The notes below the pieces were generated by a model. That model saw nothing but the letters and a program-made list of their open reading frames with translations. It did no database searches and had not been told where the DNA came from. From an uncultured delta proteobacterium (GTDB lineage: Bacteria > Desulfobacterota > Binatia > UBA9968): a stretch of 64,000 nt of DNA. Shown here piece by piece: positions 1-64,000 of the stretch. Location of the stretch: positions 1,760,001 to 1,824,000 of the forward strand of contig CAVUVW010000013.1 in NCBI GenBank assembly GCA_963745035.1, read 5' to 3'. Position 1 is the first letter of the stretch. The number at the start of each line of letters is the position of its first letter. The translations under genes and the position numbers were made by a program.

Positions 1-387
1 CTAGACCTAAAAGTTGGACCCCATGAATTCTGCATGACTCTGATTCGCGTTTTAACGTTTTAAACGGAGCGAAGCGATTGAACTATTTGAAACGTTTTGA
101 ACTGAGCTTCAATATGTTTGCGGTTGAACGACTGGAACGATCGGACTGCCCGCGCAAAAGGAGATGCCTTTACGCCATCTTAGTTCGTGAAATCAAGCGC
201 CAAGGCGCCCGGCCTTGAGGTTCGGCGGACACCTTCAATGGGTTCAGTTTGCAAATGGGCGCTGAAAATTCTTTAACACGTGGGTCTACAGGAAAGAGTC
301 CCGCGCGGTTCCTGAAAGAGATCCTCCGATAAAAGAGATTACCTTCGATCCGTTCCACAGCCAGCTGATATGAAAGCCTCTTACGTT

Positions 388-999
388 CTATTTACCTTCG
401 CGCATGGCGCGCGCCCGCTTCGCTGCCGGGCGCTCCCAGCAGCGGCGGAGCCAGGCCTGCGTGCGTGGCCATTTCTCGGTATCGATCGCCAACGCACGGT
501 AAAGCGCTGCGGCGACGTTGAGATCGCCGACTGAAAATGCAGGGCCGGCAAGCCACTCCGCTTTCGCGAGCGCGGCCTCCAGCACATCGAACGATTCCGT
601 CACTTGCTGCCATGCGGCCTCGGCGATCTCCTTTTTGCGCTCGGCTTCCGGAAACTCCGTGGTATGCCTGACGTAGTTCACGATCTGACGGTCGAGCCGG
701 TCGGTCTCCCATAGGCTCCACTGCCAGGCAAGCGCCTCGTTTCTGGGGTCCGACGGATACAGCGGGCTCTCGTGCTTTTTCGAGAGATAGAAATTGATCG
801 CCATCGACTCCGACAGCACGAAGCCGTCGTCGTCTATCACCGGTACACGGCCATTGGGATTCAACGCGCGAAACTCCGAAGTCCGCGTCTCCGGTGCGCG
901 GGGCAGGTAATTTTTGTGGTCGTAGTTCAGTCCTAACTCACCGAGCATCCACAAGGTGCGCATGGCACGAGATCGTGCGGCGCCGTATAGACGTAGCAT
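388..999 (-). CDS. Glutathione S-transferase family protein
   Basis: N-terminal SRAMRTLWMLGELG, NPNGRVPVI and LSESMAI motifs; C-terminal WLAGPAFSVGDL. Confidence 0.93.
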   Translation of the reverse strand: MLRLYGAARSRAMRTLWMLGELGLNYDHKNYLPRAPETRTSEFRALNPNGRVPVIDDDGFVLSESMAINFYLSKKHESPLYPSDPRNEALAWQWSLWETDRLDRQIVNYVRHTTEFPEAERKKEIAEAAWQQVTESFDVLEAALAKAEWLAGPAFSVGDLNVAAALYRALAIDTEKWPRTQAWLRRCWERPAAKRARAMREGK

Positions 1000-1014
1000 C
1001 GTTTATCCTCCTCA

Positions 1015-1905
1015 CTACAAATGGCTATACCGTTTCTTCTCCTGAGCCGATAGACGCGACAGCATCGTGCTGATGTGCGCCTGATCTCTTCGCAGATATC
1101 GAGCCACCTCACCCACCCGGTAGCTGTACTCCCGGATCAATCGCGCAACCGCATCGGTTCGCTTCTTGGTAATCTCCCAGCGACGATCCACTCCCCTCAG
1201 CACATCGGGCGCTACTCCGACTTGGCGGGCGATTGTCTTAAACGCTTGCTCGATAGGATCTTTTGCCGCCCGCTCTTTTATCTCGCCGACTTCCCGGCCT
1301 ATCTCTGCTCCGAACTCTTCGTCCCCTAAAAAGCGCTGGTCTTCCACGGCATAATATTCTTCATTGTGCCTTTCGCTCATGCCTTCCAGGACGAATCTCT
1401 CGTAGCGCTTCTTCCCACCCAACAGGTGCAGGATCGGTTTCGCTTCAATAACCTTTGGCGTTCCCGATATCAAATAACTGCCGTGACCGCTGTGCGAATA
1501 TCCTTCGGGCCGCTTGGCTAGCCCGGAACGAACCGGGTTCAAATGGATGTAACGGACCAAGGCCAACAGATACTTGTCCTTGTCGCAAATGATCGCTTTG
1601 TATCTGCCTTGAAATAGATGCCCGACTTTCCTATACCGCCGATTAAAGTACTGGGTGTAGGATTGTTGCAGTCCTTGCATGAACTTGGACAGCGGGGTGG
1701 AGCCGGTCTCAAGCAACAAGTGCACGTGATTCGGCATCAGGCAGTAGGCATAGATTTTAACTTGGAACTTGGCGCGATATTTCTCTAAACGTTCCCGATA
1801 GGCGTTGTAGTCTTGATCGGAACGAAAAGTCATCCGCCGCTGATTGCCGCGAACAATGACGTGGTAAAGAAGGCCCGATGCAAAGACTCTGGGACGGCGC
1901 GCCAT
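1015..1905 (-). mobile_element. RAYT-like / IS200-superfamily HUH (Y1) transposase with C-terminal HTH extension
   Basis: MARRPR...YHVIVRGNQR, AYCLMPNHVHLL (HUH), GHLFQGRYKA, YIHLNPVR (catalytic Tyr). Confidence 0.9.
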
Positions 1906-1973
1906 GAACAGCGATTATCAAGAATCCGTATTCAATGTCAAGATTGTAATGATTGTTATGTCTGACCCCATAA

Positions 1974-2303
1974 TTGGACTTCGTCGAAGTCAAATTTCGC
2001 AGCAACCCAACTTGGCTACTGAAAAGCCCTTTGCTCAAACAGCTCAAGGAATTCTGGACAGCCAAACTGATCCTGGTGACGACTAGCAAGCCGCACTTCA
2101 GAGTGGTCGATCCACAATCTTTGTTTGATGGCGAGTTTTCGTTCGAAGCGCTGGAGAACGATCCAGATCTCATGGTAACAGGCCGAGCGGTGGAAAAGTG
2201 CGGCCGTTTGGTAACCCGCTTTCTGATGAACGGTGTCAAAACAATCCCTCAAAGACCCTCCAGCCAGCATGAACTCGCGTCACCAGCGTCCGAGTCAGAG
2301 TGA
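1974..2303 (+). pseudogene. Probable 5'-truncated PD-(D/E)xK nuclease-like fragment
   Basis: Starts abruptly at FVEVKFRS (ExK-like) just after a TCTGACCCC motif; no good start or RBS. Confidence 0.35.
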
Positions 2304-2333
2304 AAGATTAGTGCTCGTTGTTCGATTCTTACT

Positions 2334-2400
2334 ATTGCCTCGTGCCTAACGCCTGTTGCCTATTCCAGTTGCCCGTTGCCTGATGCCTGTTGCCTATTAG
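2334..2400. repeat. TTGCCT-family degenerate heptamer tract (reverse complement of the AGGCAA tracts in the array)
   Basis: tattgcctcgtgcctaacgcctgttgcctatt...gttgcccgttgcctgatgcctgttgcctatt. Confidence 0.75.
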
Positions 2401-2533
2401 CAATCAGGAATCACACATTCCGCGAGGGTTGAAAAAGAGAATAAGAAAAATTCTCACAGGAACGTCTGTGCCTCTTGACCTGCCTGTAATGGGCGACCCG
2501 GAGTATTCCCCCGATCAAAGTCTGTCTGACCCT

Positions 2534-3505
2534 TCAATTTATCCTCAGCTTTGGCCGAAGCCCAGTTCTGTCTATCACAATTTCTGCCTTACGTTTATTG
2601 CTTTTCTCAAAAACAGCATAGGGATATCCAACATCAGGCGAAATAATGGCTTTCGCCACAATTCGATCTGGTGAAAGCGTCCCGTCAAAAACTAAACCTC
2701 CGCGATCGCTTGCCAAATGTGGGAGATCGGCATCAGTAAATCGGATGGCGTAGATTACACCGTATTGATAGTTTGAAAACCAATTGTCACAAGAACGATG
2801 TAATTGTTCCAGCTCCGCTAATTGTGTCTGTAGCCACGGCTCCGAATAAGAATATGGCTCAACGCCGGGTCTTCCACCCACGCCTGGACGCGAACCCATA
2901 CTGTCGAAGTACTCCCACAACCTTTGGACAAACTGAAAAGGTACATCTTCTATATCTTGTGGAATGCAATGCGATGGTACTGCCAACGGTGTGGAATTGC
3001 GAAGGTGCTTCCAGGACGCTGCGATCGCTTTTTTCCTGAACGCTGGATTGTTGAGGTACTCATGCAAATCGCTGAGCGCGAGTCGTAACGCTCGCGCCGT
3101 TTCTCCTCCCGCGAATTCTCTTGAAGCATAGAGGACAGACTGGAAACTTGTTTCCGCCAAAAATACCGGCTTTACGCTACCGCGGTTCGATTTATTGAAA
3201 TCTGATTGCGCAAAGGAAGCGAGAACCCCAAATCCACCCTGTTTTTGTCCGCTCCAGTGAAGTTGATCGAAAATATCGAGAACCGCCGAAATATTCGATT
3301 TGGAGTAAGTTTCGGGTTGCCAAGAAATTCCTTGTGACTCAATCTGCGCTGCGGCGTGATTCGAAGTGCCATGAAAGGCAACCCAAGAGTCCGTCAAAAA
3401 TTCCTCATTGAAAGGACACCGGCCGATTAATGCGTCATTCGAACTATAGTGATACACCTTCATCGTACGGTCGATTAGATTGTAAATAACATAGTTGCTT
3501 AGCAA
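2534..3505 (-). CDS. Hypothetical protein, possible ADP-ribosyltransferase (PARP-like) fold
   Basis: 323-aa ORF; FHGTS...AAQIESQGI and VFLAETSFQSVLYA resemble the H and Y strands of PARP-type ARTs. Confidence 0.55.
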   Translation of the reverse strand: MLSNYVIYNLIDRTMKVYHYSSNDALIGRCPFNEEFLTDSWVAFHGTSNHAAAQIESQGISWQPETYSKSNISAVLDIFDQLHWSGQKQGGFGVLASFAQSDFNKSNRGSVKPVFLAETSFQSVLYASREFAGGETARALRLALSDLHEYLNNPAFRKKAIAASWKHLRNSTPLAVPSHCIPQDIEDVPFQFVQRLWEYFDSMGSRPGVGGRPGVEPYSYSEPWLQTQLAELEQLHRSCDNWFSNYQYGVIYAIRFTDADLPHLASDRGGLVFDGTLSPDRIVAKAIISPDVGYPYAVFEKSNKRKAEIVIDRTGLRPKLRIN

Positions 3506-3859
3506 CCAGACAAGTCGATGTTAGTCACAAAAACCAGTAGCCGAATGCCATTCTAGGAACTCGCGCTTCGGTTTTAAGTCCGAGTTCTCTGGGAGCCAGA
3601 TCGTATTGCCCTGACGGAAATACTCTTCGCCGTTGTCGAAGTCGTCTTTGGCGCGAGGCATCGTTCTTTCTTAAAGCCGTCATTTTATGCTCAAAAAGAG
3701 GCCTTTAAGCTCTTAAACGACGCTTTTTATTGCATGTTGGGTTGCTAAATTAACAGCTTGCGCCGGTCCGACCCGGCGCCTTGATACCGAGTGTTCGCGG
3801 AGATAGCGCTCCAGGTCGATCCGTTTCATGGATCGGGGAATTCGATCGGCTCGCGCCTC

Positions 3860-3884
3860 ACTGTTGCCCGTTGCCTATTGCCTG
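3860..3884. repeat. TTGCCT-family tract, exact 25-bp reverse complement of 22567-22591
   Basis: actgttgcccgttgcctattgcctg. Confidence 0.75.
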
Positions 3885-3946
3885 CTCGGTGTGCCTCTTG
3901 ACCTGCCTGCTAATGGTTGACCCCCGCCCTTCCGATTATATCCGCG

Positions 3947-6900
3947 TTATGGTCGAGGGAATAAAGGCTTCCAAGCTTTATTATTTACAGTGCCATTCGA
4001 CCAGAAGATCGGTAGGGTATTATTGGGACAAGTGTTATGAAAGCACACAAGCGCCGCTAAATCCCCATATCCCAACGGTTCATCTCTCCAAAGCTCACGT
4101 CCAAACTGAATTAGAACCTCCTGTGCGAATTTGATCTCCGGTTCATTCGAGAATATGCCTGCTTCCGCATCAAACGAACGTACTTCATCGCCAAACACAT
4201 TTGCGGCCATAAAGTTTATTTCCGGGTAGATACTTCTCAATTTGTCAAGAGCCTCCGGAAAAGCGTACAGCAGATAACACTGAATTCGGGACTCCTTCAA
4301 ATATTTCGCTACGGTCCGCTCGTCTCTTACGTTCCGCATGTATTCCCTGAGTCCCTGTGCCAAGCTGGTGCCCGTACCCGCGAACTCATCTACTAACACC
4401 ACGATCGGATCTTTATCTACATGGGATATCATCCAGTCAATCAAATCATCTGCATGGCCACGCTTGCCCGGTCGGATTCTGTTCGCCAACTCTCGAGCTA
4501 TCGCTCCACCGCTTTTCATCTCAGTGTCCAAATAACCGACACAGAGATTGTCATTTCTCCCTTTTACAGAAATCCATTGCCGCTTTCCTATCTTGGCCCG
4601 AGTGTCACGCAGGGCGTCTTGTATTTTTGATAACGCTTGTAATTTCGCCCCTTCCGTAATAAAGCCCTTTTCCGCTAATCGTTTCAAAAGACTAAACGCT
4701 ATCTCAATCCGGTTGTCGTCATCGAACTGCTTAAGCCATACCCGTATTTCAGACGCATCCTTTTGCTTTCCGCAGTAAACGAGAGATTGAGACACAGTTA
4801 ACAACTCTTCTTCAGCAATCGGGAAATGCGAATCTACAAAAACGGTGGAGCGGGGCCCCTTCACTTGCTCTGCTCTTCCCTCGATTTCCCTGCAGAATGC
4901 CTTCCATTGCGGCAACAAATACAATTCCGCCTGCTTCTCAAGCCACTCATTAAAAATCGCAAGCCTTATTTGGTACCGATCGTAGCCCTTTTGGTGCGAC
5001 AGAATCCTTCTGTTAAGAAGCGATTCAGCGGTAAACCGTATTTTTTGAGCAGATAGTTTCTCTGACGGCATTAATCCAATCGTATCTTGGACCTCAACCA
5101 AGTCGTCAATTGAGTCAAATCTTCCACCTAATCGACTGATGCAATATAAGAGTAAGCAATTCGCCGCGGACTGCTCAGATTTCTTGAACTCATCTAGTTC
5201 AGGATTGTCCTCCCAGAAGTGAGAAAAATTGGCAGCCCCTATGGTGCGAACTAACTCATCGCGGGCACTTTCCAGATCGTTCTCGTCTACATATGTCCGC
5301 TGTTCCTGCCAGCTACGCTTAAAAATTTGTGAACAAAGTAGGTTCATGTAAAAAGGATTTCCGGCACAAAAGTCCACTATCATCTGAACGCATTCCGCCT
5401 GGTACTCAATTGCTCCGCTCATTTGCTGAACAATTAACCTTTTACAATCTTCTCGCGATTCGATGCAGTCTAAAGACACATTAATCCACTTATTTAAGTC
5501 GACCGAATGTGTTTGATAAATGACATTCATTCGCTCGCTGCCCACGAAAAAGAACGTCATGCCGATCTCAGATAATGATCGAAGGGCCTTTACAAATAAT
5601 TTTCCACGTTGGCCTGTATAGAAGGCTGGATCAAGATCGTCAAATTCATCTATAACCACTACTAATTTTTTCATAGGATACAGGCGACCTATGCGTTCGG
5701 TGTAAGGTACCAGCGTCGCCATACCCGCACCGAAGCTCTCTTCTTTCGGAGTTTCGTCTGGTGGGGCTTGAAGCCGTTCGGCAATTCGTGAGGCAATTCT
5801 ATGCGCTATTTGTCCCTCGTGAAGCGGCCCTATTTCACCCATCCGCAGTAGAACACAGACATAGTTGTCCTTTTTCTCGAGTTCTCCTACGAGTACCTGC
5901 AGCAAAGACGTCTTGCCCACCCGTTTTTGTCCCCATATAAATGTCGAACTTCCTCCAGACGCATGGACGAGTAGTTCCTGCATCACCATGTCTCTTCCAA
6001 ATAGCCGATAGCGTTCTCTGACGGGATTTAAACTATATGGCGGGTTGTCGAGTAGTGTCTTCCAATCAGGCTGGGTATGTTGTTGCTGAATGTCGAGGCT
6101 ATCCTCACTCTTATGAGGTTGTCCTTCCACCGTGACACAGCACCACGTCAACGGAATCGTAATAGAAGCACGGGATTGAGCCAGTGTTAGACCCAATGTT
6201 ACAACTTGTTCGGACTGGCCACTAATCTCAAAGGGTCTTGCCGGGTCAAGAAGTAACAGTTCTACTCCGGGCACTGGACGTTGCGCGATAAACTTAACAT
6301 TTAAGGCCCGACCTTCGCCCTTGTTCGAAAGACGCATGGAGAATACCGTCTGGCTATTTACTCTCGTTAGATCGGTTTTGACGAGTTTGGTTGCGAGCCC
6401 GAGGGCCGGGATTGTTGCGGCGCGGCTCTTCACGGTTCCTTCATCTACCAAACCTAAACAATGCTTTCCGATATTACTAACCGTGAGATGCCAAAGCGTA
6501 CTATTGGTTTTTACACCCGTTGCTGATGAATACTTTAGTGATATCTCTCGGACGTCGGGCGCTCTTTTTATGACGTCCCGGGTATCCTGTCGTTCACACG
6601 CCTCACAAAATTTTCTAAAAGCGGGACCAAGAAGAACATCAATTTCGCTCAGAATCGACTTCTCAGCAGGAAGCGCAAGTCCTCGGAGCTGGTGAGCTTT
6701 TTTAACGACGTCGAGTGAAGCGATTTTGGCAGTGACACAATTCGTACCAGCGAAAGACGCAACCGACATCTCGAGTGCCGCCATCGCGGACTCGAGTCTC
6801 TTCGCAGAGGCGACGGCGAGCTCAAGGGGATTACGTGCAGTAATACCAAAAATGTTATTCAGCTTTGATGATAGCCGAAAGCCTAAATCGCCGGTCGCGT

Positions 6901-7264
6901 GTGGAATTTTACGTTTCAATTGAATGAGTTTTAGAATTGCTGCGGCAACGGAGACCGCTAGATCTTCCTGAACGAACTCATTGATCCTAGAGATAAGCTC
7001 TCCGACGGAAGTTGGCGCAGATTTGAACTCCACTGGAGATGCCCATCCAGCGATTATCATAGTAAATATGGCCTCGAGATCGTCGTCCGGCGCTAAGTCA
7101 AGCTTGCACGCAAGCCACTCTCCCATTCCTAAGAAATCTCCCTTGTTGATGGCGCCGTCGATTTCTCCCTCTATTAATTCTAGTAGTTCAGCCGTGTCAC
7201 CGGCTAGGTTTCGTAGTCCGAGTTGGTCCAAAATCAGTTTCATTGGTGGCTCCAAATGTGGCAC
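3947..7264 (-). CDS. STAND-like P-loop ATPase fused to a C-terminal phosphoribosyltransferase-like domain (putative defence protein)
   Basis: LFGRD, Walker A GQKRVGKTS, Walker B VVVIDEFD, GNPFY; C-terminal VLVDEFAGTGTS PRPP-loop and PLGYG...PNNTLPIFW. Confidence 0.8.
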   Translation of the reverse strand: MPHLEPPMKLILDQLGLRNLAGDTAELLELIEGEIDGAINKGDFLGMGEWLACKLDLAPDDDLEAIFTMIIAGWASPVEFKSAPTSVGELISRINEFVQEDLAVSVAAAILKLIQLKRKIPHATGDLGFRLSSKLNNIFGITARNPLELAVASAKRLESAMAALEMSVASFAGTNCVTAKIASLDVVKKAHQLRGLALPAEKSILSEIDVLLGPAFRKFCEACERQDTRDVIKRAPDVREISLKYSSATGVKTNSTLWHLTVSNIGKHCLGLVDEGTVKSRAATIPALGLATKLVKTDLTRVNSQTVFSMRLSNKGEGRALNVKFIAQRPVPGVELLLLDPARPFEISGQSEQVVTLGLTLAQSRASITIPLTWCCVTVEGQPHKSEDSLDIQQQHTQPDWKTLLDNPPYSLNPVRERYRLFGRDMVMQELLVHASGGSSTFIWGQKRVGKTSLLQVLVGELEKKDNYVCVLLRMGEIGPLHEGQIAHRIASRIAERLQAPPDETPKEESFGAGMATLVPYTERIGRLYPMKKLVVVIDEFDDLDPAFYTGQRGKLFVKALRSLSEIGMTFFFVGSERMNVIYQTHSVDLNKWINVSLDCIESREDCKRLIVQQMSGAIEYQAECVQMIVDFCAGNPFYMNLLCSQIFKRSWQEQRTYVDENDLESARDELVRTIGAANFSHFWEDNPELDEFKKSEQSAANCLLLYCISRLGGRFDSIDDLVEVQDTIGLMPSEKLSAQKIRFTAESLLNRRILSHQKGYDRYQIRLAIFNEWLEKQAELYLLPQWKAFCREIEGRAEQVKGPRSTVFVDSHFPIAEEELLTVSQSLVYCGKQKDASEIRVWLKQFDDDNRIEIAFSLLKRLAEKGFITEGAKLQALSKIQDALRDTRAKIGKRQWISVKGRNDNLCVGYLDTEMKSGGAIARELANRIRPGKRGHADDLIDWMISHVDKDPIVVLVDEFAGTGTSLAQGLREYMRNVRDERTVAKYLKESRIQCYLLYAFPEALDKLRSIYPEINFMAANVFGDEVRSFDAEAGIFSNEPEIKFAQEVLIQFGRELWRDEPLGYGDLAALVCFHNTCPNNTLPIFWSNGTVNNKAWKPLFPRP

Positions 7265-8049
7265 GTCGGCTTAGGCAAATGCATTTTTATCTTCATCCTA
7301 GTCTTCCAAGCCTCTCAGTCTGATCTGAGCGATCTATTCACAGCGCGTCCACCCTCGATCTTCCGTCGAATCATGGAAGCGACCTTGCGGTGTTCTCCAA
7401 ATTACCGCGATTCGGTAATCGGAAAGAAGCTTCAGAATCACCCGCGGTGGCTTTTGTCTCAATAAAATTCCCAGAGAAGGCCTTCGCAAATAATATCGCT
7501 TGTAATCGAGGAGCTGCCCAATTGCGCCTCTAATGGTATTTCGATCAACGTAGCACTTTGCTTCGATTAAATGCCAAAGTTTACGATCAAACAGGTCGAC
7601 AAAAAGGCCCGCTGATTTGATGTAATTGTGGCCAAACCGTTCCTTGTTGTTTATCCATTTTACATATTGTGAAACGAGTCTAGCCTCGGGATGGTCCTTA
7701 GGTATTCCGGGAATCCCGCCTGCAAATGGTCGAAAAGAAGGACTTGACTGCCCAATTGCACTATCGTCTAGATAAGGTCCTACCGATTCGGGAATTTTGC
7801 CACCTACGTAGATCGGCCTAGCGGTTTGTGCACGAAAGTATCTAAACTGCCCGTGTGCGTACCATTTAAAATTGAGTTTCTTCTGGTCACCGGCACCTGG
7901 TCTAGTTAACGAATTCAACTTCGCGTTAACGATATAACCGTTCTGGATGATTTTTCCATTGGCAAGCTTAACCCGCTTAGGTCCAATAATCTTGCTGGCC
8001 GTAAACACAAGAGCGATCTGAGCTAGCCCCGATTTCACGGACAGGTAAA

Positions 8050-8913
8050 TTAAGCAACAGCCATCGACCGTTCATAGTCAACAGGACTGATGTAATCCAG
8101 TGACTGATGTCGTCGTTGTCGATTGTAAAACACTTCGATGTATTCAAAGACAGCCGTCCTGGCTTCCTCCCGAGTTTTGAAAGAGCTGTGATTGACCAGT
8201 TCGTTCTTCAATGAGCTGAAGAAGCTCTCGGCCACCGCATTGTCGTAACAGTTTCCCCTACGACTCATGCTTTGCACGATGCCGTGCTTTTTTAGCATCT
8301 CTACATAGGCCGTACTCGAGTACTGTCGCCCCTGATCAGTATGGTGGATCAGGCCCGGCTTGGGATGCCATTGTCGCAACGCCATCATCAAAGCATCCAA
8401 GACCAACTGCTGATCTATCCGTTCGCTCATTGCCCAGCCCACTACTCGTCGGGAATACAAGTCCAAGAGCACAGCTAGATATAGCCAACCACTCCCTGTG
8501 GCAACGAACGTGATATCACCGACCCAGGCCCGATCCACTATTCCAACCTCAAAACTCCGATTCAGTTTGTTCTCTGCGGCAATCACCCCAGCTCGGGACT
8601 GGGTGGTGATGCGAAATCTTCGCTTACGCCGGGCTTCGATTCCCGCCTGTCGTCTCAGTCTGGCTACCCGGTGCCGACCACACTCAGTCCCCTGGGCTTT
8701 TAACTCGCGCCACGTCTTTAGCGCCCCGTAGGCTTCTCTGCTTTCCTCGTGCACCTTTTGGATCTTGATCAGTACAGCCCGATTCTCCTCACTGCGCTTG
8801 GACTCCTTTCCACCACACCAGCCGTAATAGCCACTGCGACTCGCCTCAAGAGCTCTACACATACGGATTACTTTAAATTCATCCTGATGGGCTCTCATGA
8901 ACGCGTACTTCAC
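8050..8913 (-). CDS. IS3 transposase OrfB (DDE/rve)
   Basis: WVGDIT, HHTDQGRQY, GNCYDNAVAESFF. Confidence 0.95.
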   Translation of the reverse strand: MKYAFMRAHQDEFKVIRMCRALEASRSGYYGWCGGKESKRSEENRAVLIKIQKVHEESREAYGALKTWRELKAQGTECGRHRVARLRRQAGIEARRKRRFRITTQSRAGVIAAENKLNRSFEVGIVDRAWVGDITFVATGSGWLYLAVLLDLYSRRVVGWAMSERIDQQLVLDALMMALRQWHPKPGLIHHTDQGRQYSSTAYVEMLKKHGIVQSMSRRGNCYDNAVAESFFSSLKNELVNHSSFKTREEARTAVFEYIEVFYNRQRRHQSLDYISPVDYERSMAVA

Positions 8914-9203
8914 CCGAGCTCCTTGGCAAAGTACGCAGCCGCCTTTTTTAGAATGTCTCGCTCCTCTTTGACCTGCTCCAATTCCCGCTTAAGCCGCGCC
9001 ACCTCATCGCCCGCTTCACTCCGTCTTCCCGCTCCACCGAATGCCTTCGCTCCACGCTTGCCCAACTGCTCCTTCCACTTATAGAGCTGATTGCGCCGAA
9101 CCCCTAGCTCCCGTGCCACCTCGGATGACGGCTTCTCTGAACTCTCCATCAGCCGCACCGCCTCTCGCTTGAACTCTGATGTGTATTTCTTCCGCTTGGT
9201 CAT
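8910..9203 (-). CDS. IS3 transposase OrfA (HTH)
   Basis: KYTSEFKREAV...ILKKAAAYF; A6G -1 frameshift motif at 8943-8949. Confidence 0.95.
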   Translation of the reverse strand: MTKRKKYTSEFKREAVRLMESSEKPSSEVARELGVRRNQLYKWKEQLGKRGAKAFGGAGRRSEAGDEVARLKRELEQVKEERDILKKAAAYFAKELG

Positions 9204-9495
9204 CGAACACCCCCTAAGGTCATTTGTCCCTTATCTAAGGTGTCCGTCAAACTGGGGCTAACTCAATCTGACCCTTGTTTTGGACTACGGCCACGATGCC
9301 CCCTGGACAACGCAAATGTTTAGGATAGCCATGAATCGGAATCCCGCGCATCCTTTTGACGCGCGCGACAGTAAGCGGTTTATCGTTCCATCTCACTGCC
9401 AAATCATGCTTAGCCACCAACCATTCCTACTCAATCATTGTTTAGTTTAGTTGTGATCGCAGCACGATTCATTTTCTGAATAAATGCGCTTGGGA

Positions 9496-11706
9496 TTATG
9501 TGATAGCGTTCGCGAGTTCACGGTAACGACACAATCCGTTCGCCAATTTCATCTGGCGTGGAGTGGAACAATTCGGCGCGAACAGGTGTGGGCTCGCGAC
9601 AAGAATTACCGCGCACTGAGCGCGTGATGTAGCGACGTTCAGGCGATTAAGGCTGTAGAGAAATTCAAGGCCGCGCGGCGCTTCTTCCGGACGGGACGTC
9701 GCCATCGAGTAGATCACAACCGGGGCCTGCTGCCCTTGAAACCTATCCACTGTCCCGACCTGGACCCCTATCGGCTTCAGCCGGTCGGAGAGGCGACTCA
9801 CCTGCGCATTATAAGGCGCGACCACGAGAATATCGGCAGCGGTCAGCTGCTTCGCGACCTCGTTCTCATCGATCCACTGGATGCCCGGCGCCGTTAACGT
9901 GGCGACCAGGTCCGCCACTGCCTCAACTTCTTCCTCAGAAGCATTTCGATTACCCTCGTGCTCCACCTCTTGTATCCACAAGCCGCTACCGGTGAATCGA
10001 CCGCCAGTGATCTGCTGGTTTTCCAATCCAGGCTTCGATGTCAGGCGCCGTTCGTAGAAAACCTCTGATGTGAAGACGCTAATGCTCGGCGCGAGTCGCC
10101 AGGTAACCGGCAAAAAGATCCCGCAGTCCGCCGGGACGGTTTGGTTTGCCCCAATGATGTGCTGCAATGCGGAGATATTTACCCCGTCGGGGTGGCTGCC
10201 CTTTTTCGGCTGTTCGAGCTGTTGCGGATCGCCAAGCAGTACAAGGCTTTCTGCTGCGTTGGCGACTGCCAGCACATTAGCCAGCGACATCTGTCCCGCC
10301 TCGTCTACGAACAGCACGTCCACCGCCCGAGCAAAGTCCTGCTTTGCCCAAAGCCACGCGGTTCCGCCAAGAACGTTCACCGATCCACTTTGAAGCAGTC
10401 TCAAGGCCTCTGCATTGTCATCGACTTCAACTACTCCGCCAGCGCTATTTTGCTCAGATTCGCTGCCATCGCCGACTTTTTGCCCCAGTTTAATAACGAT
10501 GCCGTCCGTCCCCGCCATCTTAGCGGTATCATCCAACAACTTTTGAATGACTTTATGGCTCGTTGCAGTTACACCCACGCGCTTCCCTTGCTGCACGAGC
10601 GCGCAAATCATTCGAGCACCGGTGAACGTTTTTCCGGCACCGGGCGGACCTTGAATAGCCAAAACCGTGTTGTCGAGTTCGTTTGCGATCCTGACCGCGA
10701 ACTCCACCGCCGATTCTCCAACGCGAGGAGCGAACGGAATCCTTCGCAGCGTCGGAGACTCGGCACGCAGCAGCCGCTGAGCAAGTGTTGGACAGGTGCC
10801 AACAGCAACCGCCTCCCCAACGCGAAAGATGGCGTCCTCCAAAACCTCGCTCGGTACATGGGTGTGCGCAAAAAGCGCCGTTGGATGCGTGTCAGCCTGT
10901 TTCTTTCCTTTCTTGATATCTAGAGTCCGCGCGAGCCGATCTGCCGCAATGATCTCGCCAAACTTCGAGCCATCGGTCAGTTTCACATCGTCACGGGCGC
11001 GAATCTCGATTTCCTGGGGCGGGTAGCGGTACCGATCGGTCATCGGACCGGTCGGTTTCCCGGTGTTCTTATGGCGTGCGATCTCTACGCGCTCGACAAA
11101 CTCGAGGCCCGCAACCGCGCTAGATTCATCGAAGAGATCTTCCTCGGGCATATCGCGCAGGCGAAAATACTCCCACCAGTTGGCCTTCTCTTCTCGGCGG
11201 TGCCAGTCGAGCAAATACGCAACTCGCCATCGCGCCCACTCGTCCGGCATGCGTTCCGAACCTTCCAGAGGTACATCGACAAGCAATTGCTCACGCAATG
11301 CCGCGACGCGACGTTCCCGTTCGCTCACCGACTCAGAGGCTTCGGTTTCTTTTGGCGCCGGTCGGGGTATATCGATGCCCTGCTCCGTGAGCGCTTGCCG
11401 CTGCTTTTCGAGCCAGTCCCGCAGACGCAGCGCCGATAAACAGTCTTCCCGGTTGTAGCCCTCAACTGCAGCCCGGACCTCTGGTGTTACGACGTCGAGC
11501 CGACCAAGTTCCAGTGCCTGCTCCATGATCCGCAGGCTGCGGCTTGCATCCAACAAGTCGACACTGCGCGTCAAGCCGTAGAACGGCTCCATGTTCTTGA
11601 TCGAGTAGCGCTCGACGCCGGCGCGTAGACCTTGCCGGACGATACGGTAGAGGTCGACAAATCGCTCGCCTCGGAGCAAACGATCGATGTCTTGTTCTCG
11701 GATCGC
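9496..11706 (-). pseudogene. C-terminal part of a TM0106-family RecB-like nuclease / SF1 helicase (N-terminus missing)
   Basis: FVDLY...YSIKNMEPFYG...YNREDC RNase H-like tail; QGPPGAGKT, VDEAGQ, GDPQQL, TVDRFQGQ, RLNVATSRA helicase motifs. Confidence 0.82.
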
Positions 11707-12419
11707 GAGTATTCCTTCACGGCGGCCTCGCTGAGTTCATCCGCAATCTCAAGATAGTTAAAAACTGGCGTCTCGCCTTTTGAATACCAAAGTATCGTGT
11801 CGTGTATCCGGCCGTACCGATTGACCGCGTCGTTGTGCGGGTCGTGTCTCTGCCACGCGATCTCGCTCTGGAACCGGTGATCACCGAAGACCTCATCCAG
11901 AACAGCCCGGATGTAATGAGCCTTGCGCCAGTCTAGGTGCAAGTAGATTGAACCATCGTCTGCCAGCAGCTCATAAATCAGGATCAATCGCTTCCGCAGG
12001 AACTCGATATAGTTCGCCCCAGCGATCTTGTCTTGGTATGCCTTCTGTTCCGTGCTGCCTCGAAACTCTTGTTTAGTCGAGAATGGAGGATCGATATAGA
12101 CGAGGCGCACACCCTCTGTCCCATCCTCGTTAACGAGCCTGCCAGCTTTCTTCTCTTCTAAAAGGCTCTTGAGAACTTGGATGTTGTCGCCAAATATCAG
12201 GCGGTTCACCGATTCACCGTCGTTCTTTCCGAACGTGCGAATCTTCTGAAGCGGAATGGCAAGGGTATTGGCAATGATGTCCTCTTTGCGCTCCTTTCCG
12301 TGATAAACGAGCTCGTATTCTCGCTTCTCCGGCGGGAATAGGATGCGCGCCCACTCGGGCGAAAGCTCCTCGCCTTGTTGCAATCGGCGGATGATTTCCT
12401 GGCGTTGTTCTTCGTTCAT
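11707..12419 (-). pseudogene. Site-specific DNA methyltransferase (N6/N4 family), 3'-truncated
   Basis: NRLIFGDN, VYIDPPF, LLADDGSIYLHLD; SAM-binding FxGxG half absent; runs into the helicase sequence. Confidence 0.82.
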
Positions 12420-12420
12420 G

Positions 12421-13191
12421 TCAGTTAGTCTTCTCGAAAATCTTAGCGCGCCATCCCGATTCGCTCGGAGCGAGGCAAAGCAATTCCAATTCGCCCAGCA
12501 ATCCGCTATCGGCGAAGCTAAAGGTGGACTCTTCGCCGACAATCACATGGTCGAGCACCTTCAATCCAAGCGGCCGGCTGGCGGCTATCAAATCCTGAGT
12601 CAGCATCCGATCCGACTCGCTGGGCTCTGCCACGCCGGATGGATGATTGTGCGCAGCGATCAGCGCCGAGGCGTTCACCTGCAACGCCCGCGCGACAATA
12701 TTCCGCAGCGATGGCCTGACAGCGTCCACTGAACCCTGGGCGATGAGCGCGTCGTCCAACAGCGCATTGCGCCGGTTTAGGTAGAGTACTCGGAACTGCT
12801 CCTCTGCCAGACCGCGCAGCCGCTCGCGCAAATATTCTGCCGCCGTCGCCGTGCTCTTCATCACCAAATGTCCACGCTGTGCGGGTATCGAAACACGCCT
12901 TGCAATTTCCATCGCCGCAATTAACTGGGCCGCCTTTGCGCCCTTCAGTCCCTTGATCTCCAACAACGCGATGACCGGAGCTTCCACCATCGTCCGAAGC
13001 GAGCCGAACTCCTTCAACAACTGCCGCGACATCTCAACTGCGTTTGTGCCTTTGTAGCCAACTCGGAGTAATATGGCGAGAAGTTCCGCATCAGAGAGCG
13101 CCTGCGCACCCTTCGACAGAAGCCGCTCTCGAGGCCGGTCCTCTTGCGGCCACGATGCAATACCAAGCTTCTTTGTTTTCGATGCGCGCAT
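12421..13191 (-). CDS. radC: RadC / JAB-domain protein
   Basis: DRPRERLL...LSDAELLAILL; AHNHPSG...PSESD...LDHVIVG. Confidence 0.93.
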   Translation of the reverse strand: MRASKTKKLGIASWPQEDRPRERLLSKGAQALSDAELLAILLRVGYKGTNAVEMSRQLLKEFGSLRTMVEAPVIALLEIKGLKGAKAAQLIAAMEIARRVSIPAQRGHLVMKSTATAAEYLRERLRGLAEEQFRVLYLNRRNALLDDALIAQGSVDAVRPSLRNIVARALQVNASALIAAHNHPSGVAEPSESDRMLTQDLIAASRPLGLKVLDHVIVGEESTFSFADSGLLGELELLCLAPSESGWRAKIFEKTN

Positions 13192-13569
13192 TCAGCTAGC
13201 TCCAATGAATACTTGACTGTGTTCTCGCATGAGATGGGAAGTAGTCCGGATCGGACTCTTACCTCTCGAGATTTATTTCAGATTGTAATTTTCCGTCATG
13301 ACTAAAAACGTTCTTCCGCCCAATAAGAATTGGCATCGCAAAATTTAGGTCAAAGAACATTGTTTCCTTCCCTGGGTGGCACTGCTCTGCGCGATGTTTC
13401 AAATTATTAATCACGGCGTATCTTGCACGATGGCAAGACGCTCTCTTCTCTCCTACCGAAGTTGGCCAAAATTCTTCGCAGTTTACTGGATTTGGCGGGT
13501 TTCGGGCAAGCGAAATGGCGGGTTCAGACGAGAAAGACCTATGGATCAGACTAGGAGACCGGGGAGAGC

Positions 13570-13812
13570 CGTGTTGTGATCCGTGATCGTGTGCGTGATT
13601 GCGGATCGAAGAATAGAATTGACGTACGACCCCGAGGTAAACGCTACCGCATACGAACCTTTTAATTTTCTGCGGCTGTGTGCAAATTCTTTACACTCCG
13701 TACCGCAATACCGTGATCGTGAACGGAGAAGTGCCGTGAGCGTGGGGAAAAAGGCCGTGTTCGTGGTTGTGGACGCGCTAGAGCAGTTCTAGCGTGATCG
13801 TGTTCGTGGTTC
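13570..13812. repeat. CGTG-family degenerate hexamer tract downstream of four-helix-bundle gene A1
   Basis: cgtgatcgtgtgcgtg, cgtgagcgtgg, cgtgttcgtggttgtgg, cgtgatcgtgttcgtg. Confidence 0.8.
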
Positions 13813-14163
13813 GCTTCCCAAGGACTGCGACAGCCGCGAAAGCATCTGAACCACCCGGTCATAGTCGGAGCGTAATTCGTGATACGTCTCTGGCGAAATG
13901 TAATTTAGATCGCGGGCGACAAGCGGCTGATAGCAGACTTCGCCCGCGGAGCCGCGCGCGATACCCACAAATTGGCGATACTCCTTGGTACCGAGCCTCA
14001 TAGCGCCTTCCATAAGGTTCATGCCGACTGAGATTGCGGCTCGCCGCATCTGATCGACTAGGCTATACATTTCCTCTCTCGGGAAGCTTTTCGTAACCGA
14101 ATAAATCTTCAGAGCCAGCTGATGAGCGAGTTTGAAAACATCCAAGTCTTCCACACTGTTCAT
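13789..14163 (-). CDS. Four-helix-bundle protein (TIGR02436/23S-IVP-like), subfamily A copy 1
   Basis: EDLDVFKLA...FPREEMYSLVDQMRRAAISV..NL.EG...ARGSAGE. Confidence 0.92.
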   Translation of the reverse strand: MNSVEDLDVFKLAHQLALKIYSVTKSFPREEMYSLVDQMRRAAISVGMNLMEGAMRLGTKEYRQFVGIARGSAGEVCYQPLVARDLNYISPETYHELRSDYDRVVQMLSRLSQSLGSEPRTRSR

Positions 14164-14182
14164 CCCCGTCCCTCCGAGAAGC

Positions 14183-14260
14183 CACGATCACGAACCACGA
14201 CCACGTTCTCCCCCACCGCCCTCCTGACCACGAGCACGTATCACGAACACGTTGGCACGG
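14183..14260. repeat. CACG-family tract upstream of gene A1 (inverted relative to the downstream tract)
   Basis: cacgatcacgaaccacgaccacgtt...cacgagcacgtatcacgaacacgttggcacgg. Confidence 0.85.
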
Positions 14261-14269
14261 CTACTGCGT

Positions 14270-14367
14270 GCCCGTTCAAAACGTTCAAGCCGTTCAATGG
14301 TTTCACTCCGTTCAAGCCGTTACTCGCTAACGGCTGTTCAACGGTTCAATCGTTCAGAAGTTCAACG
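14270..14367. repeat. CGTTCAA-family tandem tract preceding the palindrome
   Basis: about 8 degenerate (C/G)GTTCAA units. Confidence 0.8.
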
Positions 14368-14381
14368 TCAGATTCTCGGAC

Positions 14382-14432
14382 GGGAAACTTCCATGTTTCG
14401 AGAATTCTCGAAACGTCGAAATGTGAAGCCAG
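14382..14432. repeat. Conserved palindromic element, copy 1
   Basis: gggaaacttccatGTTTCGAGAATTCTCGAAACgtcgaaatgtgaagccag. Confidence 0.92.
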
Positions 14433-14499
14433 GCACGAGGTGGGAGGCAGCAGGCGCGAGCCGGGAACAATACTCGGGAAGGAACCTTGAACTGGACCT

Positions 14500-14754
14500 T
14501 TACCTGTACACTTCCCGCCGATGTCTTACACGAAAAATCCTCACACGCCTGCGCGCATCATCGATATCGTAGACGACTCGATAATCTCCGATTCGGATGC
14601 GCCAATCATTTCGCGAGCCGGTTAACTTGTGGCAACCGGGTGGGCGTGGATTTTCGGCGAGGGCGTTTATGCGGGAAACGATACGATTGAAGATAGTGTG
14701 AGGCAGCGCTCGAAGATCGCGTTCAGCGGTCCGCTCAATTAGAATCTCATACAC
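14500..14754 (-). CDS. RelE/ParE-family toxin
   Basis: ENPRPPGCHKLTG...WRIRIGDYRVVYDIDD...VRHRREVY. Confidence 0.92.
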   Translation of the reverse strand: MYEILIERTAERDLRALPHTIFNRIVSRINALAENPRPPGCHKLTGSRNDWRIRIGDYRVVYDIDDARRRVRIFRVRHRREVYR

Positions 14755-14953
14755 CCGCAGTGTCCTTCAGAAAGTCGGCAAACTTGCGGAATTTGAGCGG
14801 CCTTTTCCTCATTTCCTTGAGCGTCTTGAGATCCTCCGCATCCTCCGCGCGCTCGAGCAACTCGCGATACTCCTCAATACCGAGAATGACGGCGGTCGGC
14901 CTTCCTCTACGCATTACGATTTCGGGGTCCCTTCTTTTTCGCTTTGCTTTCAT
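14747..14953 (-). CDS. Phd/YefM-like antitoxin
   Basis: IVMRRGRPTAVILGIEEYRELLE; overlaps the toxin start. Confidence 0.8.
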   Translation of the reverse strand: MKAKRKRRDPEIVMRRGRPTAVILGIEEYRELLERAEDAEDLKTLKEMRKRPLKFRKFADFLKDTAGV

Positions 14954-15195
14954 GGTTTTCACCTTGTCTGTTTGGACGACAATATCATCCCCAAAAAGTC
15001 CCTTCAAATGGACGCCGTGACGCGCGACTCGTGAAGCCGAGACGTGATCGTGGTCTGATACCGTGAATCGTGGTCGTGAGTCGGATAATTGCCGTGAGCG
15101 TACCTTCCAAAGGATAAAGGCAAAAGGATAAGGGATAAATCCCGTGAGCGTGGGGAAAAAGGCCGTGTTCGTGGTTGTGGACGCGCTAGAGCAGT

Positions 15196-15273
15196 CTAGC
15201 GTGATCGTGTTCGTGGTTCGCTTCCCAAGGACTGGGACAGCCGCGAAAGCATCTGAACCACCCGGTCATAGTC
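15196..15273 (-). pseudogene. 3'-end-only fragment of four-helix-bundle subfamily A (same tail as copy A1)
   Basis: Nearly identical to 13789-13866 (DYDRVVQMLSRLSQSLGSEPRTRSR). Confidence 0.85.
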
Positions 15274-15309
15274 AGCGAAAACCGCCGTGAGCGTGATTCG
15301 TGATCGTGT

Positions 15310-15663
15310 CTACCGATTGAGACTCTGCGAGAGCTTGGACAGCATTTGGATGACCCGATCATAGCCCGAGCGCAATTCCTGATACGTTTCGTTAGAGATA
15401 TAATTTAGATCGCGGGCGACAAGCAGCTGATAGCAGACTTCGCCCGCGGAGCCGCGCGCGATACCCACAAATTGGCGATACTCCTTGGTACCGAGTCTCA
15501 TAGCGCCTTCCATAAGGTTCATGCCGACTGAGATTGCCGCTCGCCGCATCTGATCGACTAGGCTATACATTTCCTCTCTCGGGAAGCTTTTCGTAACCGA
15601 ATAAATCTTCAGAGCCAGCTGATGAGCGAGTTTGAAAACATCCAAGTCTTCCACACTGTTCAT
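15310..15663 (-). CDS. Four-helix-bundle protein, subfamily A copy 2
   Basis: Near-identical to A1 over the first ~87 codons, different C-terminal helix; CGTG tract downstream and CACG tract (15683-15760) upstream. Confidence 0.92.
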   Translation of the reverse strand: MNSVEDLDVFKLAHQLALKIYSVTKSFPREEMYSLVDQMRRAAISVGMNLMEGAMRLGTKEYRQFVGIARGSAGEVCYQLLVARDLNYISNETYQELRSGYDRVIQMLSKLSQSLNR

Positions 15664-15887
15664 CCCCGTCCCTCCGAGAAGCCACGATCACGAACCACGA
15701 CCACGTTCTCCCCCACCCCCTCCTGACCACGAGCACGTATCACGAACACGTTGGCACGGCTACTGCGTGCCCGTTCAAATCGTTCAAACGCTGCGCTCAT
15801 CCGAAACCTGAAACCCGTTCCAATTGTTCCAACGGTTCCATCGCTTCGCTACGTTCCAAACGTTTAAATCCCAAAGACTAAGAGAGA

Positions 15888-15940
15888 GGGGAACTTCGAC
15901 GTTTCGAGAATTCTCGAAACGTCGAAATGTTAAGTCAGGC
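15888..15940. repeat. Conserved palindromic element, copy 2 (perfect 32-bp palindrome 15895-15926)
   Basis: TTCGACGTTTCGAGAATTCTCGAAACGTCGAA. Confidence 0.93.
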
Positions 15941-16021
15941 ACGAACAACAGGCGTGAGGTCGGAAAGAAAGATACGTGTTCGTGATTTCCTTGATCGGGT
16001 GTTCAACAAAGATATTCTGTA

Positions 16022-16049
16022 TTGACACTTTAAATTATCATGATAATCT
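16022..16049 (+). promoter_or_regulatory. Sigma70-like promoter overlapped by a 14-bp palindrome
   Basis: TTGACA (16022-27), TAATCT (16044-49); ATTATCATGATAAT at 16034-16047. Confidence 0.5.
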
Positions 16050-16056
16050 AAACCGT

Positions 16057-17205
16057 GTGTTTAAGCGATCCTTATCGTTGCCGAAGGCCGGCATGGAGAG
16101 CTTCTTCCTCTGGGGACCGCGACAGACCGGCAAAACCACCCTGCTCAGGGCCGCCTACCCGGACGCCCTGTGGATCGATCTACTCAAGGCGGAGGAGTAC
16201 CGACGCTATCTGCAGAACCCGGAGCTGCTCCGTGCTGAGATCGCAGCGCAGAAATCCGTGCGCCATGTGGTCATCGACGAGGTCCAGAAGGTCCCGCCGC
16301 TCCTCGACGAAGCCCACTGGCTGCATGAAAACCGCGCCGTCCGCTTCGCTCTCTGCGGCTCGAGCGCGCGCAAGGTGAAACGCGGCCACGCCAATCTGTT
16401 GGGCGGACGGGCGGTGCGCTACGAGCTGCACGGCTTGACCGCTGTCGAGATCGGGCGTGAATTCGATCTGGAGCGCATGTTGAACCACGGCTATCTGCCG
16501 TCGATCTACTTGTCCGATCGTCCACAGCGCCTGCTCAATGCCTATGTGGCGGATTATTTGAAAGAAGAAGTCGCCGCGGAAGGGTTGGTTCGAAACCTTC
16601 CCGTATTCTCGGCCTTTCTCAACGCGGCTTCGCTCTCGGATACCGAGCTGGTCAATTTTTCCACCATCGCGCGCGACTGCGGTGTTTCCAGCGTGACGAT
16701 CCGCGGCTATTTCGAGATTCTCGAAGATACACTGTTGGGACGGTGGCTGCCGGCTTACGTCAAGCGTCCGAAACGGCGGGTCATCGCGGCGCCCAAGTTT
16801 TTCTTCGCCGACGTCGGCGTGGTCAACCACCTTGCCAAACGCGGCGAGCTACGGCCGAGATCGGAGCTCTACGGCAAGGCCTTCGAGAACTGGGTCTTTC
16901 ATGAGTTGACCGCGCATAACGCGTACGCCGAAGCCTTTGCCACGCTCGGTTATTGGCGCCTCGCCAGCGGCATCGAAGTCGATTTTATCGTCAATGACAT
17001 GCAGGTGGCGATCGAGGCCAAAGCCGCCGCCAACATTACTACCGATCATCTCAAAGGCCTCCGTTCCCTGGTGCAGGATCATCCGCGCATCAAGCAACGC
17101 CTGATCGTCTGCCTCGAACCCAAGCGCCGCCGCACCGAGGACGGCATTCTCGTCCTTCCCGCGTTGGAGTTTTCTCAGGTGCTCAAGAGCGGCGAGTTGT
17201 TCTAA
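16057..17205 (+). CDS. AAA+ ATPase (AAA_14) with DUF4143 C-terminal nuclease-like domain
   Basis: WGPRQTGKTT, VVIDEVQK, CGSSARK, PKFFFADVG, YWR...EVDFI...IEAK. Confidence 0.9.
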   Translation: MFKRSLSLPKAGMESFFLWGPRQTGKTTLLRAAYPDALWIDLLKAEEYRRYLQNPELLRAEIAAQKSVRHVVIDEVQKVPPLLDEAHWLHENRAVRFALCGSSARKVKRGHANLLGGRAVRYELHGLTAVEIGREFDLERMLNHGYLPSIYLSDRPQRLLNAYVADYLKEEVAAEGLVRNLPVFSAFLNAASLSDTELVNFSTIARDCGVSSVTIRGYFEILEDTLLGRWLPAYVKRPKRRVIAAPKFFFADVGVVNHLAKRGELRPRSELYGKAFENWVFHELTAHNAYAEAFATLGYWRLASGIEVDFIVNDMQVAIEAKAAANITTDHLKGLRSLVQDHPRIKQRLIVCLEPKRRRTEDGILVLPALEFSQVLKSGELF

Positions 17206-17414
17206 AAAGGATAAGGGATAAAGGCCGTGAGCGTGATTCGTGATCGTGAAAATGCCAGAGACGTGAGCGTGATCGGACAACTAACGCGATCGTGTTCCCA
17301 GCCGGAAAAACGCCGTGATCGTGTCTTGTCCTTCAGTGAGAACGACCGCGCTCGTGCTGGTGGACGTGATTCGTCCCGCTATGTGGAGCGTGATCGAGCT
17401 CAACAGACGCCCGC

Positions 17415-17457
17415 GGGGAAACTTCCACGTTTCGAGAATTCTCGAAACGTCGAAATG
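17415..17457. repeat. Conserved palindromic element, copy 3
   Basis: ACGTTTCGAGAATTCTCGAAACGT at 17427-17450; the ArsR gene stop follows at 17463. Confidence 0.93.
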
Positions 17458-17462
17458 AGGCC

Positions 17463-17763
17463 CTAGCCTAGACGGCTCGTCGAGTTGATGATCTTTTCAA
17501 GTGCCTTCAACAGCCCCCGAGTCTCGCTGCGGTGCTTGAGCCAGTAGCGAACGTTCTTCCCGTCGCTGTCGTATCTCACGATATCGGCGGCGCGCAGCTT
17601 GGCCAGATGTGTGCTGATGGTCTGCACCGAGCGGCCGGCAAGCTTGGCCAGAGCGCTCGGCGTCATCGCGTCCGCCCGCATCGAGCAAAACAACGAGCTG
17701 GTAAATCACCGGATTCCCAAGTAAACGGCAAAGCCGCGATTCGCGATAGTCGGGTTCGTCCAT
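17463..17763 (-). CDS. ArsR-like winged-HTH regulator (one frameshift, possibly a sequencing error)
   Basis: Two overlapping ORFs join to LCRLLGNP...TPSALAKLAGRSVQTISTHLAKLRAADIV. Confidence 0.78.
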
Positions 17764-17800
17764 CGCCAGCCATCTACGGCAAAACCGCCTCCGCTGTCAA

Positions 17801-17845
17801 TTCCACGTTTCGAGAATTCCCGAAACGTCGAAATGTGAAGTCAGG
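17801..17845. repeat. Conserved palindromic element, copy 4
   Basis: ttccacgtttcgagaattcccgaaacgtcgaaatgtgaagtcagg. Confidence 0.9.
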
Positions 17846-18077
17846 TATGAGGCAGGAGGCGGCAGGCAATAGTCAAAAAACTGGACCTCGGCCGTGTGCA
17901 GCTTTTCTTCGACCAGAAAGCCTATCCTCCTCGGTTCCGAGCACAGCGAGAAAGGACGTGTCGTGATCGTGCGGGACCAGCCGTTCGGGAGGGAGGACGA
18001 CGCTAATGGTGATCTGGGAACCTGCGGACAACTATCGCATCGTCGTAGGTAAAAAACGCCGAGTTTAGAAGCCAGCT

Positions 18078-18290
18078 CTATTTGCCGGCGGTTAACTCTG
18101 CTTCAAAAGGCCGCTCCTTGCGAAAACGGCTAACACCGAGAATGCTGAACCCGACTACTTGTCCATGTTCGTCGACTCGCTCCATCAACGCGTCGTGCGC
18201 AGTTTCGCGCATGAACCCCGGGGCATCGCTGAACCGTACCTCCAAAAAATCCCCTTCCGGATCGAACCAAACTTTCAGTTTTTCGGCCAT
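18078..18290 (-). CDS. DUF2283-like putative antitoxin
   Basis: KVWFDPEGDFLEVRFS...VDEHGQVVGFSI. Confidence 0.8.
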   Translation of the reverse strand: MAEKLKVWFDPEGDFLEVRFSDAPGFMRETAHDALMERVDEHGQVVGFSILGVSRFRKERPFEAELTAGK

Positions 18291-18586
18291 AGGATTTCTC
18301 CTGCTTTAACCGTATCCGTGATATATGCTGTAATCACGAAAGCGTCGTCCGGTAGATACTTTACCACTACACACAACCATTTCCCACCGACTTGGGTTTG
18401 CCTGTAAAACTCGTAGAAAAGCTTTACGTCGTCATCGGAGCGCGATCGCCGCACCTCGCTCGGTGTTTGCAATACTCGCTCAAGCTCATCCGCCATTACC
18501 GCCATTTCTACATGTTCCAAGATATGCGCGAGTCGCTCGTCAGTCAGCCGAACAGAAGTGCCAAAGCAATCTCGGATCACTTTCAT
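18275..18586 (-). CDS. DUF4258/RelE-like putative toxin
   Basis: VRLTDERLAHILEH...KWLCVVVKY...FVITAY; paired with DUF2283. Confidence 0.72.
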   Translation of the reverse strand: MKVIRDCFGTSVRLTDERLAHILEHVEMAVMADELERVLQTPSEVRRSRSDDDVKLFYEFYRQTQVGGKWLCVVVKYLPDDAFVITAYITDTVKAGEILWPKN

Positions 18587-18706
18587 AGACGGAAGATACG
18601 GCAGTGTGCCATGCGACGCAATAAAGTCGAGTGTGAAGGCCCATAGTTTTGAACTGGCCCGACGTGGCCGACAGAAGACCCGTAACTATGTCGTCGAAAT
18701 GAGAAA

Positions 18707-18967
18707 CTACTTCCCCAAACCCAGGCGCCGACGCAGTTCCCTGGCCGAGATGGCGCCTTCCTTTTTTACACGGCCTCTGGAAGTCTCTATGATCTTGAGA
18801 AACTTGCGGTTGGTGCTCAGCGCTAGAGTCTCTTCATCCGCGTTCCGTATCGGAATAACGGCCGCGAATGGTTTTCCCGCCTTGTAGACGACGACCGGAG
18901 CTTTTCTTGCTTTTGTGGCGTATTCGGAAAGGGGTCCTGACGCCTTTTTGAACTCTATTTTTGTCAT
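18707..18967 (-). CDS. Phd/YefM-like antitoxin
   Basis: PVVVYKAGKPFAAVIPI. Confidence 0.78.
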   Translation of the reverse strand: MTKIEFKKASGPLSEYATKARKAPVVVYKAGKPFAAVIPIRNADEETLALSTNRKFLKIIETSRGRVKKEGAISARELRRRLGLGK

Positions 18968-19263
18968 AGCTTTATTATTTCGCCGCCGATCCGTACGCGA
19001 TCTCTCTCTTTTACTCCGATTGCCAGAACGGTAACTGTCGGCCGGGGTTCGTCGCTGACTTCATAATACACTCTGAGATCGCCAATGCGAAGTTCCCAAG
19101 GAGCCACTGGATTCAGTCTCATCGGCTTTCTATTTCGGGTCTCCACGGTCGGCTGATTGGCCAGCTGCCGGTCCACAGCATCGACTACGCTTCGTTGCTG
19201 TCGAGTAGCAAGCCGCCGGAGATGGTCCTCTGCTTCCGGAGAATATTCAATGACGTAGGCCAA
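18964..19263 (-). CDS. RelE/ParE-family toxin
   Basis: IEYSPEAEDHL...RNRKPMR...WELRIGDLRVYYEV. Confidence 0.88.
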   Translation of the reverse strand: MAYVIEYSPEAEDHLRRLATRQQRSVVDAVDRQLANQPTVETRNRKPMRLNPVAPWELRIGDLRVYYEVSDEPRPTVTVLAIGVKERDRVRIGGEIIKL

Positions 19264-19628
19264 GCTATTGTCCTTGCGCCTTTTGGTGTCGCGTGATTTC
19301 GTCCGTAAAAACAATCAAGGCGTTGGTCGGATCGGATGACCGCGACAAAGTTCTTCGCAATTTAATGGATTGGACGGGTTTTGGGCAAGTGGGTTTGCAA
19401 AACGTGGGGCCGGAGTCGTGGAGCAACAGGCGTGAGGTGCGAAAGAAAGATGCCTGCGCGTGGTTCGTGATCGTGTCCGAGCCCGGGTCCGTTCAAGGCA
19501 TTCAAAGCGAACCCGGACGGGGCCTCCTTTAGTCGGACAGGGTAGCCCCGTTCCAGCCGTTCAACCGCTTCGCTCCGTTGAAAACGTTGCAGAGCAATGC
19601 GGTTCGAAGGTGCAAGGTAAGACAAGAC

Positions 19629-19647
19629 GGGAAACTTCCACGTTTTG
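19629..19647. repeat. Left half of the palindromic element fused to an AAGGATA tract
   Basis: gggaaacttccacgttttg|ttaaggataaagg. Confidence 0.7.
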
Positions 19648-19819
19648 TTAAGGATAAAGGCAGAAGGATAAAGGATGAGGCGATAAAAACCGTGAGCGTG
19701 GCGGAAAAGGCCGTGTTCGTGGATCGTGGGCGCGCTCGGACCAGTTGCTAAGCGGTTCAGTGGCCGACCGTTACTGTTAAAGACAGAGAACTCATACGTC
19801 GGAAAACGGCGTTGATCAG

Positions 19820-19859
19820 ACTTCCACCCTTCGAGAATTCTCGAAACGTCGAAATGTGA
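19820..19859. repeat. Conserved palindromic element, copy 5
   Basis: acttccacccttcgagaattctcgaaacgtcgaaatgtga. Confidence 0.88.
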
Positions 19860-20034
19860 CAGCCACGGCACGAGGTGGGAGGCAGCAGGCAATAGTCAGA
19901 AGAGGAACAACTGGAACTCGGGCCGTACGCGGCTCTTCTTCGACCAGAAAGCCTGTCTTTCCTTTCTTTGCCTCCGGCGGCGCCATTGAGCGGGCAAATC
20001 GCATCGATCTACGGGCTCGGATCGAATGCTTTGA

Positions 20035-20073
20035 GGGGGAATTGCATGTTTTGAGAATTCTCAAAACGTCAAA
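20035..20073. repeat. Palindromic element, variant copy 6
   Basis: GTTTTGAGAATTCTCAAAAC (compensatory C>T and G>A). Confidence 0.85.
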
Positions 20074-20255
20074 GGGTCAATCCACCTTTGACGATGCGTC
20101 TATGACTCTCTCCAGCGTTTTGAGAAGCCCTTTCATTTCTCCTTTATGCTTGAGCCAGTCATTTTTAAGGCTAAAGGCGAAAGGATAAAGGATAAGCGGC
20201 TCTAAAAATGATAATGCCAAAAGTATAAAAGGATAAACACGACCTGCCGCCCGAA

Positions 20256-20621
20256 TTACCGCTTTTGACTTTGCGCTTTGGCTTTTATATTCCGAACAAT
20301 GCTTACAAAAATTCCTTTCAGCTCTCCCGTCTCTTTCATTATTGCAGCTAATCTTTCGCTAGCGACAAATCCAGAATCGGCGAGTAATTCCAACCAGTAT
20401 TCGCTTTCTTCCAGCTCCTGTAAACATCCTTCGATTTTGCTGATAAAGTCGGGGTTGGATTTGGCTCGCGACGCCTCGCGATACTGCGCACCGACCGAGG
20501 TGGCGGATCGCAACAGCTGTCGCCCCATGATCTGTGTTTCCGTTTTTTTCGGCAATTCGGCATAAAGCCGGATCACGGAAAGCGCGTAGTCCTTCGTTCT
20601 GCCCTTGAGATCGCTCTTCAT
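20256..20621 (-). CDS. Four-helix-bundle protein, subfamily B copy 1
   Basis: DLKGRTKDYALSVIRL...QLLRSATSVGAQYREA.RAKS..DFISK...ELEESEYWLELL; AAGGATA tract 20167-20236 and TATCCTT tract 20638-20668. Confidence 0.92.
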   Translation of the reverse strand: MKSDLKGRTKDYALSVIRLYAELPKKTETQIMGRQLLRSATSVGAQYREASRAKSNPDFISKIEGCLQELEESEYWLELLADSGFVASERLAAIMKETGELKGIFVSIVRNIKAKAQSQKR

Positions 20622-20780
20622 AAAAGGATAAGGCCCTCATCCTTTATCCTTTCGCCCTTATCCTTTTCAAATGCTGATACACGATCGGATTGCCGAGCAA
20701 GCGACAGAGCCGCGACTCCCGATAGCGCTTCTCGTCCATGGCCGGCGATCTAATCCCCACCCCATTCCCCTGTCAAGACG

Positions 20781-20822
20781 CACGTTTTGAGAATTCTCAA
20801 AAGGTCAAAATGGGAAGTCAGG
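20781..20822. repeat. Palindromic element, variant copy 7
   Basis: cacgttttgagaattctcaaaaggtcaaaatgggaagtcagg; a left half-site follows at 20882-20896. Confidence 0.83.
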
Positions 20823-21077
20823 CAAGCGGCGACAGTAGGAAGCGCCGGTTCAATGTTCAAGAGTTCAAGGTCAGATTCGGAGGGGAACTTCCACGTCGGA
20901 AGCTCGAACAAAGGCCGCGCATGATTTCTATATTCACTCGGATCGCGCGTTCACTATCGAGCGGCGTCGAATTGTCGAAACGCTGGAAGGACTTTTTGAT
21001 TGCTGCTCGGAGATACCGTCTTAGGGCGAGGAGGGGAGCATGAAGACTCCCCTCCTGCTGTTATTACGGACGGGCGA

Positions 21078-21497
21078 TTACTTCTTTTCTTTGGTCGTCG
21101 GTTCTTTGCTCATGGGTTCCGTCTTCTCTTTCTTCGTTTCCGTGCCCATGGCCGTCGTTTTGCCGACTCCGAGCTTCCCGGCTGTCTGGTTATCCAATTG
21201 TCCGGTCGCCTTCAGGCCGCTCGCCTGTTGGAATTCTTTCAGCGCCGCCCGGGTTTTGGGGCCCATTCTGCCGTCGATCGGCCCGGGATCGTTGCCCTTG
21301 GCCTTCAAAGCCTCTTGAACCTCTCTGTAGTCTGTCCTGCCGGTCGTCATCTTTCCCATCTCCGGCTTCTTGTCCATTTCCCCCATCTTTTCCGCTTTAG
21401 CCGGCGGCGCTTGCTTTTCCTCGGCCGCTCTCGCGGATACACCCAAGGTCAACAAAAGCGCGCTAGCCAATACGGTTCTACCAATTGCAGTAAACAT
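21078..21497 (-). CDS. Secreted peptidoglycan-binding domain protein
   Basis: Signal peptide; VQEALKAKG.DPGPIDGRMGPKTRAALKEFQ...GL..TGQLD. Confidence 0.88.
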   Translation of the reverse strand: MFTAIGRTVLASALLLTLGVSARAAEEKQAPPAKAEKMGEMDKKPEMGKMTTGRTDYREVQEALKAKGNDPGPIDGRMGPKTRAALKEFQQASGLKATGQLDNQTAGKLGVGKTTAMGTETKKEKTEPMSKEPTTKEKK

Positions 21498-21580
21498 AGA
21501 TTCGTCCTCCTTTTACCTGCGGTCCAATCTAATGATCCGCGGCTGAGTTGGTTGTCTAATAGTGGACCGTGTTGAAAAGA

Positions 21581-21622
21581 AATTTAGACCTGAGGCGCCG
21601 ATTCGGCGCCTCAGGTCTAATT
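21581..21622. terminator. Strong hairpin, probable terminator of 21644-22201
   Basis: ttagacctgaggcgccg-att-cggcgcctcaggtctaa. Confidence 0.7.
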
Positions 21623-21643
21623 AGGCTCTAGGAAATCTCGCGT

Positions 21644-22201
21644 CTAACTGGGATTGACGGCGAGCTGGGAAATCTTCAACGCGACGCCAAGCGGCAAGGG
21701 ATTATCGCCGGTGCTCAGAGCCGTGCCCAATCTTTCGATCTCCCACGACGAAACCTTTTCAGCGGCCGGCGCTTCGGTTACGGCGGCCTGCAACTTATCG
21801 GCCTGGGGCAGTTTGATCAGGTATTTGACGTTGTTCCCGTCGCTGAGTGTCACCGAGAGAACCATCTGTTTGCCTTCTTCGGTCGCCAAGGTTTGCAACC
21901 CGGCAATGCGACTTGAAAGGCTGGTCTTGCTCACGGTATCGGCGTAGAGCCAGATGAAGGCGCCGACAAAGGAAGCCATCACCAGCCAGCCGTACTGGCC
22001 GACCCGTTTTTGGCGCTTTATCGACCGGCTTCTCTGTTGATCGAAGAATTTGCGGTAGGATTCTTTTTCCGCCGTCACTTTCTTGACTGGATCCTGATCC
22101 GTGGAACTCGGCGGTTGATTGAAACCGAGGTCCAAGCTGTTCAGTATCATGCCCAGGATCACCAACCCTAGCGGAATGGCGATTAAAAATAGAGGATTCA
22201 T
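21644..22201 (-). CDS. Hypothetical membrane protein (two TM segments)
   Basis: 185-aa ORF with AAGGAG RBS and two hydrophobic stretches. Confidence 0.7.
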   Translation of the reverse strand: MNPLFLIAIPLGLVILGMILNSLDLGFNQPPSSTDQDPVKKVTAEKESYRKFFDQQRSRSIKRQKRVGQYGWLVMASFVGAFIWLYADTVSKTSLSSRIAGLQTLATEEGKQMVLSVTLSDGNNVKYLIKLPQADKLQAAVTEAPAAEKVSSWEIERLGTALSTGDNPLPLGVALKISQLAVNPS

Positions 22202-22702
22202 AATTCTCCTTTTGCAGGCTTTTTATAGCCTTTGGATATTGGAAGAGGAGTCTGATCCGGGCATACGTTCGTTTGTCGAACCCGAACGGGAAGTCATTGC
22301 CACCGTTGGTTATGTCGTGTCGACGGGTCTTTACCTCTTGCGCGCCATTACAGCTCTCGCGTTTAGCATAAGATAACCATCCGCGGCGGGAATAAATGTC
22401 TAATAGTGGACAAGTCGAAAAGAAATAAAAAGTAGGCGTGAGGGTGAGCAACCGATGAAGCGAACCCGTTCAAATCGTTCAAGCCGTTCAACCGCTACGC
22501 TCCGTTCAAGACGTAACGGACTAATGCCGGTTCAACGGTTCAATCGTTCAAAAGTTCAACGTCGATCAGGCAATAGGCAACGGGCAACAGTAAAGAGAAG
22601 GCCTTCAACCGGTCCCCGGAACCTGCGCCTGAGTCCAATCAAAGGGTTCAAACCGTTCCGGGTTAGCACCCGCGCTCAAGGTCCGACGTTCCAATTCTCC
22701 CA

Positions 22703-22745
22703 GGGGGAACTTCCACGTTTCGAGAATTCTCGAAACGTCGAAATG
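22703..22745. repeat. Conserved palindromic element, copy 8
   Basis: gggggaacttccACGTTTCGAGAATTCTCGAAACGTcgaaatg; ORF6N stop at 22754. Confidence 0.93.
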
Positions 22746-22753
22746 ACAACGGG

Positions 22754-23290
22754 CTAGCGGCCGCCGTAGGCGGCGCCTTTTTCTTCTACTAGAAATCCGA
22801 TTTTTCTCTTCTTCGGCTGCGGCGGCGTCATGAGTTGGCGGATCGCGTCAAACACAACCTTGAACTGAGCGTCGTATTTTTTCTCCAGGTCAGCCAACTT
22901 CCGGGCGAGCTGGCTATTCGACGCCAGCATCTGCCGGAGCCGAACGAAGGCGCGCATAATCTCGATATTCACCTGTATTGCACGTCGACTGTTCAGCACT
23001 GACGAAAGCATCGCGACGCCTTGCTCGGTGAAGGCATACGGCGCGTATCGCCTACCTCCGCGACCCTTGTTTGAGGTCGCAAATTGCGACCTCAAAGAGG
23101 CGACTTCTTCTGCGGTCAGCTGAAACATGAAATCTTCTGGAAACCGGGCTCGGTTACGCCTGACCTGCTCGTTGAGCCGCTTGGTCGTCACACCATATAG
23201 GGCAGCGAGATGAACATCGATCAAGACCTTATGACCACGAATCAGCAAAATCGATCGTTCGATGCTCTTAGTCGGAGATGTTGTTGCCAT
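22754..23290 (-). CDS. ORF6N (KilA-N-like) domain DNA-binding protein
   Basis: [35 protein letters not shown]...[18 protein letters not shown]. Confidence 0.92.
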
Positions 23291-23435
23291 TTGGACTCAC
23301 TCCATTTGACAAGTCCGGTGAAACGTCAGCGGATCTTATGGGATGGCCGGGTTTGGGACAAGAGGGACGCGAGGGCAGAAGAGACGTGGTCGTGGGGTTT
23401 ACTTAAGGATAAAGGCAAAGGGATAAAGGATAAGT

Positions 23436-23801
23436 TTAACATTTCGAAATTCTTGACTTGGCTTTGGTGTTTACGACGATGCTAACGAATATACCTTCAG
23501 TTCACCGGTTTCTTTTTTAACGGCGGCCAATCTTTCTTCTGGAACAAATCCGGAATCGCCGAGCAATTCCAACCAGTATTCGCTCTCTTCTAATTCCTGC
23601 AATGAGCCTTCGATCTTGCTGATAAAATCGGCGTTGGACTTGGCTCGTGACGCTTCGCGATACTGCGCGCCGACCGAGGTGCCGGATCGTAAGAGCTGTC
23701 GTCCCATGATCTGCGCCTCTGTTCTCTTTCGGCAATTCGGCAAAAAGCCGGATGACCGAAAGTGCATAATCCTTCGTCCTGATTTTCAAGGCGCTATTCA
23801 T
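23436..23801 (-). pseudogene. Four-helix-bundle protein, subfamily B copy 2 (compensating frameshifts, possibly errors)
   Basis: MNSALKIRTKDYALSVIRL + QLLRSGTSVGAQYREA...; AAGGATA tract 23405-23434, TATCCTT tracts 23816-23902. Confidence 0.85.
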
Positions 23802-24015
23802 TATCGCCGTTTGAGCATCCCTTATCCTTTATAATTTCTCCTTTAAAATGGTTCGCCATCGCCGTCGGGGCTTATCCTTTATCCTTCAGCCTTTATCCTT
23901 TCAACTTGTGCCGTGTTCGTGTTCGTGTCGGATAGCTACCGTGAACGTGATTCGAGTCGATGGCGGCTCTGGCAAAACAGCCGTTCAAAACGTCCGAGGA
24001 GTAAAACCAGGACAA

Positions 24016-24058
24016 GGGAACTTCCACGTTTCGGGAATTCTCAAACGAAACGTCGAAA
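24016..24058. repeat. Palindromic element, copy 9 (4-nt insertion)
   Basis: gggaacttccacgtttcgggaattctcaaacgaaacgtcgaaa; antitoxin stop at 24067. Confidence 0.85.
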
Positions 24059-24066
24059 GGTCGCGC

Positions 24067-24294
24067 TCACGCCGCGGTGTACTGACGGACTTCGACCTGA
24101 ATTCCTAACTGGGCGGCTTCAGCCGCGGATCTGAGAAGGCTGGCTGTAATGTTTTCATCAACGTATTCTTCACCGCAATTTGCGCAGACCCGAGCTGGAA
24201 CACCCTTGAAGACCAAAGTGGCTCCGTCTTTGTCCAACGTCACGGTCGCCGTCCCAGCCTTTGTTTCGCCCTTCTTGCAAATCACGCATTTCAT
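24067..24294 (-). CDS. YgiT/MqsA-type zinc-finger antitoxin-like protein
   Basis: MKCVICKKG...VPARVCANCGEEY. Confidence 0.88.
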   Translation of the reverse strand: MKCVICKKGETKAGTATVTLDKDGATLVFKGVPARVCANCGEEYVDENITASLLRSAAEAAQLGIQVEVRQYTAA

Positions 24295-24578
24295 CAAGTC
24301 TTTCTCCTTTTAAAATCCGGTTCCCATTCCTCCGGATCCGGCTCATAGACGGTAATGACGATATTTTCCTGATCATCCAGATTATCAGCGAGGACGACGT
24401 GAATCGGTCGGCGGCCGTTCCATCCGAGAACTAGACGACTCGGATATGGCGTGTCATCAGGATAATCTTCCACCGTTTCTCCCGTAACAATAACATGTCG
24501 AACTTCGGTCTCCGTTATAGTGCGCTGATACATACGTTGAATGGCGTGGACTCGAAAGACCAATCGGTTAAATACCAC
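24294..24578 (-). CDS. DUF4258 putative toxin
   Basis: HAIQRMYQR.I...EDYPDDTPYPSRLVLG...PIHVV...VITVYEPDP. Confidence 0.88.
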   Translation of the reverse strand: MVFNRLVFRVHAIQRMYQRTITETEVRHVIVTGETVEDYPDDTPYPSRLVLGWNGRRPIHVVLADNLDDQENIVITVYEPDPEEWEPDFKRRKT

Positions 24579-24822
24579 GCAAGAACCTCACCTGTTTCCA
24601 TGATTCGTGAGCAGACCGTGACATAGGAGCCCACGGTCTGGATTCGAGTTCATCAAGCCACGTCTCGCGAGCAACGCGAAGGCGGGATGATTTCACCCCA
24701 TAACGATATTCGCCTAACACGATAACGGGCAGATGGATATCGGTGGCTGATTGCTGAAGACAATTGAGCAAGCGTTGGTTTGCGTCGGCAAAATCGGAAA
24801 CAGCGTTGGTATCGAGGATCAC
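24568..24822 (-). pseudogene. PIN/VapC toxin, C-terminally truncated
   Basis: ILDTNAVS...LPVIVLGEYRYG; the second half of the PIN domain is absent. Confidence 0.75.
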
Positions 24823-25085
24823 TTCCACTCCCGGGGATCGATCCTCTCAAATTCCTCATCAATTATTTTTTGGATGCTGCGCGTGTCCGTACGCATGTCC
24901 TCCGATTTAGCGAAAGCTCCATAAAGTTTCATCCATCGAGGCTCGCCCTTCTCTAGCTCTTCGTCGCGACCAATTTTGTCCTCAATGGCTTCAGCAACGA
25001 GTTGTTCTAAGCTAAGGCCCTTCGCGGCCGCCAGGGTTTTGGCACGTTTCAGCGTCTTTTCGGATATCTCGACTGTTGTCTTCAT
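24819..25085 (-). CDS. VapB-like RHH antitoxin
   Basis: MKTTVEISEKTLKRAK..AA..G.SL. Confidence 0.78.
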   Translation of the reverse strand: MKTTVEISEKTLKRAKTLAAAKGLSLEQLVAEAIEDKIGRDEELEKGEPRWMKLYGAFAKSEDMRTDTRSIQKIIDEEFERIDPREWK

Positions 25086-25226
25086 AGATCTTACTCCCAC
25101 ATGACTGAGTCTACTGGATTCGGCGGGTTTCGGGCAAGAGCGTTCTTAAAGGATAAGGGCAAACGGATAAAGGATAAACCGAGAGAAGGGAAAGGGGACC
25201 GGAAAAAATAAGCTCTGAGACCAATC

Positions 25227-25368
25227 TCAAAGTTTAGTTTTCGCAATCCTTGATTTCGCCTTCGTGTTCCTGACGATGGCGACGAAGATTCCTTTTAGTT
25301 CACCGGTTTCTTTTTTAATCGTGCTCAATTTTTCTTGTGGAACGAATCCGGAATCGCCGAGCAGTTCG
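25227..25368 (-). pseudogene. 3'-end-only fragment of four-helix-bundle subfamily B
   Basis: Nearly identical to 27185-27322; AAGGATA tract downstream (25148-25200). Confidence 0.85.
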
Positions 25369-25413
25369 TAGACCGGCTTAACGGGTTCAAGAGTTCAAAG
25401 GCGGATTCTCGGA

Positions 25414-25466
25414 GGGGAAACTTGCACGTTTCGGGAATTCTCGAAACGTGGAAATGTGAAGTCAGG
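25414..25466. repeat. Palindromic element, copy 10
   Basis: ggggaaacttgcacgtttcgggaattctcgaaacgtggaaatgtgaagtcagg, followed by an AGGCAA tract. Confidence 0.9.
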
Positions 25467-25524
25467 CACGAGGCGTAAGGCAACAGGCAACAGTACCGAA
25501 ACTGCGAACTTGAGGGTAGCCCTC

Positions 25525-25715
25525 CTATTTTGGATCTGGGATACCGAGTTGGCGGCAAATCTTGCGTGCTAGAAAATTGGCGATCTCCGTATGTCTTGGA
25601 ACGGTTGTAACGCGGCGCGGATCGGCAAGATTGACGTACTTGCTGTGCTTTGCCCCTTCGTCGGCGAGAACGCATCCGAACCGCTCAAGTGTCGGATGAA
25701 CTCGCGTCGTTTCAC
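25525..25715 (-). CDS. HicA-family toxin (1-nt deletion, probably an error)
   Basis: MKRREFIRHL...EGAKHSKY...TTVPRHTEI...LARKICRQLGIP. Confidence 0.78.
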
Positions 25716-25916
25716 TTACACCTCGAGTTGCTCGATCACGATTTTGTTTTTGGGTAGCTTAGATAGATCCAGTGGCTCGCGTATCATCCGCACCGCATCG
25801 ATGAGATTCTCACGTGCCTCTTCCAGCGTCACCCCCTGTGTCAACGCACCGGGAACATCATCGGTCCATGCCACCCACCATTTACCGTCTTGCACAAAAC
25901 TCGCCTGAATCTTCAT
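25716..25916 (-). CDS. HicB-family antitoxin
   Basis: WWVAW..DVPGALTQG.TLEEARENLIDA. Confidence 0.88.
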   Translation of the reverse strand: MKIQASFVQDGKWWVAWTDDVPGALTQGVTLEEARENLIDAVRMIREPLDLSKLPKNKIVIEQLEV

Positions 25917-26131
25917 AAAAGCAATCTCCTATCGGCACTAATTTTACGCGAAACAGCAGGGCGATGCCAATCGTCGGAGGGAGAATGTTACAAACGAAAA
26001 GCGGTTCCAAGGGTTCCACTCGTTTCCAGACGTTCCAATCGTTCCGGAGCAACGCACTTCAAGAGTTCAAGGTCGAGAATTGCCCGGTCATAACGCAAGA
26101 AAACAGCCGTGATCGTGATTCGTGATCGTGT

Positions 26132-26168
26132 CTACCGGTTAAGAGTCTGCGACAGCCTGGAGAGCATC
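26132..26168 (-). pseudogene. Very short 3' remnant of four-helix-bundle subfamily A
   Basis: MLSRLSQTLNR* with an adjacent CGTG tract 26108-26130. Confidence 0.7.
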
Positions 26169-26354
26169 TTTCAAAGGATAAAGGCAAACGGATAAAGGAT
26201 GAGGGATAAAAACCGTGAGCGTGGGGGGAAAGGCCGTGTTCGTGGATCGTGGGCGCGCTGGAGCAGTCTAAGCGGTTCGTGGCCGACCGTTACTGTTAAA
26301 GACAGAGAACTCATGCGCGGAAAACGGCGTTGATCAGTGCCAGCCCTTCCCGTC

Positions 26355-26383
26355 ATTCTCGAAACGTCGAAATGTGAAGTCAG
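26355..26383. repeat. Right half of the palindromic element; start of the duplicated TA cassette
   Basis: attctcgaaacgtcgaaatgtgaagtcag; 26355-26982 is nearly identical to 14404-15031. Confidence 0.85.
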
Positions 26384-26450
26384 ACACGAGGTGGGAGGCA
26401 GCAGGCGCGAGCCAGGAACAATACTCGGGAAGGAACCTTGAACTGGACCT

Positions 26451-26705
26451 TTACCTGTAGACTTCCCGCCGATGTCTTACACGAAAAATTCTCACACGCC
26501 TGCGCGCATCATCGATATCGTAGACGACTCGATAATCTCCGATTCGGAGGCGCCAATCATTTCGCGAGCCGGTTAACTTGTGGCAACCGGGTGGGCGTGG
26601 ATTTTCGGCGAGGGCGTTTATGCGGGAAACGATACGATTGAAGATAGTGTGAGGCAGCGCTCGAAGATCGCGTTCAGCAATCCGCTCAATTAGAATCTCA
26701 TACAC
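26451..26705 (-). CDS. RelE/ParE-family toxin (duplicate of 14500-14754)
   Basis: 2 aa differences from the first copy. Confidence 0.92.
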   Translation of the reverse strand: MYEILIERIAERDLRALPHTIFNRIVSRINALAENPRPPGCHKLTGSRNDWRLRIGDYRVVYDIDDARRRVRIFRVRHRREVYR

Positions 26706-26904
26706 CCGCAGTGTCCTTCACAAAGTCGGCAAACTTGCGAAATTTGAGCGGCCTTTTCCTCATTTCCTTGAGCGTCTTGAGGTCCTCCGCATCCTCCGCG
26801 CGCTCGAGCAACTCGCGATACTCCTCAATACCGAGAATGACGGCGGTCGGCCTTCCTCTACGCATTACGATTTCGGGGTCCCTTCTTTTTCGCCTTGCTT
26901 TCAT
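26698..26904 (-). CDS. Phd/YefM-like antitoxin (duplicate)
   Basis: 2 aa differences from the first copy. Confidence 0.8.
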   Translation of the reverse strand: MKARRKRRDPEIVMRRGRPTAVILGIEEYRELLERAEDAEDLKTLKEMRKRPLKFRKFADFVKDTAGV

Positions 26905-27388
26905 GGTTTTCACCTTGTCTGTTTGGACGACAATATCATCCCCAAAAAGTCCCTTCAAATGGACGCCGTGACGCGCGACTCGAGACGTTTACTTAAGGAT
27001 AAAGGCAAAGGGATAAAGGATAAAAACAAAAAGACGTGAGCGTGGGGAAAGGCCGTGTTCGTGATCGAGGATGTGCTAGAGGAGCAAGCGATGATAGAGC
27101 GCGAAAAGGATAAAGGACTACGACAACCTGAGAGCAAGGGCAAAGGGACCAAGGGCAAAGGGATAAAGGCTCTGAGAGCCAATCTCAAAGTTTAGTTTTC
27201 GCAATCCTTGATTTCGCCTTCGGTGTTCCTGACGATGGCGACGAAGATTCCTTTTAGTTCACCGGTTTCTTTTTTAATCGTGCTCAATTTTTCTTGTGGA
27301 ACGAATCCGGAATCGCCGAGCAATTCCAACCAGTACTCGCTCTCTTCTAATTCCTGCAATGAGCCTTCGATCTTGCTGATGAAATCGG

Positions 27389-29429
27389 GTAGAGTAGAGA
27401 ACAGGCGCAGCATTATTTAGGTTGACCCTTGGCCGTATCCGTCGTTTCCAACTTCGTGCCCGTTTAGGATCTCCGTGAAACACAGTCCTGTTCCCCCTCA
27501 TCAAACCGTACTTGCAGTTCTCCCGCATACGGCTTTCCGATCATCTTCACTTCAAGGCATTGCGAGTTGACCGATATCGGGCATGTACTGTGGGATCGTG
27601 ACCATTCCAAACTCTTTATAGAGCCGGGACGCTGGCCACTGGCTCGATCGAAACCCTTTGATCTGTCGTCGCCCCCGCAGGTACTTGAGCATTCGCCGCT
27701 CCAGAAAATATCGCTGCCGGGTAAACACCGCGTGCTGTTATGCAGGTGGAAGTAATTTACCCACCCCGCGACATACCGATTGACCCGATCCATCACCTCT
27801 TGTTGGGGAAGGCAATGGGTCCAGCGCGCCGTCAGCGCTCGCACTTCGTCTCGAAAGCGCCGCTCGGACTTTTGCGCGATGGTTGCGTCAACGTGATCAT
27901 CCGACTGCTCTTGTAGACTGATTCTGCGAGTAAAAGCTAAATCCCAGAAAATCAAAGCTCCCATACGAGCATCGACCATCCGAGTCTTGTTCGTCGTTCA
28001 ACTTTAGCTCCATTCGCTCGATTATCTGCCTGCACTTTCTTGCACCGTCGCTTCGATTCTGCCGCGCATCAGGATGACAAAGTCATCGGCATATCGCACC
28101 AGCTGCGCTGTCGAGCCCGTGCTACGACAATACGATCGGAACATCCGGTCAAATAGATGCAGGTAAATATTGGCAAGTAGACGGGGAGATCACTCCGCCT
28201 TGAGGCGTGCCCCGCTCGGGTCGGTTTGACTGCGCCGCTTCCCTTCCTCGTCTTCTTCCACCACTGCCGCACTGAGCCACTGCTTGATCCAATGCAAAAT
28301 GTGCCGGTCGTTGATTCGTGTGGCAATCAGCTTCATGAACTTATCGTGGGCAATGCGTGTCGAAGTACTGCTGAAGGTCAGCGTCTAACACATACGGATG
28401 ACGCACGGTAGAGCGCCTACCCGGATAGCACCGACAGCTTGATGAGCGTCTCTTCTTCGGACGAAATCCAAAACTGCAATCCTCGAAGTCCGCCTCAAAG
28501 ATCGGCTCAATGACGATCTTCACCGCCATCTGTGCTACTCGGTCTCCGAATGGTCGGTATCCCAACGGCCTCTTTCTTCCATCGGCCTTCGGGAATAAAG
28601 ACCCGGCGTACGGCTTGCGCTCGGTAGGTCTTTTCTTTTAGTTCCTGTTGAAGCGTCAATAGAAACTTCGCTTCGCCTTCGCCAGTCTCGATAGACTGAA
28701 AAGTTACCCCGTCGATCCCGGGGCTCCGCCATTGGCTCGAACCAAGCGATAGGCGTGCTGCGATAATATCCTCACGCCATACTTTGTCCGGCAATAGATA
28801 AAAGCGAAACTTGGGCTCTCTCTTGACCTTGAGATACAGTTTGCGCTGGAGGTCTCGAATCTTCTCAGGTGTTTGTAGCCTCACGGCAATCACCTTCTCC
28901 TTTCCTCGTTAACAAACTTAATGAAAGCAGGGCGCCTTCCCTCCATCCGGCATTGCCCGATTTCTTAGGTACTACTCGCCCCTCCGACTTCTCGCTTGCC
29001 TGAACTCGGTTTTCGTTTGCCCTTATACCGAGTCCATCGCAGCCATCACCCGCGACAAACGAGATCTCCTGCGTTACCCAGCAACAGCTTCTCTCACATC
29101 CCGTCCCGACGACCCCGGAGAGTTCATCTGATGCTTCTTCGGTTAGCTTCACAGATGACTGCGGCCTTCCCCATCTGACAACAGGGTCGGCACTCTCGAT
29201 TTGCAAGTGACGAGGCTCTGTATGGGTTCCTGATTAGTACGGTCTGTGAGTTTGCGATTCTCCGCTGCTGTTCTCTGATCATTTGCCTCCTTTCTCTTTG
29301 ATTCGGAGTTTTCTCGATCCGCTTAGTCTCAAGAGTCGCCTCTCAAAACCGGTTCTTCGCTAACGGGGTGAACCGTTAATTCCCCGCACCGGACTTTAAC
29401 CGGTTAGCTGCTCTGCTTCCGCGGCGCAC
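27389..29429 (-). mobile_element. Group II intron
   Basis: 5' GTGCG; domain V AAGCCGTATGCGGGAGAACTGCAAGTACGGTTTG (~27502-27535); 3' ...CTCTACTCTAC; internal RT ORF. Confidence 0.92.
27547..28893 (-). pseudogene. ltrA: Group II intron reverse transcriptase/maturase (many frameshifts; no HNH domain seen)
   Basis: [62 protein letters not shown]. Confidence 0.88.
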
Positions 29430-29597
29430 GTCAGACTTGCCCCGCGATGCCTCGCGATACTGCGCGCCGACCGAGGTGCCGGATCGCAAGAGCTGACGCC
29501 CCATAACCTGCGCTTCTGTTCTTTTCGGTAATTCGGCAAAGAGCCGGATGACCGAAAGTGCATACTCTTTGGTTCTGACTCTTCAGATCGCGATTCA

Positions 29598-29703
29598 TAA
29601 AGGATAGGGCAAAGGGATAAAGGATAAGTTTACCGCAAATCAGCGCGTCACAAGGCTAAGCGTGAGCGGATTTTATCCTTTATCCTTCATCCCTTATCCT
29701 TTC
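29598..29703. repeat. Inverted pair of AAGGATA/TATCCTT tracts upstream of the split B gene
   Basis: aaaggatagggcaaagggataaaggataag...ttttatcctttatccttcatcccttatccttt. Confidence 0.8.
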
Positions 29704-29720
29704 AAGGAAGACCAGGTTTT

Positions 29721-30737
29721 CTACTTATACAAGCCGTCGATGAAGCCGGAGCGGTCGAACTCCTCCAGAAACCGGGTGTCGACGAAGTCTTTGGGGTTGG
29801 CGGTGCGCGCGGCGGGGACTTTCTCGGCGAGTTCGGCGAATACGGTCTTGAAGCCTTCGAGCGTGGGATAGGGTTTTACCGGAACCAGGCTCTTGAGGAG
29901 CTGATAGCTCTCCTCGAGCTCCTTGGGATCGGTGCTGCGCATGTACTTGCTCAGCGCCTTCTTGGCCAGGTCGGGATTGGTGCGCATGAGATGAATGCCC
30001 TCGAGAAAGGACTTCACGATGCGGCGGTTCAAGTCCGGGTTTGCGGCGACAGACTTCTGCGCGGTCACCAGACCGATGTGCTGGATCGGAATGTCCATCT
30101 CCGCCATGTTGGCGAGGATCTTCATGCCACCGGCGACGGCGTGGTTGTAATAGGGCGGATTCAACAGCGCGGCGTCGATGATGCCGCTCATCATCGCCGC
30201 GATCCGCGCCGGGTCGGCGCCCGGAGTCTGGACGTAGGTCACGTCCCGTTCCGGGTCCAGGCCGAACTTGGCCAGCATCAGCCGGCTGGCGCGGTCCGCC
30301 GCCGAGCCGAAGCGGAAAATCCCGATCCGTTTGCCTTTGAGGTCTTTGGGTGAAGCGATCGAAGGCCGCGCCACCAGCCGGTAGGTGAACTTGTTGACGA
30401 AGCCGGCGAGCATGATGAGATCGGCGCCGGCCAGTTTGGGCGCCGACATGTTGATCGCGGTCATCATCGCGAAATCGATATTGCCGGCGATCAGCGCCTT
30501 CTGCGCCAGGGTGCTTTCCAGATAGAGCACCTCGACATCGATGCCGTTCTTGTCGAAGAGCTTTCCTTCTTTCGTGATCCAGAGCATGGCGACATTGATC
30601 GACGGCGACGCGAAACCCGCGCGCAGGCGGGTGGCCTCCGCGCCGCGGGCGGACGACGCGAGCATGAAAGAGAGCCCGGCGACGACGAACACGCTACAAA
30701 GACAACCTGCGCTCGCTCTGAAAAACCGCAGCCGCAT
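29721..30737 (-). CDS. ABC transporter substrate-binding protein (SsuA/NMT1-like)
   Basis: Signal peptide; GKLFDKNGIDVE, DLKGKRIGI..GS. Confidence 0.88.
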   Translation of the reverse strand: MRLRFFRASAGCLCSVFVVAGLSFMLASSARGAEATRLRAGFASPSINVAMLWITKEGKLFDKNGIDVEVLYLESTLAQKALIAGNIDFAMMTAINMSAPKLAGADLIMLAGFVNKFTYRLVARPSIASPKDLKGKRIGIFRFGSAADRASRLMLAKFGLDPERDVTYVQTPGADPARIAAMMSGIIDAALLNPPYYNHAVAGGMKILANMAEMDIPIQHIGLVTAQKSVAANPDLNRRIVKSFLEGIHLMRTNPDLAKKALSKYMRSTDPKELEESYQLLKSLVPVKPYPTLEGFKTVFAELAEKVPAARTANPKDFVDTRFLEEFDRSGFIDGLYK

Positions 30738-30749
30738 ACCTTTCTCCCC

Positions 30750-31850
30750 TCAGGACAACCAAGGATTGAGTGAAACGTGAATGGCATTTTCGCCGGCGAC
30801 TTCCTGGCCGATCAGCCTGAGCGCATAGTCGGCGTCCTTGAGCGGCACCTCGTGGGTGGTGAGCTGCGCCGCCGCCTCGGGCCGGGCCGCGATGATACTC
30901 AGCGCCCGGCGGATGTCGTCGGACTCGTGGCCCCTGACGCCGATCATCGCGATGCCCCGGCTCGCGATCTTGTCCATCTCGAACTCGACGGTCTGATTGG
31001 GCGTCCGGCCGGCCAGCACCACCGTGCCGCCGCGCCGGACCAGATCGACCGTCGCCTCCTGCGCCTTGATGCTGCCGGTGACATCGACGACCACGTCCGC
31101 CAGCTCGGAACCGAGGATGCTTTTGACCTGTTCGACCAGCGGCGCTCTGTCGGAATAGACCACGTGGGTCGCGCCGAGCTCCTGGGCAACGGCTAACCTC
31201 GCCGCGTCGGTTTCCAGTCCGGCGACCACGATCGGCGCCGCGCCGGCGATGGCGGCGGAGAGGACACAGCCGAGGCCCTGCTGGCCTGGGCCGAGAATCA
31301 CGATGGAGTCGCCGGGGCTCAGCGCCGGCACCCGCTGGGCCCATTTGACGCCGTTGGAAACTGCGGTGTAGAGCACCGCCGCTGTCGGCGCCACCCCGGC
31401 GGGCACGGGGTGAAGAATCGAGTTGGGGTGGAGATACATGTACTGCGCGTAGCCGCCCCAGAGGTGCGGCGGATCGGCCATGCTCGCACTGATGCCGTAG
31501 CTCCGCTTGTTGGCGCAGAGCGTGGCGTTGCCGGTGACGCAATAGCGGCAGCGCTGGCAGGTCACCGGCGCTTCGACCGCCACCAGATCGCCCTCCTTGA
31601 GCTTCCACTCAGCGCTCGCTGCTTTGCCGATGGCGGCGATGCGGCCGACCACTTCGTGCCCCATGATGTGCGGCGGGTTCAAATAGGGCCAGTGATCGAG
31701 CTCCTTATAATAATGATAGTCGCTGCCGCAGATGCCGCAGGCTTCCACTTTCAGCACCGCATCGTCCGCGCCCGGATTGGGCACGGCGAACTCGCGCATC
31801 TCGAAGCGGCGCTTGTCGACGATCACGGCGGCCTGGGATTTCTTATCCAT
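30750..31850 (-). CDS. Zinc-dependent alcohol dehydrogenase (MDR family)
   Basis: CGICGSD, GHE, CxxCxxC...C, GPGQQG. Confidence 0.92.
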   Translation of the reverse strand: MDKKSQAAVIVDKRRFEMREFAVPNPGADDAVLKVEACGICGSDYHYYKELDHWPYLNPPHIMGHEVVGRIAAIGKAASAEWKLKEGDLVAVEAPVTCQRCRYCVTGNATLCANKRSYGISASMADPPHLWGGYAQYMYLHPNSILHPVPAGVAPTAAVLYTAVSNGVKWAQRVPALSPGDSIVILGPGQQGLGCVLSAAIAGAAPIVVAGLETDAARLAVAQELGATHVVYSDRAPLVEQVKSILGSELADVVVDVTGSIKAQEATVDLVRRGGTVVLAGRTPNQTVEFEMDKIASRGIAMIGVRGHESDDIRRALSIIAARPEAAAQLTTHEVPLKDADYALRLIGQEVAGENAIHVSLNPWLS

Positions 31851-31894
31851 CGGCGGGCTCCTCGCGGTGCGTGTAGTGTTCAATGCGACCGGTT

Positions 31895-32996
31895 TCAGTC
31901 GCGCCAGGGGTTGATCGCGACGTGGATCGCCTCCTCGCCCGGGATCTCCTGGCCGATCAGCCTGAGGGCGAGATCGGCTTCCTTGAGCGACACCTCGTGG
32001 GTGAGCAGCTTCGACAGTTGATTCCGGCGCGCGGCGATCACGGCCAGCGATTTTCTCACATCTTCCGACTCGTGGGCGCGCACGCCGATCATCTTGATGC
32101 CGCGGCTGGCGAGCTTGTCCATGACGAAGGGAATTTTCTTTTTGGGCGTGCGCCCGCCGAGCACCACCGTGCCGCCGCGCCGGACCAGATCGACCGCGGC
32201 CGCCTGGGCGGCCGTGCTGCCGGTGACATCGACGACCACGTCGGCCATCTCCGGACCGAGGATTTTCTTGACCTGATCGGCCAGCGGCTCGCGGTCGGAA
32301 AAGATCGTGTGCGTCGCGCCCAGCGCCGTGGCCACTTCCAAACGCTTGGCGTCGCGCTCCAGGCCGGCGACGATAATGGGATTGGCTCCGGTCATGGAAC
32401 TCGCCAGCACGCAACCCAACCCCTGCTGGCCCGGCCCCAGGATGACGATGGCATCGCCCAGACTGAGCGCGGGAATGCGCTGGGCCCACTTGACGCCGTT
32501 GGCGATCGGACTGAACAGCACCGCTTCGTGTTCGGAGATTCCGGCGGGCACGACGTGCAGGATCGCGTCGGGATGGAGATACATGTACTGGGAGTAGCCG
32601 CCCCACAAATACGGCGGCTCCTTCATGCTGGCGCTCATGCCGTAGCTGCGCTTGGTCGAGCAGAGCGAAGAGTTGCCGGTGGTGCAGTAGCGGCAGCGGT
32701 GGCAGGTGATCGCCGACTCGACGATGACCAGATCACCCTCCTTCACGTTCCAATGCCTGGCGGCTTGCGGCGCTGATGTCGTTGATGCGCCCGACCACCT
32801 CGTGGCCGAGGATCTGCGGCGGCGACTGGTACGGCCAGTGGTGCCCCTCGGTATAATAGTGATAGTCGCTGCCGCAAATGCCGCACAGCTCGACCTTCAG
32901 GATCGCGTCCGCCTCGGCCGGCTTGGGCACGGCGAAATGGCGCATCTCGATCTTGCGTCTGTCGGTCACGACCGCGGTCAGGGATTGCTCTGCCAT
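31895..32996 (-). CDS. Zinc-dependent alcohol dehydrogenase, tandem paralogue (one frameshift near 32750)
   Basis: Same motifs split over two frames. Confidence 0.85.
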
Positions 32997-33280
32997 GAAG
33001 TGCTCCGTTCAACGTGAGTGGGGCTTTAAAGAATAGCGGTTCGGCAAGGTGCGAAGATTACCGAGCGACTCGGCCCGGCTTCATCCATATCGCGGCGCGC
33101 CCAAGCGATGCAAGGATGCCTGCCCTGCTGCGACGGCTCGCAGAGAGCGGTGTTGCCGCTAATGAGACCAACTCTCCTCAACGTCTCTGAAGCGAAACCC
33201 GTTCAAATCGTTCAAGCCGTTCAAGCGTAGACTTGTTCAACGGTTCAATTGTTCAAAAGTTCAACGTCAGATTCTCGGAG

Positions 33281-33332
33281 GGGGAACTTCCACGTTTCGA
33301 GAATTCTCGAAACGTCGAAATGTGAAGTCAGG
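33281..33332. repeat. Palindromic element, copy 11 (consensus), with CGTTCAA tract 33199-33267 and AGGCA tract after
   Basis: ggggaacttccacgtttcgagaattctcgaaacgtcgaaatgtgaagtcagg. Confidence 0.94.
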
Positions 33333-33380
33333 TATGAGGCATTAGCCAATAGGCAACAGTAAAACGCGGAGCGGTCAAAA

Positions 33381-33701
33381 TTATTCTACGCGCAACAATT
33401 GGCCCGGCCTGGCCTTGGGAATCGTGGCGAGCAAATTTGGAACTAGTGGAAGAATATCTTCGAGAGCATTGCTCGGCGCGATAAGCAGGATGATGCCGAG
33501 CCGAGACTGGGAGAGGTTTTGCTGAAATTGGAGGTTGCGATCCGCGGTCACCAGAACTTCAAAGCCTGCGTCAGCAGCCACACGAAGCAGCTCGCCATTC
33601 TTGAATCCAGCCCATCCGCGCTGCTGGACGGTGCTTACGTTGTGACCGCCGATTTCTCCGGCAAGATGACGCGGCAATTGCTCATCGAGTAGCACGCGCA
33701 T
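33381..33701 (-). CDS. DUF5615 PIN-like toxin
   Basis: MRVLLDEQLP...GWAG.KNGELL...LVTADRNL.FQQN. Confidence 0.88.
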   Translation of the reverse strand: MRVLLDEQLPRHLAGEIGGHNVSTVQQRGWAGFKNGELLRVAADAGFEVLVTADRNLQFQQNLSQSRLGIILLIAPSNALEDILPLVPNLLATIPKARPGQLLRVE

Positions 33702-33909
33702 CGGCCGTCAAAACCTCGTGAGCGTTCTCAAGAACCCTAATCGCTTGTTCCTTCGACACCGATGGAAACGCGTCGAGAAACTCATCGATGTCATGGCCAC
33801 GCTCGAGATAGTCGAAAAGGTTACGCAGCGGTACTCGCGTACCGATGAAAACGGGAGTTCCACCCAATATCTCCGGGTCGCTATGCACGACCGAAGGACG
33901 GTTGGTCAT
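33682..33909 (-). CDS. DUF433 antitoxin
   Basis: DPEILGGTPVFIGTRVP. Confidence 0.9.
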   Translation of the reverse strand: MTNRPSVVHSDPEILGGTPVFIGTRVPLRNLFDYLERGHDIDEFLDAFPSVSKEQAIRVLENAHEVLTADARATR

Positions 33910-34104
33910 GAACACCTCCTCTCCAAAAATACGTCCCTGCCGGTGCGTTTAATATATCCTAGGCTGAATGGCCGTCCAAATGGGGGAAAGGGGCCGTAGT
34001 CATTTCGGAAACTGCCGTGAGAGCGTAATCGTGGTCCGACAAAGAACGTGATCGTGGTCGGGAAAATGCCGTGTTCGTGTTCGAGCAACTACCGTGATCG
34101 TGGG

Positions 34105-34457
34105 TTACTTCCTAGCGAACTGGGAGAGACGAGAAAGCATTTGAATGACGCGATCGTAGCCGCTCCTTAATTCTTGATAGGTTTCGTTAGAGGTGTAGTT
34201 TAGATCACGAGCCAGAAGGAGCTGGTAGCAGACCTCCCCTGCCGATCCGCGGGCTATGCCGACGAACTGGCGGTATTCCTTTGTGCCGAGCCTCATGGCG
34301 CCCTCCATCAGGTTCATACCCACAGACCGGCAGCTCGTCTGGTTTGATCCCCCAAACTGAACAATTCTTCTTTTGGAAATGCTTTGGTGGCCGCGTATGT
34401 TTTCAACGCTAATTGGTGGGCGAGTTTAAATACGTCGAGATCCTCTACGTTGTTCAT
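34105..34457 (-). pseudogene. Four-helix-bundle subfamily A copy (one frameshift)
   Basis: MNNVEDLDVFKLAHQ + GMNLMEGAMRLGTKEY; CGTG tract 34016-34102, CACG tract 34476-34553. Confidence 0.85.
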
Positions 34458-34719
34458 CCTGTCCCTCCGAGAAGCGACGATCACGAAACATGACCACGTT
34501 CTCCTCATGCCCTCCTCGAGGACGAGCACGTATCACGAACACGTTTCTCACGGCTACTCCCCCGTCTCTGGCGGGATCGGCGTCCGACAAACAACGTGAT
34601 CGGTTCGTGATCCGTGGTCGTGATCGTATGCGGAAAAGAACCCGTGGACGGCGTTATCGATATTGAGCGGGCTCTTGAACCGACGGGGTTGCGACCGCCG
34701 GCGCCCATCATGGCGCTCG

Positions 34720-35415
34720 TCAAGGTTGCGTGAAAGCGGTCGGTCCGATGAACGACTCGGCGCTGGAGCGCGTATCGTCCGAATCGATCGCAAGCGAGAG
34801 AGCGCTAGGTTTGTCCGGCGCCTCGCCATAGATCTTACGGAAGTCTTCGACGACATTGCGGCGCTCGGTGATCCATTTGCCGAGTTCGCCGGAGCCCGAG
34901 CGCAGGACGACATAAGTCACCGTGGAGGTCTTCTCGCTCTTGCAGATCGTGCCAGCCGGTGCCGTCGAATCCCAAACGTAGCCGATGATGCGCGAGCGCA
35001 CCGCCTCCGGGGCGCGCAGCCAGGCGACGTAAACCTGAGCGGCCTGGTCGTCGGTCGACTTCTGGCAGGCATTGCCGCCGGTGGGAAGCGTGACGACCTT
35101 CCATCTCCACTCGAGGATTGGCGTCTCTTTGAGATCGACCGAAGCTTTGAGGTCGCGACTGATTGTAGAAGTCTCACCCTTGCTCCTCAGGTGCAGGACC
35201 GGCTGACCGTTGTCCGACGCGATCTCAAGGTCGTAGGCGGGCTTTCCCCAGGTCTGCTCCTTCCAGTCGCCCGGGATGGTCCGCGTACCGAGCGGATACG
35301 AGCGCCAGTCCTCGACGACGACGCGATCGGCCGCCCAGGCGGTGGCAAGCACGGCGCAGGCGACGGCTAAAGCGGCTCGGCGCGCACGAGTCGAATTCAT
35401 GGCTTTGTGGCTCAT
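34720..35415 (-). CDS. DUF3047 domain exported protein
   Basis: TPILEWRWKV, DDQAAQVYV, YVWDS, WITERRNV.EDF, DSDDT. Confidence 0.85.
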   Translation of the reverse strand: MSHKAMNSTRARRAALAVACAVLATAWAADRVVVEDWRSYPLGTRTIPGDWKEQTWGKPAYDLEIASDNGQPVLHLRSKGETSTISRDLKASVDLKETPILEWRWKVVTLPTGGNACQKSTDDQAAQVYVAWLRAPEAVRSRIIGYVWDSTAPAGTICKSEKTSTVTYVVLRSGSGELGKWITERRNVVEDFRKIYGEAPDKPSALSLAIDSDDTRSSAESFIGPTAFTQP

Positions 35416-35627
35416 CGTTCTGTCCGCTGCCCCAGACACCCAGCATTTCCTGGAGGCAAGGACGGGTCAAGGCCAGAAAAGAAAATTTCTACGTCAAGTC
35501 TTTACTGTCCAGCCTACTGCACCGGGAACGACACTTTTATAGGGCTGATTCACGCCAAACCGTGATCGTGCTCGTGATGCGTGGTCGTCGACACTCTAAA
35601 GGCAAGAGGCAGAAGGATAGGGATAGA

Positions 35628-35867
35628 CTACAACTTCGGATTTTTCGATTTAGCTTTGGTGTTTCGGACGATACTGACGAATATTCCTTTCAGTTCGCCG
35701 GTCTCCTTTCTGACGGCGGCCAATTTCTCTTCCGGAAAAAATCCAGATTCGCCGAGCAATTCCAACCAGTATTCGGTCTCCTCTAATTCCTGCAAGGAGC
35801 CTTCCATCTTGCTGATGAAATCGGCGTTAGATTTGGCTCGTGACGCCTCACGATACTGCGCGCCGAC
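35628..35867 (-). pseudogene. 5'-truncated four-helix-bundle subfamily B fragment
   Basis: VGAQYREASRAKSNADFISKMEGSLQELEETEYW...NPKL*; AAGG tract 35598-35626. Confidence 0.85.
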
Positions 35868-35922
35868 AGAAGTTGTTTAACCATTGTCTTTAATCTCGTT
35901 GAATCCATCATTCGGGCGATTC

Positions 35923-36483
35923 TCACGCTTTTCCGTTCTTGGGGATGAACTTCAGCGCGACGCCATTGTTGCACCAGCGTTTTCCGGTTGGCTGAGGCCC
36001 GTCATCGAAAATGTGGCCATGGTGGCCGGCGCAACGGGCGCAGTGATACTCGGTGCGCGGCAGGACGAGCTTGAAATCCGTGCTGGTGCCGAATACTCCC
36101 GGAATGGTCGTGAAAAAGCTCGGCCAACCTGTGCCGCTCTCGTATTTCATAGCAGAAGTAAACAGCGGCAAATCACAACCGGCGCATGCGAATACACCGG
36201 GGCGCTTCTCGTTGTTTAGCGGGCTGGAGCCGGGGCGTTCGGTCCCCTCTTCGCGCAGGATGTTGAACTGCGCGGCGCCTAAACGCTTGCGCCATTCCTC
36301 CTTCGATAGCTTTAGAGGCTCGTTGGGCAGTGGCACTTTGATGCCGTCGGCCAGCAGCGCCTTCCAGTTCTTCTGCATGTTTTCGACTTCCTTCATCGAG
36401 GGCTGCGCGGCGAAGCCGATACCTCTGAAAACATTCCACATACCTGCAGCAAGCAAACCTTGTAATATTTGCCGGCGTGTCAT
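35923..36483 (-). CDS. msrB: Peptide-methionine (R)-S-oxide reductase with Tat-like leader
   Basis: GTERP, KYESGTGWPSF, GHIFDDGP.PTGKRWCNNG. Confidence 0.95.
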   Translation of the reverse strand: MTRRQILQGLLAAGMWNVFRGIGFAAQPSMKEVENMQKNWKALLADGIKVPLPNEPLKLSKEEWRKRLGAAQFNILREEGTERPGSSPLNNEKRPGVFACAGCDLPLFTSAMKYESGTGWPSFFTTIPGVFGTSTDFKLVLPRTEYHCARCAGHHGHIFDDGPQPTGKRWCNNGVALKFIPKNGKA

Positions 36484-36705
36484 AAGCGGCCGCCTTTCAT
36501 ACAGTCCTTGGACCGGTCCGACGTGCTTTTACGTCGCAATCATATCGCTAAAAGATTTGTAGGCAAATAGTATCGATAACGGCAGACGTTGCAGAGCAAC
36601 GCGGTTCAAAGTTCAATTTTCAATTAATACCGAAGTCGGTTCCAAAGGTTCCAACCGTTTCAAACGTTCCAAACGTCAACCGGGTTCAAAGTTCAACGTC
36701 GCACT

Positions 36706-36730
36706 GGGAACTTCCACGTTTCGAGAATTC
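36706..36730. repeat. Left half of the palindromic element (ends at the centre GAATTC)
   Basis: gggaacttccacgtttcgagaattc|cccttaag; GTTC(C/A)A tract 36603-36697. Confidence 0.85.
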
Positions 36731-36777
36731 CCCTTAAGGGAATAAGACGTGAGCGTGATCGTGATTCGTGACCGTGT

Positions 36778-37165
36778 CTACCGGTTAAGAGTCTGCGATA
36801 GGCGGGAGAGCATCTGAACCACCCGATCGTAACCTGCGCGGAGGTCCCGATAGAGGTCTTCGCTGATATACTGAAGATCCTTGGCCAGCAGCAGTTGATA
36901 AGAGACTTCACCGGCAGAACCTTTCGCGTAGAACTACCGCGGCCAGTTCAAACACGTTCAACCGCTGCGCTCAGTTCCAATCGTTTCAGACTCGCATCGT
37001 TGCTAACTCTGAAATTTGGCAGAATGAAGATAGAAGCCGCCGCTCGTCGCATCTGATCGACCAGGCTATAGACTTCTTCCCGGGGACATTGTTGGTAACC
37101 GAATGAATCTTCAGAGCCAGCTCGTGCGCCAATTTGAAGACATCGAGGTCTTCCACGCTCTTCAT
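36778..37165 (-). pseudogene. Four-helix-bundle subfamily A gene with its middle replaced by a CGTTCAA-type segment
   Basis: 5' MKSVEDLDVFKLAHE...QMRRAAAS; 3' AKGSAGEVSYQLLLAKDL...SQTLNR*; insert ~36929-37028. Confidence 0.8.
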
Positions 37166-37207
37166 CGTCTTGCCACGAAAACACGAACACGAGCACGGTT
37201 CTTTCTT

Positions 37208-37366
37208 CTACGGCTTTTCAGCGACGACTTTGCCGTTTTTCCAAACATAGACCGGTGTTCCGTGCATGCGGGCGGTCTTTCGCGCGACCTTGGCGGCTCG
37301 CCGCAGCGCACGGCCGACAGCACGAGTCAGCGGTGAGGGCACGATTTTCTTAGATTCTGTCTTCAT
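37208..37366 (-). CDS. Small putative antitoxin partner of the zeta-like toxin (52 aa)
   Basis: ALRRAAKVARKTARMHGTPVYVWKNGKVV; ATGA overlap with the upstream gene. Confidence 0.72.
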   Translation of the reverse strand: MKTESKKIVPSPLTRAVGRALRRAAKVARKTARMHGTPVYVWKNGKVVAEKP

Positions 37367-37893
37367 GGTCCTTGTTCAATCACTATTGGTTTAACACCAG
37401 AGTTATCATACACGGTCCATTGATCGGCTAAAAGCCGATAATGACTCTCGAAGTTTTTCAAGCTACGCGTAAAACGCCGGAGCACATCGGCCCGCGGGAC
37501 GTCATGTCCCCCCTGTTTAACTCGCGCGGCGATACGTCGTAAAGCCAATCGTGGTGATGATATGCGCAGATAGATTACCTCAATGCGATAGCCGGTCCTT
37601 TTCCAGTGCGTGAGCCGATTGAGGTAAATTAATCCACTCAAGGTGCTCTCGAACGCAAAATCATTCTTCCCTTTGGCAAGCCGATCCAATTCACCGAGAA
37701 AAAGGCGCCCTGCCGCGAGGGCGGCAAGTTCAGGTCGCAGCGGCGAGAGTCCCCCCGCAATCAGGTCAGGATTGACGAAGTGAACGACGCCTGCTTCCTT
37801 GGTCAAAAATTCACGCGCAAAAGTCGTTTTGCCGGCGCCGTTCGGTCCGGCGATGATGATGCAGCGTGGCGACAAGCGTGTCGATTTGGCCAT
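37363..37893 (-). CDS. Zeta-toxin-like P-loop kinase/ATPase
   Basis: IIAGPNGAGKTT, FVNPDLIA, FAFESTLSG, RVKQGGHDVP. Confidence 0.88.
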   Translation of the reverse strand: MAKSTRLSPRCIIIAGPNGAGKTTFAREFLTKEAGVVHFVNPDLIAGGLSPLRPELAALAAGRLFLGELDRLAKGKNDFAFESTLSGLIYLNRLTHWKRTGYRIEVIYLRISSPRLALRRIAARVKQGGHDVPRADVLRRFTRSLKNFESHYRLLADQWTVYDNSGVKPIVIEQGP

Positions 37894-37912
37894 TGCAGTC
37901 GGCAGTAAGCGC

Positions 37913-38383
37913 CTACGGCTCTTCATACCCGAGGGGCCGGAGCTTGAGCTCGAATTGCCGCGGATCTCTGCTAAAGAAAATACCGGCGCGCTTTTTCGAG
38001 CCCGGCGGCAGGAATTCGATTGCCGTTTCGCTGCGCTCGACCACGTCGGCGCCGCTGCGAAGCTCCCCTTCCACGGTGACGCCCTGGGCGGTCAGGCCGC
38101 CCTCGTTGATCGCGGTAAATTGCACCAGATAGCCGTTTCGCAGCCGCACCACCGCATCCACCGACAGTTTGACGTCGGGGAGCGGATGATCGTTATTGAT
38201 CGCTGCATACAAAAAAAATCCGAGCACGCCGGCAATGATCACAAACCCGATTCCCCCGACGATCCATTCCAGGGTGGGAATGGCTTGAGCTTCACTCCGG
38301 GGAGAACCGGCCCGCGAGCCCGTCGCCGCGGTTTCGCCCCCACCCTGCCGCTGTCTTTGCTCGTGTTTTTTTCCGCGCGCCAT
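37913..38383 (-). CDS. TIGR02588-family protein
   Basis: LEWIVGGIG...NEGG.TA..V.VEGEL...FLPPGS...FF..DP; paired with TIGR02587. Confidence 0.8.
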   Translation of the reverse strand: MARGKKHEQRQRQGGGETAATGSRAGSPRSEAQAIPTLEWIVGGIGFVIIAGVLGFFLYAAINNDHPLPDVKLSVDAVVRLRNGYLVQFTAINEGGLTAQGVTVEGELRSGADVVERSETAIEFLPPGSKKRAGIFFSRDPRQFELKLRPLGYEEP

Positions 38384-38393
38384 ATAAGCTTGG

Positions 38394-39236
38394 TTAGAGG
38401 ATCAGCCTCGCAGCGGCGGCGCCGACGGCCCCTGGAAAGCCGAGCACAACCAGAAGCGATATCACTTGACCGAATGCCAGGTCGTCGGTGCGCCCGAACG
38501 TCCAGAGAATATAGGCGCTCATCAGCAGCACGACCGCATAGCCGACGACCGTCTCGCGAAGGAAGATGCTGTGCTGGGAAATTCCCTCGGGAACCGACCT
38601 GCTTCCTTGAAACTCCACCGAATAGACAAACGCATGCATGACGAGAATCGAGACCAGCACCAGGGCGATCGAGTGCCAGGGGCTCATCTGCTGCGCGATC
38701 AACAGGATCTCTTCGGTCGGCGCGACGTTGAAAGCGAGAAAGAGCGCGCCCGCGGCCATGATGAAGATTTCACCGAAGTACCCCGCGTGACGCTGCTTTT
38801 CCTGCCGCTGTTTATCGTTCCCGCCAAGTTCGCTTTGCGCAAACATGGCGCCGATGCTGCCCGGCACCGCTTGAATCGAGAGTTTGCCGATAATCTCGCC
38901 GGCCGACATGCCGAATTCGATCACCGAAAAAAGCGTGAGGCTTATGGCGCCTGCAAAAAAACCGACGGCTAGCGCGACAAAGGCGTCCACGACATCGTCT
39001 TTCCAACCGAACGTATCCTCGAACCCCATGTAGTGAGACAGGCCGATCAGGAGCGGGATCGTCAGCAACAGGAGAAGCGCAAGCTTCCAGTTCTCCATCG
39101 TAAAGCCCAGCCACCACATCTCCATCGTCATGAGGATGGGCAGGGAGAAGATGAGCGCTCCGGCAAAAGCGCGCGCAAGCCCGACGAGAAAGACGCGAGT
39201 GGCCGCCTGCGTAGCAGCTTCGTCGGTGGAGGTCAC
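38394..39236 (-). CDS. TIGR02587 (DUF2391) integral membrane protein
   Basis: RAFAGALIFSLP..MTMEMWWLG, NVAPTEE, GAAAARLIL. Confidence 0.85.
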   Translation of the reverse strand: MTSTDEAATQAATRVFLVGLARAFAGALIFSLPILMTMEMWWLGFTMENWKLALLLLLTIPLLIGLSHYMGFEDTFGWKDDVVDAFVALAVGFFAGAISLTLFSVIEFGMSAGEIIGKLSIQAVPGSIGAMFAQSELGGNDKQRQEKQRHAGYFGEIFIMAAGALFLAFNVAPTEEILLIAQQMSPWHSIALVLVSILVMHAFVYSVEFQGSRSVPEGISQHSIFLRETVVGYAVVLLMSAYILWTFGRTDDLAFGQVISLLVVLGFPGAVGAAAARLIL

Positions 39237-39240
39237 TGCT

Positions 39241-39346
39241 AAAGGATAAAGGATAAGGGATGAAGGATAAACCGGGGAAGGTCGCTCTTCATGACAGCCT
39301 GCTTTTTATTTTATCTTATCCTTTATCCTTTCGCCTTTATCCTTTT
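39241..39346. repeat. Gene-less inverted AAGGATA/TATCCTT tract pair
   Basis: aaaggataaaggataagggatgaaggataaa...ttatcctttatcctttcgcctttatcctttt. Confidence 0.85.
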
Positions 39347-40410
39347 CATCTTGCCGGCAGCGGCGCCGCGCCTGAGAAAACTTTGAACCACTCGATCAAC
39401 TCGGGATCGCGCGGGGTGTCGCGGATAACTCTGGCCAATTCCTCCGGCGCCATGGGACTCGCTTCATCGCCGACGACCTTACGGTATTCGCGATGAAACT
39501 CGGCATCTTTGAAAGTCTTGCGCATCGCCTCGTGGACGATCTCCACTCGATCCTTCGGCGTCCCAGGGGGCAGCACGTACGGCGAGCCCGTCAGCCTCAA
39601 CGTCCGTGACAGGCCGATCAGCCTGCTTTCTTTTTCCGATTTGGCAAAGCTCTCGATCTCGGGCAGATGACCGAAACGGGCGTGCTTGAGACCTTTGGGA
39701 ACTTCCAAAATCGCGTGGAAATCCATCAGACCCTTTTCAACCCAATCGGGATTGCGCTGCCAGACCGACGTCGCGGTATTCGCCCGGCCATCGACCTCGC
39801 CGCGCAGCAGCGCCGTATCCAATTCCGGCGCGCCGTAGCCCGGGATGAACTTCGGATCCTTGAGACCGAGAAAATAGGCAAACAACCGCGATGCGATGTA
39901 GGCGCTGTGTCCCACCGGCCTGGCGCCGACTCTGACCCCGGCAGCGCCTTTGAGTTTTTCCAGACTGTTCAGACCGGCTTCCTTGCGTGTGTAAAACACC
40001 ACATGGCTGTCGCTTTCCGGCGAGCCGAGATAAATGAACTTGTCGATGTCGTACATCACTCCGCTCTCGCGCAGGAGATTCAGCCCGACGACGCTGCTGC
40101 TGAACGCCCCGATCGTGAGCCCGTCCGGACGGGCATTGCTGTACATATGATTGCCCACTTGCCGGCCACCGCCGCCGTCCATGTACGTGACGACGATCGC
40201 CGGATTTCCCGGGATGTATTTGCGCAGAAAAGGAACCATCGCTTTTACCCGGTTGTCGCCGATGCCCCCCGGCGCGGTGCCGGCGACGATCGTTATGGTC
40301 TTCCCCTGGTAAAATGGCGCCTGCGCGAACGCCTGCTCGGGTGCAATCCCGGCGCTCGTGAGTAGCCCGCCAAAAACGACGATGCCGACAAACATTTTAC
40401 GAGTATTCAT
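39346..40410 (-). CDS. Tripartite tricarboxylate transporter substrate-binding protein (TctC/Bug-like)
   Basis: FYQGKTITIV..APGG, IPGNP, PDGLT, PPGTPKDRV. Confidence 0.88.
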   Translation of the reverse strand: MNTRKMFVGIVVFGGLLTSAGIAPEQAFAQAPFYQGKTITIVAGTAPGGIGDNRVKAMVPFLRKYIPGNPAIVVTYMDGGGGRQVGNHMYSNARPDGLTIGAFSSSVVGLNLLRESGVMYDIDKFIYLGSPESDSHVVFYTRKEAGLNSLEKLKGAAGVRVGARPVGHSAYIASRLFAYFLGLKDPKFIPGYGAPELDTALLRGEVDGRANTATSVWQRNPDWVEKGLMDFHAILEVPKGLKHARFGHLPEIESFAKSEKESRLIGLSRTLRLTGSPYVLPPGTPKDRVEIVHEAMRKTFKDAEFHREYRKVVGDEASPMAPEELARVIRDTPRDPELIEWFKVFSGAAPLPAR

Positions 40411-40455
40411 AAGACACCGTCCTATCCTTCAAGGCTCATGAATATCGCAGCCACA

Positions 40456-40619
40456 AAACCCGTTCAAATCGTTCAAGCCGTTCAATCCCCCGGATCGAGT
40501 CCGGGGTCCGTTCAAAACGTTGCCTGATTGTATATTTCGACGCCTCGACAAATTTCAAACCATATAAGTCCGCTTTCTCCGAATCGACCTTGAACCCCTT
40601 GAACATTGAACTTTGAACC
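40456..40619. repeat. Inverted CGTTCAA/TTGAAC tract pair in a divergent intergenic region
   Basis: cccgttcaaatcgttcaagccgttcaa...ttgaaccccttgaacattgaactttgaac. Confidence 0.75.
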
Positions 40620-40678
40620 GCGCTCCTTCACGAGCTGCCTGTCGTTTAACTTTTCGCCGGGAGTGGCATGATGATGTT

Positions 40679-41272
40679 ATGGCCCGAGCAGATGGAAGCT
40701 TGGATCTGTTTGATACCTCGGCGAAGGTTCCGGACGGATTTATCTATCACCACAATTTTCTTTCCGGCGCCCAGGAACAGGAGCTGATCCGGGAGATCGA
40801 GAAACTCGAGCTTACCCCGTTTCAGTACTATCAATTTACTGGCAAGCGGCGCACCGTGAGCTTTGGCTGGGCATACGAGTTCGGCAAAAAGGATATCGCT
40901 CCGGCGCCGGAGATCCCCGCATTTCTCCTCCCTGTGCGGACTCGCGCCGAGGACCTCTTCGGCATCGAACCGAACAGCCTGGCTCATGCGTCGATCATCG
41001 AATATCCCACCGGCGCGCCGATCGGCTGGCACCGTGACATTCCGCATTTTGGCGTTGTGGTCGGCATCTCTCTCGGCGCGGCGTGCCGGATGAGGTTCCG
41101 GAAATATGAGCGCGCCCGGTCGAAGACTTCCAAGCGCGAGATCCTGTCGATCGAGCTGCAACCGCGCTCGGTTTATCTGATGAGCGGGGCTTCGCGCGAA
41201 ATTTGGCAGCACTCGATCCCGCCGGTGAAGGAGCTGCGCTACGCGATCATGATGAGGACCGTGAAAAAGTAA
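40679..41272 (+). CDS. AlkB-like 2OG-Fe(II) dioxygenase
   Basis: IGWHRD, GISLG, WQHSIP, RYAIMMR. Confidence 0.88.
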   Translation: MARADGSLDLFDTSAKVPDGFIYHHNFLSGAQEQELIREIEKLELTPFQYYQFTGKRRTVSFGWAYEFGKKDIAPAPEIPAFLLPVRTRAEDLFGIEPNSLAHASIIEYPTGAPIGWHRDIPHFGVVVGISLGAACRMRFRKYERARSKTSKREILSIELQPRSVYLMSGASREIWQHSIPPVKELRYAIMMRTVKK

Positions 41273-41458
41273 CGGGAGATGACCCGAGCCGTTCAAAACG
41301 TTCAACCGCTGCGCTCAGTTCAAAACGTTCAAGTCGTTGAGAAACATCCGCGACAGCGCTGGAGAGACGGCGGGCTGATACGTCCAAGTTTTAATATAGG
41401 CTCGGTGTTCGGAAGCAGATGCGCTTCGGCTTGCGAGCACCGAGCGCAAACCCCGGTG

Positions 41459-43315
41459 TCAACGTGAAGCGGTTCTCTTGCCTGGTTCATGCCAAAGCTC
41501 TTCGAGCCTGGTCCATACGTCGGCGGCTATGCGAGAGCTTAACGGCGAGAGCAACTCGTTCACCCGACTGGTGACCACCCCGCGACATCTCACGCGACCG
41601 TCGCGGATCAAGCCGTCGAACCGCGATTGCCATAGAACCATCGTCACGAGCCTACCGGGCAAGCTGATGGCCTCGATCTGCTCGGTGATTTTTTCCCGTC
41701 CCCACCACCAGACACCGGCGGAGCCGATCAGTCCGATTAGCGCGCCGATCAAAAAGCCCACCGGTCCGGTGGTCCCGAAGAGCGCGACGATCACGGCGAT
41801 CTCCAGGCTCTCCCCGAATCCTCCGGCAAGAGTTCCCAACGCGATCGCGACCGATGCGCTAACACTCGCGCCGATCGCGTCGGCAAACCCGGCGCCGATC
41901 GGCTTCACGGAACGGTCGAACTCATCGGCCGGAAGAATCTCTAAGTCGCCGAGAAAATCGCGGCCGATCGCCGCGTTGAGGCGAAAGTCCTGCCGCACCG
42001 CGCTGAGCGCGCGGTCCACCGCCGGGGCAATCGATGCCTCGAGGTCCTTGACCGCTGCGGCGGCAAAGGCGTTGATTTCGTTTCTGCTCTCTTCACAGCG
42101 ATCATGAATGCGGCGCCTGAGATCGCTGATTTTTCCGCCAGCGGCTCGGAACCGCGCGAGCTCCGGAACGATGCGTTGGTCATAGAACCGCCCGCACACG
42201 AAGTCGGCCATGGCTGCGGCGAAGCTTCGGACGCCGCGCTCGATCTCTTGGGCGATCAATCCTTCGATTTGCGGGCGAATCAGCCGGGCGAAGTAATCAT
42301 CGAAGTCGACATGAACGTTGACCTTGGCACGGCGCACGGCGAATCCCTGCGCGACGGCGAGCACCGAGCGCGGCACGACAATGAACACGACTGCGGTCAG
42401 GACGAAGAGATGAATCCATGGCGCCGCGGGAGCGCCCTGGGCGCTCATGAGCCGCGCGATATCGACGTCGGCGCCGAGATCGCGCCCGGCGAGACGGGAA
42501 AGCCAAATCGCCGGAGCGAAAACGAAGTCCACCCAGCGGGCGACGGTCCTTTCGTCGTTGATAAACGTGCTGCTCCAGACGACGTCGTAGCGCAGGAAGA
42601 CACCCCGGATGTACATACCGGCGACCGCTCCCGCCGTCAAAGCGATCGCGGCGCAATGCGATAATCTTGTCCATCGCGCCGCCAGCAGCGGCCGCGCGGC
42701 GTCGACCCAATGACTCCAGAAGCGCCGGGCGACGCCGGCGAACAACATCGCCTGCTTCCGCGTGGCGTGGAAGCGCAGGGTGAAATTGTGAATGGAGATC
42801 CAGAGTGAAGGAAACAAGACGCGGGCAGTCCACGGCGCGGCGTGGGCCGGCGACGTCACGGGCGCGGCTTCCTGCGTCTGTGCAGCGCGGAATCGGTTTT
42901 CATCATCGTGTTCCGATGGCTGCTTGGCTTTTTTGACCTGCGCGCGCAGCCACCACACCAAGAGCGCGATATAGAGCAGCAGGTTCCACGCCACCAAAGC
43001 CATGATCGGATTCAACAGGATCGGTATCTTCTCGAAGGATCCGAGATAGTTGGTTGCCAAACCGATAAGGAAGGCAAAGGCGCAGACGGCGATCGTCCAG
43101 CCTTCCGGCAGTTGCGCCATGCGAACGATGGCGCCGTACGGGTGCGGCACCGCGTTCAACAGGGACCGAGAGCGGATCAAGAACCACGACGACGGCCGGA
43201 GGTCGGTTGCGGCGGCACCGAGCGCTTTCGAGAGAGCCGAGGGCGGAAATACCTTCGGATCGGTCTCCTCGATCGACCGTACCAGAAGGATGGGTGCGGC
43301 GTCCTGTTCCGTCAT
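41459..43315 (-). CDS. DUF2868-like membrane protein
   Basis: GMYIRG...Y...WSSTF, APWIHL...VVPR. Confidence 0.65.
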   Translation of the reverse strand: MTEQDAAPILLVRSIEETDPKVFPPSALSKALGAAATDLRPSSWFLIRSRSLLNAVPHPYGAIVRMAQLPEGWTIAVCAFAFLIGLATNYLGSFEKIPILLNPIMALVAWNLLLYIALLVWWLRAQVKKAKQPSEHDDENRFRAAQTQEAAPVTSPAHAAPWTARVLFPSLWISIHNFTLRFHATRKQAMLFAGVARRFWSHWVDAARPLLAARWTRLSHCAAIALTAGAVAGMYIRGVFLRYDVVWSSTFINDERTVARWVDFVFAPAIWLSRLAGRDLGADVDIARLMSAQGAPAAPWIHLFVLTAVVFIVVPRSVLAVAQGFAVRRAKVNVHVDFDDYFARLIRPQIEGLIAQEIERGVRSFAAAMADFVCGRFYDQRIVPELARFRAAGGKISDLRRRIHDRCEESRNEINAFAAAAVKDLEASIAPAVDRALSAVRQDFRLNAAIGRDFLGDLEILPADEFDRSVKPIGAGFADAIGASVSASVAIALGTLAGGFGESLEIAVIVALFGTTGPVGFLIGALIGLIGSAGVWWWGREKITEQIEAISLPGRLVTMVLWQSRFDGLIRDGRVRCRGVVTSRVNELLSPLSSRIAADVWTRLEELWHEPGKRTASR

Positions 43316-43352
43316 CGCTTGCGGGAAACCCGGTCACGCCTAAGCGGTCCAG

Positions 43353-44441
43353 CTAACGGCTGCGCTGGGTGGAGGCTTCTTCGATCTTCTCCGCCGCCTG
43401 AGCTTCATCATCGGCATCCGGCTGCGGCGCTTCTTGCTGGTGAGCGGCCTCGGGCTCGTAGCTCAAGCGAATAAACATCGGAAAGTGGTCCGAGCCAAAA
43501 AACGCCAGACGCTTCAGCTCGATGAGTCTGAACTGCGCCGAGTGAAAGAAGTGGTCGAGCGGAAAGCGCAGGAAGAAGTAGCCTGCGTGAAACGAGTTGT
43601 AGAGCCCGCGACCGACGCGCGGATCGAGGAGCCCGCTGATTTTTTGAAACAAATCATTGGTATACGACCAGGCAACGTCGTTCAAGTCACCCATGACGAT
43701 GACCGGCAGCTGTTTTCCTTTCGTCTCTTTGCCGACGACGATCAATTCGGCGTCCCGCTCGGTGGACTGCGCCGTTTCCTGCGGCACCGGCGGCCTGGGA
43801 TGCAGGCAGTGGATCTCCACCTCGGTGCCTCCGGGCAGCTTGACCAGCGCGCGAATCGAGGGAATGTCATCTTGAATCAGAAAACGCACTTCTGGCCGGA
43901 TGAGCTCGAGCCGGGAAAAAAGCAACATGCCGTAGCAATTGTCCTGCGGCCGGCTCACGGTGAACGGATGGGTCTCGGCAAAGCGAGCGAGCTCGCTCTC
44001 CCACCATCGATCCGCCTCGACGATGAGAATCACGTCGGGATCGGCTTCAGCAATGATCTCCCGCAGCCGTGCCGAGTTGCGGTTGTCCATTTTCACGTTG
44101 GCGAGCAGCAAGCTGATGGTGGTTTCATGGCGTGGCTTTTTTGCCCCCTGCACCTCGTTCCCGGCAAGAATCGTGTACGGCCGAATCCGGTAGGCTTGAT
44201 AGAGAATCGACAGCAGCAATCCGCCGCGGACGAGCTGCGCGCCCCGTCCGGCATCCCTGCGAAGAGCCAGGTCGGTGCCGAGAACCAGCGCTCCGGCGAG
44301 AGCGAGTTGTGTCCGCGGGAAATCGAAGGTCCTGATCCACCAACGAGCGCTCCGGCTAAACGGCAGCAGGGTAGCGGTAGTCAGTGCCAGTTCGGCGATC
44401 GTGAATAGAGCCTTCAAGATTGTTTCACCTTGGAACAGCAT
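43353..44441 (-). CDS. Endonuclease/exonuclease/phosphatase family protein
   Basis: ANV, GDLND, LDH, GSDHFP. Confidence 0.88.
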   Translation of the reverse strand: MLFQGETILKALFTIAELALTTATLLPFSRSARWWIRTFDFPRTQLALAGALVLGTDLALRRDAGRGAQLVRGGLLLSILYQAYRIRPYTILAGNEVQGAKKPRHETTISLLLANVKMDNRNSARLREIIAEADPDVILIVEADRWWESELARFAETHPFTVSRPQDNCYGMLLFSRLELIRPEVRFLIQDDIPSIRALVKLPGGTEVEIHCLHPRPPVPQETAQSTERDAELIVVGKETKGKQLPVIVMGDLNDVAWSYTNDLFQKISGLLDPRVGRGLYNSFHAGYFFLRFPLDHFFHSAQFRLIELKRLAFFGSDHFPMFIRLSYEPEAAHQQEAPQPDADDEAQAAEKIEEASTQRSR

Positions 44442-44680
44442 AACACGCGGCTAGCGTGGCGGAAGGCGAGCGCTCGAGAATGGCCATGGCTCGCGCAAAT
44501 GCCAGGGGCTCAGCGACGAGCAGCTATGCCACTTGATCGGTTAAGGAGCGAAGCGAAGTCCTGAAGCCGGAGCGGACGTACAGGCCTCGCTGCCGGCGAA
44601 ATCAGGCCCTCACGCATCTGCTCGCTCGGTTGAATACCCGCGATGCCTAAAGTAGTAGTGTGTGACCGAGAGGACGAGCT

Positions 44681-45472
44681 ATGCCCTTTGAATACCTTTC
44701 CGTCATGGCGCAGAACTCCGCACCCAGGGCGCCGCGGGTTCTCGCTGCGCCTTCGAGCCGGGCTTGGCAGCCAGTGACAAAAGCAGTGCGCGAATTGCGG
44801 GTCGCTTTACTCAGCAGCGCCGCGCTGCGGCTAGCCGACCAGGAGCCGTTCATTCCGCGCGAAGACCTGAGCTACCGCCGCGTTCCGTCCGATCCGCGCA
44901 GCGGCACGGTCGTCATCGATCACCACTCGGGCATCGGCACAGTGCCGAAGAGGGACCCGGAGATCGTCTTTCCCCGCGCGGCGCTGGCGGCATTGGTCTC
45001 CAACGGCACAATCGGCGCCTCGGCGCCGTTTCACTATTCGTTCATGGGCGGCGTGCGCGAGCATGAACGCATCGAGAACGAGCTTGCTGCCGCGCTGGCG
45101 GACGAGCTCGCGAAAGCGCGCGTCGACCTCGCTCTGCTCGTCCCCTACTGACCGTTCTGCCACGAGACCGTCGGTCTCATCGCCCACGTCATCGAAGCGC
45201 GCGGCATTCCTACCTTGGTCATCGGCACGGCGCACGACATCATGAGCAAAGTCGTCCCGCCGCGCGCTGCGTTCGTCGACCATCCGGTCGGCCGTACCTT
45301 CGGCCCGCCGCACGATCGCGAGCGTCACCAAGCGGTGTTGGCAAGAGCGCTGCAAGAGCTGCCTAAGTTCACAACGCCCGGAGAGATTCGCGATCTGGGC
45401 TGCCAGTGGCTCCCTGGCGGCGGGCGCGAGTGGGAGGCCGAGCTGCGCGCCGAGATGCTCCATGACCGTTGA
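44681..45472 (+). CDS. GrdB/PrdB-like reductase selenoprotein (in-frame TGA = Sec at 45149-45151)
   Basis: RVALLSSAA, YSFMG, LLVPY-U-PFCHETVGLIA..IEARGIPT; both ORF halves are in the same frame. Confidence 0.85.
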
Positions 45473-45533
45473 CTCAAAGGAAATTTTAAGTGTTAATTGC
45501 GGGCTAGAATATCATCCGGTGAAGGAGCTCTGA

Positions 45534-46553
45534 ATGTCGAAATTTTTTCTCGCAATCTCGTTGCTGGCTGTCTACTTTGCATCGCCATTGCCGGTCCACG
45601 CGGCGGCGCCTTTCTATGAAGGCAAGTCGATCCGCATTATCGTCGGCTTCTCGGCGGGCGGCGGGTTCGATACTTATTCTCGCCTGATCAGCCGTCACTT
45701 GGGCAGGCATATCCCGGGCAACCCCGGCGTCGTCGTCGAAAACATGCCGGGCGCGGCGAGCCTCGTCTCCGCCAATCACGTTTACAATGTCGCCAAACCC
45801 GACGGTCTCACGATACTCAATTTCCACGGCAATCAGGTCATCAATCAGTTGATCGGCAAGCCGGGCATCGAGTTCGATGCGCGGAAATTCGAATACATCG
45901 GCATTCCGACCCAGGACAACGTCGCCTGCGCGTTCTACAAGGCGAGCGGCATCACGAGCTTCGATAGCCTGCGCAACGCCAAGACGCCGGTGAAGCTCGG
46001 CGGCGTCGCGCCGGGGGACACGACTTACAACACCGCCAGACTCTTGATCGCGGCCCTCAAGCTGCCGATCCAGCTCGTGGCCGGGTACAAGGGCACGGCC
46101 GAAGTCAAGCTCGCCGCCGAGGCCGGCGAAGTGGCGGGCGGCTGCTGGCAGTGGGAGTCGATCAAATCGATTTGGCGCCAGGGACTCGATGCCGGCAACG
46201 TCGCCGTCGTGCTTCAGGTGAACGCCAAGACACATCCCGAGCTGCCCAAGGTGCCGAACGCGGTCGATTTCGCGCCCAACGAAAACGCCAAGCTGCTGCT
46301 CAAGTACGGCGGCCATGATCCATCGGCGATCACCCGGCCTTATGCCCTCGGCCCGGGCACGCCGAAGGACCGGGTGCAGCTCTTGCGCAAAGCTTTCGTC
46401 GAGACGATGAAAGATCCCGAGTTTCTCGCCGACGCCAAGAAGTCGCGCCTCGACACCGATCCGCTGACCGGCGAGGACATCGACAGGATCGTCGCGCAGT
46501 TGTTCAAGATGGATCCAGCTCTGGTCAATCAGCTAAAAGAGATCCTGAAATAA
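45534..46553 (+). CDS. TctC/Bug-like substrate-binding protein
   Basis: FYEGKSIRIIVGFSAGGGFD, NMPGA, GYKGT. Confidence 0.9.
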   Translation: MSKFFLAISLLAVYFASPLPVHAAAPFYEGKSIRIIVGFSAGGGFDTYSRLISRHLGRHIPGNPGVVVENMPGAASLVSANHVYNVAKPDGLTILNFHGNQVINQLIGKPGIEFDARKFEYIGIPTQDNVACAFYKASGITSFDSLRNAKTPVKLGGVAPGDTTYNTARLLIAALKLPIQLVAGYKGTAEVKLAAEAGEVAGGCWQWESIKSIWRQGLDAGNVAVVLQVNAKTHPELPKVPNAVDFAPNENAKLLLKYGGHDPSAITRPYALGPGTPKDRVQLLRKAFVETMKDPEFLADAKKSRLDTDPLTGEDIDRIVAQLFKMDPALVNQLKEILK

Positions 46554-46585
46554 GCGGGCTCGAAATTTCTCGACGAGGAGAAATC

Positions 46586-47605
46586 ATGAAGCGAACTATT
46601 TGCCGTCTGTCGATTCTCTGTGTCTTTCTCGTCGCCGCGGCCACGGCCCGCGCGCAGGACGGTTTTTACCGCGGCAAGACGGTGCGCATCATCGTCGGCG
46701 CCTCCGCCGGCGGCGGCTATGACACCTACTCCCGCACCATAGCCAGGCACATGGGCAAACACATTCCCGGCAACCCGGCGATCGTCGTCGACAACATGCC
46801 GGGCGCAGGTTTTTTGATCTCGGCCAACCACATGTATAAAGTCGCCAAGCCCGACGGCTTGACCATCGGTCATTTCATCGGCGGCCTGTTCCTGCAGCAA
46901 CTGCTCGGTAAGCCGGGCATCGAGTTCGACGCGCGCAAGTTCGAGTACATGGGTGTGCCGGCACAGGACAACTACATGCTCGCCGTGCACAAGAGCACCG
47001 GCATCACCAGCATCGAACAGTGGCTATCGTCGAAGACCCCGGTCAAGCTCGGCGGCGTCGGCATCGGCTCGGCGACCGATGACATTCCCAAAGTGCTCGC
47101 CGCCGCCATCGGCTTGCCGATCCAGCTCGTCTCCGGCTACAAAGGCACCGCCGACGTGCGTCTGGCGTTCAACAGCCAAGAAGTCCTGGGTGTGTGCAAT
47201 GCCTGGGAATCTTTTAAAGCGACCTGGCGCAAGGAGCTTGACGCGGGCGACGCGGTGATCGTCTTGCAGAATACCGCCAAGCCACATCCCGAGCAGCCCA
47301 AGCTGCCGCTGGCGATCACCTACGCCAAGAACGAAGAGGGGCAAAAGCTCATCCGCTCTCTGGTTCACAGCGTCGGTCCGACCGCACGCCCCTACGTGCT
47401 GCCGCCGGGCACGCCCAAAGACCGCGTGCAGCTTCTCCGCAAGGCATTCATCGACACCGTGAAAGATCCGGAGTTTCTCGCCGACGCCACCAAGGCCAAG
47501 CTCGACATCAACCCCCTCGACGGCGCCGAGCTCGAAAAAAACGTCAAAGACGTATTCAATCTCGATCCCAAGCTGATCCCCCGAGCGAAAGAGATTTTGA
47601 AGTAG
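46586..47605 (+). CDS. TctC/Bug-like substrate-binding protein (tandem paralogue)
   Basis: FYRGKTVRIIVGASAGGGYD, NMPGA, GYKGT. Confidence 0.9.
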   Translation: MKRTICRLSILCVFLVAAATARAQDGFYRGKTVRIIVGASAGGGYDTYSRTIARHMGKHIPGNPAIVVDNMPGAGFLISANHMYKVAKPDGLTIGHFIGGLFLQQLLGKPGIEFDARKFEYMGVPAQDNYMLAVHKSTGITSIEQWLSSKTPVKLGGVGIGSATDDIPKVLAAAIGLPIQLVSGYKGTADVRLAFNSQEVLGVCNAWESFKATWRKELDAGDAVIVLQNTAKPHPEQPKLPLAITYAKNEEGQKLIRSLVHSVGPTARPYVLPPGTPKDRVQLLRKAFIDTVKDPEFLADATKAKLDINPLDGAELEKNVKDVFNLDPKLIPRAKEILK

Positions 47606-47725
47606 ATCGAACGGTTCTGTTGACTGGGCGGCAGCCAAGCCGCGCGTGATTTCTGTCATGAGTCGAAACATTCTCGCTCATGCCGCGATGAGCAACTCGA
47701 GGCATGATAACCCTACCGCCCAAAA

Positions 47726-47770
47726 CAAAACAGCCCGCCGGATCGTACGAGATCCCGGCGGGCTGTTTGC
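47726..47770 (-). terminator. Intrinsic terminator after rplQ
   Basis: aaacagcccgccgg...ccggcgggctgttt with a U-rich tail on the minus strand. Confidence 0.75.
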
Positions 47771-47790
47771 TGAAAATATGGTGATTAGAG

Positions 47791-48237
47791 TTAAGCCGCT
47801 GCTTCCTGCTTCTCGCTCGGCTGCCGGCGCCGGGACCGGCGTCTTCTCCTACCGCCGCCGGACGAGCTTTCTTTGGTCTCTTCCCCGCCCACCAACTCGA
47901 TGATCGACATTTGCGCCGCGTCGCCGTGGCGCAGGCCGATTTTGATGATGCGCGTGTAGCCTCCCGGGCGGTCTTTGAAGCGCGGCCCGATGGTGTCAAA
48001 GAGCTTGCGCACGACCGACTTGTCCTGGACGATGCCCAAGGCTTGCCGGCGCGCGTGCAAGTCGCCGCGCTTGCCGAGCGTGATCACGCGTTCCACCCAG
48101 CGGCGCAGCTCTTTGGCCTTCGGATCGGTGGTGCGAATTTTTTCCTCGCGCAGCAAAGCGGTGATGAGATTGCGCATGAGCGCCCAGCGATGCGCCGAGT
48201 TGCGGCTGAGTTGCCTGCCTGACTTGAGATGGCGCAT
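47791..48237 (-). CDS. rplQ: 50S ribosomal protein L17
   Basis: [18 protein letters not shown]. Confidence 0.97.
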
Positions 48238-48240
48238 GAC

Positions 48241-49269
48241 TTAGACGGTCTCCTTCTCCGCGGCCCGCTTGCGCGCGTCGATCTCTTCCCGGGACGGGAA
48301 GTGGTCCACCTTCATCCCCAGCTCCAGTCCCATCTCCTTGAGAATTTCCTTGATCTCGTTGAGCGACTTGTGGCCGAAGTTCTTTGTCCGGAGCATCTCC
48401 TGCTCGCTCTTCTGCACCAGCTCGCCGATATACTTGATGTCGGCGTTCTGCAGGCAGTTCTGCGAGCGCACCGAGAACTCGAGCTCGTCGACGCTGCGAA
48501 ACAGGTTCTCGTTGAGCGGCACCGGCGGGCCGTCATCCTTCTTTTCCGCCCGCGGCTCGTCTTGAAAATTGACGAAGATGCTCACCTGATCCTGCAGGAT
48601 CTTGGCGGCGTAAGCCATGGCGTCGTCCGGCTTGACGCTGCCGTCGGTGTAGACTTCGAACACCACGCGGTCGTAATCGGTGCGCTGGGCGACCCGGGCG
48701 TTGGCCACGTTGAAGTTCACCTTCTGCACCGGCGAGAACACCGCGTCGATAAAAATCGTATCGACGGGCGCGCCCTCTTCCTTGTTGCGCTCCGCCGGGA
48801 CGTAGCCGCGGCCGAGCTTGGCGAGCATCTCGACTTCGAGCTTGGCGTCGCGCGCAAGCGTGGCGATTTTGTGCTCGGGATTGAGGATCTCGACGGCGGG
48901 CGGCGCGATGATGTCTTTGGCGTACACCGTTCCCGGCCCCTTGGCGTCGATCTTCAGCGTCTGTTGCTCGCTCTCGTTCAGCCGCAGCCGGATTTCCTTG
49001 AGGTTGAGGATGATGTCCGCGACGTCCTCGGTCACGCCCGCGACGGTGGAAAACTCATGCAGGATGCCCTTGATGCGCACGGCGACGATGGACGCGCCCA
49101 TGAGCGAAGAGAGCAGAATGCGCCGGAGCGAATTGCCGATCGTCTGGCCGAAGCCGCGCTCGAACGGCTCGGCGTAAAATTTCCCGTAGGTCGGCGTCAG
49201 GGTTTTCTCTTCCACCTCCAATTGCCTGGGTTTGATCAGTTCGGTCCAATGCTTATACATTGTCGACAT
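48241..49269 (-). CDS. rpoA: RNA polymerase alpha subunit
   Basis: [22 protein letters not shown]; alpha-CTD. Confidence 0.98.
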
Positions 49270-49284
49270 AGCGTCTCCCAATAC

Positions 49285-49911
49285 TTACTTCGAATACAAC
49301 TCGACGATCAGTTTCTCGTTGATCGGCATGGTGATATCGCCGCGCGCCGGCAGAATCTTGATGCGGCCGCTGACCGCCTCCCGATCCACCTCGGCCCAGT
49401 CGGGTACGCCGCGTCGCTGCGCTCCCTCCATCGCCGCCACCACCCGCCCGAGCTGGCGGCTGCGCTCTTTGACCGAAATCACGTCGCCGGCGCGCACCGT
49501 ATACGACGGAATGTTGGTCTTGCGGCCGTTGACCAGAATGTGGCCGTGCCGAACCAGGGTGCGCGCCTCGGCGCGCGAGCTGGCAAAGCCGAGGCGATAC
49601 GCGACGTTATCGAGCCGGCGCTCGAGCAAGGTCAATAAGGTTTCGCCGGTAATCCCCTTGATGCGGTTGGCATGGGCGAACGTGCGGCGAAACTGTTTTT
49701 CCAGCAGACCGTAGATGCGTTTGACTTTCTGCTTCTCGCGCAACTGAATGCTGTACTCCGAGAACTTGGGCCTGCCCTGGCCGTGCTGTCCCGGCGGATA
49801 GTTGCGTCTTTCGATCGCGCATTTGTCGGTATAGCAGCGCTCGCCCTTCAAAAAGAGCTTCAAATTTTCGCGCCTGCAAAGCCGGCACACCGAATCTGTG
49901 TATCTAGCCAA
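49285..49911 (-). CDS. rpsD: 30S ribosomal protein S4
   Basis: [20 protein letters not shown]. Confidence 0.98.
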
Positions 49912-49932
49912 TCTCTTTCCTCCTGATCCTGA

Positions 49933-50373
49933 TCAAACCCGCCGCCGCTTGGGCGGCCGGCAGCCGTTGTGCGGAATCGGCGTCACGTCTTTGATCAAGC
50001 TGATATTGATGCCGGCCGATTGCAGGGCGCGTAGCGCCGACTCCCGTCCCGCGCCGGGCCCGCGCACGAAGATCTGCACGCTGCGCAGGCCGTGATCCAT
50101 GGCCTTTTTGGCGGCGCTGTCGGCCGCCTGCTGGGCCGCGAACGGCGTTCCCTTGCGCGAGCCCTTGAAGCCCATGGCGCCCGCGCTCGACCAGGAAATC
50201 ACGTTGCCCTGATAGTCCGTAATCGTGACGATCGTATTGTTGAAGGTCGAGTGGATGTGCACCACTCCCTCGGCGATATTCTTCCGCCCGCGCTTGCGGC
50301 GCGCCGCCCGATCCGCGGCCTTAGCGTCCGCCTGCCCTTCGGCTTTCGGTTTCTCGTCGCTGGCATCTGCCAT
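49933..50373 (-). CDS. rpsK: 30S ribosomal protein S11
   Basis: [18 protein letters not shown]. Confidence 0.98.
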
Positions 50374-50386
50374 GATTTTTCTCCTG

Positions 50387-50770
50387 TTAGCCTTTCGACG
50401 GCGCCTGCTTCTTGCCCGCGACCGTTTTGCGCGGTCCTTTGCGGGTGCGCGCGTTGGTGTGGGTGCGCTGGCCGTGCACCGGTAAATTTCTGCGGTGCCG
50501 CAGGCCGCGATACGAGCTCATGTCGAGATGGCGCTTGATATTGGCGGTCACGTCGCGCCTGAGATCGCCTTCGACCTTGAAGCTCTGATCCATGATCTGG
50601 CGGATCTTGACTACGTCGTCGTCGTTCAAGTCATCGGTCTTGAGATCGAGCGAGATGCCCGCCTGGTTGAGAATATCGCGCGAAGCGCTCCGCCCGATGC
50701 CGTAAATATACGTGAGCGCGACTTCCATTCTCTTGCTGCGCGGCAAATCCACCCCTGCGATCCGTGCCAT
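50387..50770 (-). CDS. rpsM: 30S ribosomal protein S13
   Basis: [23 protein letters not shown]. Confidence 0.98.
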
Positions 50771-50848
50771 TTTTCACTCCCTGGGGAAATGTGGACCAGG
50801 CCGCCCGCCCGAATTGCATTTCCCTTGTTTGAATCGAAATCCCCGCCG

Positions 50849-50962
50849 TCAACCTTGGCGCTGTTTGTGCTTAGTGTTCTCGCACAATACGCGCACCACG
50901 CCCTTGCGGCGAATGATCTTACACTTGCTGCAAATCTTTTTTACCGATGCTCGAACCTTCAC
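50849..50962 (-). CDS. rpmJ: 50S ribosomal protein L36
   Basis: Manual translation [37 protein letters not shown]. Confidence 0.95.
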
Positions 50963-50977
50963 GTCAGCTCCCTGATC

Positions 50978-51196
50978 CTAACGCTCGCGAAACACGATGC
51001 GTCCCCGCGCCAAATCGTAGGGAGACAGCTCGATTTTCACCTTATCGCCGGGGAGAATTTTGATGTAGTGCATGCGCATCTTGCCGGAAATATGAGCCAG
51101 CACGTTATGGCCGTTTTCCAGCTTGACCCTGAACATCGCGTTGGGCAGGGTCTCCAGGACCGTGCCCATGACCTCGATAGCGTCTTCTTTTGGCAT
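50978..51196 (-). CDS. infA: Translation initiation factor IF-1
   Basis: [23 protein letters not shown]. Confidence 0.98.
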
Positions 51197-51226
51197 AAGA
51201 AGCCTGTTTGGCGCGATTCTCCTCCG

Positions 51227-51985
51227 TTAAATTTGACTGAGAATATAGGGCCCGTCTTTGGTGATTGCGACCGAATGCTCGAAGTGGGCGGCCAAGCTAC
51301 CATCTTTCGTTACCGCCGTCCAACCGTCTTCCTTGATTTCGACCTCGTGGCCGCCGATGTTGACCATCGGTTCGATCGCCAGAACCATTCCTTCCTTCAG
51401 GCGCAGCCCGCGCTCCGGTTCGCCGTAGTTTGGCACCGGCGGCTCTTCGTGCAAGCGCTTGCCGATGCCATGCCCGACAAAGGCCCGAACCACCGAGAAA
51501 CCGGCACTCTCGGCGACCTTTTGCACCGCGGCGCCCAAGTCGCCGAGCCGCTTGCCCTCATGGAGCTGCTCGATCCCGGTGTAGAGCGATCGTTCGGTCA
51601 CGTCCATCAGCCGCTGCGCCTCCTCGGCCACCTTGCCGACCCCGACGGTCAGCGCCGAATCCCCGTAAAATCCCTCGTAGATCACGCCGTAGTCGAGACC
51701 GATAATGTCGCCTTCGCGCAGCGCCCGATGCGACGGAATGCCATGAACGATCTCCTCGTTGATCGACGCGCACAGGCAGCACGGATAAACCCGCCCGGCA
51801 ACGCTGTATCCTTTGAAGGCGGGAATCGCGTTTCTCTTGAGCGTCATCTCCTCGGCGAGTGCATCCAGGTCGAGAGTGGTCACTCCGGGAGCGACGCGCC
51901 GCTTCAACTCCTGCAGGACCTCCGCAACGATCACGTTGGCCCGCCTCATGATCTCGATTTCCCGGGGCGACTTGAGCGCTATCAC
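51227..51985 (-). CDS. map: Methionine aminopeptidase type I
   Basis: VHGIP, GHGIG..LHEEP, AIEPM, AHFEHS. Confidence 0.97.
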   Translation of the reverse strand: MIALKSPREIEIMRRANVIVAEVLQELKRRVAPGVTTLDLDALAEEMTLKRNAIPAFKGYSVAGRVYPCCLCASINEEIVHGIPSHRALREGDIIGLDYGVIYEGFYGDSALTVGVGKVAEEAQRLMDVTERSLYTGIEQLHEGKRLGDLGAAVQKVAESAGFSVVRAFVGHGIGKRLHEEPPVPNYGEPERGLRLKEGMVLAIEPMVNIGGHEVEIKEDGWTAVTKDGSLAAHFEHSVAITKDGPYILSQI

Positions 51986-52647
51986 GCAACCACATCTCCC
52001 AGCGCTTCCATCACCCGCGCGCGGATCTCATCGACCGCCCCCACCCCGTCGATCTCCCGCAGCAAATTGCGCCCGCGGTAATAGTCGACCAGCGGCGCGG
52101 TCTGCTGCTCGTAGACTTTCAAGCGATGGGCGACGGTCTCCTCCTGGTCGTCCTGGCGCTGGTAGAGCTCGCCGCCGCAGCGATCACAGACGCCTTCTTT
52201 CTTGGGCGGGCTGAACACCACGTGCGCCAAGGCGCCGCAATTCTTGCAGCTGCGCCGTCCCGCCAGCCGCTCGATAATCACCGAGCGCGGCACCTGCACC
52301 GACAAAGCTCGGTTGAGGCTGAGCCGCATGTCGCGCAGCATCGTATCGAGGCTCTCGGCCTGGGGAATCGTCCGGGGAAACCCGTCCAGGATGAACCCCT
52401 TTTCGCAGTCTTTCTCTTTCAGCCGCTCGGCAACCAACCCGACGATCACGTCGTCGGGGACCAAAGCGCCGCGGTCGATGTACTGCTTCGCGACCGTGCC
52501 CAACGGCGTCTGCTCTGCCACTGCCTTGCGCAGAATATCGCCGGTCGAGATCTGACACGCCGAAAACTTTTCCTGAAGCAGCTTGGCTTGGGTGCCCTTG
52601 CCCGCCCCCGGCGGCCCCAGCAGTACGACGCGTGCGCCCGCGGCCAT
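51982..52647 (-). CDS. adk: Adenylate kinase
   Basis: GPPGAGKGTQA, LDGFPRT, Zn-lid CxxC. Confidence 0.97.
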   Translation of the reverse strand: MAAGARVVLLGPPGAGKGTQAKLLQEKFSACQISTGDILRKAVAEQTPLGTVAKQYIDRGALVPDDVIVGLVAERLKEKDCEKGFILDGFPRTIPQAESLDTMLRDMRLSLNRALSVQVPRSVIIERLAGRRSCKNCGALAHVVFSPPKKEGVCDRCGGELYQRQDDQEETVAHRLKVYEQQTAPLVDYYRGRNLLREIDGVGAVDEIRARVMEALGDVVA

Positions 52648-52649
52648 CT

Positions 52650-53952
<1,303 letters not shown>

Positions 53953-53960
<8 letters not shown>

Positions 53961-54405
53961 GGAGCGCGATCAACTCCGCTTTGCCGCCCGCAGCCTCGAT
54001 CTTTTCCTTGGCCTTGGCGGAAAATCCGTGCGCCTTGACGGTGACGGCTTTTGACAACGACCCGTCGCCGAGCACCTTGATGCGCCGGTTCTTGCCGCTC
54101 ACGTAGCCATGCGACAAGAGGATTTCAGGCGTGATTTCCCCCTCCGCCGGCAAGAGCTCGATCTGGCTCAAATTGACCACCGCCATCTCGATCCGAAACG
54201 GATTGTGAAAACCGCGCTTGGGCAGGCGCCGCTGCAGCGGCATCTGCCCGCCCTCGAATCCCGGCTTGGTATTGCCGCCCGAGCGCGATCCCTGGCCCTT
54301 GTGGCCGCGGCCCGAGGTCTTTCCATGGCCCGAGCCGTCGCCCCGCCCGACGCGCTTTCTTTTCTTATTGGAGCCCGCCGCCGGTTTCAGATCATCGAGT
54401 TTCAT
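53953..54405 (-). CDS. rplO: 50S ribosomal protein L15
   Basis: [18 protein letters not shown]. Confidence 0.97.
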
Positions 54406-54407
54406 GA

Positions 54408-54911
54408 TCAACGAATCTCCGCCAATACTTTGCCGCGCCGATCGGCGATCTCTTCGGGAGCGCGCAAATCGCGCAGCGCCTCGATCGTCGCTTTGACCAT
54501 GTTGTGCGGGTTGTTGGAGCCGATGCACTTGGTCAGGACGTTCTGAATGCCCGAGGCTTCCACCACGGCGCGAACGCCGCCGCCGGCGATCACCCCGGTG
54601 CCATCGGAAGCGGGTTTGAGAATGACGTACCCAGCGCCATAATGGCCGATAACTTCGAAAGGAATCGTCCCGTCCATCACCGGCACGCGGATCAAACTTT
54701 TTTTCGCCTGCTCCAGTCCCTTGCGAATCGCTTCCGGAACTTCCTTCGCCTTGCCCATGCCGTAGCCGACCAGCGAGCGGCTGTCGCCCACCACTACCAG
54801 GGCGCTGAAGCTGAACCGCCGGCCGCCCTTCACCACTTTGGCCACCCGGCTGATGTGCACCACTTTTTCCTTGAGCTCTAAGCCCTGGGGATCAATCCGT
54901 TCCAAAGGCAC
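54408..54911 (-). CDS. rpsE: 30S ribosomal protein S5
   Basis: [14 protein letters not shown]. Confidence 0.97.
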
Positions 54912-54927
54912 CTCGCATTACTGTAGA

Positions 54928-55284
54928 TCAAAACTTTAGTCCGCCTTCGCGCGCGCCTTCGGCGACCGCCTTCACGCGCCCGTGGTAGAGAAACCCATTG
55001 CGGTCAAAAACCACTTCGGTGATATTTTTTTCCTTGCATATTTTCGCCAGCGTGAGACCGACGAGCTTCGCCGCCTCGACGCCCTTGTTTTTCTTGTCGT
55101 CGCCGGACGCGAGCGTGGATGCCGCCGCGAGCGTCTTTCCCTGATCGTCCGAGATCACCTGCGCGTAGATATGCTTGCTGCTGCGGAATACGCAGATACG
55201 CGGGCGACCGTCGGTTCCCGTGATTCTTTTTCTCACCCGCGCTTGTCGGCGGTGCCGCGCGCTATCTTCCCGCTTATTCGCCAT
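54928..55284 (-). CDS. rplR: 50S ribosomal protein L18
   Basis: [13 protein letters not shown]. Confidence 0.97.
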
Positions 55285-55301
55285 CTCTATCCTCAGAATC
55301 G

Positions 55302-55853
55302 CTATTTTCCGCCCGCCGAGCCTACCGCCTTGCCGGCTTTGCGCTTGATCACTTCCTCGCGATATTTGATCCCCTTGCCTTTGTACGGCTCCGGCGGTCG
55401 AAGCGAGCGGAGCTTCGCCGCAGTCTCACCGAGAACCTGGCGATCAGCACCACTCAGCGTAACGATCACCTGGCGTTCCACTGCCGCTGAGATACCGGAC
55501 GGCAGCGGGAAAACCACCGGATGCGAGAAGCCCAGAGTAATGTGGATTTCCTGTCCTTTGATTTCGGCACGGTAACCGACTCCGTTGATGTCCAGTATCC
55601 GAGTAAAGCCCTGACTTACCCCCTGGGTCATGTTGGCGATTAGCTTGCGCGTGAGGCCGTGTAAGGCTCGAACCTTACGATCCTCCGCTTGGCGCTCGAC
55701 CCGAAGCACATTGCCTTCAACTTTTACCTCGACCCCCGCGGGAAGCGCGGCTTGCAGCTTCCCCTTGGGTCCCTCCAAGTGCACGGCGCTTGCCTCGACG
55801 GCGACTTTGACGCCTGCGGGAATGGCTACAGGTAATTTTCCGATACGCGACAC
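55302..55853 (-). CDS. rplF: 50S ribosomal protein L6
   Basis: [16 protein letters not shown]. Confidence 0.97.
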
Positions 55854-55871
55854 GTTACACCTCGACTGAGC

Positions 55872-56276
55872 CTACCACACGGTGCAAATAAGTTCGCCGC
55901 CGACGTTGGCTCTTTGCGCCGCGCGGTCGACCAGGATCCCCTTCGGCGTCGACAAGACATGAATCCCCAGCCCTTTGCGAATCGGTATCAAGTTGCTGGC
56001 GCCGACATAAACCCTGCGACCGGGCGTGCTGACGCGCTTCATTCCGGTAATGATCGGCCGGTTCTCCCGGTCAAACTTGAGCTGCACGATGATCTCATCG
56101 CCGCCGCCGACCGCGGCCTTGACCTTCTTTTGGTCTTTCAAATATCCTTCGTCGATCAAAATCTTGAGGATGTTTTCCTTGAGACGCGACCACGGCATCG
56201 CCACTCTCTGGTGGCGCGCGCGGGAGGCGTTGCGAATCCGCGTCAACATGTCCGCAACTGGATCGGTCATTGCCAT
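55872..56276 (-). CDS. rpsH: 30S ribosomal protein S8
   Basis: TDPVADMLTRIRNA. Confidence 0.97.
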   Translation of the reverse strand: MAMTDPVADMLTRIRNASRARHQRVAMPWSRLKENILKILIDEGYLKDQKKVKAAVGGGDEIIVQLKFDRENRPIITGMKRVSTPGRRVYVGASNLIPIRKGLGIHVLSTPKGILVDRAAQRANVGGELICTVW

Positions 56277-56292
56277 GATTGGTTCTCCGTCG

Positions 56293-56478
56293 TTACCAGC
56301 TCGCCTTGATCAGTCCCGGAATATGCCCCTTGCGCGCGTGATCGCGCAGACACAGCCGGCACATGCGAAAGCGCCGGTAAAACGCCCGCGAACGCCCGCA
56401 CAACGGGCAGCGATTGTATTCGCGGACTTTAAACTTGTTCGGCATTTCCGCCTTGATGCGCAGACACTTCTTCGCCAA
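56293..56478 (-). CDS. rpsN: 30S ribosomal protein S14 (zinc-binding type Z)
   Basis: RCPLCGR...CRLC, 61 aa. Confidence 0.96.
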   Translation of the reverse strand: MAKKCLRIKAEMPNKFKVREYNRCPLCGRSRAFYRRFRMCRLCLRDHARKGHIPGLIKASW

Positions 56479-56495
56479 TGGAATTCCCCCCTGGT

Positions 56496-57035
56496 CTAAC
56501 TTGAGAACGGCATGCCCATCAAGCGCAGCAGCGCCAATCCCTCCGGATCGGTTTTCGCCGTCGTCGTAATCGTGATCGTCATGCCGCGCGCCTTTTCGAC
56601 CCGGTCCGCGTGAATCTCCGGAAAAATAATCTGCTCGCGCAGGCCCAGGGAATAGTTGCCCCGCCCGTCGAAGGACCGATTGGAGATGCCCTTGAAATCG
56701 CGCACCCGCGGCAGCGCCACGTGAATCAACCGGTCGAGAAATTCATACATGCGCGCGCGCCGCAAGGTGACCATGCAGCCGATCGGCACGCCTTCGCGCA
56801 GCTTGAAATTGGCGATCGCTTTTTTCGCGCGGGTGACCACCGGCTTTTGGCCGGTGATGGCGGTGATTTCCGCCACCGTCGCATCGATCGCTTTGGCGTT
56901 CTGGGTCGCCTCGCCAACGCCGACATTGACGGTGATTTTATCGAGCCGCGGCACCTGCATGGAGTTCCGGTAGCCGAACTCCTTCATCATCGCCGGGACG
57001 ACATCGTTCTGATATTTGCTTTTCAAGCGTGCCAT
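56496..57035 (-). CDS. rplE: 50S ribosomal protein L5
   Basis: [16 protein letters not shown]. Confidence 0.97.
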
Positions 57036-57043
57036 GGTCGCCA

Positions 57044-57355
57044 CTAGTCCAAAGCTTCCTTGCAACTGCGGCAGATGCGGATCTTCTTGCCATCGGCAAG
57101 AATCTTGTGCCCGATGCGCGCCGGCGCGCTGCACTTCTCGCACATCATCATAATATTGGAGGCGTGGATCGGCGCTTCTTTTTCCACGATGCCGCCCGTC
57201 TGCTGCGGGCCGCGCGGCTTGGTATGCCGCTTGACGATGTTCAGTCTTTCGATGATGACCGCGTCCTTTTCCTTAAGCACGCGCAAGACCTTGCCGGTCT
57301 TGCCGCGCTCCTTGCCGGCGATCACCATCACGCTGTCGTTTTTGCGAATCTGCAC
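57044..57355 (-). CDS. rplX: 50S ribosomal protein L24
   Basis: [19 protein letters not shown]. Confidence 0.96.
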
Positions 57356-57375
57356 GAACACCCTCTCGATCCGAG

Positions 57376-57744
57376 CTACAGCACTTCCGGCGCGAGCGAA
57401 ATGATCTTCATGAACTTTTTCGCCCGCAGCTCGCGCGCCACCGGACCGAAAATACGCGTCCCGATCGGCTCTTTTTGATTGTCGATCAAGACCGCCGAAT
57501 TGTTATCGAAGCGAATATAGGTGCCGTCCGGCCGGCCGAGCTCCTTGGCCGTGCGCACCACCACCGCCTTCATGACGTCGCCCTTCTTGACCTTGGCGTT
57601 GGGGATCGCCTCTTTGACCGAGACCACGATGATATCGCCGATCGAGGCGTATTTGCGCTTGCTGCCGCCCAAAACTTTGATGCATTGCACCCGGCGCGCG
57701 CCGGAATTGTCGGCCACATCCAAAGTTGTTCGCATCTGGATCAT
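57376..57744 (-). CDS. rplN: 50S ribosomal protein L14
   Basis: [16 protein letters not shown]. Confidence 0.98.
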
Positions 57745-57777
57745 GAAATCACCTCAAGCGCGCCGCCCAGCGCCCAT

Positions 57778-58068
57778 TCAGGCGCCGGCGTTTTGCGTGT
57801 CTCCCTCGACCGTCTCGGCCCGCTCGAGAACCTTGCTCACGCGCCAGCGCTTGTCGCGGCTGAGCGGCCGGCATTCGACGATCAGCACGCGATCGCCGAC
57901 ATGGCACTGGCCGCGCTCGTCATGCGCCTTCACTCGGGTGCGCCGCCGCAAAATCTTTTTGTATTTGGGATGCAACACGGTCCGCTCGACCGAAACCACC
58001 ACGGTTTTTTGCATGCGGTCGCTCAGCACCACACCGGCGCGCTCCTTTTGTAATCCTCGGCTCTCCAT
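57778..58068 (-). CDS. rpsQ: 30S ribosomal protein S17
   Basis: [11 protein letters not shown]. Confidence 0.97.
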
Positions 58069-58070
58069 GC

Positions 58071-58271
58071 TCAGCCTTTCCTACCCTGAGATCGCTCGCG
58101 CAGGATCGTTTCCACCCGCGCCAAATCGCGCTTGGTCTCCCGCAGCTTCATCGGATTTTCCAGGCGGCTGGTGGCGCGCTGGAGCTTCAAATGACCGATC
58201 TCTTCACGCAGCGACGCGCGCTTCTGGGTCAGATCGTCGGCGCTCATCTCGCGCAGCTCTTTAGCTTCCAT
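58071..58271 (-). CDS. rpmC: 50S ribosomal protein L29
   Basis: ELREMS...LARVETIL. Confidence 0.95.
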
Positions 58272-58686
58272 GCGCCCGCCCTCTGCGTTCCACGGTCACT
58301 GTCGGAATCGAAAGCTTATGCGCCGCCAGACGAAACGCCTCTTTGGCGAGCGGCCCCTCGACGCCTTCCATCTCGAAGAGAATGCGCCCCGGCTGGATCA
58401 CCGCCACCCACATTTCCGGCGCTCCCTTGCCCTTTCCCATGCGGGTTTCGAGCGGCTTCTTGGTCAGCGGCTTGTCCGGGAAAATCCGAATCCAAACCTT
58501 GCCGCCGCGCTTCAAGTAGCGAGTCAGTGCGACGCGCGCCGCTTCGATCTCGCGCGCGCTCATCCAGCCGCGGCCGACCGCCTTGAGACCGTAGTCGCCA
58601 AAGGCGAGGGTGGAGCCGCGCTACGCCGTGCCGCGCCGCCGGCCTTTTTGTAGCTTCCGATATTTGACTTTTTTTGGTTCGAGCAT
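58261..58686 (-). CDS. rplP: 50S ribosomal protein L16 (in-frame TAG at 58621-58623)
   Basis: [11 protein letters not shown]...[12 protein letters not shown]...RMGKGKG. Confidence 0.93.
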
Positions 58687-58719
58687 GGGTCTTTCAGTCT
58701 GCCGTCAATCCGGCGTCGA

Positions 58720-59382
58720 TCAGCCGCCGAGCATCGCTTTCTGCTGCTCTTCTTCGGCGGTCAAAACCTCGCCGCGAAAAATCCAAACCTTCACCCCGAT
58801 GATGCCGTAAGTCGTGCGCGCCTCGGCAAAGCCGTAGCTGATGTCGGCGCGCAAGGTGTGCAGCGGCACGCGTCCCTCGCGGTACCATTCCGTGCGGGCG
58901 ATTTCCGAGCCGCCCAGGCGGCCGGCCGACTGAATTCTCACGCCCTGCGCCCCCATGCGCATGGCGCGCGATACACTTTCCTTCATCGCCCGGCGAAACG
59001 CCACCCGGCGCTCGAGCTGCAGCGCGACATTTTCCGCGGCGAGCTGGCCGTCGAGATCCGGCCGCCTCACCTCGTGAATGTTGATGTAGGTTTCCCGTTT
59101 GGTGAGCTTGGTGATTTCCTCTTTGAGCTTTTCGATCTCTGCGCCCTTTTTGCCGATCACGATCCCGGGGCGCGCCGTGTAAATATTGATCTTCGCTTTG
59201 TTCGCCGCCCGCTCGATCTCGATGCGTGAGATGCCGGCGTGATAGAGCCGGCTCTTCAAAAACTTCGTGACGCGGAAATCTTCGTGCAGGAGCTTGGGAT
59301 AGTCATGCCGCGCGAACCATTTGGAGTCCCACGACTCGATCACTCCGAGACGAAACATCTTGGGATGCGTCTTTTGACCCAT
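58720..59382 (-). CDS. rpsC: 30S ribosomal protein S3
   Basis: [19 protein letters not shown]. Confidence 0.98.
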
Positions 59383-59388
59383 CGGGCG

Positions 59389-59733
59389 TTAACTCCTCTC
59401 CTGCGCTTCGTCGAGCACGATGGTCACGTGGCTGAGCCGCTTGCGCACCCGGGTGGCGCGTCCCTGCGCGCGCGAGGTGAAGCGTTTCCACATGCCGCCT
59501 TCGTCGACCTTGGCTTGCTTGACGAACAAACGATCGACGTCGACGCTTTGGGTGTTCTCGGCGTTGGCCACCGCCGTGCGCACGGTCTTGGCGACGATTC
59601 CTGCGGAGCGCTTGGGAATGAACTTGAGAATATTCAAGGCCTCCTCCACGCCCTTGCCGCGAATCTGATCGACGACCAGCCTGACCTTTCGCGGCGATAC
59701 TCGAATGAATTTGGTGACCGCGCGTGTTTCCAT
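59389..59733 (-). CDS. rplV: 50S ribosomal protein L22
   Basis: RVSPRKVRLV, RAQGRA. Confidence 0.97.
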   Translation of the reverse strand: METRAVTKFIRVSPRKVRLVVDQIRGKGVEEALNILKFIPKRSAGIVAKTVRTAVANAENTQSVDVDRLFVKQAKVDEGGMWKRFTSRAQGRATRVRKRLSHVTIVLDEAQERS

Positions 59734-59786
59734 AATCTCTGTCAACTCAGTTCAGTTCAGCTTCCCTCAATCCGCCGCGAACACCC

Positions 59787-60143
59787 TTAGGACTTCGGCG
59801 CCGGAGCGGCAGGCGCCGGGGCCGCCGCCGGGCGCGGCACAGCCCCGGGCGGGGCGCCGGTCGTTTCCTTGGCTTCGGCCTTGCGGTCGCCCGAATGGGC
59901 GAAGAAAGTCCGGGTCGGCGAAAATTCGCCGAGCTTGTGCCCGACCATATTTTCGCTGATAAAAACCGGGATAAATTTCCTGCCGTTGTGCACGCCGATC
60001 GTATGCCCGACCATTTCCGGGGTCACGGTCGAGCGCCGCGACCAGGTGCGCACGACCTGTCGCTGTCGCGACTCGTTCATCGCGGCGACTTTTTTCACCA
60101 AGTGCTCGTCGACAAAGGGACCCTTCTTGACCGAACGCGCCAT
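59787..60143 (-). CDS. rpsS: 30S ribosomal protein S19 (Ala/Pro-rich C-terminal extension)
   Basis: [23 protein letters not shown]. Confidence 0.96.
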
Positions 60144-60145
60144 GG

Positions 60146-60973
60146 CTATCTCCCTTTTCTCCGCTGCACGATATATTTGTCCGAGGCATGGTTTTTCCGG
60201 GTCTTGTAGCCTTTGGTCGGCTTGCCCCACGGGGTCATCGGATGATTGCCCTTCGATCGACCCTCGCCGCCGCCATGGGGATGGTCGACCGGATTTTTCG
60301 CGATGCCGCGCGTCGCCGGACGGAAACCCAACCAGCGCAAACGGCCGGCTTTCCCCCAGGAAATATTTTCCTGATCGGCATTGCCCACCTGTCCCACGGT
60401 CGCGCGGCACTCCGCCAAAACATAGCGCAATTCCCCCGAAGGAAGCTTCAAAAGCGCATAGGCGCCCTCTTTCGCCATAAGTTGCGCGCCCAGGCCGGCG
60501 CTGCGCACCAGTTGCCCGCCTTTGCCGATCTTGAGCTCGATATTATGCACGATGGTGCCGACCGGGGTGAATTTGAGCGGGAGGGAATTGCCCGGCTGGA
60601 TGTCCACGTTATCTTCGCCGGCGATCACCGTGGCGCCCACTTGTAGACGCTCGGGCGCTAGAATGTAGCGGCGCTCGCCGTCGGCGTAGCAGAGCAGCGC
60701 GATCCGCGCCGAGCGGTTCGGATCGTATTCGATCGCCTCCACGCGCGCCGGCACGTTGCGCTTGTTGCGCTTGAAATCGATGGCGCGATATAAACGCTTG
60801 TGCCCGCCGCCGCGATGATCGGCGGTGATCCGGCCGGTGTTGTTGCGCCCGCCGCTTCGATTGAGCCGCTCGCGCAGACCCTTCTCCGGCCGCGTTTTGG
60901 TCAGCTCGTCGAACCCGAGGCCGGTGCGAAAGCGCATGCCCGCCGAAGTCGGTCGATAGGTTTTAATTGCCAT
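60146..60973 (-). CDS. rplB: 50S ribosomal protein L2
   Basis: [25 protein letters not shown]. Confidence 0.98.
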
Positions 60974-60987
60974 TGGCGATTCTCATC

Positions 60988-61290
60988 TCAAAAAACTTCT
61001 AGGCCCCGCCGAAAAAGTCGATCTTGTCGCCCTCTTTTAAGTGTCACGTAGGCCTTCTTCCAGTCCGAGCGCCGCCCCATGCTTCTGCCGATGCGGCGCA
61101 CCTTGCCGAGATAGCGCGCGATCCGCACGTGCTCGACCTTGACCTTGAACAGCGCTTCCACCGCCCGCTTCACTTCGATCTTGTTCGCGTCGGGACGCAC
61201 CTTGAACAACACCTGATTGGCGTTCTCGGTGAGAAGCGTTCCCTTCTCCGAGATCAACGGCGCTCGAATGACTTCATGGGGACTTTTCAT
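60988..61290 (-). CDS. rplW: 50S ribosomal protein L23 (probable indel near the C-terminus)
   Basis: PLISEKG, WKKAYVTL. Confidence 0.95.
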   Translation of the reverse strand: MKSPHEVIRAPLISEKGTLLTENANQVLFKVRPDANKIEVKRAVEALFKVKVEHVRIARYLGKVRRIGRSMGRRSDWKKAYVTLKRGRQDRLFRRGLEVF

Positions 61291-61883
61291 GCCGCCAACC
61301 TTTCTTCCAGTCCCTGGAGCGCATCCTGGGTCAAAATCAGATGATCGTAGCGCAGCAGATCGTATACATTGACGCCTTCCACGCGCAGCACCTTGACTTT
61401 GGGCAGGTTGCGCGCCGAGCGCTCGATCTTCGCGTCGGACCGAGCGATCACGATGACGGCGCTTTCGACTTTCAACTCGCTCAGAGCCTTGACCATCAAC
61501 TTGGTTTTCGCCTCTTCAAGCTCAAACTTGTCCACGACGATGATCTTGCCTTCGCGGTTTTTCAGGCTAAGCGCCGAGAGCAGCGCCTCGCGCCGCGCCG
61601 TGCGCGGCAGCCGATAGGAATAGTCGCGCGGCTGGGGACCGAAGGTCGTGCCGCCGCCGACCCAGATCGGCGAGCGAATGCTGCCGGCACGCGCCCGGCC
61701 CGTGCCTTTTTGCCGCCACGGCTTTTTGCCGCCGCCGCTGACAAACCCTTTCGATTTCGTCGCCGCGCTGCCGGTGCGCCGGTTGGCGAGCTGCATGACC
61801 ACCGCTTGATGGAGCAGATGCCGGCGCGGCTTGGCACCGAATATCGTCTGATTGAGCTCCGGTTGAATGACGTGAACTTCCAT
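61287..61883 (-). CDS. rplD: 50S ribosomal protein L4
   Basis: KPWRQKGTGRARAG. Confidence 0.97.
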   Translation of the reverse strand: MEVHVIQPELNQTIFGAKPRRHLLHQAVVMQLANRRTGSAATKSKGFVSGGGKKPWRQKGTGRARAGSIRSPIWVGGGTTFGPQPRDYSYRLPRTARREALLSALSLKNREGKIIVVDKFELEEAKTKLMVKALSELKVESAVIVIARSDAKIERSARNLPKVKVLRVEGVNVYDLLRYDHLILTQDALQGLEERLAA

Positions 61884-61890
61884 GGTGCCT

Positions 61891-62523
61891 CTACTTCTTG
61901 ACCGCCGGCCGCAAAATCACCACGCCGCGCTTGGCGCCCGGCACCGCGCCGTGTACCAGCAACAGATTTTCCTCAGCGCGAATCTCCACGACCTCGAGGT
62001 TCTGCGTCGAAACCCGCTCGTTGCCCCAATGGCCGGCCATCTTTTTTCCCTTGCGCACGCGCCCGGGATACGAACGATTGCCGATCGAGCCGCCGTGGCG
62101 GAAATATTCGTGGGTGCCGTGGGAGCCGGGAAAGCCGGCAAAGGCCCAGCGCTTGATGACGCCGGAAAAGCCATGCCCTTTGGAGATGCCCGACACGTCG
62201 ATCCGATCCCCGACTTTGAATAGATCGCCGGCCTTGATCTCTTGACCCACTTCATACTGCATCACGTCGGCGACGCGAAATTCCTTCAAGACTTCAAAGG
62301 CGCCCTTGCCGGCCTTGGCCATGTGCCCCTGCCCGGCCTTGTTCACGCGCTGCGCTTTCTTGCTGCCAAAGCCGACTTGGAGCGCATCGTAGCCGTCGTT
62401 GGCGGTCTGCTTTTTTTGCACCACCACGCAGGGGCCGGTCTCCACCACCGTCACCGGAATTAGGTTTCCTTCGGCATTGTAAAACTGCATCATGCCGATC
62501 TTTCTTCCTATGAGTCCCGTCAT
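61891..62523 (-). CDS. rplC: 50S ribosomal protein L3
   Basis: [23 protein letters not shown]. Confidence 0.97.
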
Positions 62524-62551
62524 GTTCGCTTTCCGATCGCGCGCGGCGCCG

Positions 62552-62860
62552 TCACTGCAGTTTGATCTCGACGTCGACCCCCGCCGCGATGTCGAGCTTG
62601 CCCAAAGCGTCGATGGTCTGCTGCGTCGGCTCGAGAATATCGAGCAGCCGCTTGTGGGTACGAATCTCGTACTGGTCACGCGACTTCTTATCCACGTGCG
62701 GCGAGCGGTTCACGGTGAATCTCTCGATTCGCGTGGGCAACGGAATCGGTCCCGCGACCCGGCCGCCGGTCCGCCGCACCGTCTCGACGATCTCCCCCAC
62801 CGACTGGTCGAGCACGCGGTGGTCATAAGCTTTTAGGCGAATCCTGATCTTTTCGTTCAT
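62552..62860 (-). CDS. rpsJ: 30S ribosomal protein S10
   Basis: [17 protein letters not shown]. Confidence 0.98.
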
Positions 62861-64000
62861 ACAGATTCATCCGACTTGCCGTCCAACTTGGCGATGATTC
62901 CTTCGGCAACCGCGGCCGGGACCGGCTCATAGTGAGAAAACTGCATCGTGTACGTGGCGCGGCCCTGGGTCATCGAACGCAGGTCGGTGGCGTAACCGAA
63001 CATCTGCGCCAACGGCACGCGCGCGTCGATCGCCTGCGCCGCAGGCCGCGTGTCCATGCCCAATACTTTGCCGCGCCGCGAACTAATATCACCGATCACG
63101 TCGCCCATAAAGTCCTCGGGGACCACGACCTCCACCGACATGATGGGCTCGAGCAGCACCGGACTGGCCTTGCGCGTAGCTTCCTTAAAAGCCATCGATC
63201 CGGCGATCTTGAAGGCGATTTCCGACGAATCGACGTCATGATAGCTGCCGTCGAAGAGCGTGACTTTGACGTCGACGACCGGATAGCCTGCGAGCGCGCC
63301 GGTTTCGGTCGCCTCTTTGATGCCTTTTTCGACGGCGGGAATGTATTCCCGCGGAATCGACCCGCCTTTGACAGCATCGACGAACTCGAATCCCGCGCCG
63401 GGCTGCTGCGGCTCGAGCTTGATCCAAACGTCGCCGTACTGGCCGCGACCGCCGGTCTGGCGCACGAAGCGGCCCTGCTGTTCGACGCTCCTGCGAACCG
63501 TTTCCTTATAGGCGACCTGGGGCCTGCCGACGTTGGCGCCAACATTGAACTCGCGGAGCAAGCGGTCGACGATGATCTCCAGGTGCAGCTCCCCCATGCC
63601 GGAGATGATCGTTTGGCCGGTTTCCTCATCCGTGCGGACTTTGAACGACGGATCCTCGGTGGCGAGCTTTTGCAGCGACAAGCCGAGCTTTTCTTGATCT
63701 GCCTTGCTCTTGGGCTCGATTGCGATGGAGATGACCGGATCGGGAAAGTCGATGGATTCCAGCACCACCGGCTTATCTTCGTCGCACAACGTATCGCCGG
63801 TGGTTGCGGTTTTGAGGCCGACGGCGGCGGCGATGTCGCCGGCGTAGACTTCCTTGATCTCCTCGCGCTTGTTCGCGTGCATCTTGAGCAGGCGGCCCAC
63901 TCGCTCACGCTTGCTGCGCGTCGAGTTGTAGACGGCGGCGCCGGAATTGATCGAGCCGGAGTACACGCGGAAAAACGTCAACGTGCCAACATACGGGTCG
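62857..64000 (-). CDS. fusA: Elongation factor G (partial; 5' end beyond the window)
   Basis: [32 protein letters not shown]. Confidence 0.97.

Follow-up and report, generated by a model that had tools for sequence, protein, structure and literature searches.

Genes of the PF05635/TIGR02436 four-helix-bundle family, which was first seen within ribosomal-RNA intervening sequences (IVSs), are clustered in a 64,000-nucleotide stretch of DNA (hereafter the window) from an uncultured delta proteobacterium, where they sit between inverted arrays of a short, repeated word. We favor, with a probability of roughly 0.6, a reading in which these are IVS-like cassettes that reside outside rRNA and are inherited and lost as units, and in which, as part of the same estimate, this part of the window is a variable island of toxin-antitoxin genes where such cassettes have gathered along with their wrecks. 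A cassette would consist of a PF05635 gene between two inverted arrays, each with about four copies of a word at a spacing of 6-9 nt.

Genes, pseudogenes and word arrays in the window

We count 11-12 PF05635/TIGR02436 genes, complete or partial, between 13.5 and 37.2 kb of the window, in agreement with an initial annotation of this DNA that had reported about 11 in 24 kb; every one is encoded on the minus strand. The TIGR02436 profile yields 18 matches genome-wide, each above 24 bits, with ten at 13.8-36.9 kb of the window on the minus strand. These ten represent eight gene copies, because A3 and B3 each match twice, and a B-like piece (25245-25394) together with A fragments recognized at the DNA level (15130-15273 and 26083-26281) raises the number to 11-12. 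Eight proteins match PF05635 (E 1e-36 to 2e-13), and A2, A1 and B1 score 125.8, 120.8 and 68.7 bits, respectively, against a curated cut-off of 33.8 (E 1e-36 to 4e-35 for A1 and A2, and 6e-19 for B1), which places them within the family. The nearest solved relative of A2 is 2gsc (E 5e-19), and the PDB relatives 2gsc and 2rld each have five chains, an assembly that is probably a pentamer.

The description of this cluster as a gene expansion proves too strong. Only A1, A2 and B1 are intact, whereas B2, A3 and A4 are frameshifted, B3 is interrupted by a group II intron, and B4 and the remaining fragments are 3' pieces, derived in part from segmental duplication (Table 1). The apparent expansion is thus three live genes accompanied by pseudogenes, 3' fragments and solo 3' arms, wrecks that were probably left by duplication, recombination and group II intron insertion.

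Table 1. Coordinates of cassette components and related repeats, given as window positions.
Feature	Position	Strand
A1 3' arm zone, CACG words in gene sense; first tract overlaps last codons	13711..13808	-
A1 gene, intact, 124 aa, PF05635	13789..14163	-
A1 5' arms, two CGTG-word tracts (14183-14205, 14229-14259), G-rich spacer between	14183..14259	-
A1-like copy, 3' fragment + arm words, 96% to 13722-13866	15130..15273	-
A2 3' arm, CACG words, begins 1 nt past stop codon	15286..15308	-
A2 gene, intact, 117 aa, PF05635	15310..15663	-
A2 5' arms, two CGTG-word tracts	15683..15758	-
B1 3' arm, TATCCTT-type words in gene sense	20167..20192	-
B1 gene, intact, 121 aa, PF05635	20256..20621	-
B1 5' arm, AAGGATA-type words, Shine-Dalgarno-like	20633..20665	-
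B2 3' arm	23405..23430	-
B2 gene, frameshifted	23436..23801	-
B2 5' arm	23875..23900	-
B 3' fragment (25230-25394) + own 3' arm (25147-25178)	25147..25394	-
Two A 3' fragments; CGTG(+) arrays at 26108-26130, 26235-26251	26083..26281	-
B3 3' arm, degenerate	27137..27170	-
B3 C-terminal half	27192..27388	-
Group II intron splitting B3; RF00029 27389-27537, RF02005 29103-29397, decayed RT/maturase frames	27389..29397	-
B3 N-terminal half, frameshifted	29430..29598	-
Complete AAGGA/TCCTT hairpin, directly upstream of B3 start	29600..29701	-
A3 3' arm zone	34024..34103	-
A3 gene, one frameshift	34105..34529	-
A3 5' arm	34527..34552	-
B4 3' arm, degenerate	35590..35627	-
B4 C-terminal fragment	35628..35880	-
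A4 3' arm	36748..36776	-
A4 gene, several frameshifts	36778..37165	-
A4 5' arm	37174..37197	-
Solo AAGGA + CGTG arrays directly behind + strand DUF4143 ATPase gene	17207..17248	.
Further unpaired left-type arrays	13582, 15062-15135, 17957, 19459, 19650-19728, 23912, 26995, 34606, 35561	
Gene-less AAGGATA/TATCCTT hairpin, loop 44 nt	39240..39345	.
Gene-less GTTCAA/TTGAAC hairpin	40462..40618	.

Array mapping bears out the placement and orientation of the tracts first noticed around the two subfamilies. Viewed on the plus strand, CGTG arrays stand on the low-coordinate (downstream) side of A1, A2, A3 and A4 with CACG arrays upstream, and AAGGA-type arrays stand downstream of B1, B2 and B3 with TCCTT-type arrays upstream. 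Read in gene sense, A copies are preceded by CGTG words and followed by CACG words, and B copies are preceded by AAGGA(TA) and followed by (TA)TCCTT. What had been taken for exact hexamers and heptamers is instead a fixed word plus two or three free letters (CGTG plus NN or NNN, AAGGA plus TA). A copies have two 5' tracts and a word period of 6 nt. The two tract types are interspersed, and the majority of arrays there lack a partner (30 left-type versus 9 right-type, with about 21 of the left-type unpaired); the window is rich in solo 3' arms, and solo arms stand behind unrelated genes within it.

Brackets, words and gain or loss across genomes

The arm-gene-arm design is typical of the PF05635 family across phyla. 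All eight family copies outside the window in the same genome have their own word bracket, as do 21 of 28 loci in relatives (19 of 26 without the unpublished genome G005). In other phyla brackets occur at 65 of 79 loci, compared with 1 of 293 shifted positions within the same loci, where a bracket is a score reaching 14, a threshold set after the control maximum had been seen. Brackets are likewise present at 25 of 28 A-like loci and at 103 of 126 loci in the pooled set. The word period among 86 brackets is 7 nt in 60, 8 in 22, 9 in 3 and 6 in only 1, and the median number of units per arm is 4.3, with arms defined by best local alignment, a procedure that favors complementarity. The only word arms that we found in the literature for this gene family are the heptamers of one rRNA IVS.

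The initial annotation had also proposed to test whether repeat unit and protein clade vary together across genomes, and the word does follow the protein clade. Arms are common to 14 of 19 pairs with at least 70% protein identity, a share that drops to 19% for identities of 55-70%, to 4.6% for 45-55% and to about 1% for anything lower, and word and protein distances are correlated (Mantel r 0.36; 0 of 999 permutations reach that value). CGTG is kept at 88, 70, 66, 58 and 56% identity and AGTG is found at 49-52%; AAGGA is kept in four of five B-like copies at 54-82% identity and persists to about 54-65%; and AGGC, confined to its own clade, occurs in 25 of 65 relatives at 45% identity or more versus 1 of 37 below. 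Such co-variation is equally expected from plain co-inheritance of a gene with its flanks.

Comparison of repeat units provides information of another kind. Differences between units concentrate in certain columns (911 versus 794.5 +/- 17.8, a value reached by 0 of 500 shuffles), and in 142 of 164 cases TGGAGT cores are spaced 8 nt apart. The word is under selection and, since words are conserved while spacer letters are free, something probably reads the word.

Two orthologous sites reveal how cassettes come and go. At site 1, five relatives carry the cassette, four have only a spacer of 25-30 nt with no hairpin, and one copy is internally deleted. At site 2, four genomes have the full cassette, two have arms that flank a loop of about 100 nt, one has a 78-nt hairpin, and two have no arms. 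At both sites the arm-gene-arm arrangement has been gained or lost as one unit. The cassette decays in situ, first losing its gene to leave a hairpin and finally disappearing. We found no recombinase or nuclease encoded by the PF05635 cassette.

The predicted stem and likeness to rRNA intervening sequences

Pairing of the two tracts in the transcript, looping out the ORF, had been suggested from the window alone, and such pairing is predicted in the minimum free energy folds of all nine intact cassettes of the genome, with 17-53 long-range pairs between 5' and 3' arms. Fold z-scores are weak (-1.8 for A1, -1.0 for A2 and +1.0 for cassette C21, from only 30 mononucleotide shuffles). On the sense strand G-U pairs are not in excess over A-C mismatches (95 versus 112), and selection on an RNA stem is therefore not supported. 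Furthermore, spacer letters in one arm of the TGGAGT family are not complementary to those in the other (30 of 100), so the 6-bp helices would be broken by 2x2 loops, making a poor RNase III substrate. RNA-library contigs (small shares) contain pieces of A2 and of its 5' arms, and such contigs give presence rather than RNA ends.

The closest precedent is the IVS of Coxiella burnetii, for which the accessible text of PMC4990558 describes three tandem heptamers, variable in copy number among strains, just upstream of the ATG of the S23p ORF, and an RNase III cut at the start of the first heptamer, within the terminal inverted-repeat stem. This precedent agrees with the link to ORF-bearing rRNA IVSs drawn in the initial annotation. 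The same text regards the element as selfish and of unknown mobility, and cites cases from Leptospira and Salmonella. Window cassettes resemble these 23S rRNA IVSs in their PF05635 protein and in an ORF closed by terminal inverted repeats, here a predicted stem, but their arms are arrays of clade-specific words and they are flanked by protein genes within a toxin-antitoxin island. Rfam models at gathering threshold detect no rRNA between 12 and 41 kb of the window, only group II intron parts, and the neighbors are protein genes, which rejects a location within 23S rRNA.

By analogy with ORF-bearing 23S rRNA IVSs, the arms of a cassette may pair in the transcript into a stem with the ORF in its loop, and RNase III could then cut the ORF RNA from any host transcript in which it is embedded.

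Gene-less hairpins and candidate readers of the words

The same packaging ties PF05635 genes to hundreds of gene-less repeat hairpins. This genome holds about 120 hairpins of the same design, and 119 of 228 adjacent array pairs are inverted-complementary, compared with 83 of 5000 random pairs. Gene-less hairpins are rarer in long open frames than random intervals are (64 of 120 versus 1753 of 2000). A second gene family shares the design with an unrelated protein fold: all three loci of GxxExxY (TIGR04256) nuclease-fold genes in the genome are bracketed by CGCAAAG-type 8-mers, one word for all three copies, and gene-less hairpins with this word exist. The expectation that tracts would track protein clade and be scarcer around unrelated genes thus stands only in its first half, since tracts also occur about 120 times without a gene, around GxxExxY genes, and solo behind unrelated genes.

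A strong form of the cognate code suggested at the outset holds that the oligomer of each clade binds its own word array, and that a gene-bearing cassette is the master copy that maintains or spreads gene-less hairpins, as in REPIN/RAYT systems but without a transposase. We consider this possible but doubtful. Words that are conserved amid free spacers and specific to a clade speak for it, as does the correspondence between 4.3 units per arm and the five chains of solved relatives. Moreover, nearly every hairpin family has a gene-bearing member in the genome or genus: the CGTG, AAGGA, AGGCA, GTTCAA, AGTGAG and ATTTTCG types in this genome, the GAGGAT type in relatives, and the TGGAGT type in 7 of 30 genomes from the genus as well as a single metagenome contig. 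TGGAGT arrays are more frequent where a TGGAGT-type gene is present (median 16.1/Mb versus 5.3/Mb; one-sided p 0.008, or 0.019 without G005), as are CGTG arrays where an A gene is present (median 18 versus 3; p 0.012), but these p values overstate the effect because the genomes compared are kin and the gene's own arms enter the counts. There are strong exceptions as well, including G000, with 143 TGGAGT matches and no TGGAGT-type gene found, and G034 and G039, with 40 and 30 CGTG arrays and an A gene found in neither. Gene-less hairpins can arise in place through gene loss, and therefore no spreading is needed; the unrelated GxxExxY family shares the design; and an array that serves for binding would not obviously require an inverted counterpart.

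REP and REPIN repeats are dispersed, gene-less palindromes, and the single-copy RAYT gene, encoding a Y1 transposase, is flanked by the same repeats. Dispersed palindromic copies of a flanking repeat are present here also, and genomes with the gene tend to hold more of them. In contrast, the flanked genes here are PF05635 or TIGR04256, and the absence of a Y1 transposase rejects identity with REPIN/RAYT systems. Instead of a transposase, the partner here is a PF05635 four-helix bundle for which no catalytic site is known; words stand in tandem in each arm, and loss of the gene in place accounts for at least some of the gene-less copies.

It is improbable that the hairpins are host elements, akin to terminators or REP-like intergenic repeats, into whose loops small selfish genes land. 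The abundance and inverted pairing of gene-less hairpins, their scarcity in long open frames and the presence of two different gene families inside such brackets would suit this explanation. It is countered by empty orthologous sites lacking a hairpin (four genomes at site 1 and two at site 2), by words that track protein clade across genomes and phyla rather than host, with at least ten words in one genome, and by the decay series from cassette to hairpin seen in place.

Very improbable is an integron-type cassette array (CALIN) with the palindrome or the arms as attC sites, despite short genes nearly all on one strand, many toxin-antitoxin pairs, repeated intergenic modules and an integron integrase in the genome (TIGR02249, 445 bits). 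The sole full IntI match lies on another contig, C6, rather than beside the array; the 32-nt palindrome is perfect, has only eight copies in the genome, seven of them on this contig, and shows no consistent R''/R' boxes; and the arms are word arrays, unlike imperfect attC palindromes. Judged by boxes and copy number, the palindrome lacks attC features and we reject this assignment. Chance low-complexity sequence or assembly artefact, favored only by the mosaic, repeat-rich nature of the region, is refuted by the shifted-position and random-pair controls, by reversed patterns with 0 matches in 31 genomes, and by the same design in independent assemblies from many phyla.

Two further resemblances were considered. 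Avd of diversity-generating retroelements (DGRs) belongs to a related four-helix-bundle fold family, and PF05635 proteins have five-chain solved relatives. The bAvd profile PF22296 gives 20.1 and 26.8 bits, under its cut-off of 40; DGR reverse transcriptase and template/variable repeats are absent, the sole reverse-transcriptase frames being those of the group II intron, and we reject a DGR identity. Dispersed tandem heptamers of Geobacter metallireducens (PMC2700814) and TAACTGA repeats of marine Beggiatoaceae (PMC4679880) are described without explanation in the accessible text of both sources; they are similar in having 4-5 tandem 7-nt units at many intergenic places, some drawn as paired inverted sites. 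In that text the terms four-helix, S23 and intervening sequences have 0 occurrences, and no gene family is tied to the repeats.

For the IVS-like cassettes that we favor, the most economical reader of the word would be the encoded protein, probably as a pentamer. A bolder proposal, and one we hold as speculative and rather unlikely, is that each PF05635 protein specifically recognizes its own 4-6-nt word, each subunit of a ring of five engaging about one copy, and that arm-gene-arm cassettes are the masters of transposase-free populations of word hairpins. If true, this view would explain both an orphan family of IVS proteins and why 7-8-nt tandem repeats are, as has long been noted, in excess in bacterial genomes, and the window would represent two cognate systems side by side, A with CGTG and B with AAGGA.

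Bracketed genes in a toxin-antitoxin island

A profile search with TIGR02436 gives 18 matches in the genome, 10 of which lie between 13.8 and 36.9 kb of the window, all on the minus strand. When a B-like piece and short DNA-level fragments are counted as well, the window holds 11-12 copies, complete or partial, which belong to two subfamilies, A and B. The gene cluster and its inverted repeat brackets are confirmed, with the subfamily words as the initial annotation had described them in plus-strand letters, but its term 'expansion' was an overstatement. Most of the copies are wreckage: only A1, A2 and B1 are intact and scored as PF05635, B2, A3 and A4 are frameshifted, B4 and the fragments represent only 3′ parts, and a group II intron interrupts B3, which is also frameshifted.

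The neighboring genes encode ParE/Phd pairs, DUF4258, MqsA-like, DUF433/DUF5615, Zeta toxin, ORF6N, RadC, DNA methylase and DUF4143 ATPase proteins, and the region is a toxin-antitoxin island. A 5.8-kb query from this island recovered nothing but scattered modules, which occur in 12 of the 30 other genus members compared, and no contiguous match longer than 1.2 kb among these 30, many of which are fragmented assemblies; on this comparison the island looks genome-specific. Two tandem zinc-type alcohol dehydrogenase genes, approximately 75% identical in DNA over 1 kb, also lie in the window.

Coordinates of features in the window and in the genome to which it belongs (contigs C2 to C24)
Feature	Location	Strand
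32-nt palindrome, core positions	window 14398, 15904, 17432, 19831, 22720, 33297	
Shine-Dalgarno-like 5′ words of subfamily B, with the hairpin ahead of B3	window 20633-20665, 23817-23900, 29600-29701	
B-like gene piece	window 25245-25394	
Group II intron (RF02005, RF00029, GIIM domain; broken reverse-transcriptase frame) inside B3	window 27389-29397	-
RNA domains of the intron	window 29103-29397 and 27389-27537	
Tandem alcohol dehydrogenase genes	window 30750-32996	-
GTTCAAA-armed four-helix-bundle cassette	C6:36228-36551	
Sole full integron-integrase match	C6:42134-43036	same as cassette
DUF559 endonuclease-like genes	C13:569568-569882, C14:422048-422362	
Run of GTTCAAA-type hairpins	C24:46658-52235	
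Palindromic elements with nested CGTG/CACG hairpins	C2:177100, C12:41531, C13:1718829, C14:26258	

Each bracket consists of two inverted word arrays, or arms, whose repeat unit combines a constant word with two or three freely varying letters. Read in the gene sense, A copies carry two upstream tracts of CGTG words and at least one downstream tract of CACG words, and B copies carry AAGGA(TA) upstream and (TA)TCCTT downstream. The 3′ arm begins at or inside the stop codon, and therefore some C-terminal tails are merely translated arm. That the tracts can pair in the transcript and loop out the open reading frame, as had been suggested, is supported by predicted minimum-energy folds, which join the 5′ and 3′ ends by 17-53 pairs in all nine intact cassettes of the genome, with modest z-scores for A1 and A2. 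A comparison of G-U with A-C mismatches as a test of an RNA-level stem gave no signal.

Across all brackets, G is common and C scarce in 5′ arms (G 33, A 32, T 23, C 13%) and the opposite holds for 3′ arms, with 4.7 Shine-Dalgarno-like 4-mers per 100 nt in 5′ arms versus 0.1 in 3′ arms. In subfamily B, the 5′ word AAGGA is itself Shine-Dalgarno-like and its partner is anti-Shine-Dalgarno-like. Directly ahead of the start codon in B3, and in a copy from a related genome (G029), both B words form a complete small hairpin, which would allow alternative pairings.

No public sequencing run spans the entire stretch, and the RNA runs consist of contigs with shares of 0.06-0.11. Two contigs from run X19 match 15510-15699 with 0-1 differences and one from X18 matches 15718-15883, from which neither transcription nor RNA ends follow. 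Joints in the runs (14356>15817 in X1, side 21; 15031>15110 in X20; 15138>15298 in X18) may derive from relatives or repeats.

The array word follows the protein clade

All eight copies elsewhere in the genome are bracketed by an inverted array of their own word (AGGCAAT, GTTCAAANN, AGTGAGNT, AATGGAT, TTTCGAT, GAGGGTC and others), and among relatives a bracket is present at 21 of 28 loci (19 of 26 when the unpublished genome G005 is excluded). In a cross-phylum set comprising the best 80 of 569 relatives of one protein, 79 of them scorable, a bracket score of at least 14 was reached at 65 of 79 loci versus 1 of 293 shifted positions of the same loci. Because it rests on a single-protein query, this sample is biased to one clade, and it was widened with further sets. 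Two multi-copy genomes of other phyla use a different word at nearly every copy. A period of 7 is seen in 60 of 86 clear brackets, 8 in 22, 9 in three and 6 in one, the last being the A gene, and the median arm has 4.3 units and 31 nt.

The correspondence between protein clade and repeat unit that the initial annotation had proposed holds, and the word is clade-specific. Over 97 brackets, arm similarity drops as the proteins diverge (Mantel r 0.36, reached by 0 of 999 permutations), and common arms are found in 14 of the 19 pairs with at least 70% protein identity, in 19% of pairs at 55-70%, in 4.6% at 45-55% and in approximately 1% at lower identity. A-like proteins at 88, 70, 66, 58 and 56% identity retain CGTG, with a shift of period from 6 to 7; relatives at 49-52% have AGTG, and those at lower identity have other words. 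Likewise, AAGGA/TCCTT is retained in four of five B-like copies of the genus (54-82% identity), and AGGC is carried, across phyla, by 25 of the 65 relatives of the C2 protein with at least 45% identity and by 1 of the 37 that are more remote. Differences between units cluster in particular array columns (911 versus 794.5 ± 17.8, a value reached by 0 of 500 shuffles), and therefore the word is conserved and the spacer is free.

At the C2 cassette site, the unit is present in five relatives and replaced in four by a mere spacer of 25-30 nt lacking a hairpin, while one has an internally deleted copy and two an apparent arm remnant. At the C14 site, the full unit is present in four genomes, arms with a loop of approximately 100 nt in two and a 78-nt hairpin in one, with no arms in two, an unrelated insert of approximately 440 nt in two and inserts of 1.4-4.8 kb in 10. 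Arms and gene are therefore gained and lost together, as one arm-gene-arm unit, and gene-less hairpins can form in place through gene loss.

Gene-less hairpins, solo arms and cognate genes

The genome contains approximately 120 inverted array pairs that enclose no gene (loops of at most 120 nt), and 119 of 228 adjacent array pairs are complementary versus 83 of 5000 random pairs. These hairpins fall into families with the words TGGAGT (37), GTTCAA (30), AT-rich words (12), GAGGAT (9), AAGGAT (5), AGGCA (5) and others, and word density adds at least seven CGTG hairpins. The G-rich arm nearly always comes first. In the TGGAGT family, neighboring cores are spaced at 8 nt in 142 of 164 cases, and the letters between cores do not complement each other across the two arms (30 of 100). 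Open frames are a weak proxy for intergenic location, because 88% of random intervals sit in some frame of at least 150 codons. On contig C24, GTTCAAA-type hairpins recur about every 1.1 kb, as if punctuating a tandem gene array, and at least four copies of a palindromic element of approximately 190 nt with conserved outer arms have CGTG/CACG hairpins nested within them.

Between 13500 and 37200 of the window there are 30 left-type arrays versus nine right-type, and therefore approximately 21 solo 3′ arms, which stand behind gene fragments and unrelated genes and are all oriented like the 3′ arms of minus-strand genes. CGCAAAG-type 8-mers bracket each of the three GxxExxY (TIGR04256) loci. Both DUF559 genes have inverted CCCTCTCCC...GGGAGAGGG-type flanks, which are ordinary palindromes, not tandem words. 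Tracts equally common around unrelated genes had been named as evidence against a link between protein and repeat; the gene-less pairs, the GxxExxY brackets and the solo arms count on that side, whereas the agreement of word with clade counts for the link.

No TGGAGT-bracketed gene was found in the genome of the window, whose assembly is 92.6% complete. Among 80 metagenome loci with four TGGAGT words, two have a PF05635-like open reading frame, and one of these is a full arm-gene-arm unit, whose protein has 79-97% identical genes in 7 of 30 genomes of the genus (6 of 29 without G005). Four of these seven genes contain stops, and all six inspected have TGGAGT arms. TGGAGT arrays are commoner in genomes with such a gene (median 16.1 versus 5.3 per Mb, one-sided p 0.008, or 0.019 without G005), as are CGTG arrays in genomes with an A gene (median 18 versus 3, p 0.012), p values to be read in the light of the kinship of the genomes and of the gene's own arms adding to the counts. 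With strong exceptions in the genome of the window and in two relatives (G034 and G039), we regard the tie between gene presence and array abundance as a lead, not a result.

Known systems and meaning of the proposed bracket rule

Co-oriented short genes and a repeated 32-nt palindrome suggested an integron cassette array, a reading we reject, as IntI lies on another contig and the palindrome is local (eight copies of its 14-nt core in the genome, seven of them on the contig of the window). This palindrome is perfect, has an EcoRI-like center and follows short genes; arrays of TTGAAC words usually come after it. Elsewhere, on contig C6, a GTTCAAA-armed four-helix-bundle cassette lies 6 kb from the sole full integron-integrase match.

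The closest described system is the intervening sequence (IVS) of 23S rRNA that bears an open reading frame. In Coxiella this IVS has a terminal stem of 28 bp, which RNase III cuts, and, directly ahead of the start codon of S23p, three tandem heptamers whose number varies by strain (PMC4990558). Catalogues of tandem heptamer sets exist for Geobacter (PMC2700814) and Beggiatoaceae (PMC4679880), with no tie to the PF05635 family. We found no description of word-array brackets around PF05635 genes outside rRNA in the openly readable main-text literature.

The initial annotation had suggested that each gene and its repeats could form a cognate, self-recognizing unit, and this interpretation is partly supported; a clade-specific word and a joint arm-gene-arm unit stand, and the picture of an expansion is overstated. 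We infer that the cassette may be excised as RNA and that the encoded protein may bind the word arrays. The rule we propose is that a gene lies between inverted word arrays, that the word is specific to the protein clade, and that gene-less relics remain. For annotation, the rule accounts for many short 'hypothetical' frames, which are only translated arms.

Dispersed heptamer repeats have long been a loose end of bacterial genomics, and PF05635/TIGR02436 is a very large family for which we know of no established function. A rule joining the two would give both a testable function, and would provide small proteins naturally paired with short nucleic-acid words, for trial as orthogonal binding parts. 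It would also widen the rRNA IVS, so far an oddity seen in a few pathogens, into a general class of cassettes that ride within ordinary operons.

Follow-up and report, generated by a model that had tools for sequence, protein, structure and literature searches.

A palindrome of about 44 nt, termed P here, recurs in one orientation across a 23-kb array of small accessory genes in the 64-kb stretch of DNA analyzed (the window); the array is itself part of a larger island that holds defence and mobile genes. Judged by sequence comparison, P would be a lineage-specific element that forms the 3′ boundary of accessory-gene modules and the joint at which these modules exchange, a reading that we favor tentatively and at slightly below even confidence. 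The modules end in palindromes and occur in other orders in related species, and the array therefore resembles the cassette arrays of integrons, although with another DNA site as its basis. To our knowledge, almost all known gene-cassette arrays are those of integrons. If the reading is correct, P would represent a second type of site at which toxin-antitoxin and defence modules are delimited and reshuffled, and a cassette architecture would be possible without IntI or attC. The host lineage belongs to the abundant, uncultured Binatia of soil.

Distribution and structure of the palindrome

The initial annotation had reported about 16 co-oriented copies of P, and all 16 window positions were borne out (11 full and five partial copies, each on the plus strand). 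Searching both strands of the window with a 25-mer of the palindrome, at no more than three mismatches, gave 18 matches at 11 places, while 100 dinucleotide-preserving shuffles of the window gave none. A repeat search of the window returned a 57-nt family with 11 copies and a family from its left part with nine. An nhmmer search with a profile built from the 44-nt core (threshold E<=0.01) placed P at 13 window positions, each on the plus strand, with the copy at 19629 (E 0.65) falling outside this set.

The full copies lie at 14382-14425, from which a heptamer-rich extension runs to ~14455; 15888-15930, returned by the 25-mer, repeat and profile searches; 17416-17458; 17797-17837, where CTGTCAA (TTGACAG on the gene strand) replaces the GGGGAAC end; and, as placed by the profile, 19818-19858, 20036-20077 (subtype B, TTTTGAG/CTCAAAA/GTCAAA), 20774-20813 (also subtype B), 22704-22745, 24016-24061 (with a 4-nt insertion in the right arm), 25416-25458 and 33281-33324. 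Among the partial copies, a right end only (18690-18702) and a left end only (20882-20896) were identified by direct reading of the sequence, a left end fused to a heptamer repeat (19629-19647) and a left half (36706-36731) by profile and reading together, and a right half (26355-26376) by profile. The breakpoints of the half-copies differ from one another.

In the whole genome the profile placed P at 20 positions (E<=0.01), 17 of them within a 96-kb island (C13:1,700,938-1,796,731). Single copies were found far from the island at C13:805895 and C14:775888, and the four copies to the left of the window have the opposite orientation to those inside it. No match to P was found in Rfam, plasmids or viral contigs. 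As the initial annotation had held, P is not a CRISPR repeat; this possibility was rejected, the spacing between window copies being irregular (220-6948 nt) and the intervals holding protein-coding genes with Pfam matches.

The core of P reads ACGTTTCGAG-AATT-CTCGAAACGT, in which the AATT center is flanked by four 8-mers, two direct and two inverted copies, and it forms a perfect 10-bp stem with a 4-nt loop. In the consensus of 50 copies one end is GGGGAAC, for which there is no GTT partner, and the other is CGAAATG; the foot of the 8-bp stem is CCAC and CGAC. The outer stem is imperfect, with a C.C mismatch or a bulged base beside the stem. Two subtypes exist, which change coordinately in three to four of the 8-mers: 105 rows read by eye comprised 61 AAAA, 22 BBBB and 22 mixed, and left-arm/right-arm recombinants, also counted by eye, were rare (3/105). 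With respect to folding, 92.1% of cells were paired in the 50 copies and one stem pair covaries, being CG in 35, UA in 14 and UG in one. One-sided changes compatible with G.T pairing numbered 24 on the strand antisense to cargo versus six on the cargo strand; because the P copies are related to one another, neither this bias nor the covariation consists of independent counts. Folded as DNA, the hairpin has an energy of -12 to -14 kcal/mol (z -2.6 to -3.8), and it is followed by no T-run on either strand. The covariation and strand bias fit a folded strand and in this respect agree with the earlier proposal that a hairpin serves as the site of recombination or insertion, but no such event was seen at P.

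Cargo modules and their order in related genomes

P lies directly 3′ of the stop codon of the last gene of each module, and the modules are small and on the minus strand. Of the stops that had been placed close to the right side of P, those at 14500, 17463, 18707, 22754, 24067 and 33381 belong to minus-strand ORFs, while 25525 could not be matched to a listed ORF. The cargo on this strand includes a ParE toxin (14500-14754) with a Phd/YefM antitoxin (14747-15007); an ArsR-like HTH gene (17463-17693) in a 378-bp P-to-P module, its stop 5 nt to the right of P; a DUF2283/DUF4258 pair with a ParE pair (18078-19314); a PG_binding_1 gene and a gene of no family (21078-22451); an ORF6N-domain gene (22754-23290) beside the copy at 22704-22745; MqsA-like, DUF4258, PIN and DUF6364 genes (24067-25100); and a DUF5615/PIN-like and DUF433 pair (33381-33915). 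The ParE/Phd pair is present a second time at 26451-26958, in a segment (26355-26985) that is a 98% duplicate of 14404-15034 and starts with the right half-copy of P. Nine four-helix-bundle 23S_rRNA_IVP genes or fragments complete the cargo, at 13789-14163 (minus strand), 15310-15663, 20256-20621, 23471-23767, ~25239-25358, 35634-35873 and 36766-37165, with one split by an intron (27213-27389 and 29430-29576) and one frameshifted (34105-34529).

P is restricted to a single genus of Binatia-type MAGs. Across 68 loci in other genomes, ORFs of 55 aa or more terminate 10-150 nt from the GAAATG side at 119 of 182 P copies and from the opposite side at 70 of 182; those terminating at the GAAATG side have a median length of 99 aa. 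The P-to-P intervals are co-oriented in 52 of 55 cases. Between species the core of P is ~90-100% identical and the shared cargo 72-92%, and P holds its position beside a given cargo. Three or more window intervals were found again in other species, P-bounded or P-adjacent, with different neighbors. The 329-nt ArsR interval is 90-95% covered by P-to-P intervals in three other species (G045, G015 and G043), where none of its neighbors match those of the window, and the HicB-like interval is present again in both G012 and G045. G012 and G018 each carry the gene of no family (21587-22552) as a P-bounded unit, and in G018 it and the PG_binding_1 gene form two separate P-bounded modules; G012 and G018 have a P at the position corresponding to the window junction 21581/21587, which has none.

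Homology to relatives begins at P column 1, 21-24 nt off the P center, in seven comparisons. Four of five left-flank classes were seen with both P subtypes, and the sequence past the GGGGAAC end, where the next module starts, assorts independently of subtype. Exchange by homologous recombination between the 44-bp repeats would yield the same module pattern. With respect to variation among strains, the one well-supported variant found in metagenome contigs was a 6.5-kb deletion joining 19665 to 26190 inside another repeat and not P-to-P, as seen in a single contig of run X2 (1052 nt long, with 225 nt on one side of the junction and 827 nt on the other). No excision product, circle or empty site was seen at P. 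The initial description of the array as a gene-capture platform is thus upheld as regards its modular build and the recurrence of the same modules in other orders, but not as regards an event at P or an enzyme tied to it. Copies of P that stand alone at distant loci count against a strict platform, as does the X2 deletion.

Candidate enzymes and alternative explanations

If P is the joint of module exchange, modules would be cut out and put in at P, which would be recognized by a sequence-specific protein and would probably act in hairpin form, on the strand antisense to cargo; exchange would take place at the GGGGAAC end, with the same polarity as in attC. As the enzyme, we rank a trans-acting Y1 HUH transposase (RAYT/TIRYT kind) above an unknown factor, and the latter above the integron integrase of this genome.

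A RAYT/TIRYT-type Y1 (HUH) transposase gene is located at 1015-1905 on the minus strand, between two oppositely oriented P arms, and scores 84.8 bits against the RAYT model (cut-off 80). Of 78 distinct P loci, which together cover 589 kb, nine gave RAYT-like matches. The 75 ORFs of ten P arrays matched 77 families, and among the 25 of these that were listed Y1_Tnp alone was a transposase or recombinase. The search for a co-occurring enzyme thus showed enrichment of Y1 genes near P, but these carry inverted repeats of their own, of the GGGGTCAG type, with P 60-650 nt outside them. A conserved copy of this repeat lies 57 nt upstream of the window gene, and homology begins at it in three of four orthologs (one from the unpublished genome G005). 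Perfect TIRs are present on both sides of the Y1 gene G002:C700, which alone has a P so close (60 nt outside its TIR); none lies within 1.5 kb of the window RAYT or of 11 orthologs or paralogs. G004 has a 70% ortholog of the window RAYT, yet no P was found there. In PMC3733652, TIRtrons (TIRYT) are defined by a Y1 gene that has inverted repeats containing a GGGGWSAS motif on its flanks; the repeats of the Y1 genes here agree with this, which bears on the genes and not on P. The RAYT-class genes near P encode a C-terminal extension that weakly resembles DnaA-C. So do those of subclass 2.1, which have no known cognate REP (PMC3733652, PMC6006769). Because the Y1 genes carry their own inverted repeats, their link to P is by neighborhood only, and on this basis the Y1 gene is a candidate partner. 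The fuller proposal, that the array arose independently as an analogue of integrons, in which cassettes are captured and reshuffled at a 44-nt hairpin by a non-IntI enzyme, most plausibly a TIRYT/RAYT-type HUH Y1 transposase working in trans on the strand antisense to cargo, we consider unlikely. Were it true, subclass 2.1 RAYTs, which are without a known DNA partner, would gain a substrate and a role, and a defined 44-nt substrate would make the targets of REP-less RAYT/TIRYT-class enzymes directly testable.

It is possible, if on the whole somewhat unlikely, that P, as a REP-like repeat of selfish or structural nature, spreads or survives by itself behind genes of a hypervariable island, with shuffling being ordinary turnover (homologous recombination, deletion, transfer) and no dedicated capture role. 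P is a short, imperfect extragenic palindrome placed after gene ends, as REPs are described in PMC3733652. The single copies outside the island, the many single places on a 3.57-Mb contig of another MAG, the RAYT-class genes enriched near P, the position of the X2 deletion between other repeats and the P-less junction 21581/21587 all fit this explanation. It agrees poorly with the low copy number, with the clustering and co-orientation of P where inverted doublets would be found in REPINs or BIMEs, and with the constancy of P beside the same cargo across species. According to PMC3733652, REPs carry an unpaired GTAG or CGTC tag at one end, which P lacks (its stem foot being CCAC and CGAC). In REP/REPIN-RAYT systems the repeat directly flanks the RAYT gene and flanking 16-mers are abundant (PMC5581495), whereas no RAYT is directly flanked by P and no 16-mer flanking the window RAYT exceeds four occurrences. 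Even as a REP-like repeat, P would be a handy marker of hypervariable accessory islands in Binatia genomes.

A regulatory role, in which P is a double-stranded operator or insulator for a dimer-of-dimers HTH protein (for example the ArsR-like one encoded between two P copies) or an RNA element that ends or protects transcripts, appears quite improbable. The symmetric layout of four 8-mers, their coordinated subtype changes and the stable hairpin would suit such a role; in four genomes the P copy of the ArsR module directly adjoins TTGACAG, which resembles a -35 hexamer and lies upstream of the HTH gene, and ArsR-like orthologs of at least 74% identity lie inside P arrays of five genomes. But G005 and G023, both rich in P, yielded no such gene, and G012, G024 and G017 have homologs at 43-54% only. 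The distance of P is tight to the upstream stop codon and not to the downstream start, the hairpin lacks a T-run, and the wobble bias favors the strand antisense to cargo mRNA.

P as a canonical attC was rejected, the boxes being absent, the attCs of the genus differing and IntI lying on another contig; consistent with the initial claim of no IntI nearby, neither an integron integrase nor any other tyrosine recombinase was detected along the 1.97-Mb contig C13. That P is a non-canonical attC and the array a CALIN serviced in trans by the IntI of contig C6 is very doubtful: this IntI does pass the curated cut-off (445 versus 265 bits) with no cassette array beside it, and P is attC-like in placement, co-orientation, joint polarity, imperfect outer stem and antisense ('bottom') strand bias, but relatives' IntI genes adjoin ordinary ~80-nt attC sites (GCCTAAC...GTTAGGC) unrelated to P, no P array lies beside intI in the contigs examined (one P copy is 19 kb from intI in G005), G018 has 24 P matches and no IntI match at 80% completeness, and G006 and G014 have intact IntI genes with 0 or 1 P.

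Comparison with known systems

Returning to P as a module boundary and putative joint, its likeness to REP elements, described together with RAYTs and TIRtrons by Di Nocera et al. 2013 (PMC3733652) and Quentin et al. 2018 (PMC6006769), is that of a short extragenic palindrome downstream of genes, lineage-specific, with coexisting subtypes and RAYT-class Y1 genes near. It differs in numbering ~20 per genome versus hundreds, in being clustered and co-oriented, in not being the repeat that flanks the Y1 genes, and in staying attached to particular cargo genes. The pdif modules of Acinetobacter plasmids have XerC/XerD sites of alternating orientation, and the dRS3 repeats of Neisseria dRS3/NIME arrays are of the CGTC class. 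Both resemble P arrays in their discrete modules, often toxin-antitoxin, which occur in varied combinations within short palindromic bounds like recombination sites; as these systems are generally described, P is set apart by its co-orientation and fits neither consensus.

The outer boxes of attC, R'' (RYYYAAC) and R' (GTTRRRY), are complementary, and such boxes are absent from the consensus of 50 P copies. P further differs from attC in its 44-nt length, perfect 10-bp stem and 4-nt loop, and from integrons in that it does not lie beside intI/attI and its presence does not track that of IntI. Like integron arrays and CALINs, the P array consists of small, mostly promoterless modules rich in toxin-antitoxin genes and shuffled between genomes. 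Each module of co-oriented ORFs ends, straight after the stop codon, in a co-oriented imperfect palindrome, with the putative joint at the palindrome end facing the next module and the apparent folding signal on the strand antisense to cargo. These data indicate that P is a real module-boundary palindrome, which stands between REP elements and attC sites.

Copies and structure of the palindrome

A 25-mer of P, the palindrome that ends the small minus-strand gene modules of the window, was matched 18 times on both strands with up to 3 mismatches, corresponding to 11 places, and was not matched once in 100 shuffles of the window. Using a profile of the 44-nt core, 13 places were located in the window at E ≤ 0.01, every one on the plus strand, and three more remnants were recognized by direct reading or at a weak E value. 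All 16 positions listed by the initial annotation were found by profile and direct reading to be occupied, 11 by full and 5 by partial copies. P is real, and its recurrence is far beyond chance. The consensus, GGGGAAC TTCC ACGTTTCGAG AATT CTCGAAACGT CGAAATG, forms a perfect 10-bp stem with a 4-nt loop and weaker pairing outside, and may be read as four 8-mers, two direct and two inverted. Two subtypes were distinguished by their words, which are CTTCC, TTTCGAG, CTCGAAA and GTCGAAA in type A and CTTGC, TTTTGAG, CTCAAAA and GTCAAAA in type B. Manual reading of 105 listed copies from 17 of the 31 genomes of the genus gave 61 all-A, 22 all-B and 22 mixed copies, with the stem arms mismatched between themselves in only 9. 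Of 57 full copies found, 7 with indels were omitted; in the alignment of the remaining 50, 92.1% of cells were paired, and at one stem position the pair was CG 35 times, UA 14 times and UG once. One-sided, G.T-compatible changes in the inner stem numbered 24 on the P(+) strand, which is antisense to the cargo genes, versus 6 on the other strand, counts that are not independent given the kinship among copies. This wobble bias hints that the hairpin, if it matters, would fold in DNA or antisense RNA rather than in the cargo mRNA. No match to P was observed in Rfam at gathering score or at E ≤ 10, and a promoter and terminator scan returned no more sites than in shuffles.

With respect to distribution, the profile located P at 20 places in the whole 7.43-Mb assembly at E ≤ 0.01, of which 17 fell within positions 1,700,938-1,796,731 of the same contig (C13); four copies to the left of the window were reversed in orientation. 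A 24-nt core, searched with up to 3 mismatches, was present in 16 of the 24 other genomes of the genus and in none of 16 genomes from two other families of the order. By this core search the count per genome ranged from 0 to 27 (an unpublished genome, G005, is partly included in the counts of P, IntI and RAYT relatives and in the Y1 ortholog alignment). An exact degenerate 29-mer of P was found in 68 stretches of a species-representative collection, with record titles nearly all of the Candidatus Binatia or Deltaproteobacteria MAG type, and P was absent from the viral contigs and plasmids searched. Those 68 loci contained 182 copies by profile; an ORF of at least 55 aa ended 10-150 nt away on the GAAATG side of 119 copies versus 70 on the other side, and ORFs ending on the GAAATG side had a median length of 99 aa. 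One MAG had copies scattered along a 3.57-Mb contig, so P is not limited to one array per genome.

Two further repeats were observed beside P. Tandem 9-mer arrays, (GTTCAANNC)n, supply the commonest 16-mers of the genome, with 279 arrays genome-wide versus 16 in a reversed-sequence control. They flank genes of the 23S_rRNA_IVP four-helix-bundle family (IVP), lie in relatives also just upstream of intI genes, and occupy 14274-14333, 15817-15876, 19550-19600, 22468-22527, 26004-26042, 33201-33225, 36639-36676 and 41291-41341 in the window. On the GGGGAAC side, 40 of 247 P copies had such an array no more than 350 nt away, 39 of the 40 in the same orientation; with only this number adjoining, the arrays were rejected as an obligatory partner of P. 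Heptamer-periodic tracts (AAGGATA/AAGGCAA, with CAGGCAN in an extension to the right of many P copies) were located at 15103-15155, 17206-17231, 19644-19702, 20161-20219, 23399-23457, 25143-25201, 26168-26226, 26989-27047 and 2334-2398. They are found repeatedly on the downstream side of IVP genes and also upstream of the RAYT, and the sequence AGGCAACAGGCAACAG has 38 occurrences in the genome.

Cargo, module order and the probable position of the joint

Each P in the window has the end of a minus-strand gene on its right, at a distance of a few to about 80 nt. The cargo of the array comprised ParE/Phd (two occurrences), a DUF2283/DUF4258 pair with a ParE pair, MqsA-like, DUF4258, PIN and DUF6364 genes, a DUF5615/DUF433 pair, an ORF6N-domain gene, an ArsR-like HTH gene, a HicB-like gene, a Zeta-toxin-like kinase and, on the opposite strand, a DUF4143 ATPase, along with the larger genes NMT1, two ADH, DUF3047 and MsrB. 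Nine IVP genes or fragments lie inside the array; of the 18 matches to that family in the whole genome, 12 fall there. A group II intron with a maturase-domain ORF (27389-29433, minus strand; 76 bits to Rfam RF02005 and 46 bits to RF00029) interrupts one of these genes; in contigs of three DNA runs 27388 was joined to 29429, hence an intron-less allele or a paralog of the gene exists. Left of the array, defence-island content (3947-7264 and 9496-13191, both minus strand) included RadC, an N6/N4 DNA methylase, an SF1 helicase and a 1105-aa STAND NTPase with a PRTase-CE domain; an IS3-family element (8050-9203) and the Y1 transposase gene also lie on that side. Tandem duplications were seen for two gene pairs, zinc-ADH genes of 73% identity and a second pair of 68% (30759-32989, 45621-47525).

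The whole array was common to no relative, and pieces of it matched many of the relatives' contigs at 66-93% identity in a differing order. For module comparison, ten P-rich loci of six relatives were used and all sequences were cut at P, giving 55 P-to-P intervals of 171-6899 nt, 52 of them co-oriented. P-to-P intervals in three relatives (G045, G015 and G043) covered 90-95% of the window's 329-nt ArsR interval, and there the neighbours on either side were unrelated. For interval 20793-22726, G018 had two distinct P-bounded counterparts and G012 had one, and interval 25437-26355 was found again in G012 and G045.

In seven comparisons, homology with relatives started 21-24 nt left of the P centre, which corresponds to the first bases of P. 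The sequence left of P, being the start of the next module, fell into five classes, four of which were seen with both subtypes, and recombinants between left-arm and right-arm subtypes were rare (3 of 105). Together these observations place the module joint at the GGGGAAC end, such that P would stay with the gene on its right; attC has the same polarity. A crossover at the P centre was rejected on the same scarcity of recombinants and because half-copies break at differing points.

Metagenome contigs, mostly of a few hundred bases to about 1.7 kb and breaking at repeats, contained one solid structural variant. In run X2, a 1052-nt contig joined 19665 to 26190 with 0-1 mismatches, deleting 19666-26189, which indicates that some strains are without these 6.5 kb and their eight P copies. 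This joint fell inside a 243-nt repeat (19650-19890 and 26174-26406, 90% identical), not between P copies. Joints with 21-31 nt on the shorter side, the majority, were set aside, including two from a P centre (22729 to 26108). Of the sequence words, the RNA run contained a small share only. The initial annotation had proposed a gene-capture or shuffling platform, which is partly supported: gene-plus-P units recur in other orders in other species, and no recombination, excision or insertion event at P was seen.

The neighbouring Y1 transposase

The gene at 1015-1905 (minus strand) sits between two opposed P arms, passes the NCBI REP-associated tyrosine transposase (RAYT) model with 84.8 bits (cut-off 80) and contains the HUH motif. 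A replication origin or terminus behind the opposed arms was rejected, since C13 has a uniformly negative GC skew throughout 0.5-1.97 Mb. The C-terminal part of the Y1 protein weakly resembles Bac_DnaA_C (E 0.12); such a resemblance is reported by Quentin et al. (PMC6006769) for RAYT subclass 2.1, to which they could assign no REP partner. Y1 relatives were located 0.1-12 kb from P arrays on several contigs, and of 78 distinct P loci, 589 kb in total, 9 had RAYT-like matches (L121 was dropped, as it shares a contig with L061). In a survey of ten P arrays, 75 ORFs, each at least 140 aa long, matched 77 families, and of the 25 families listed Y1 alone was a transposase or recombinase family. P upstream of Y1 genes was antisense to the gene in 20 of 25 cases and both downstream copies were sense, with two fragmentary second matches left out; this pattern may be mere co-orientation of all island genes.

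By neighbourhood only, the Y1 gene is a candidate partner of P. The Y1 genes near P belong to the TIRtrons: they have inverted repeats of their own, whose start, GGGGTCAG, fits the GGGGWSAS motif given for TIRtron inverted repeats by Di Nocera et al. (PMC3733652), and P sits 60-650 nt outside them. No abundant 16-mer was observed in RAYT flanks (REPIN test), and in one relative (G004) with a 70% ortholog of the window RAYT, P was not found. These four observations argue against a cognate link. A conserved GGGGTCAGAC lies 57 nt upstream of the window gene (1962-1969), and ortholog homology begins exactly there in an alignment that includes the unpublished G005. A paralog in G002 (contig C700) has perfect inverted repeats on either side, and within the genus a single genome can contain as many as 26 matches to the family. 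A PDB sequence search with the RAYT gave a chance match only.

Readings of P and known systems

Our best reading, held tentatively and at slightly less than an even chance, is that P marks module boundaries, because of its tight coupling to the upstream stop, co-orientation, recurring gene-plus-P units and independent assortment beyond P. The main rival, possible and clearly less probable, is a REP-like repeat without a capture role, which fits both the single P copies elsewhere and the lack of an event seen at P. That P is a regulatory operator or RNA element is unlikely: its symmetry and the TTGACAG abutting P ahead of the ArsR-like gene in four genomes fit such a role, but P spacing and strand bias are at odds with it. 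In two P-rich genomes no ArsR-like gene was found, for which reason its product was also rejected as a universal partner of P. None of the papers listed by the literature searches was found to describe such an element in Binatia.

The integron integrase of this genome, above the NCBI cut-off (445 versus 265 bits), was located on another contig than the P array (C6:42134-43036, minus strand), and no repeat or cassette array was found beside it. Three canonical attC-like sites were scattered in the genome (C13:880211-880300, C23:86739-86822 and C13:1956493-1956564), and intI genes of relatives adjoin ordinary attC sites of about 80 nt, GCCTAAC...GTTAGGC. In contrast to attC, with its complementary outer boxes and a length of about 80 nt beside intI, P has none of these features. 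P arrays were off the intI contigs, except for one copy 19 kb from intI in the unpublished G005. G018 had 24 P matches and no IntI match at 80% completeness, and G006 and G014 had intact IntI genes with 0 or 1 P, so P numbers do not follow IntI. A non-canonical attC is thus quite improbable, as P has neither the boxes nor the co-occurrence with IntI. The earlier description of P as neither attC nor CRISPR accordingly holds for canonical attC sites, though P may resemble attC in structure, and for CRISPR, which is ruled out by P spacing and the coding content of the intervals. A dif/Xer-like site was also set aside, as probably unlike P. P lacks the tags that define the two REP superfamilies as well as the attC boxes, but behaves in some respects like both REP and attC.
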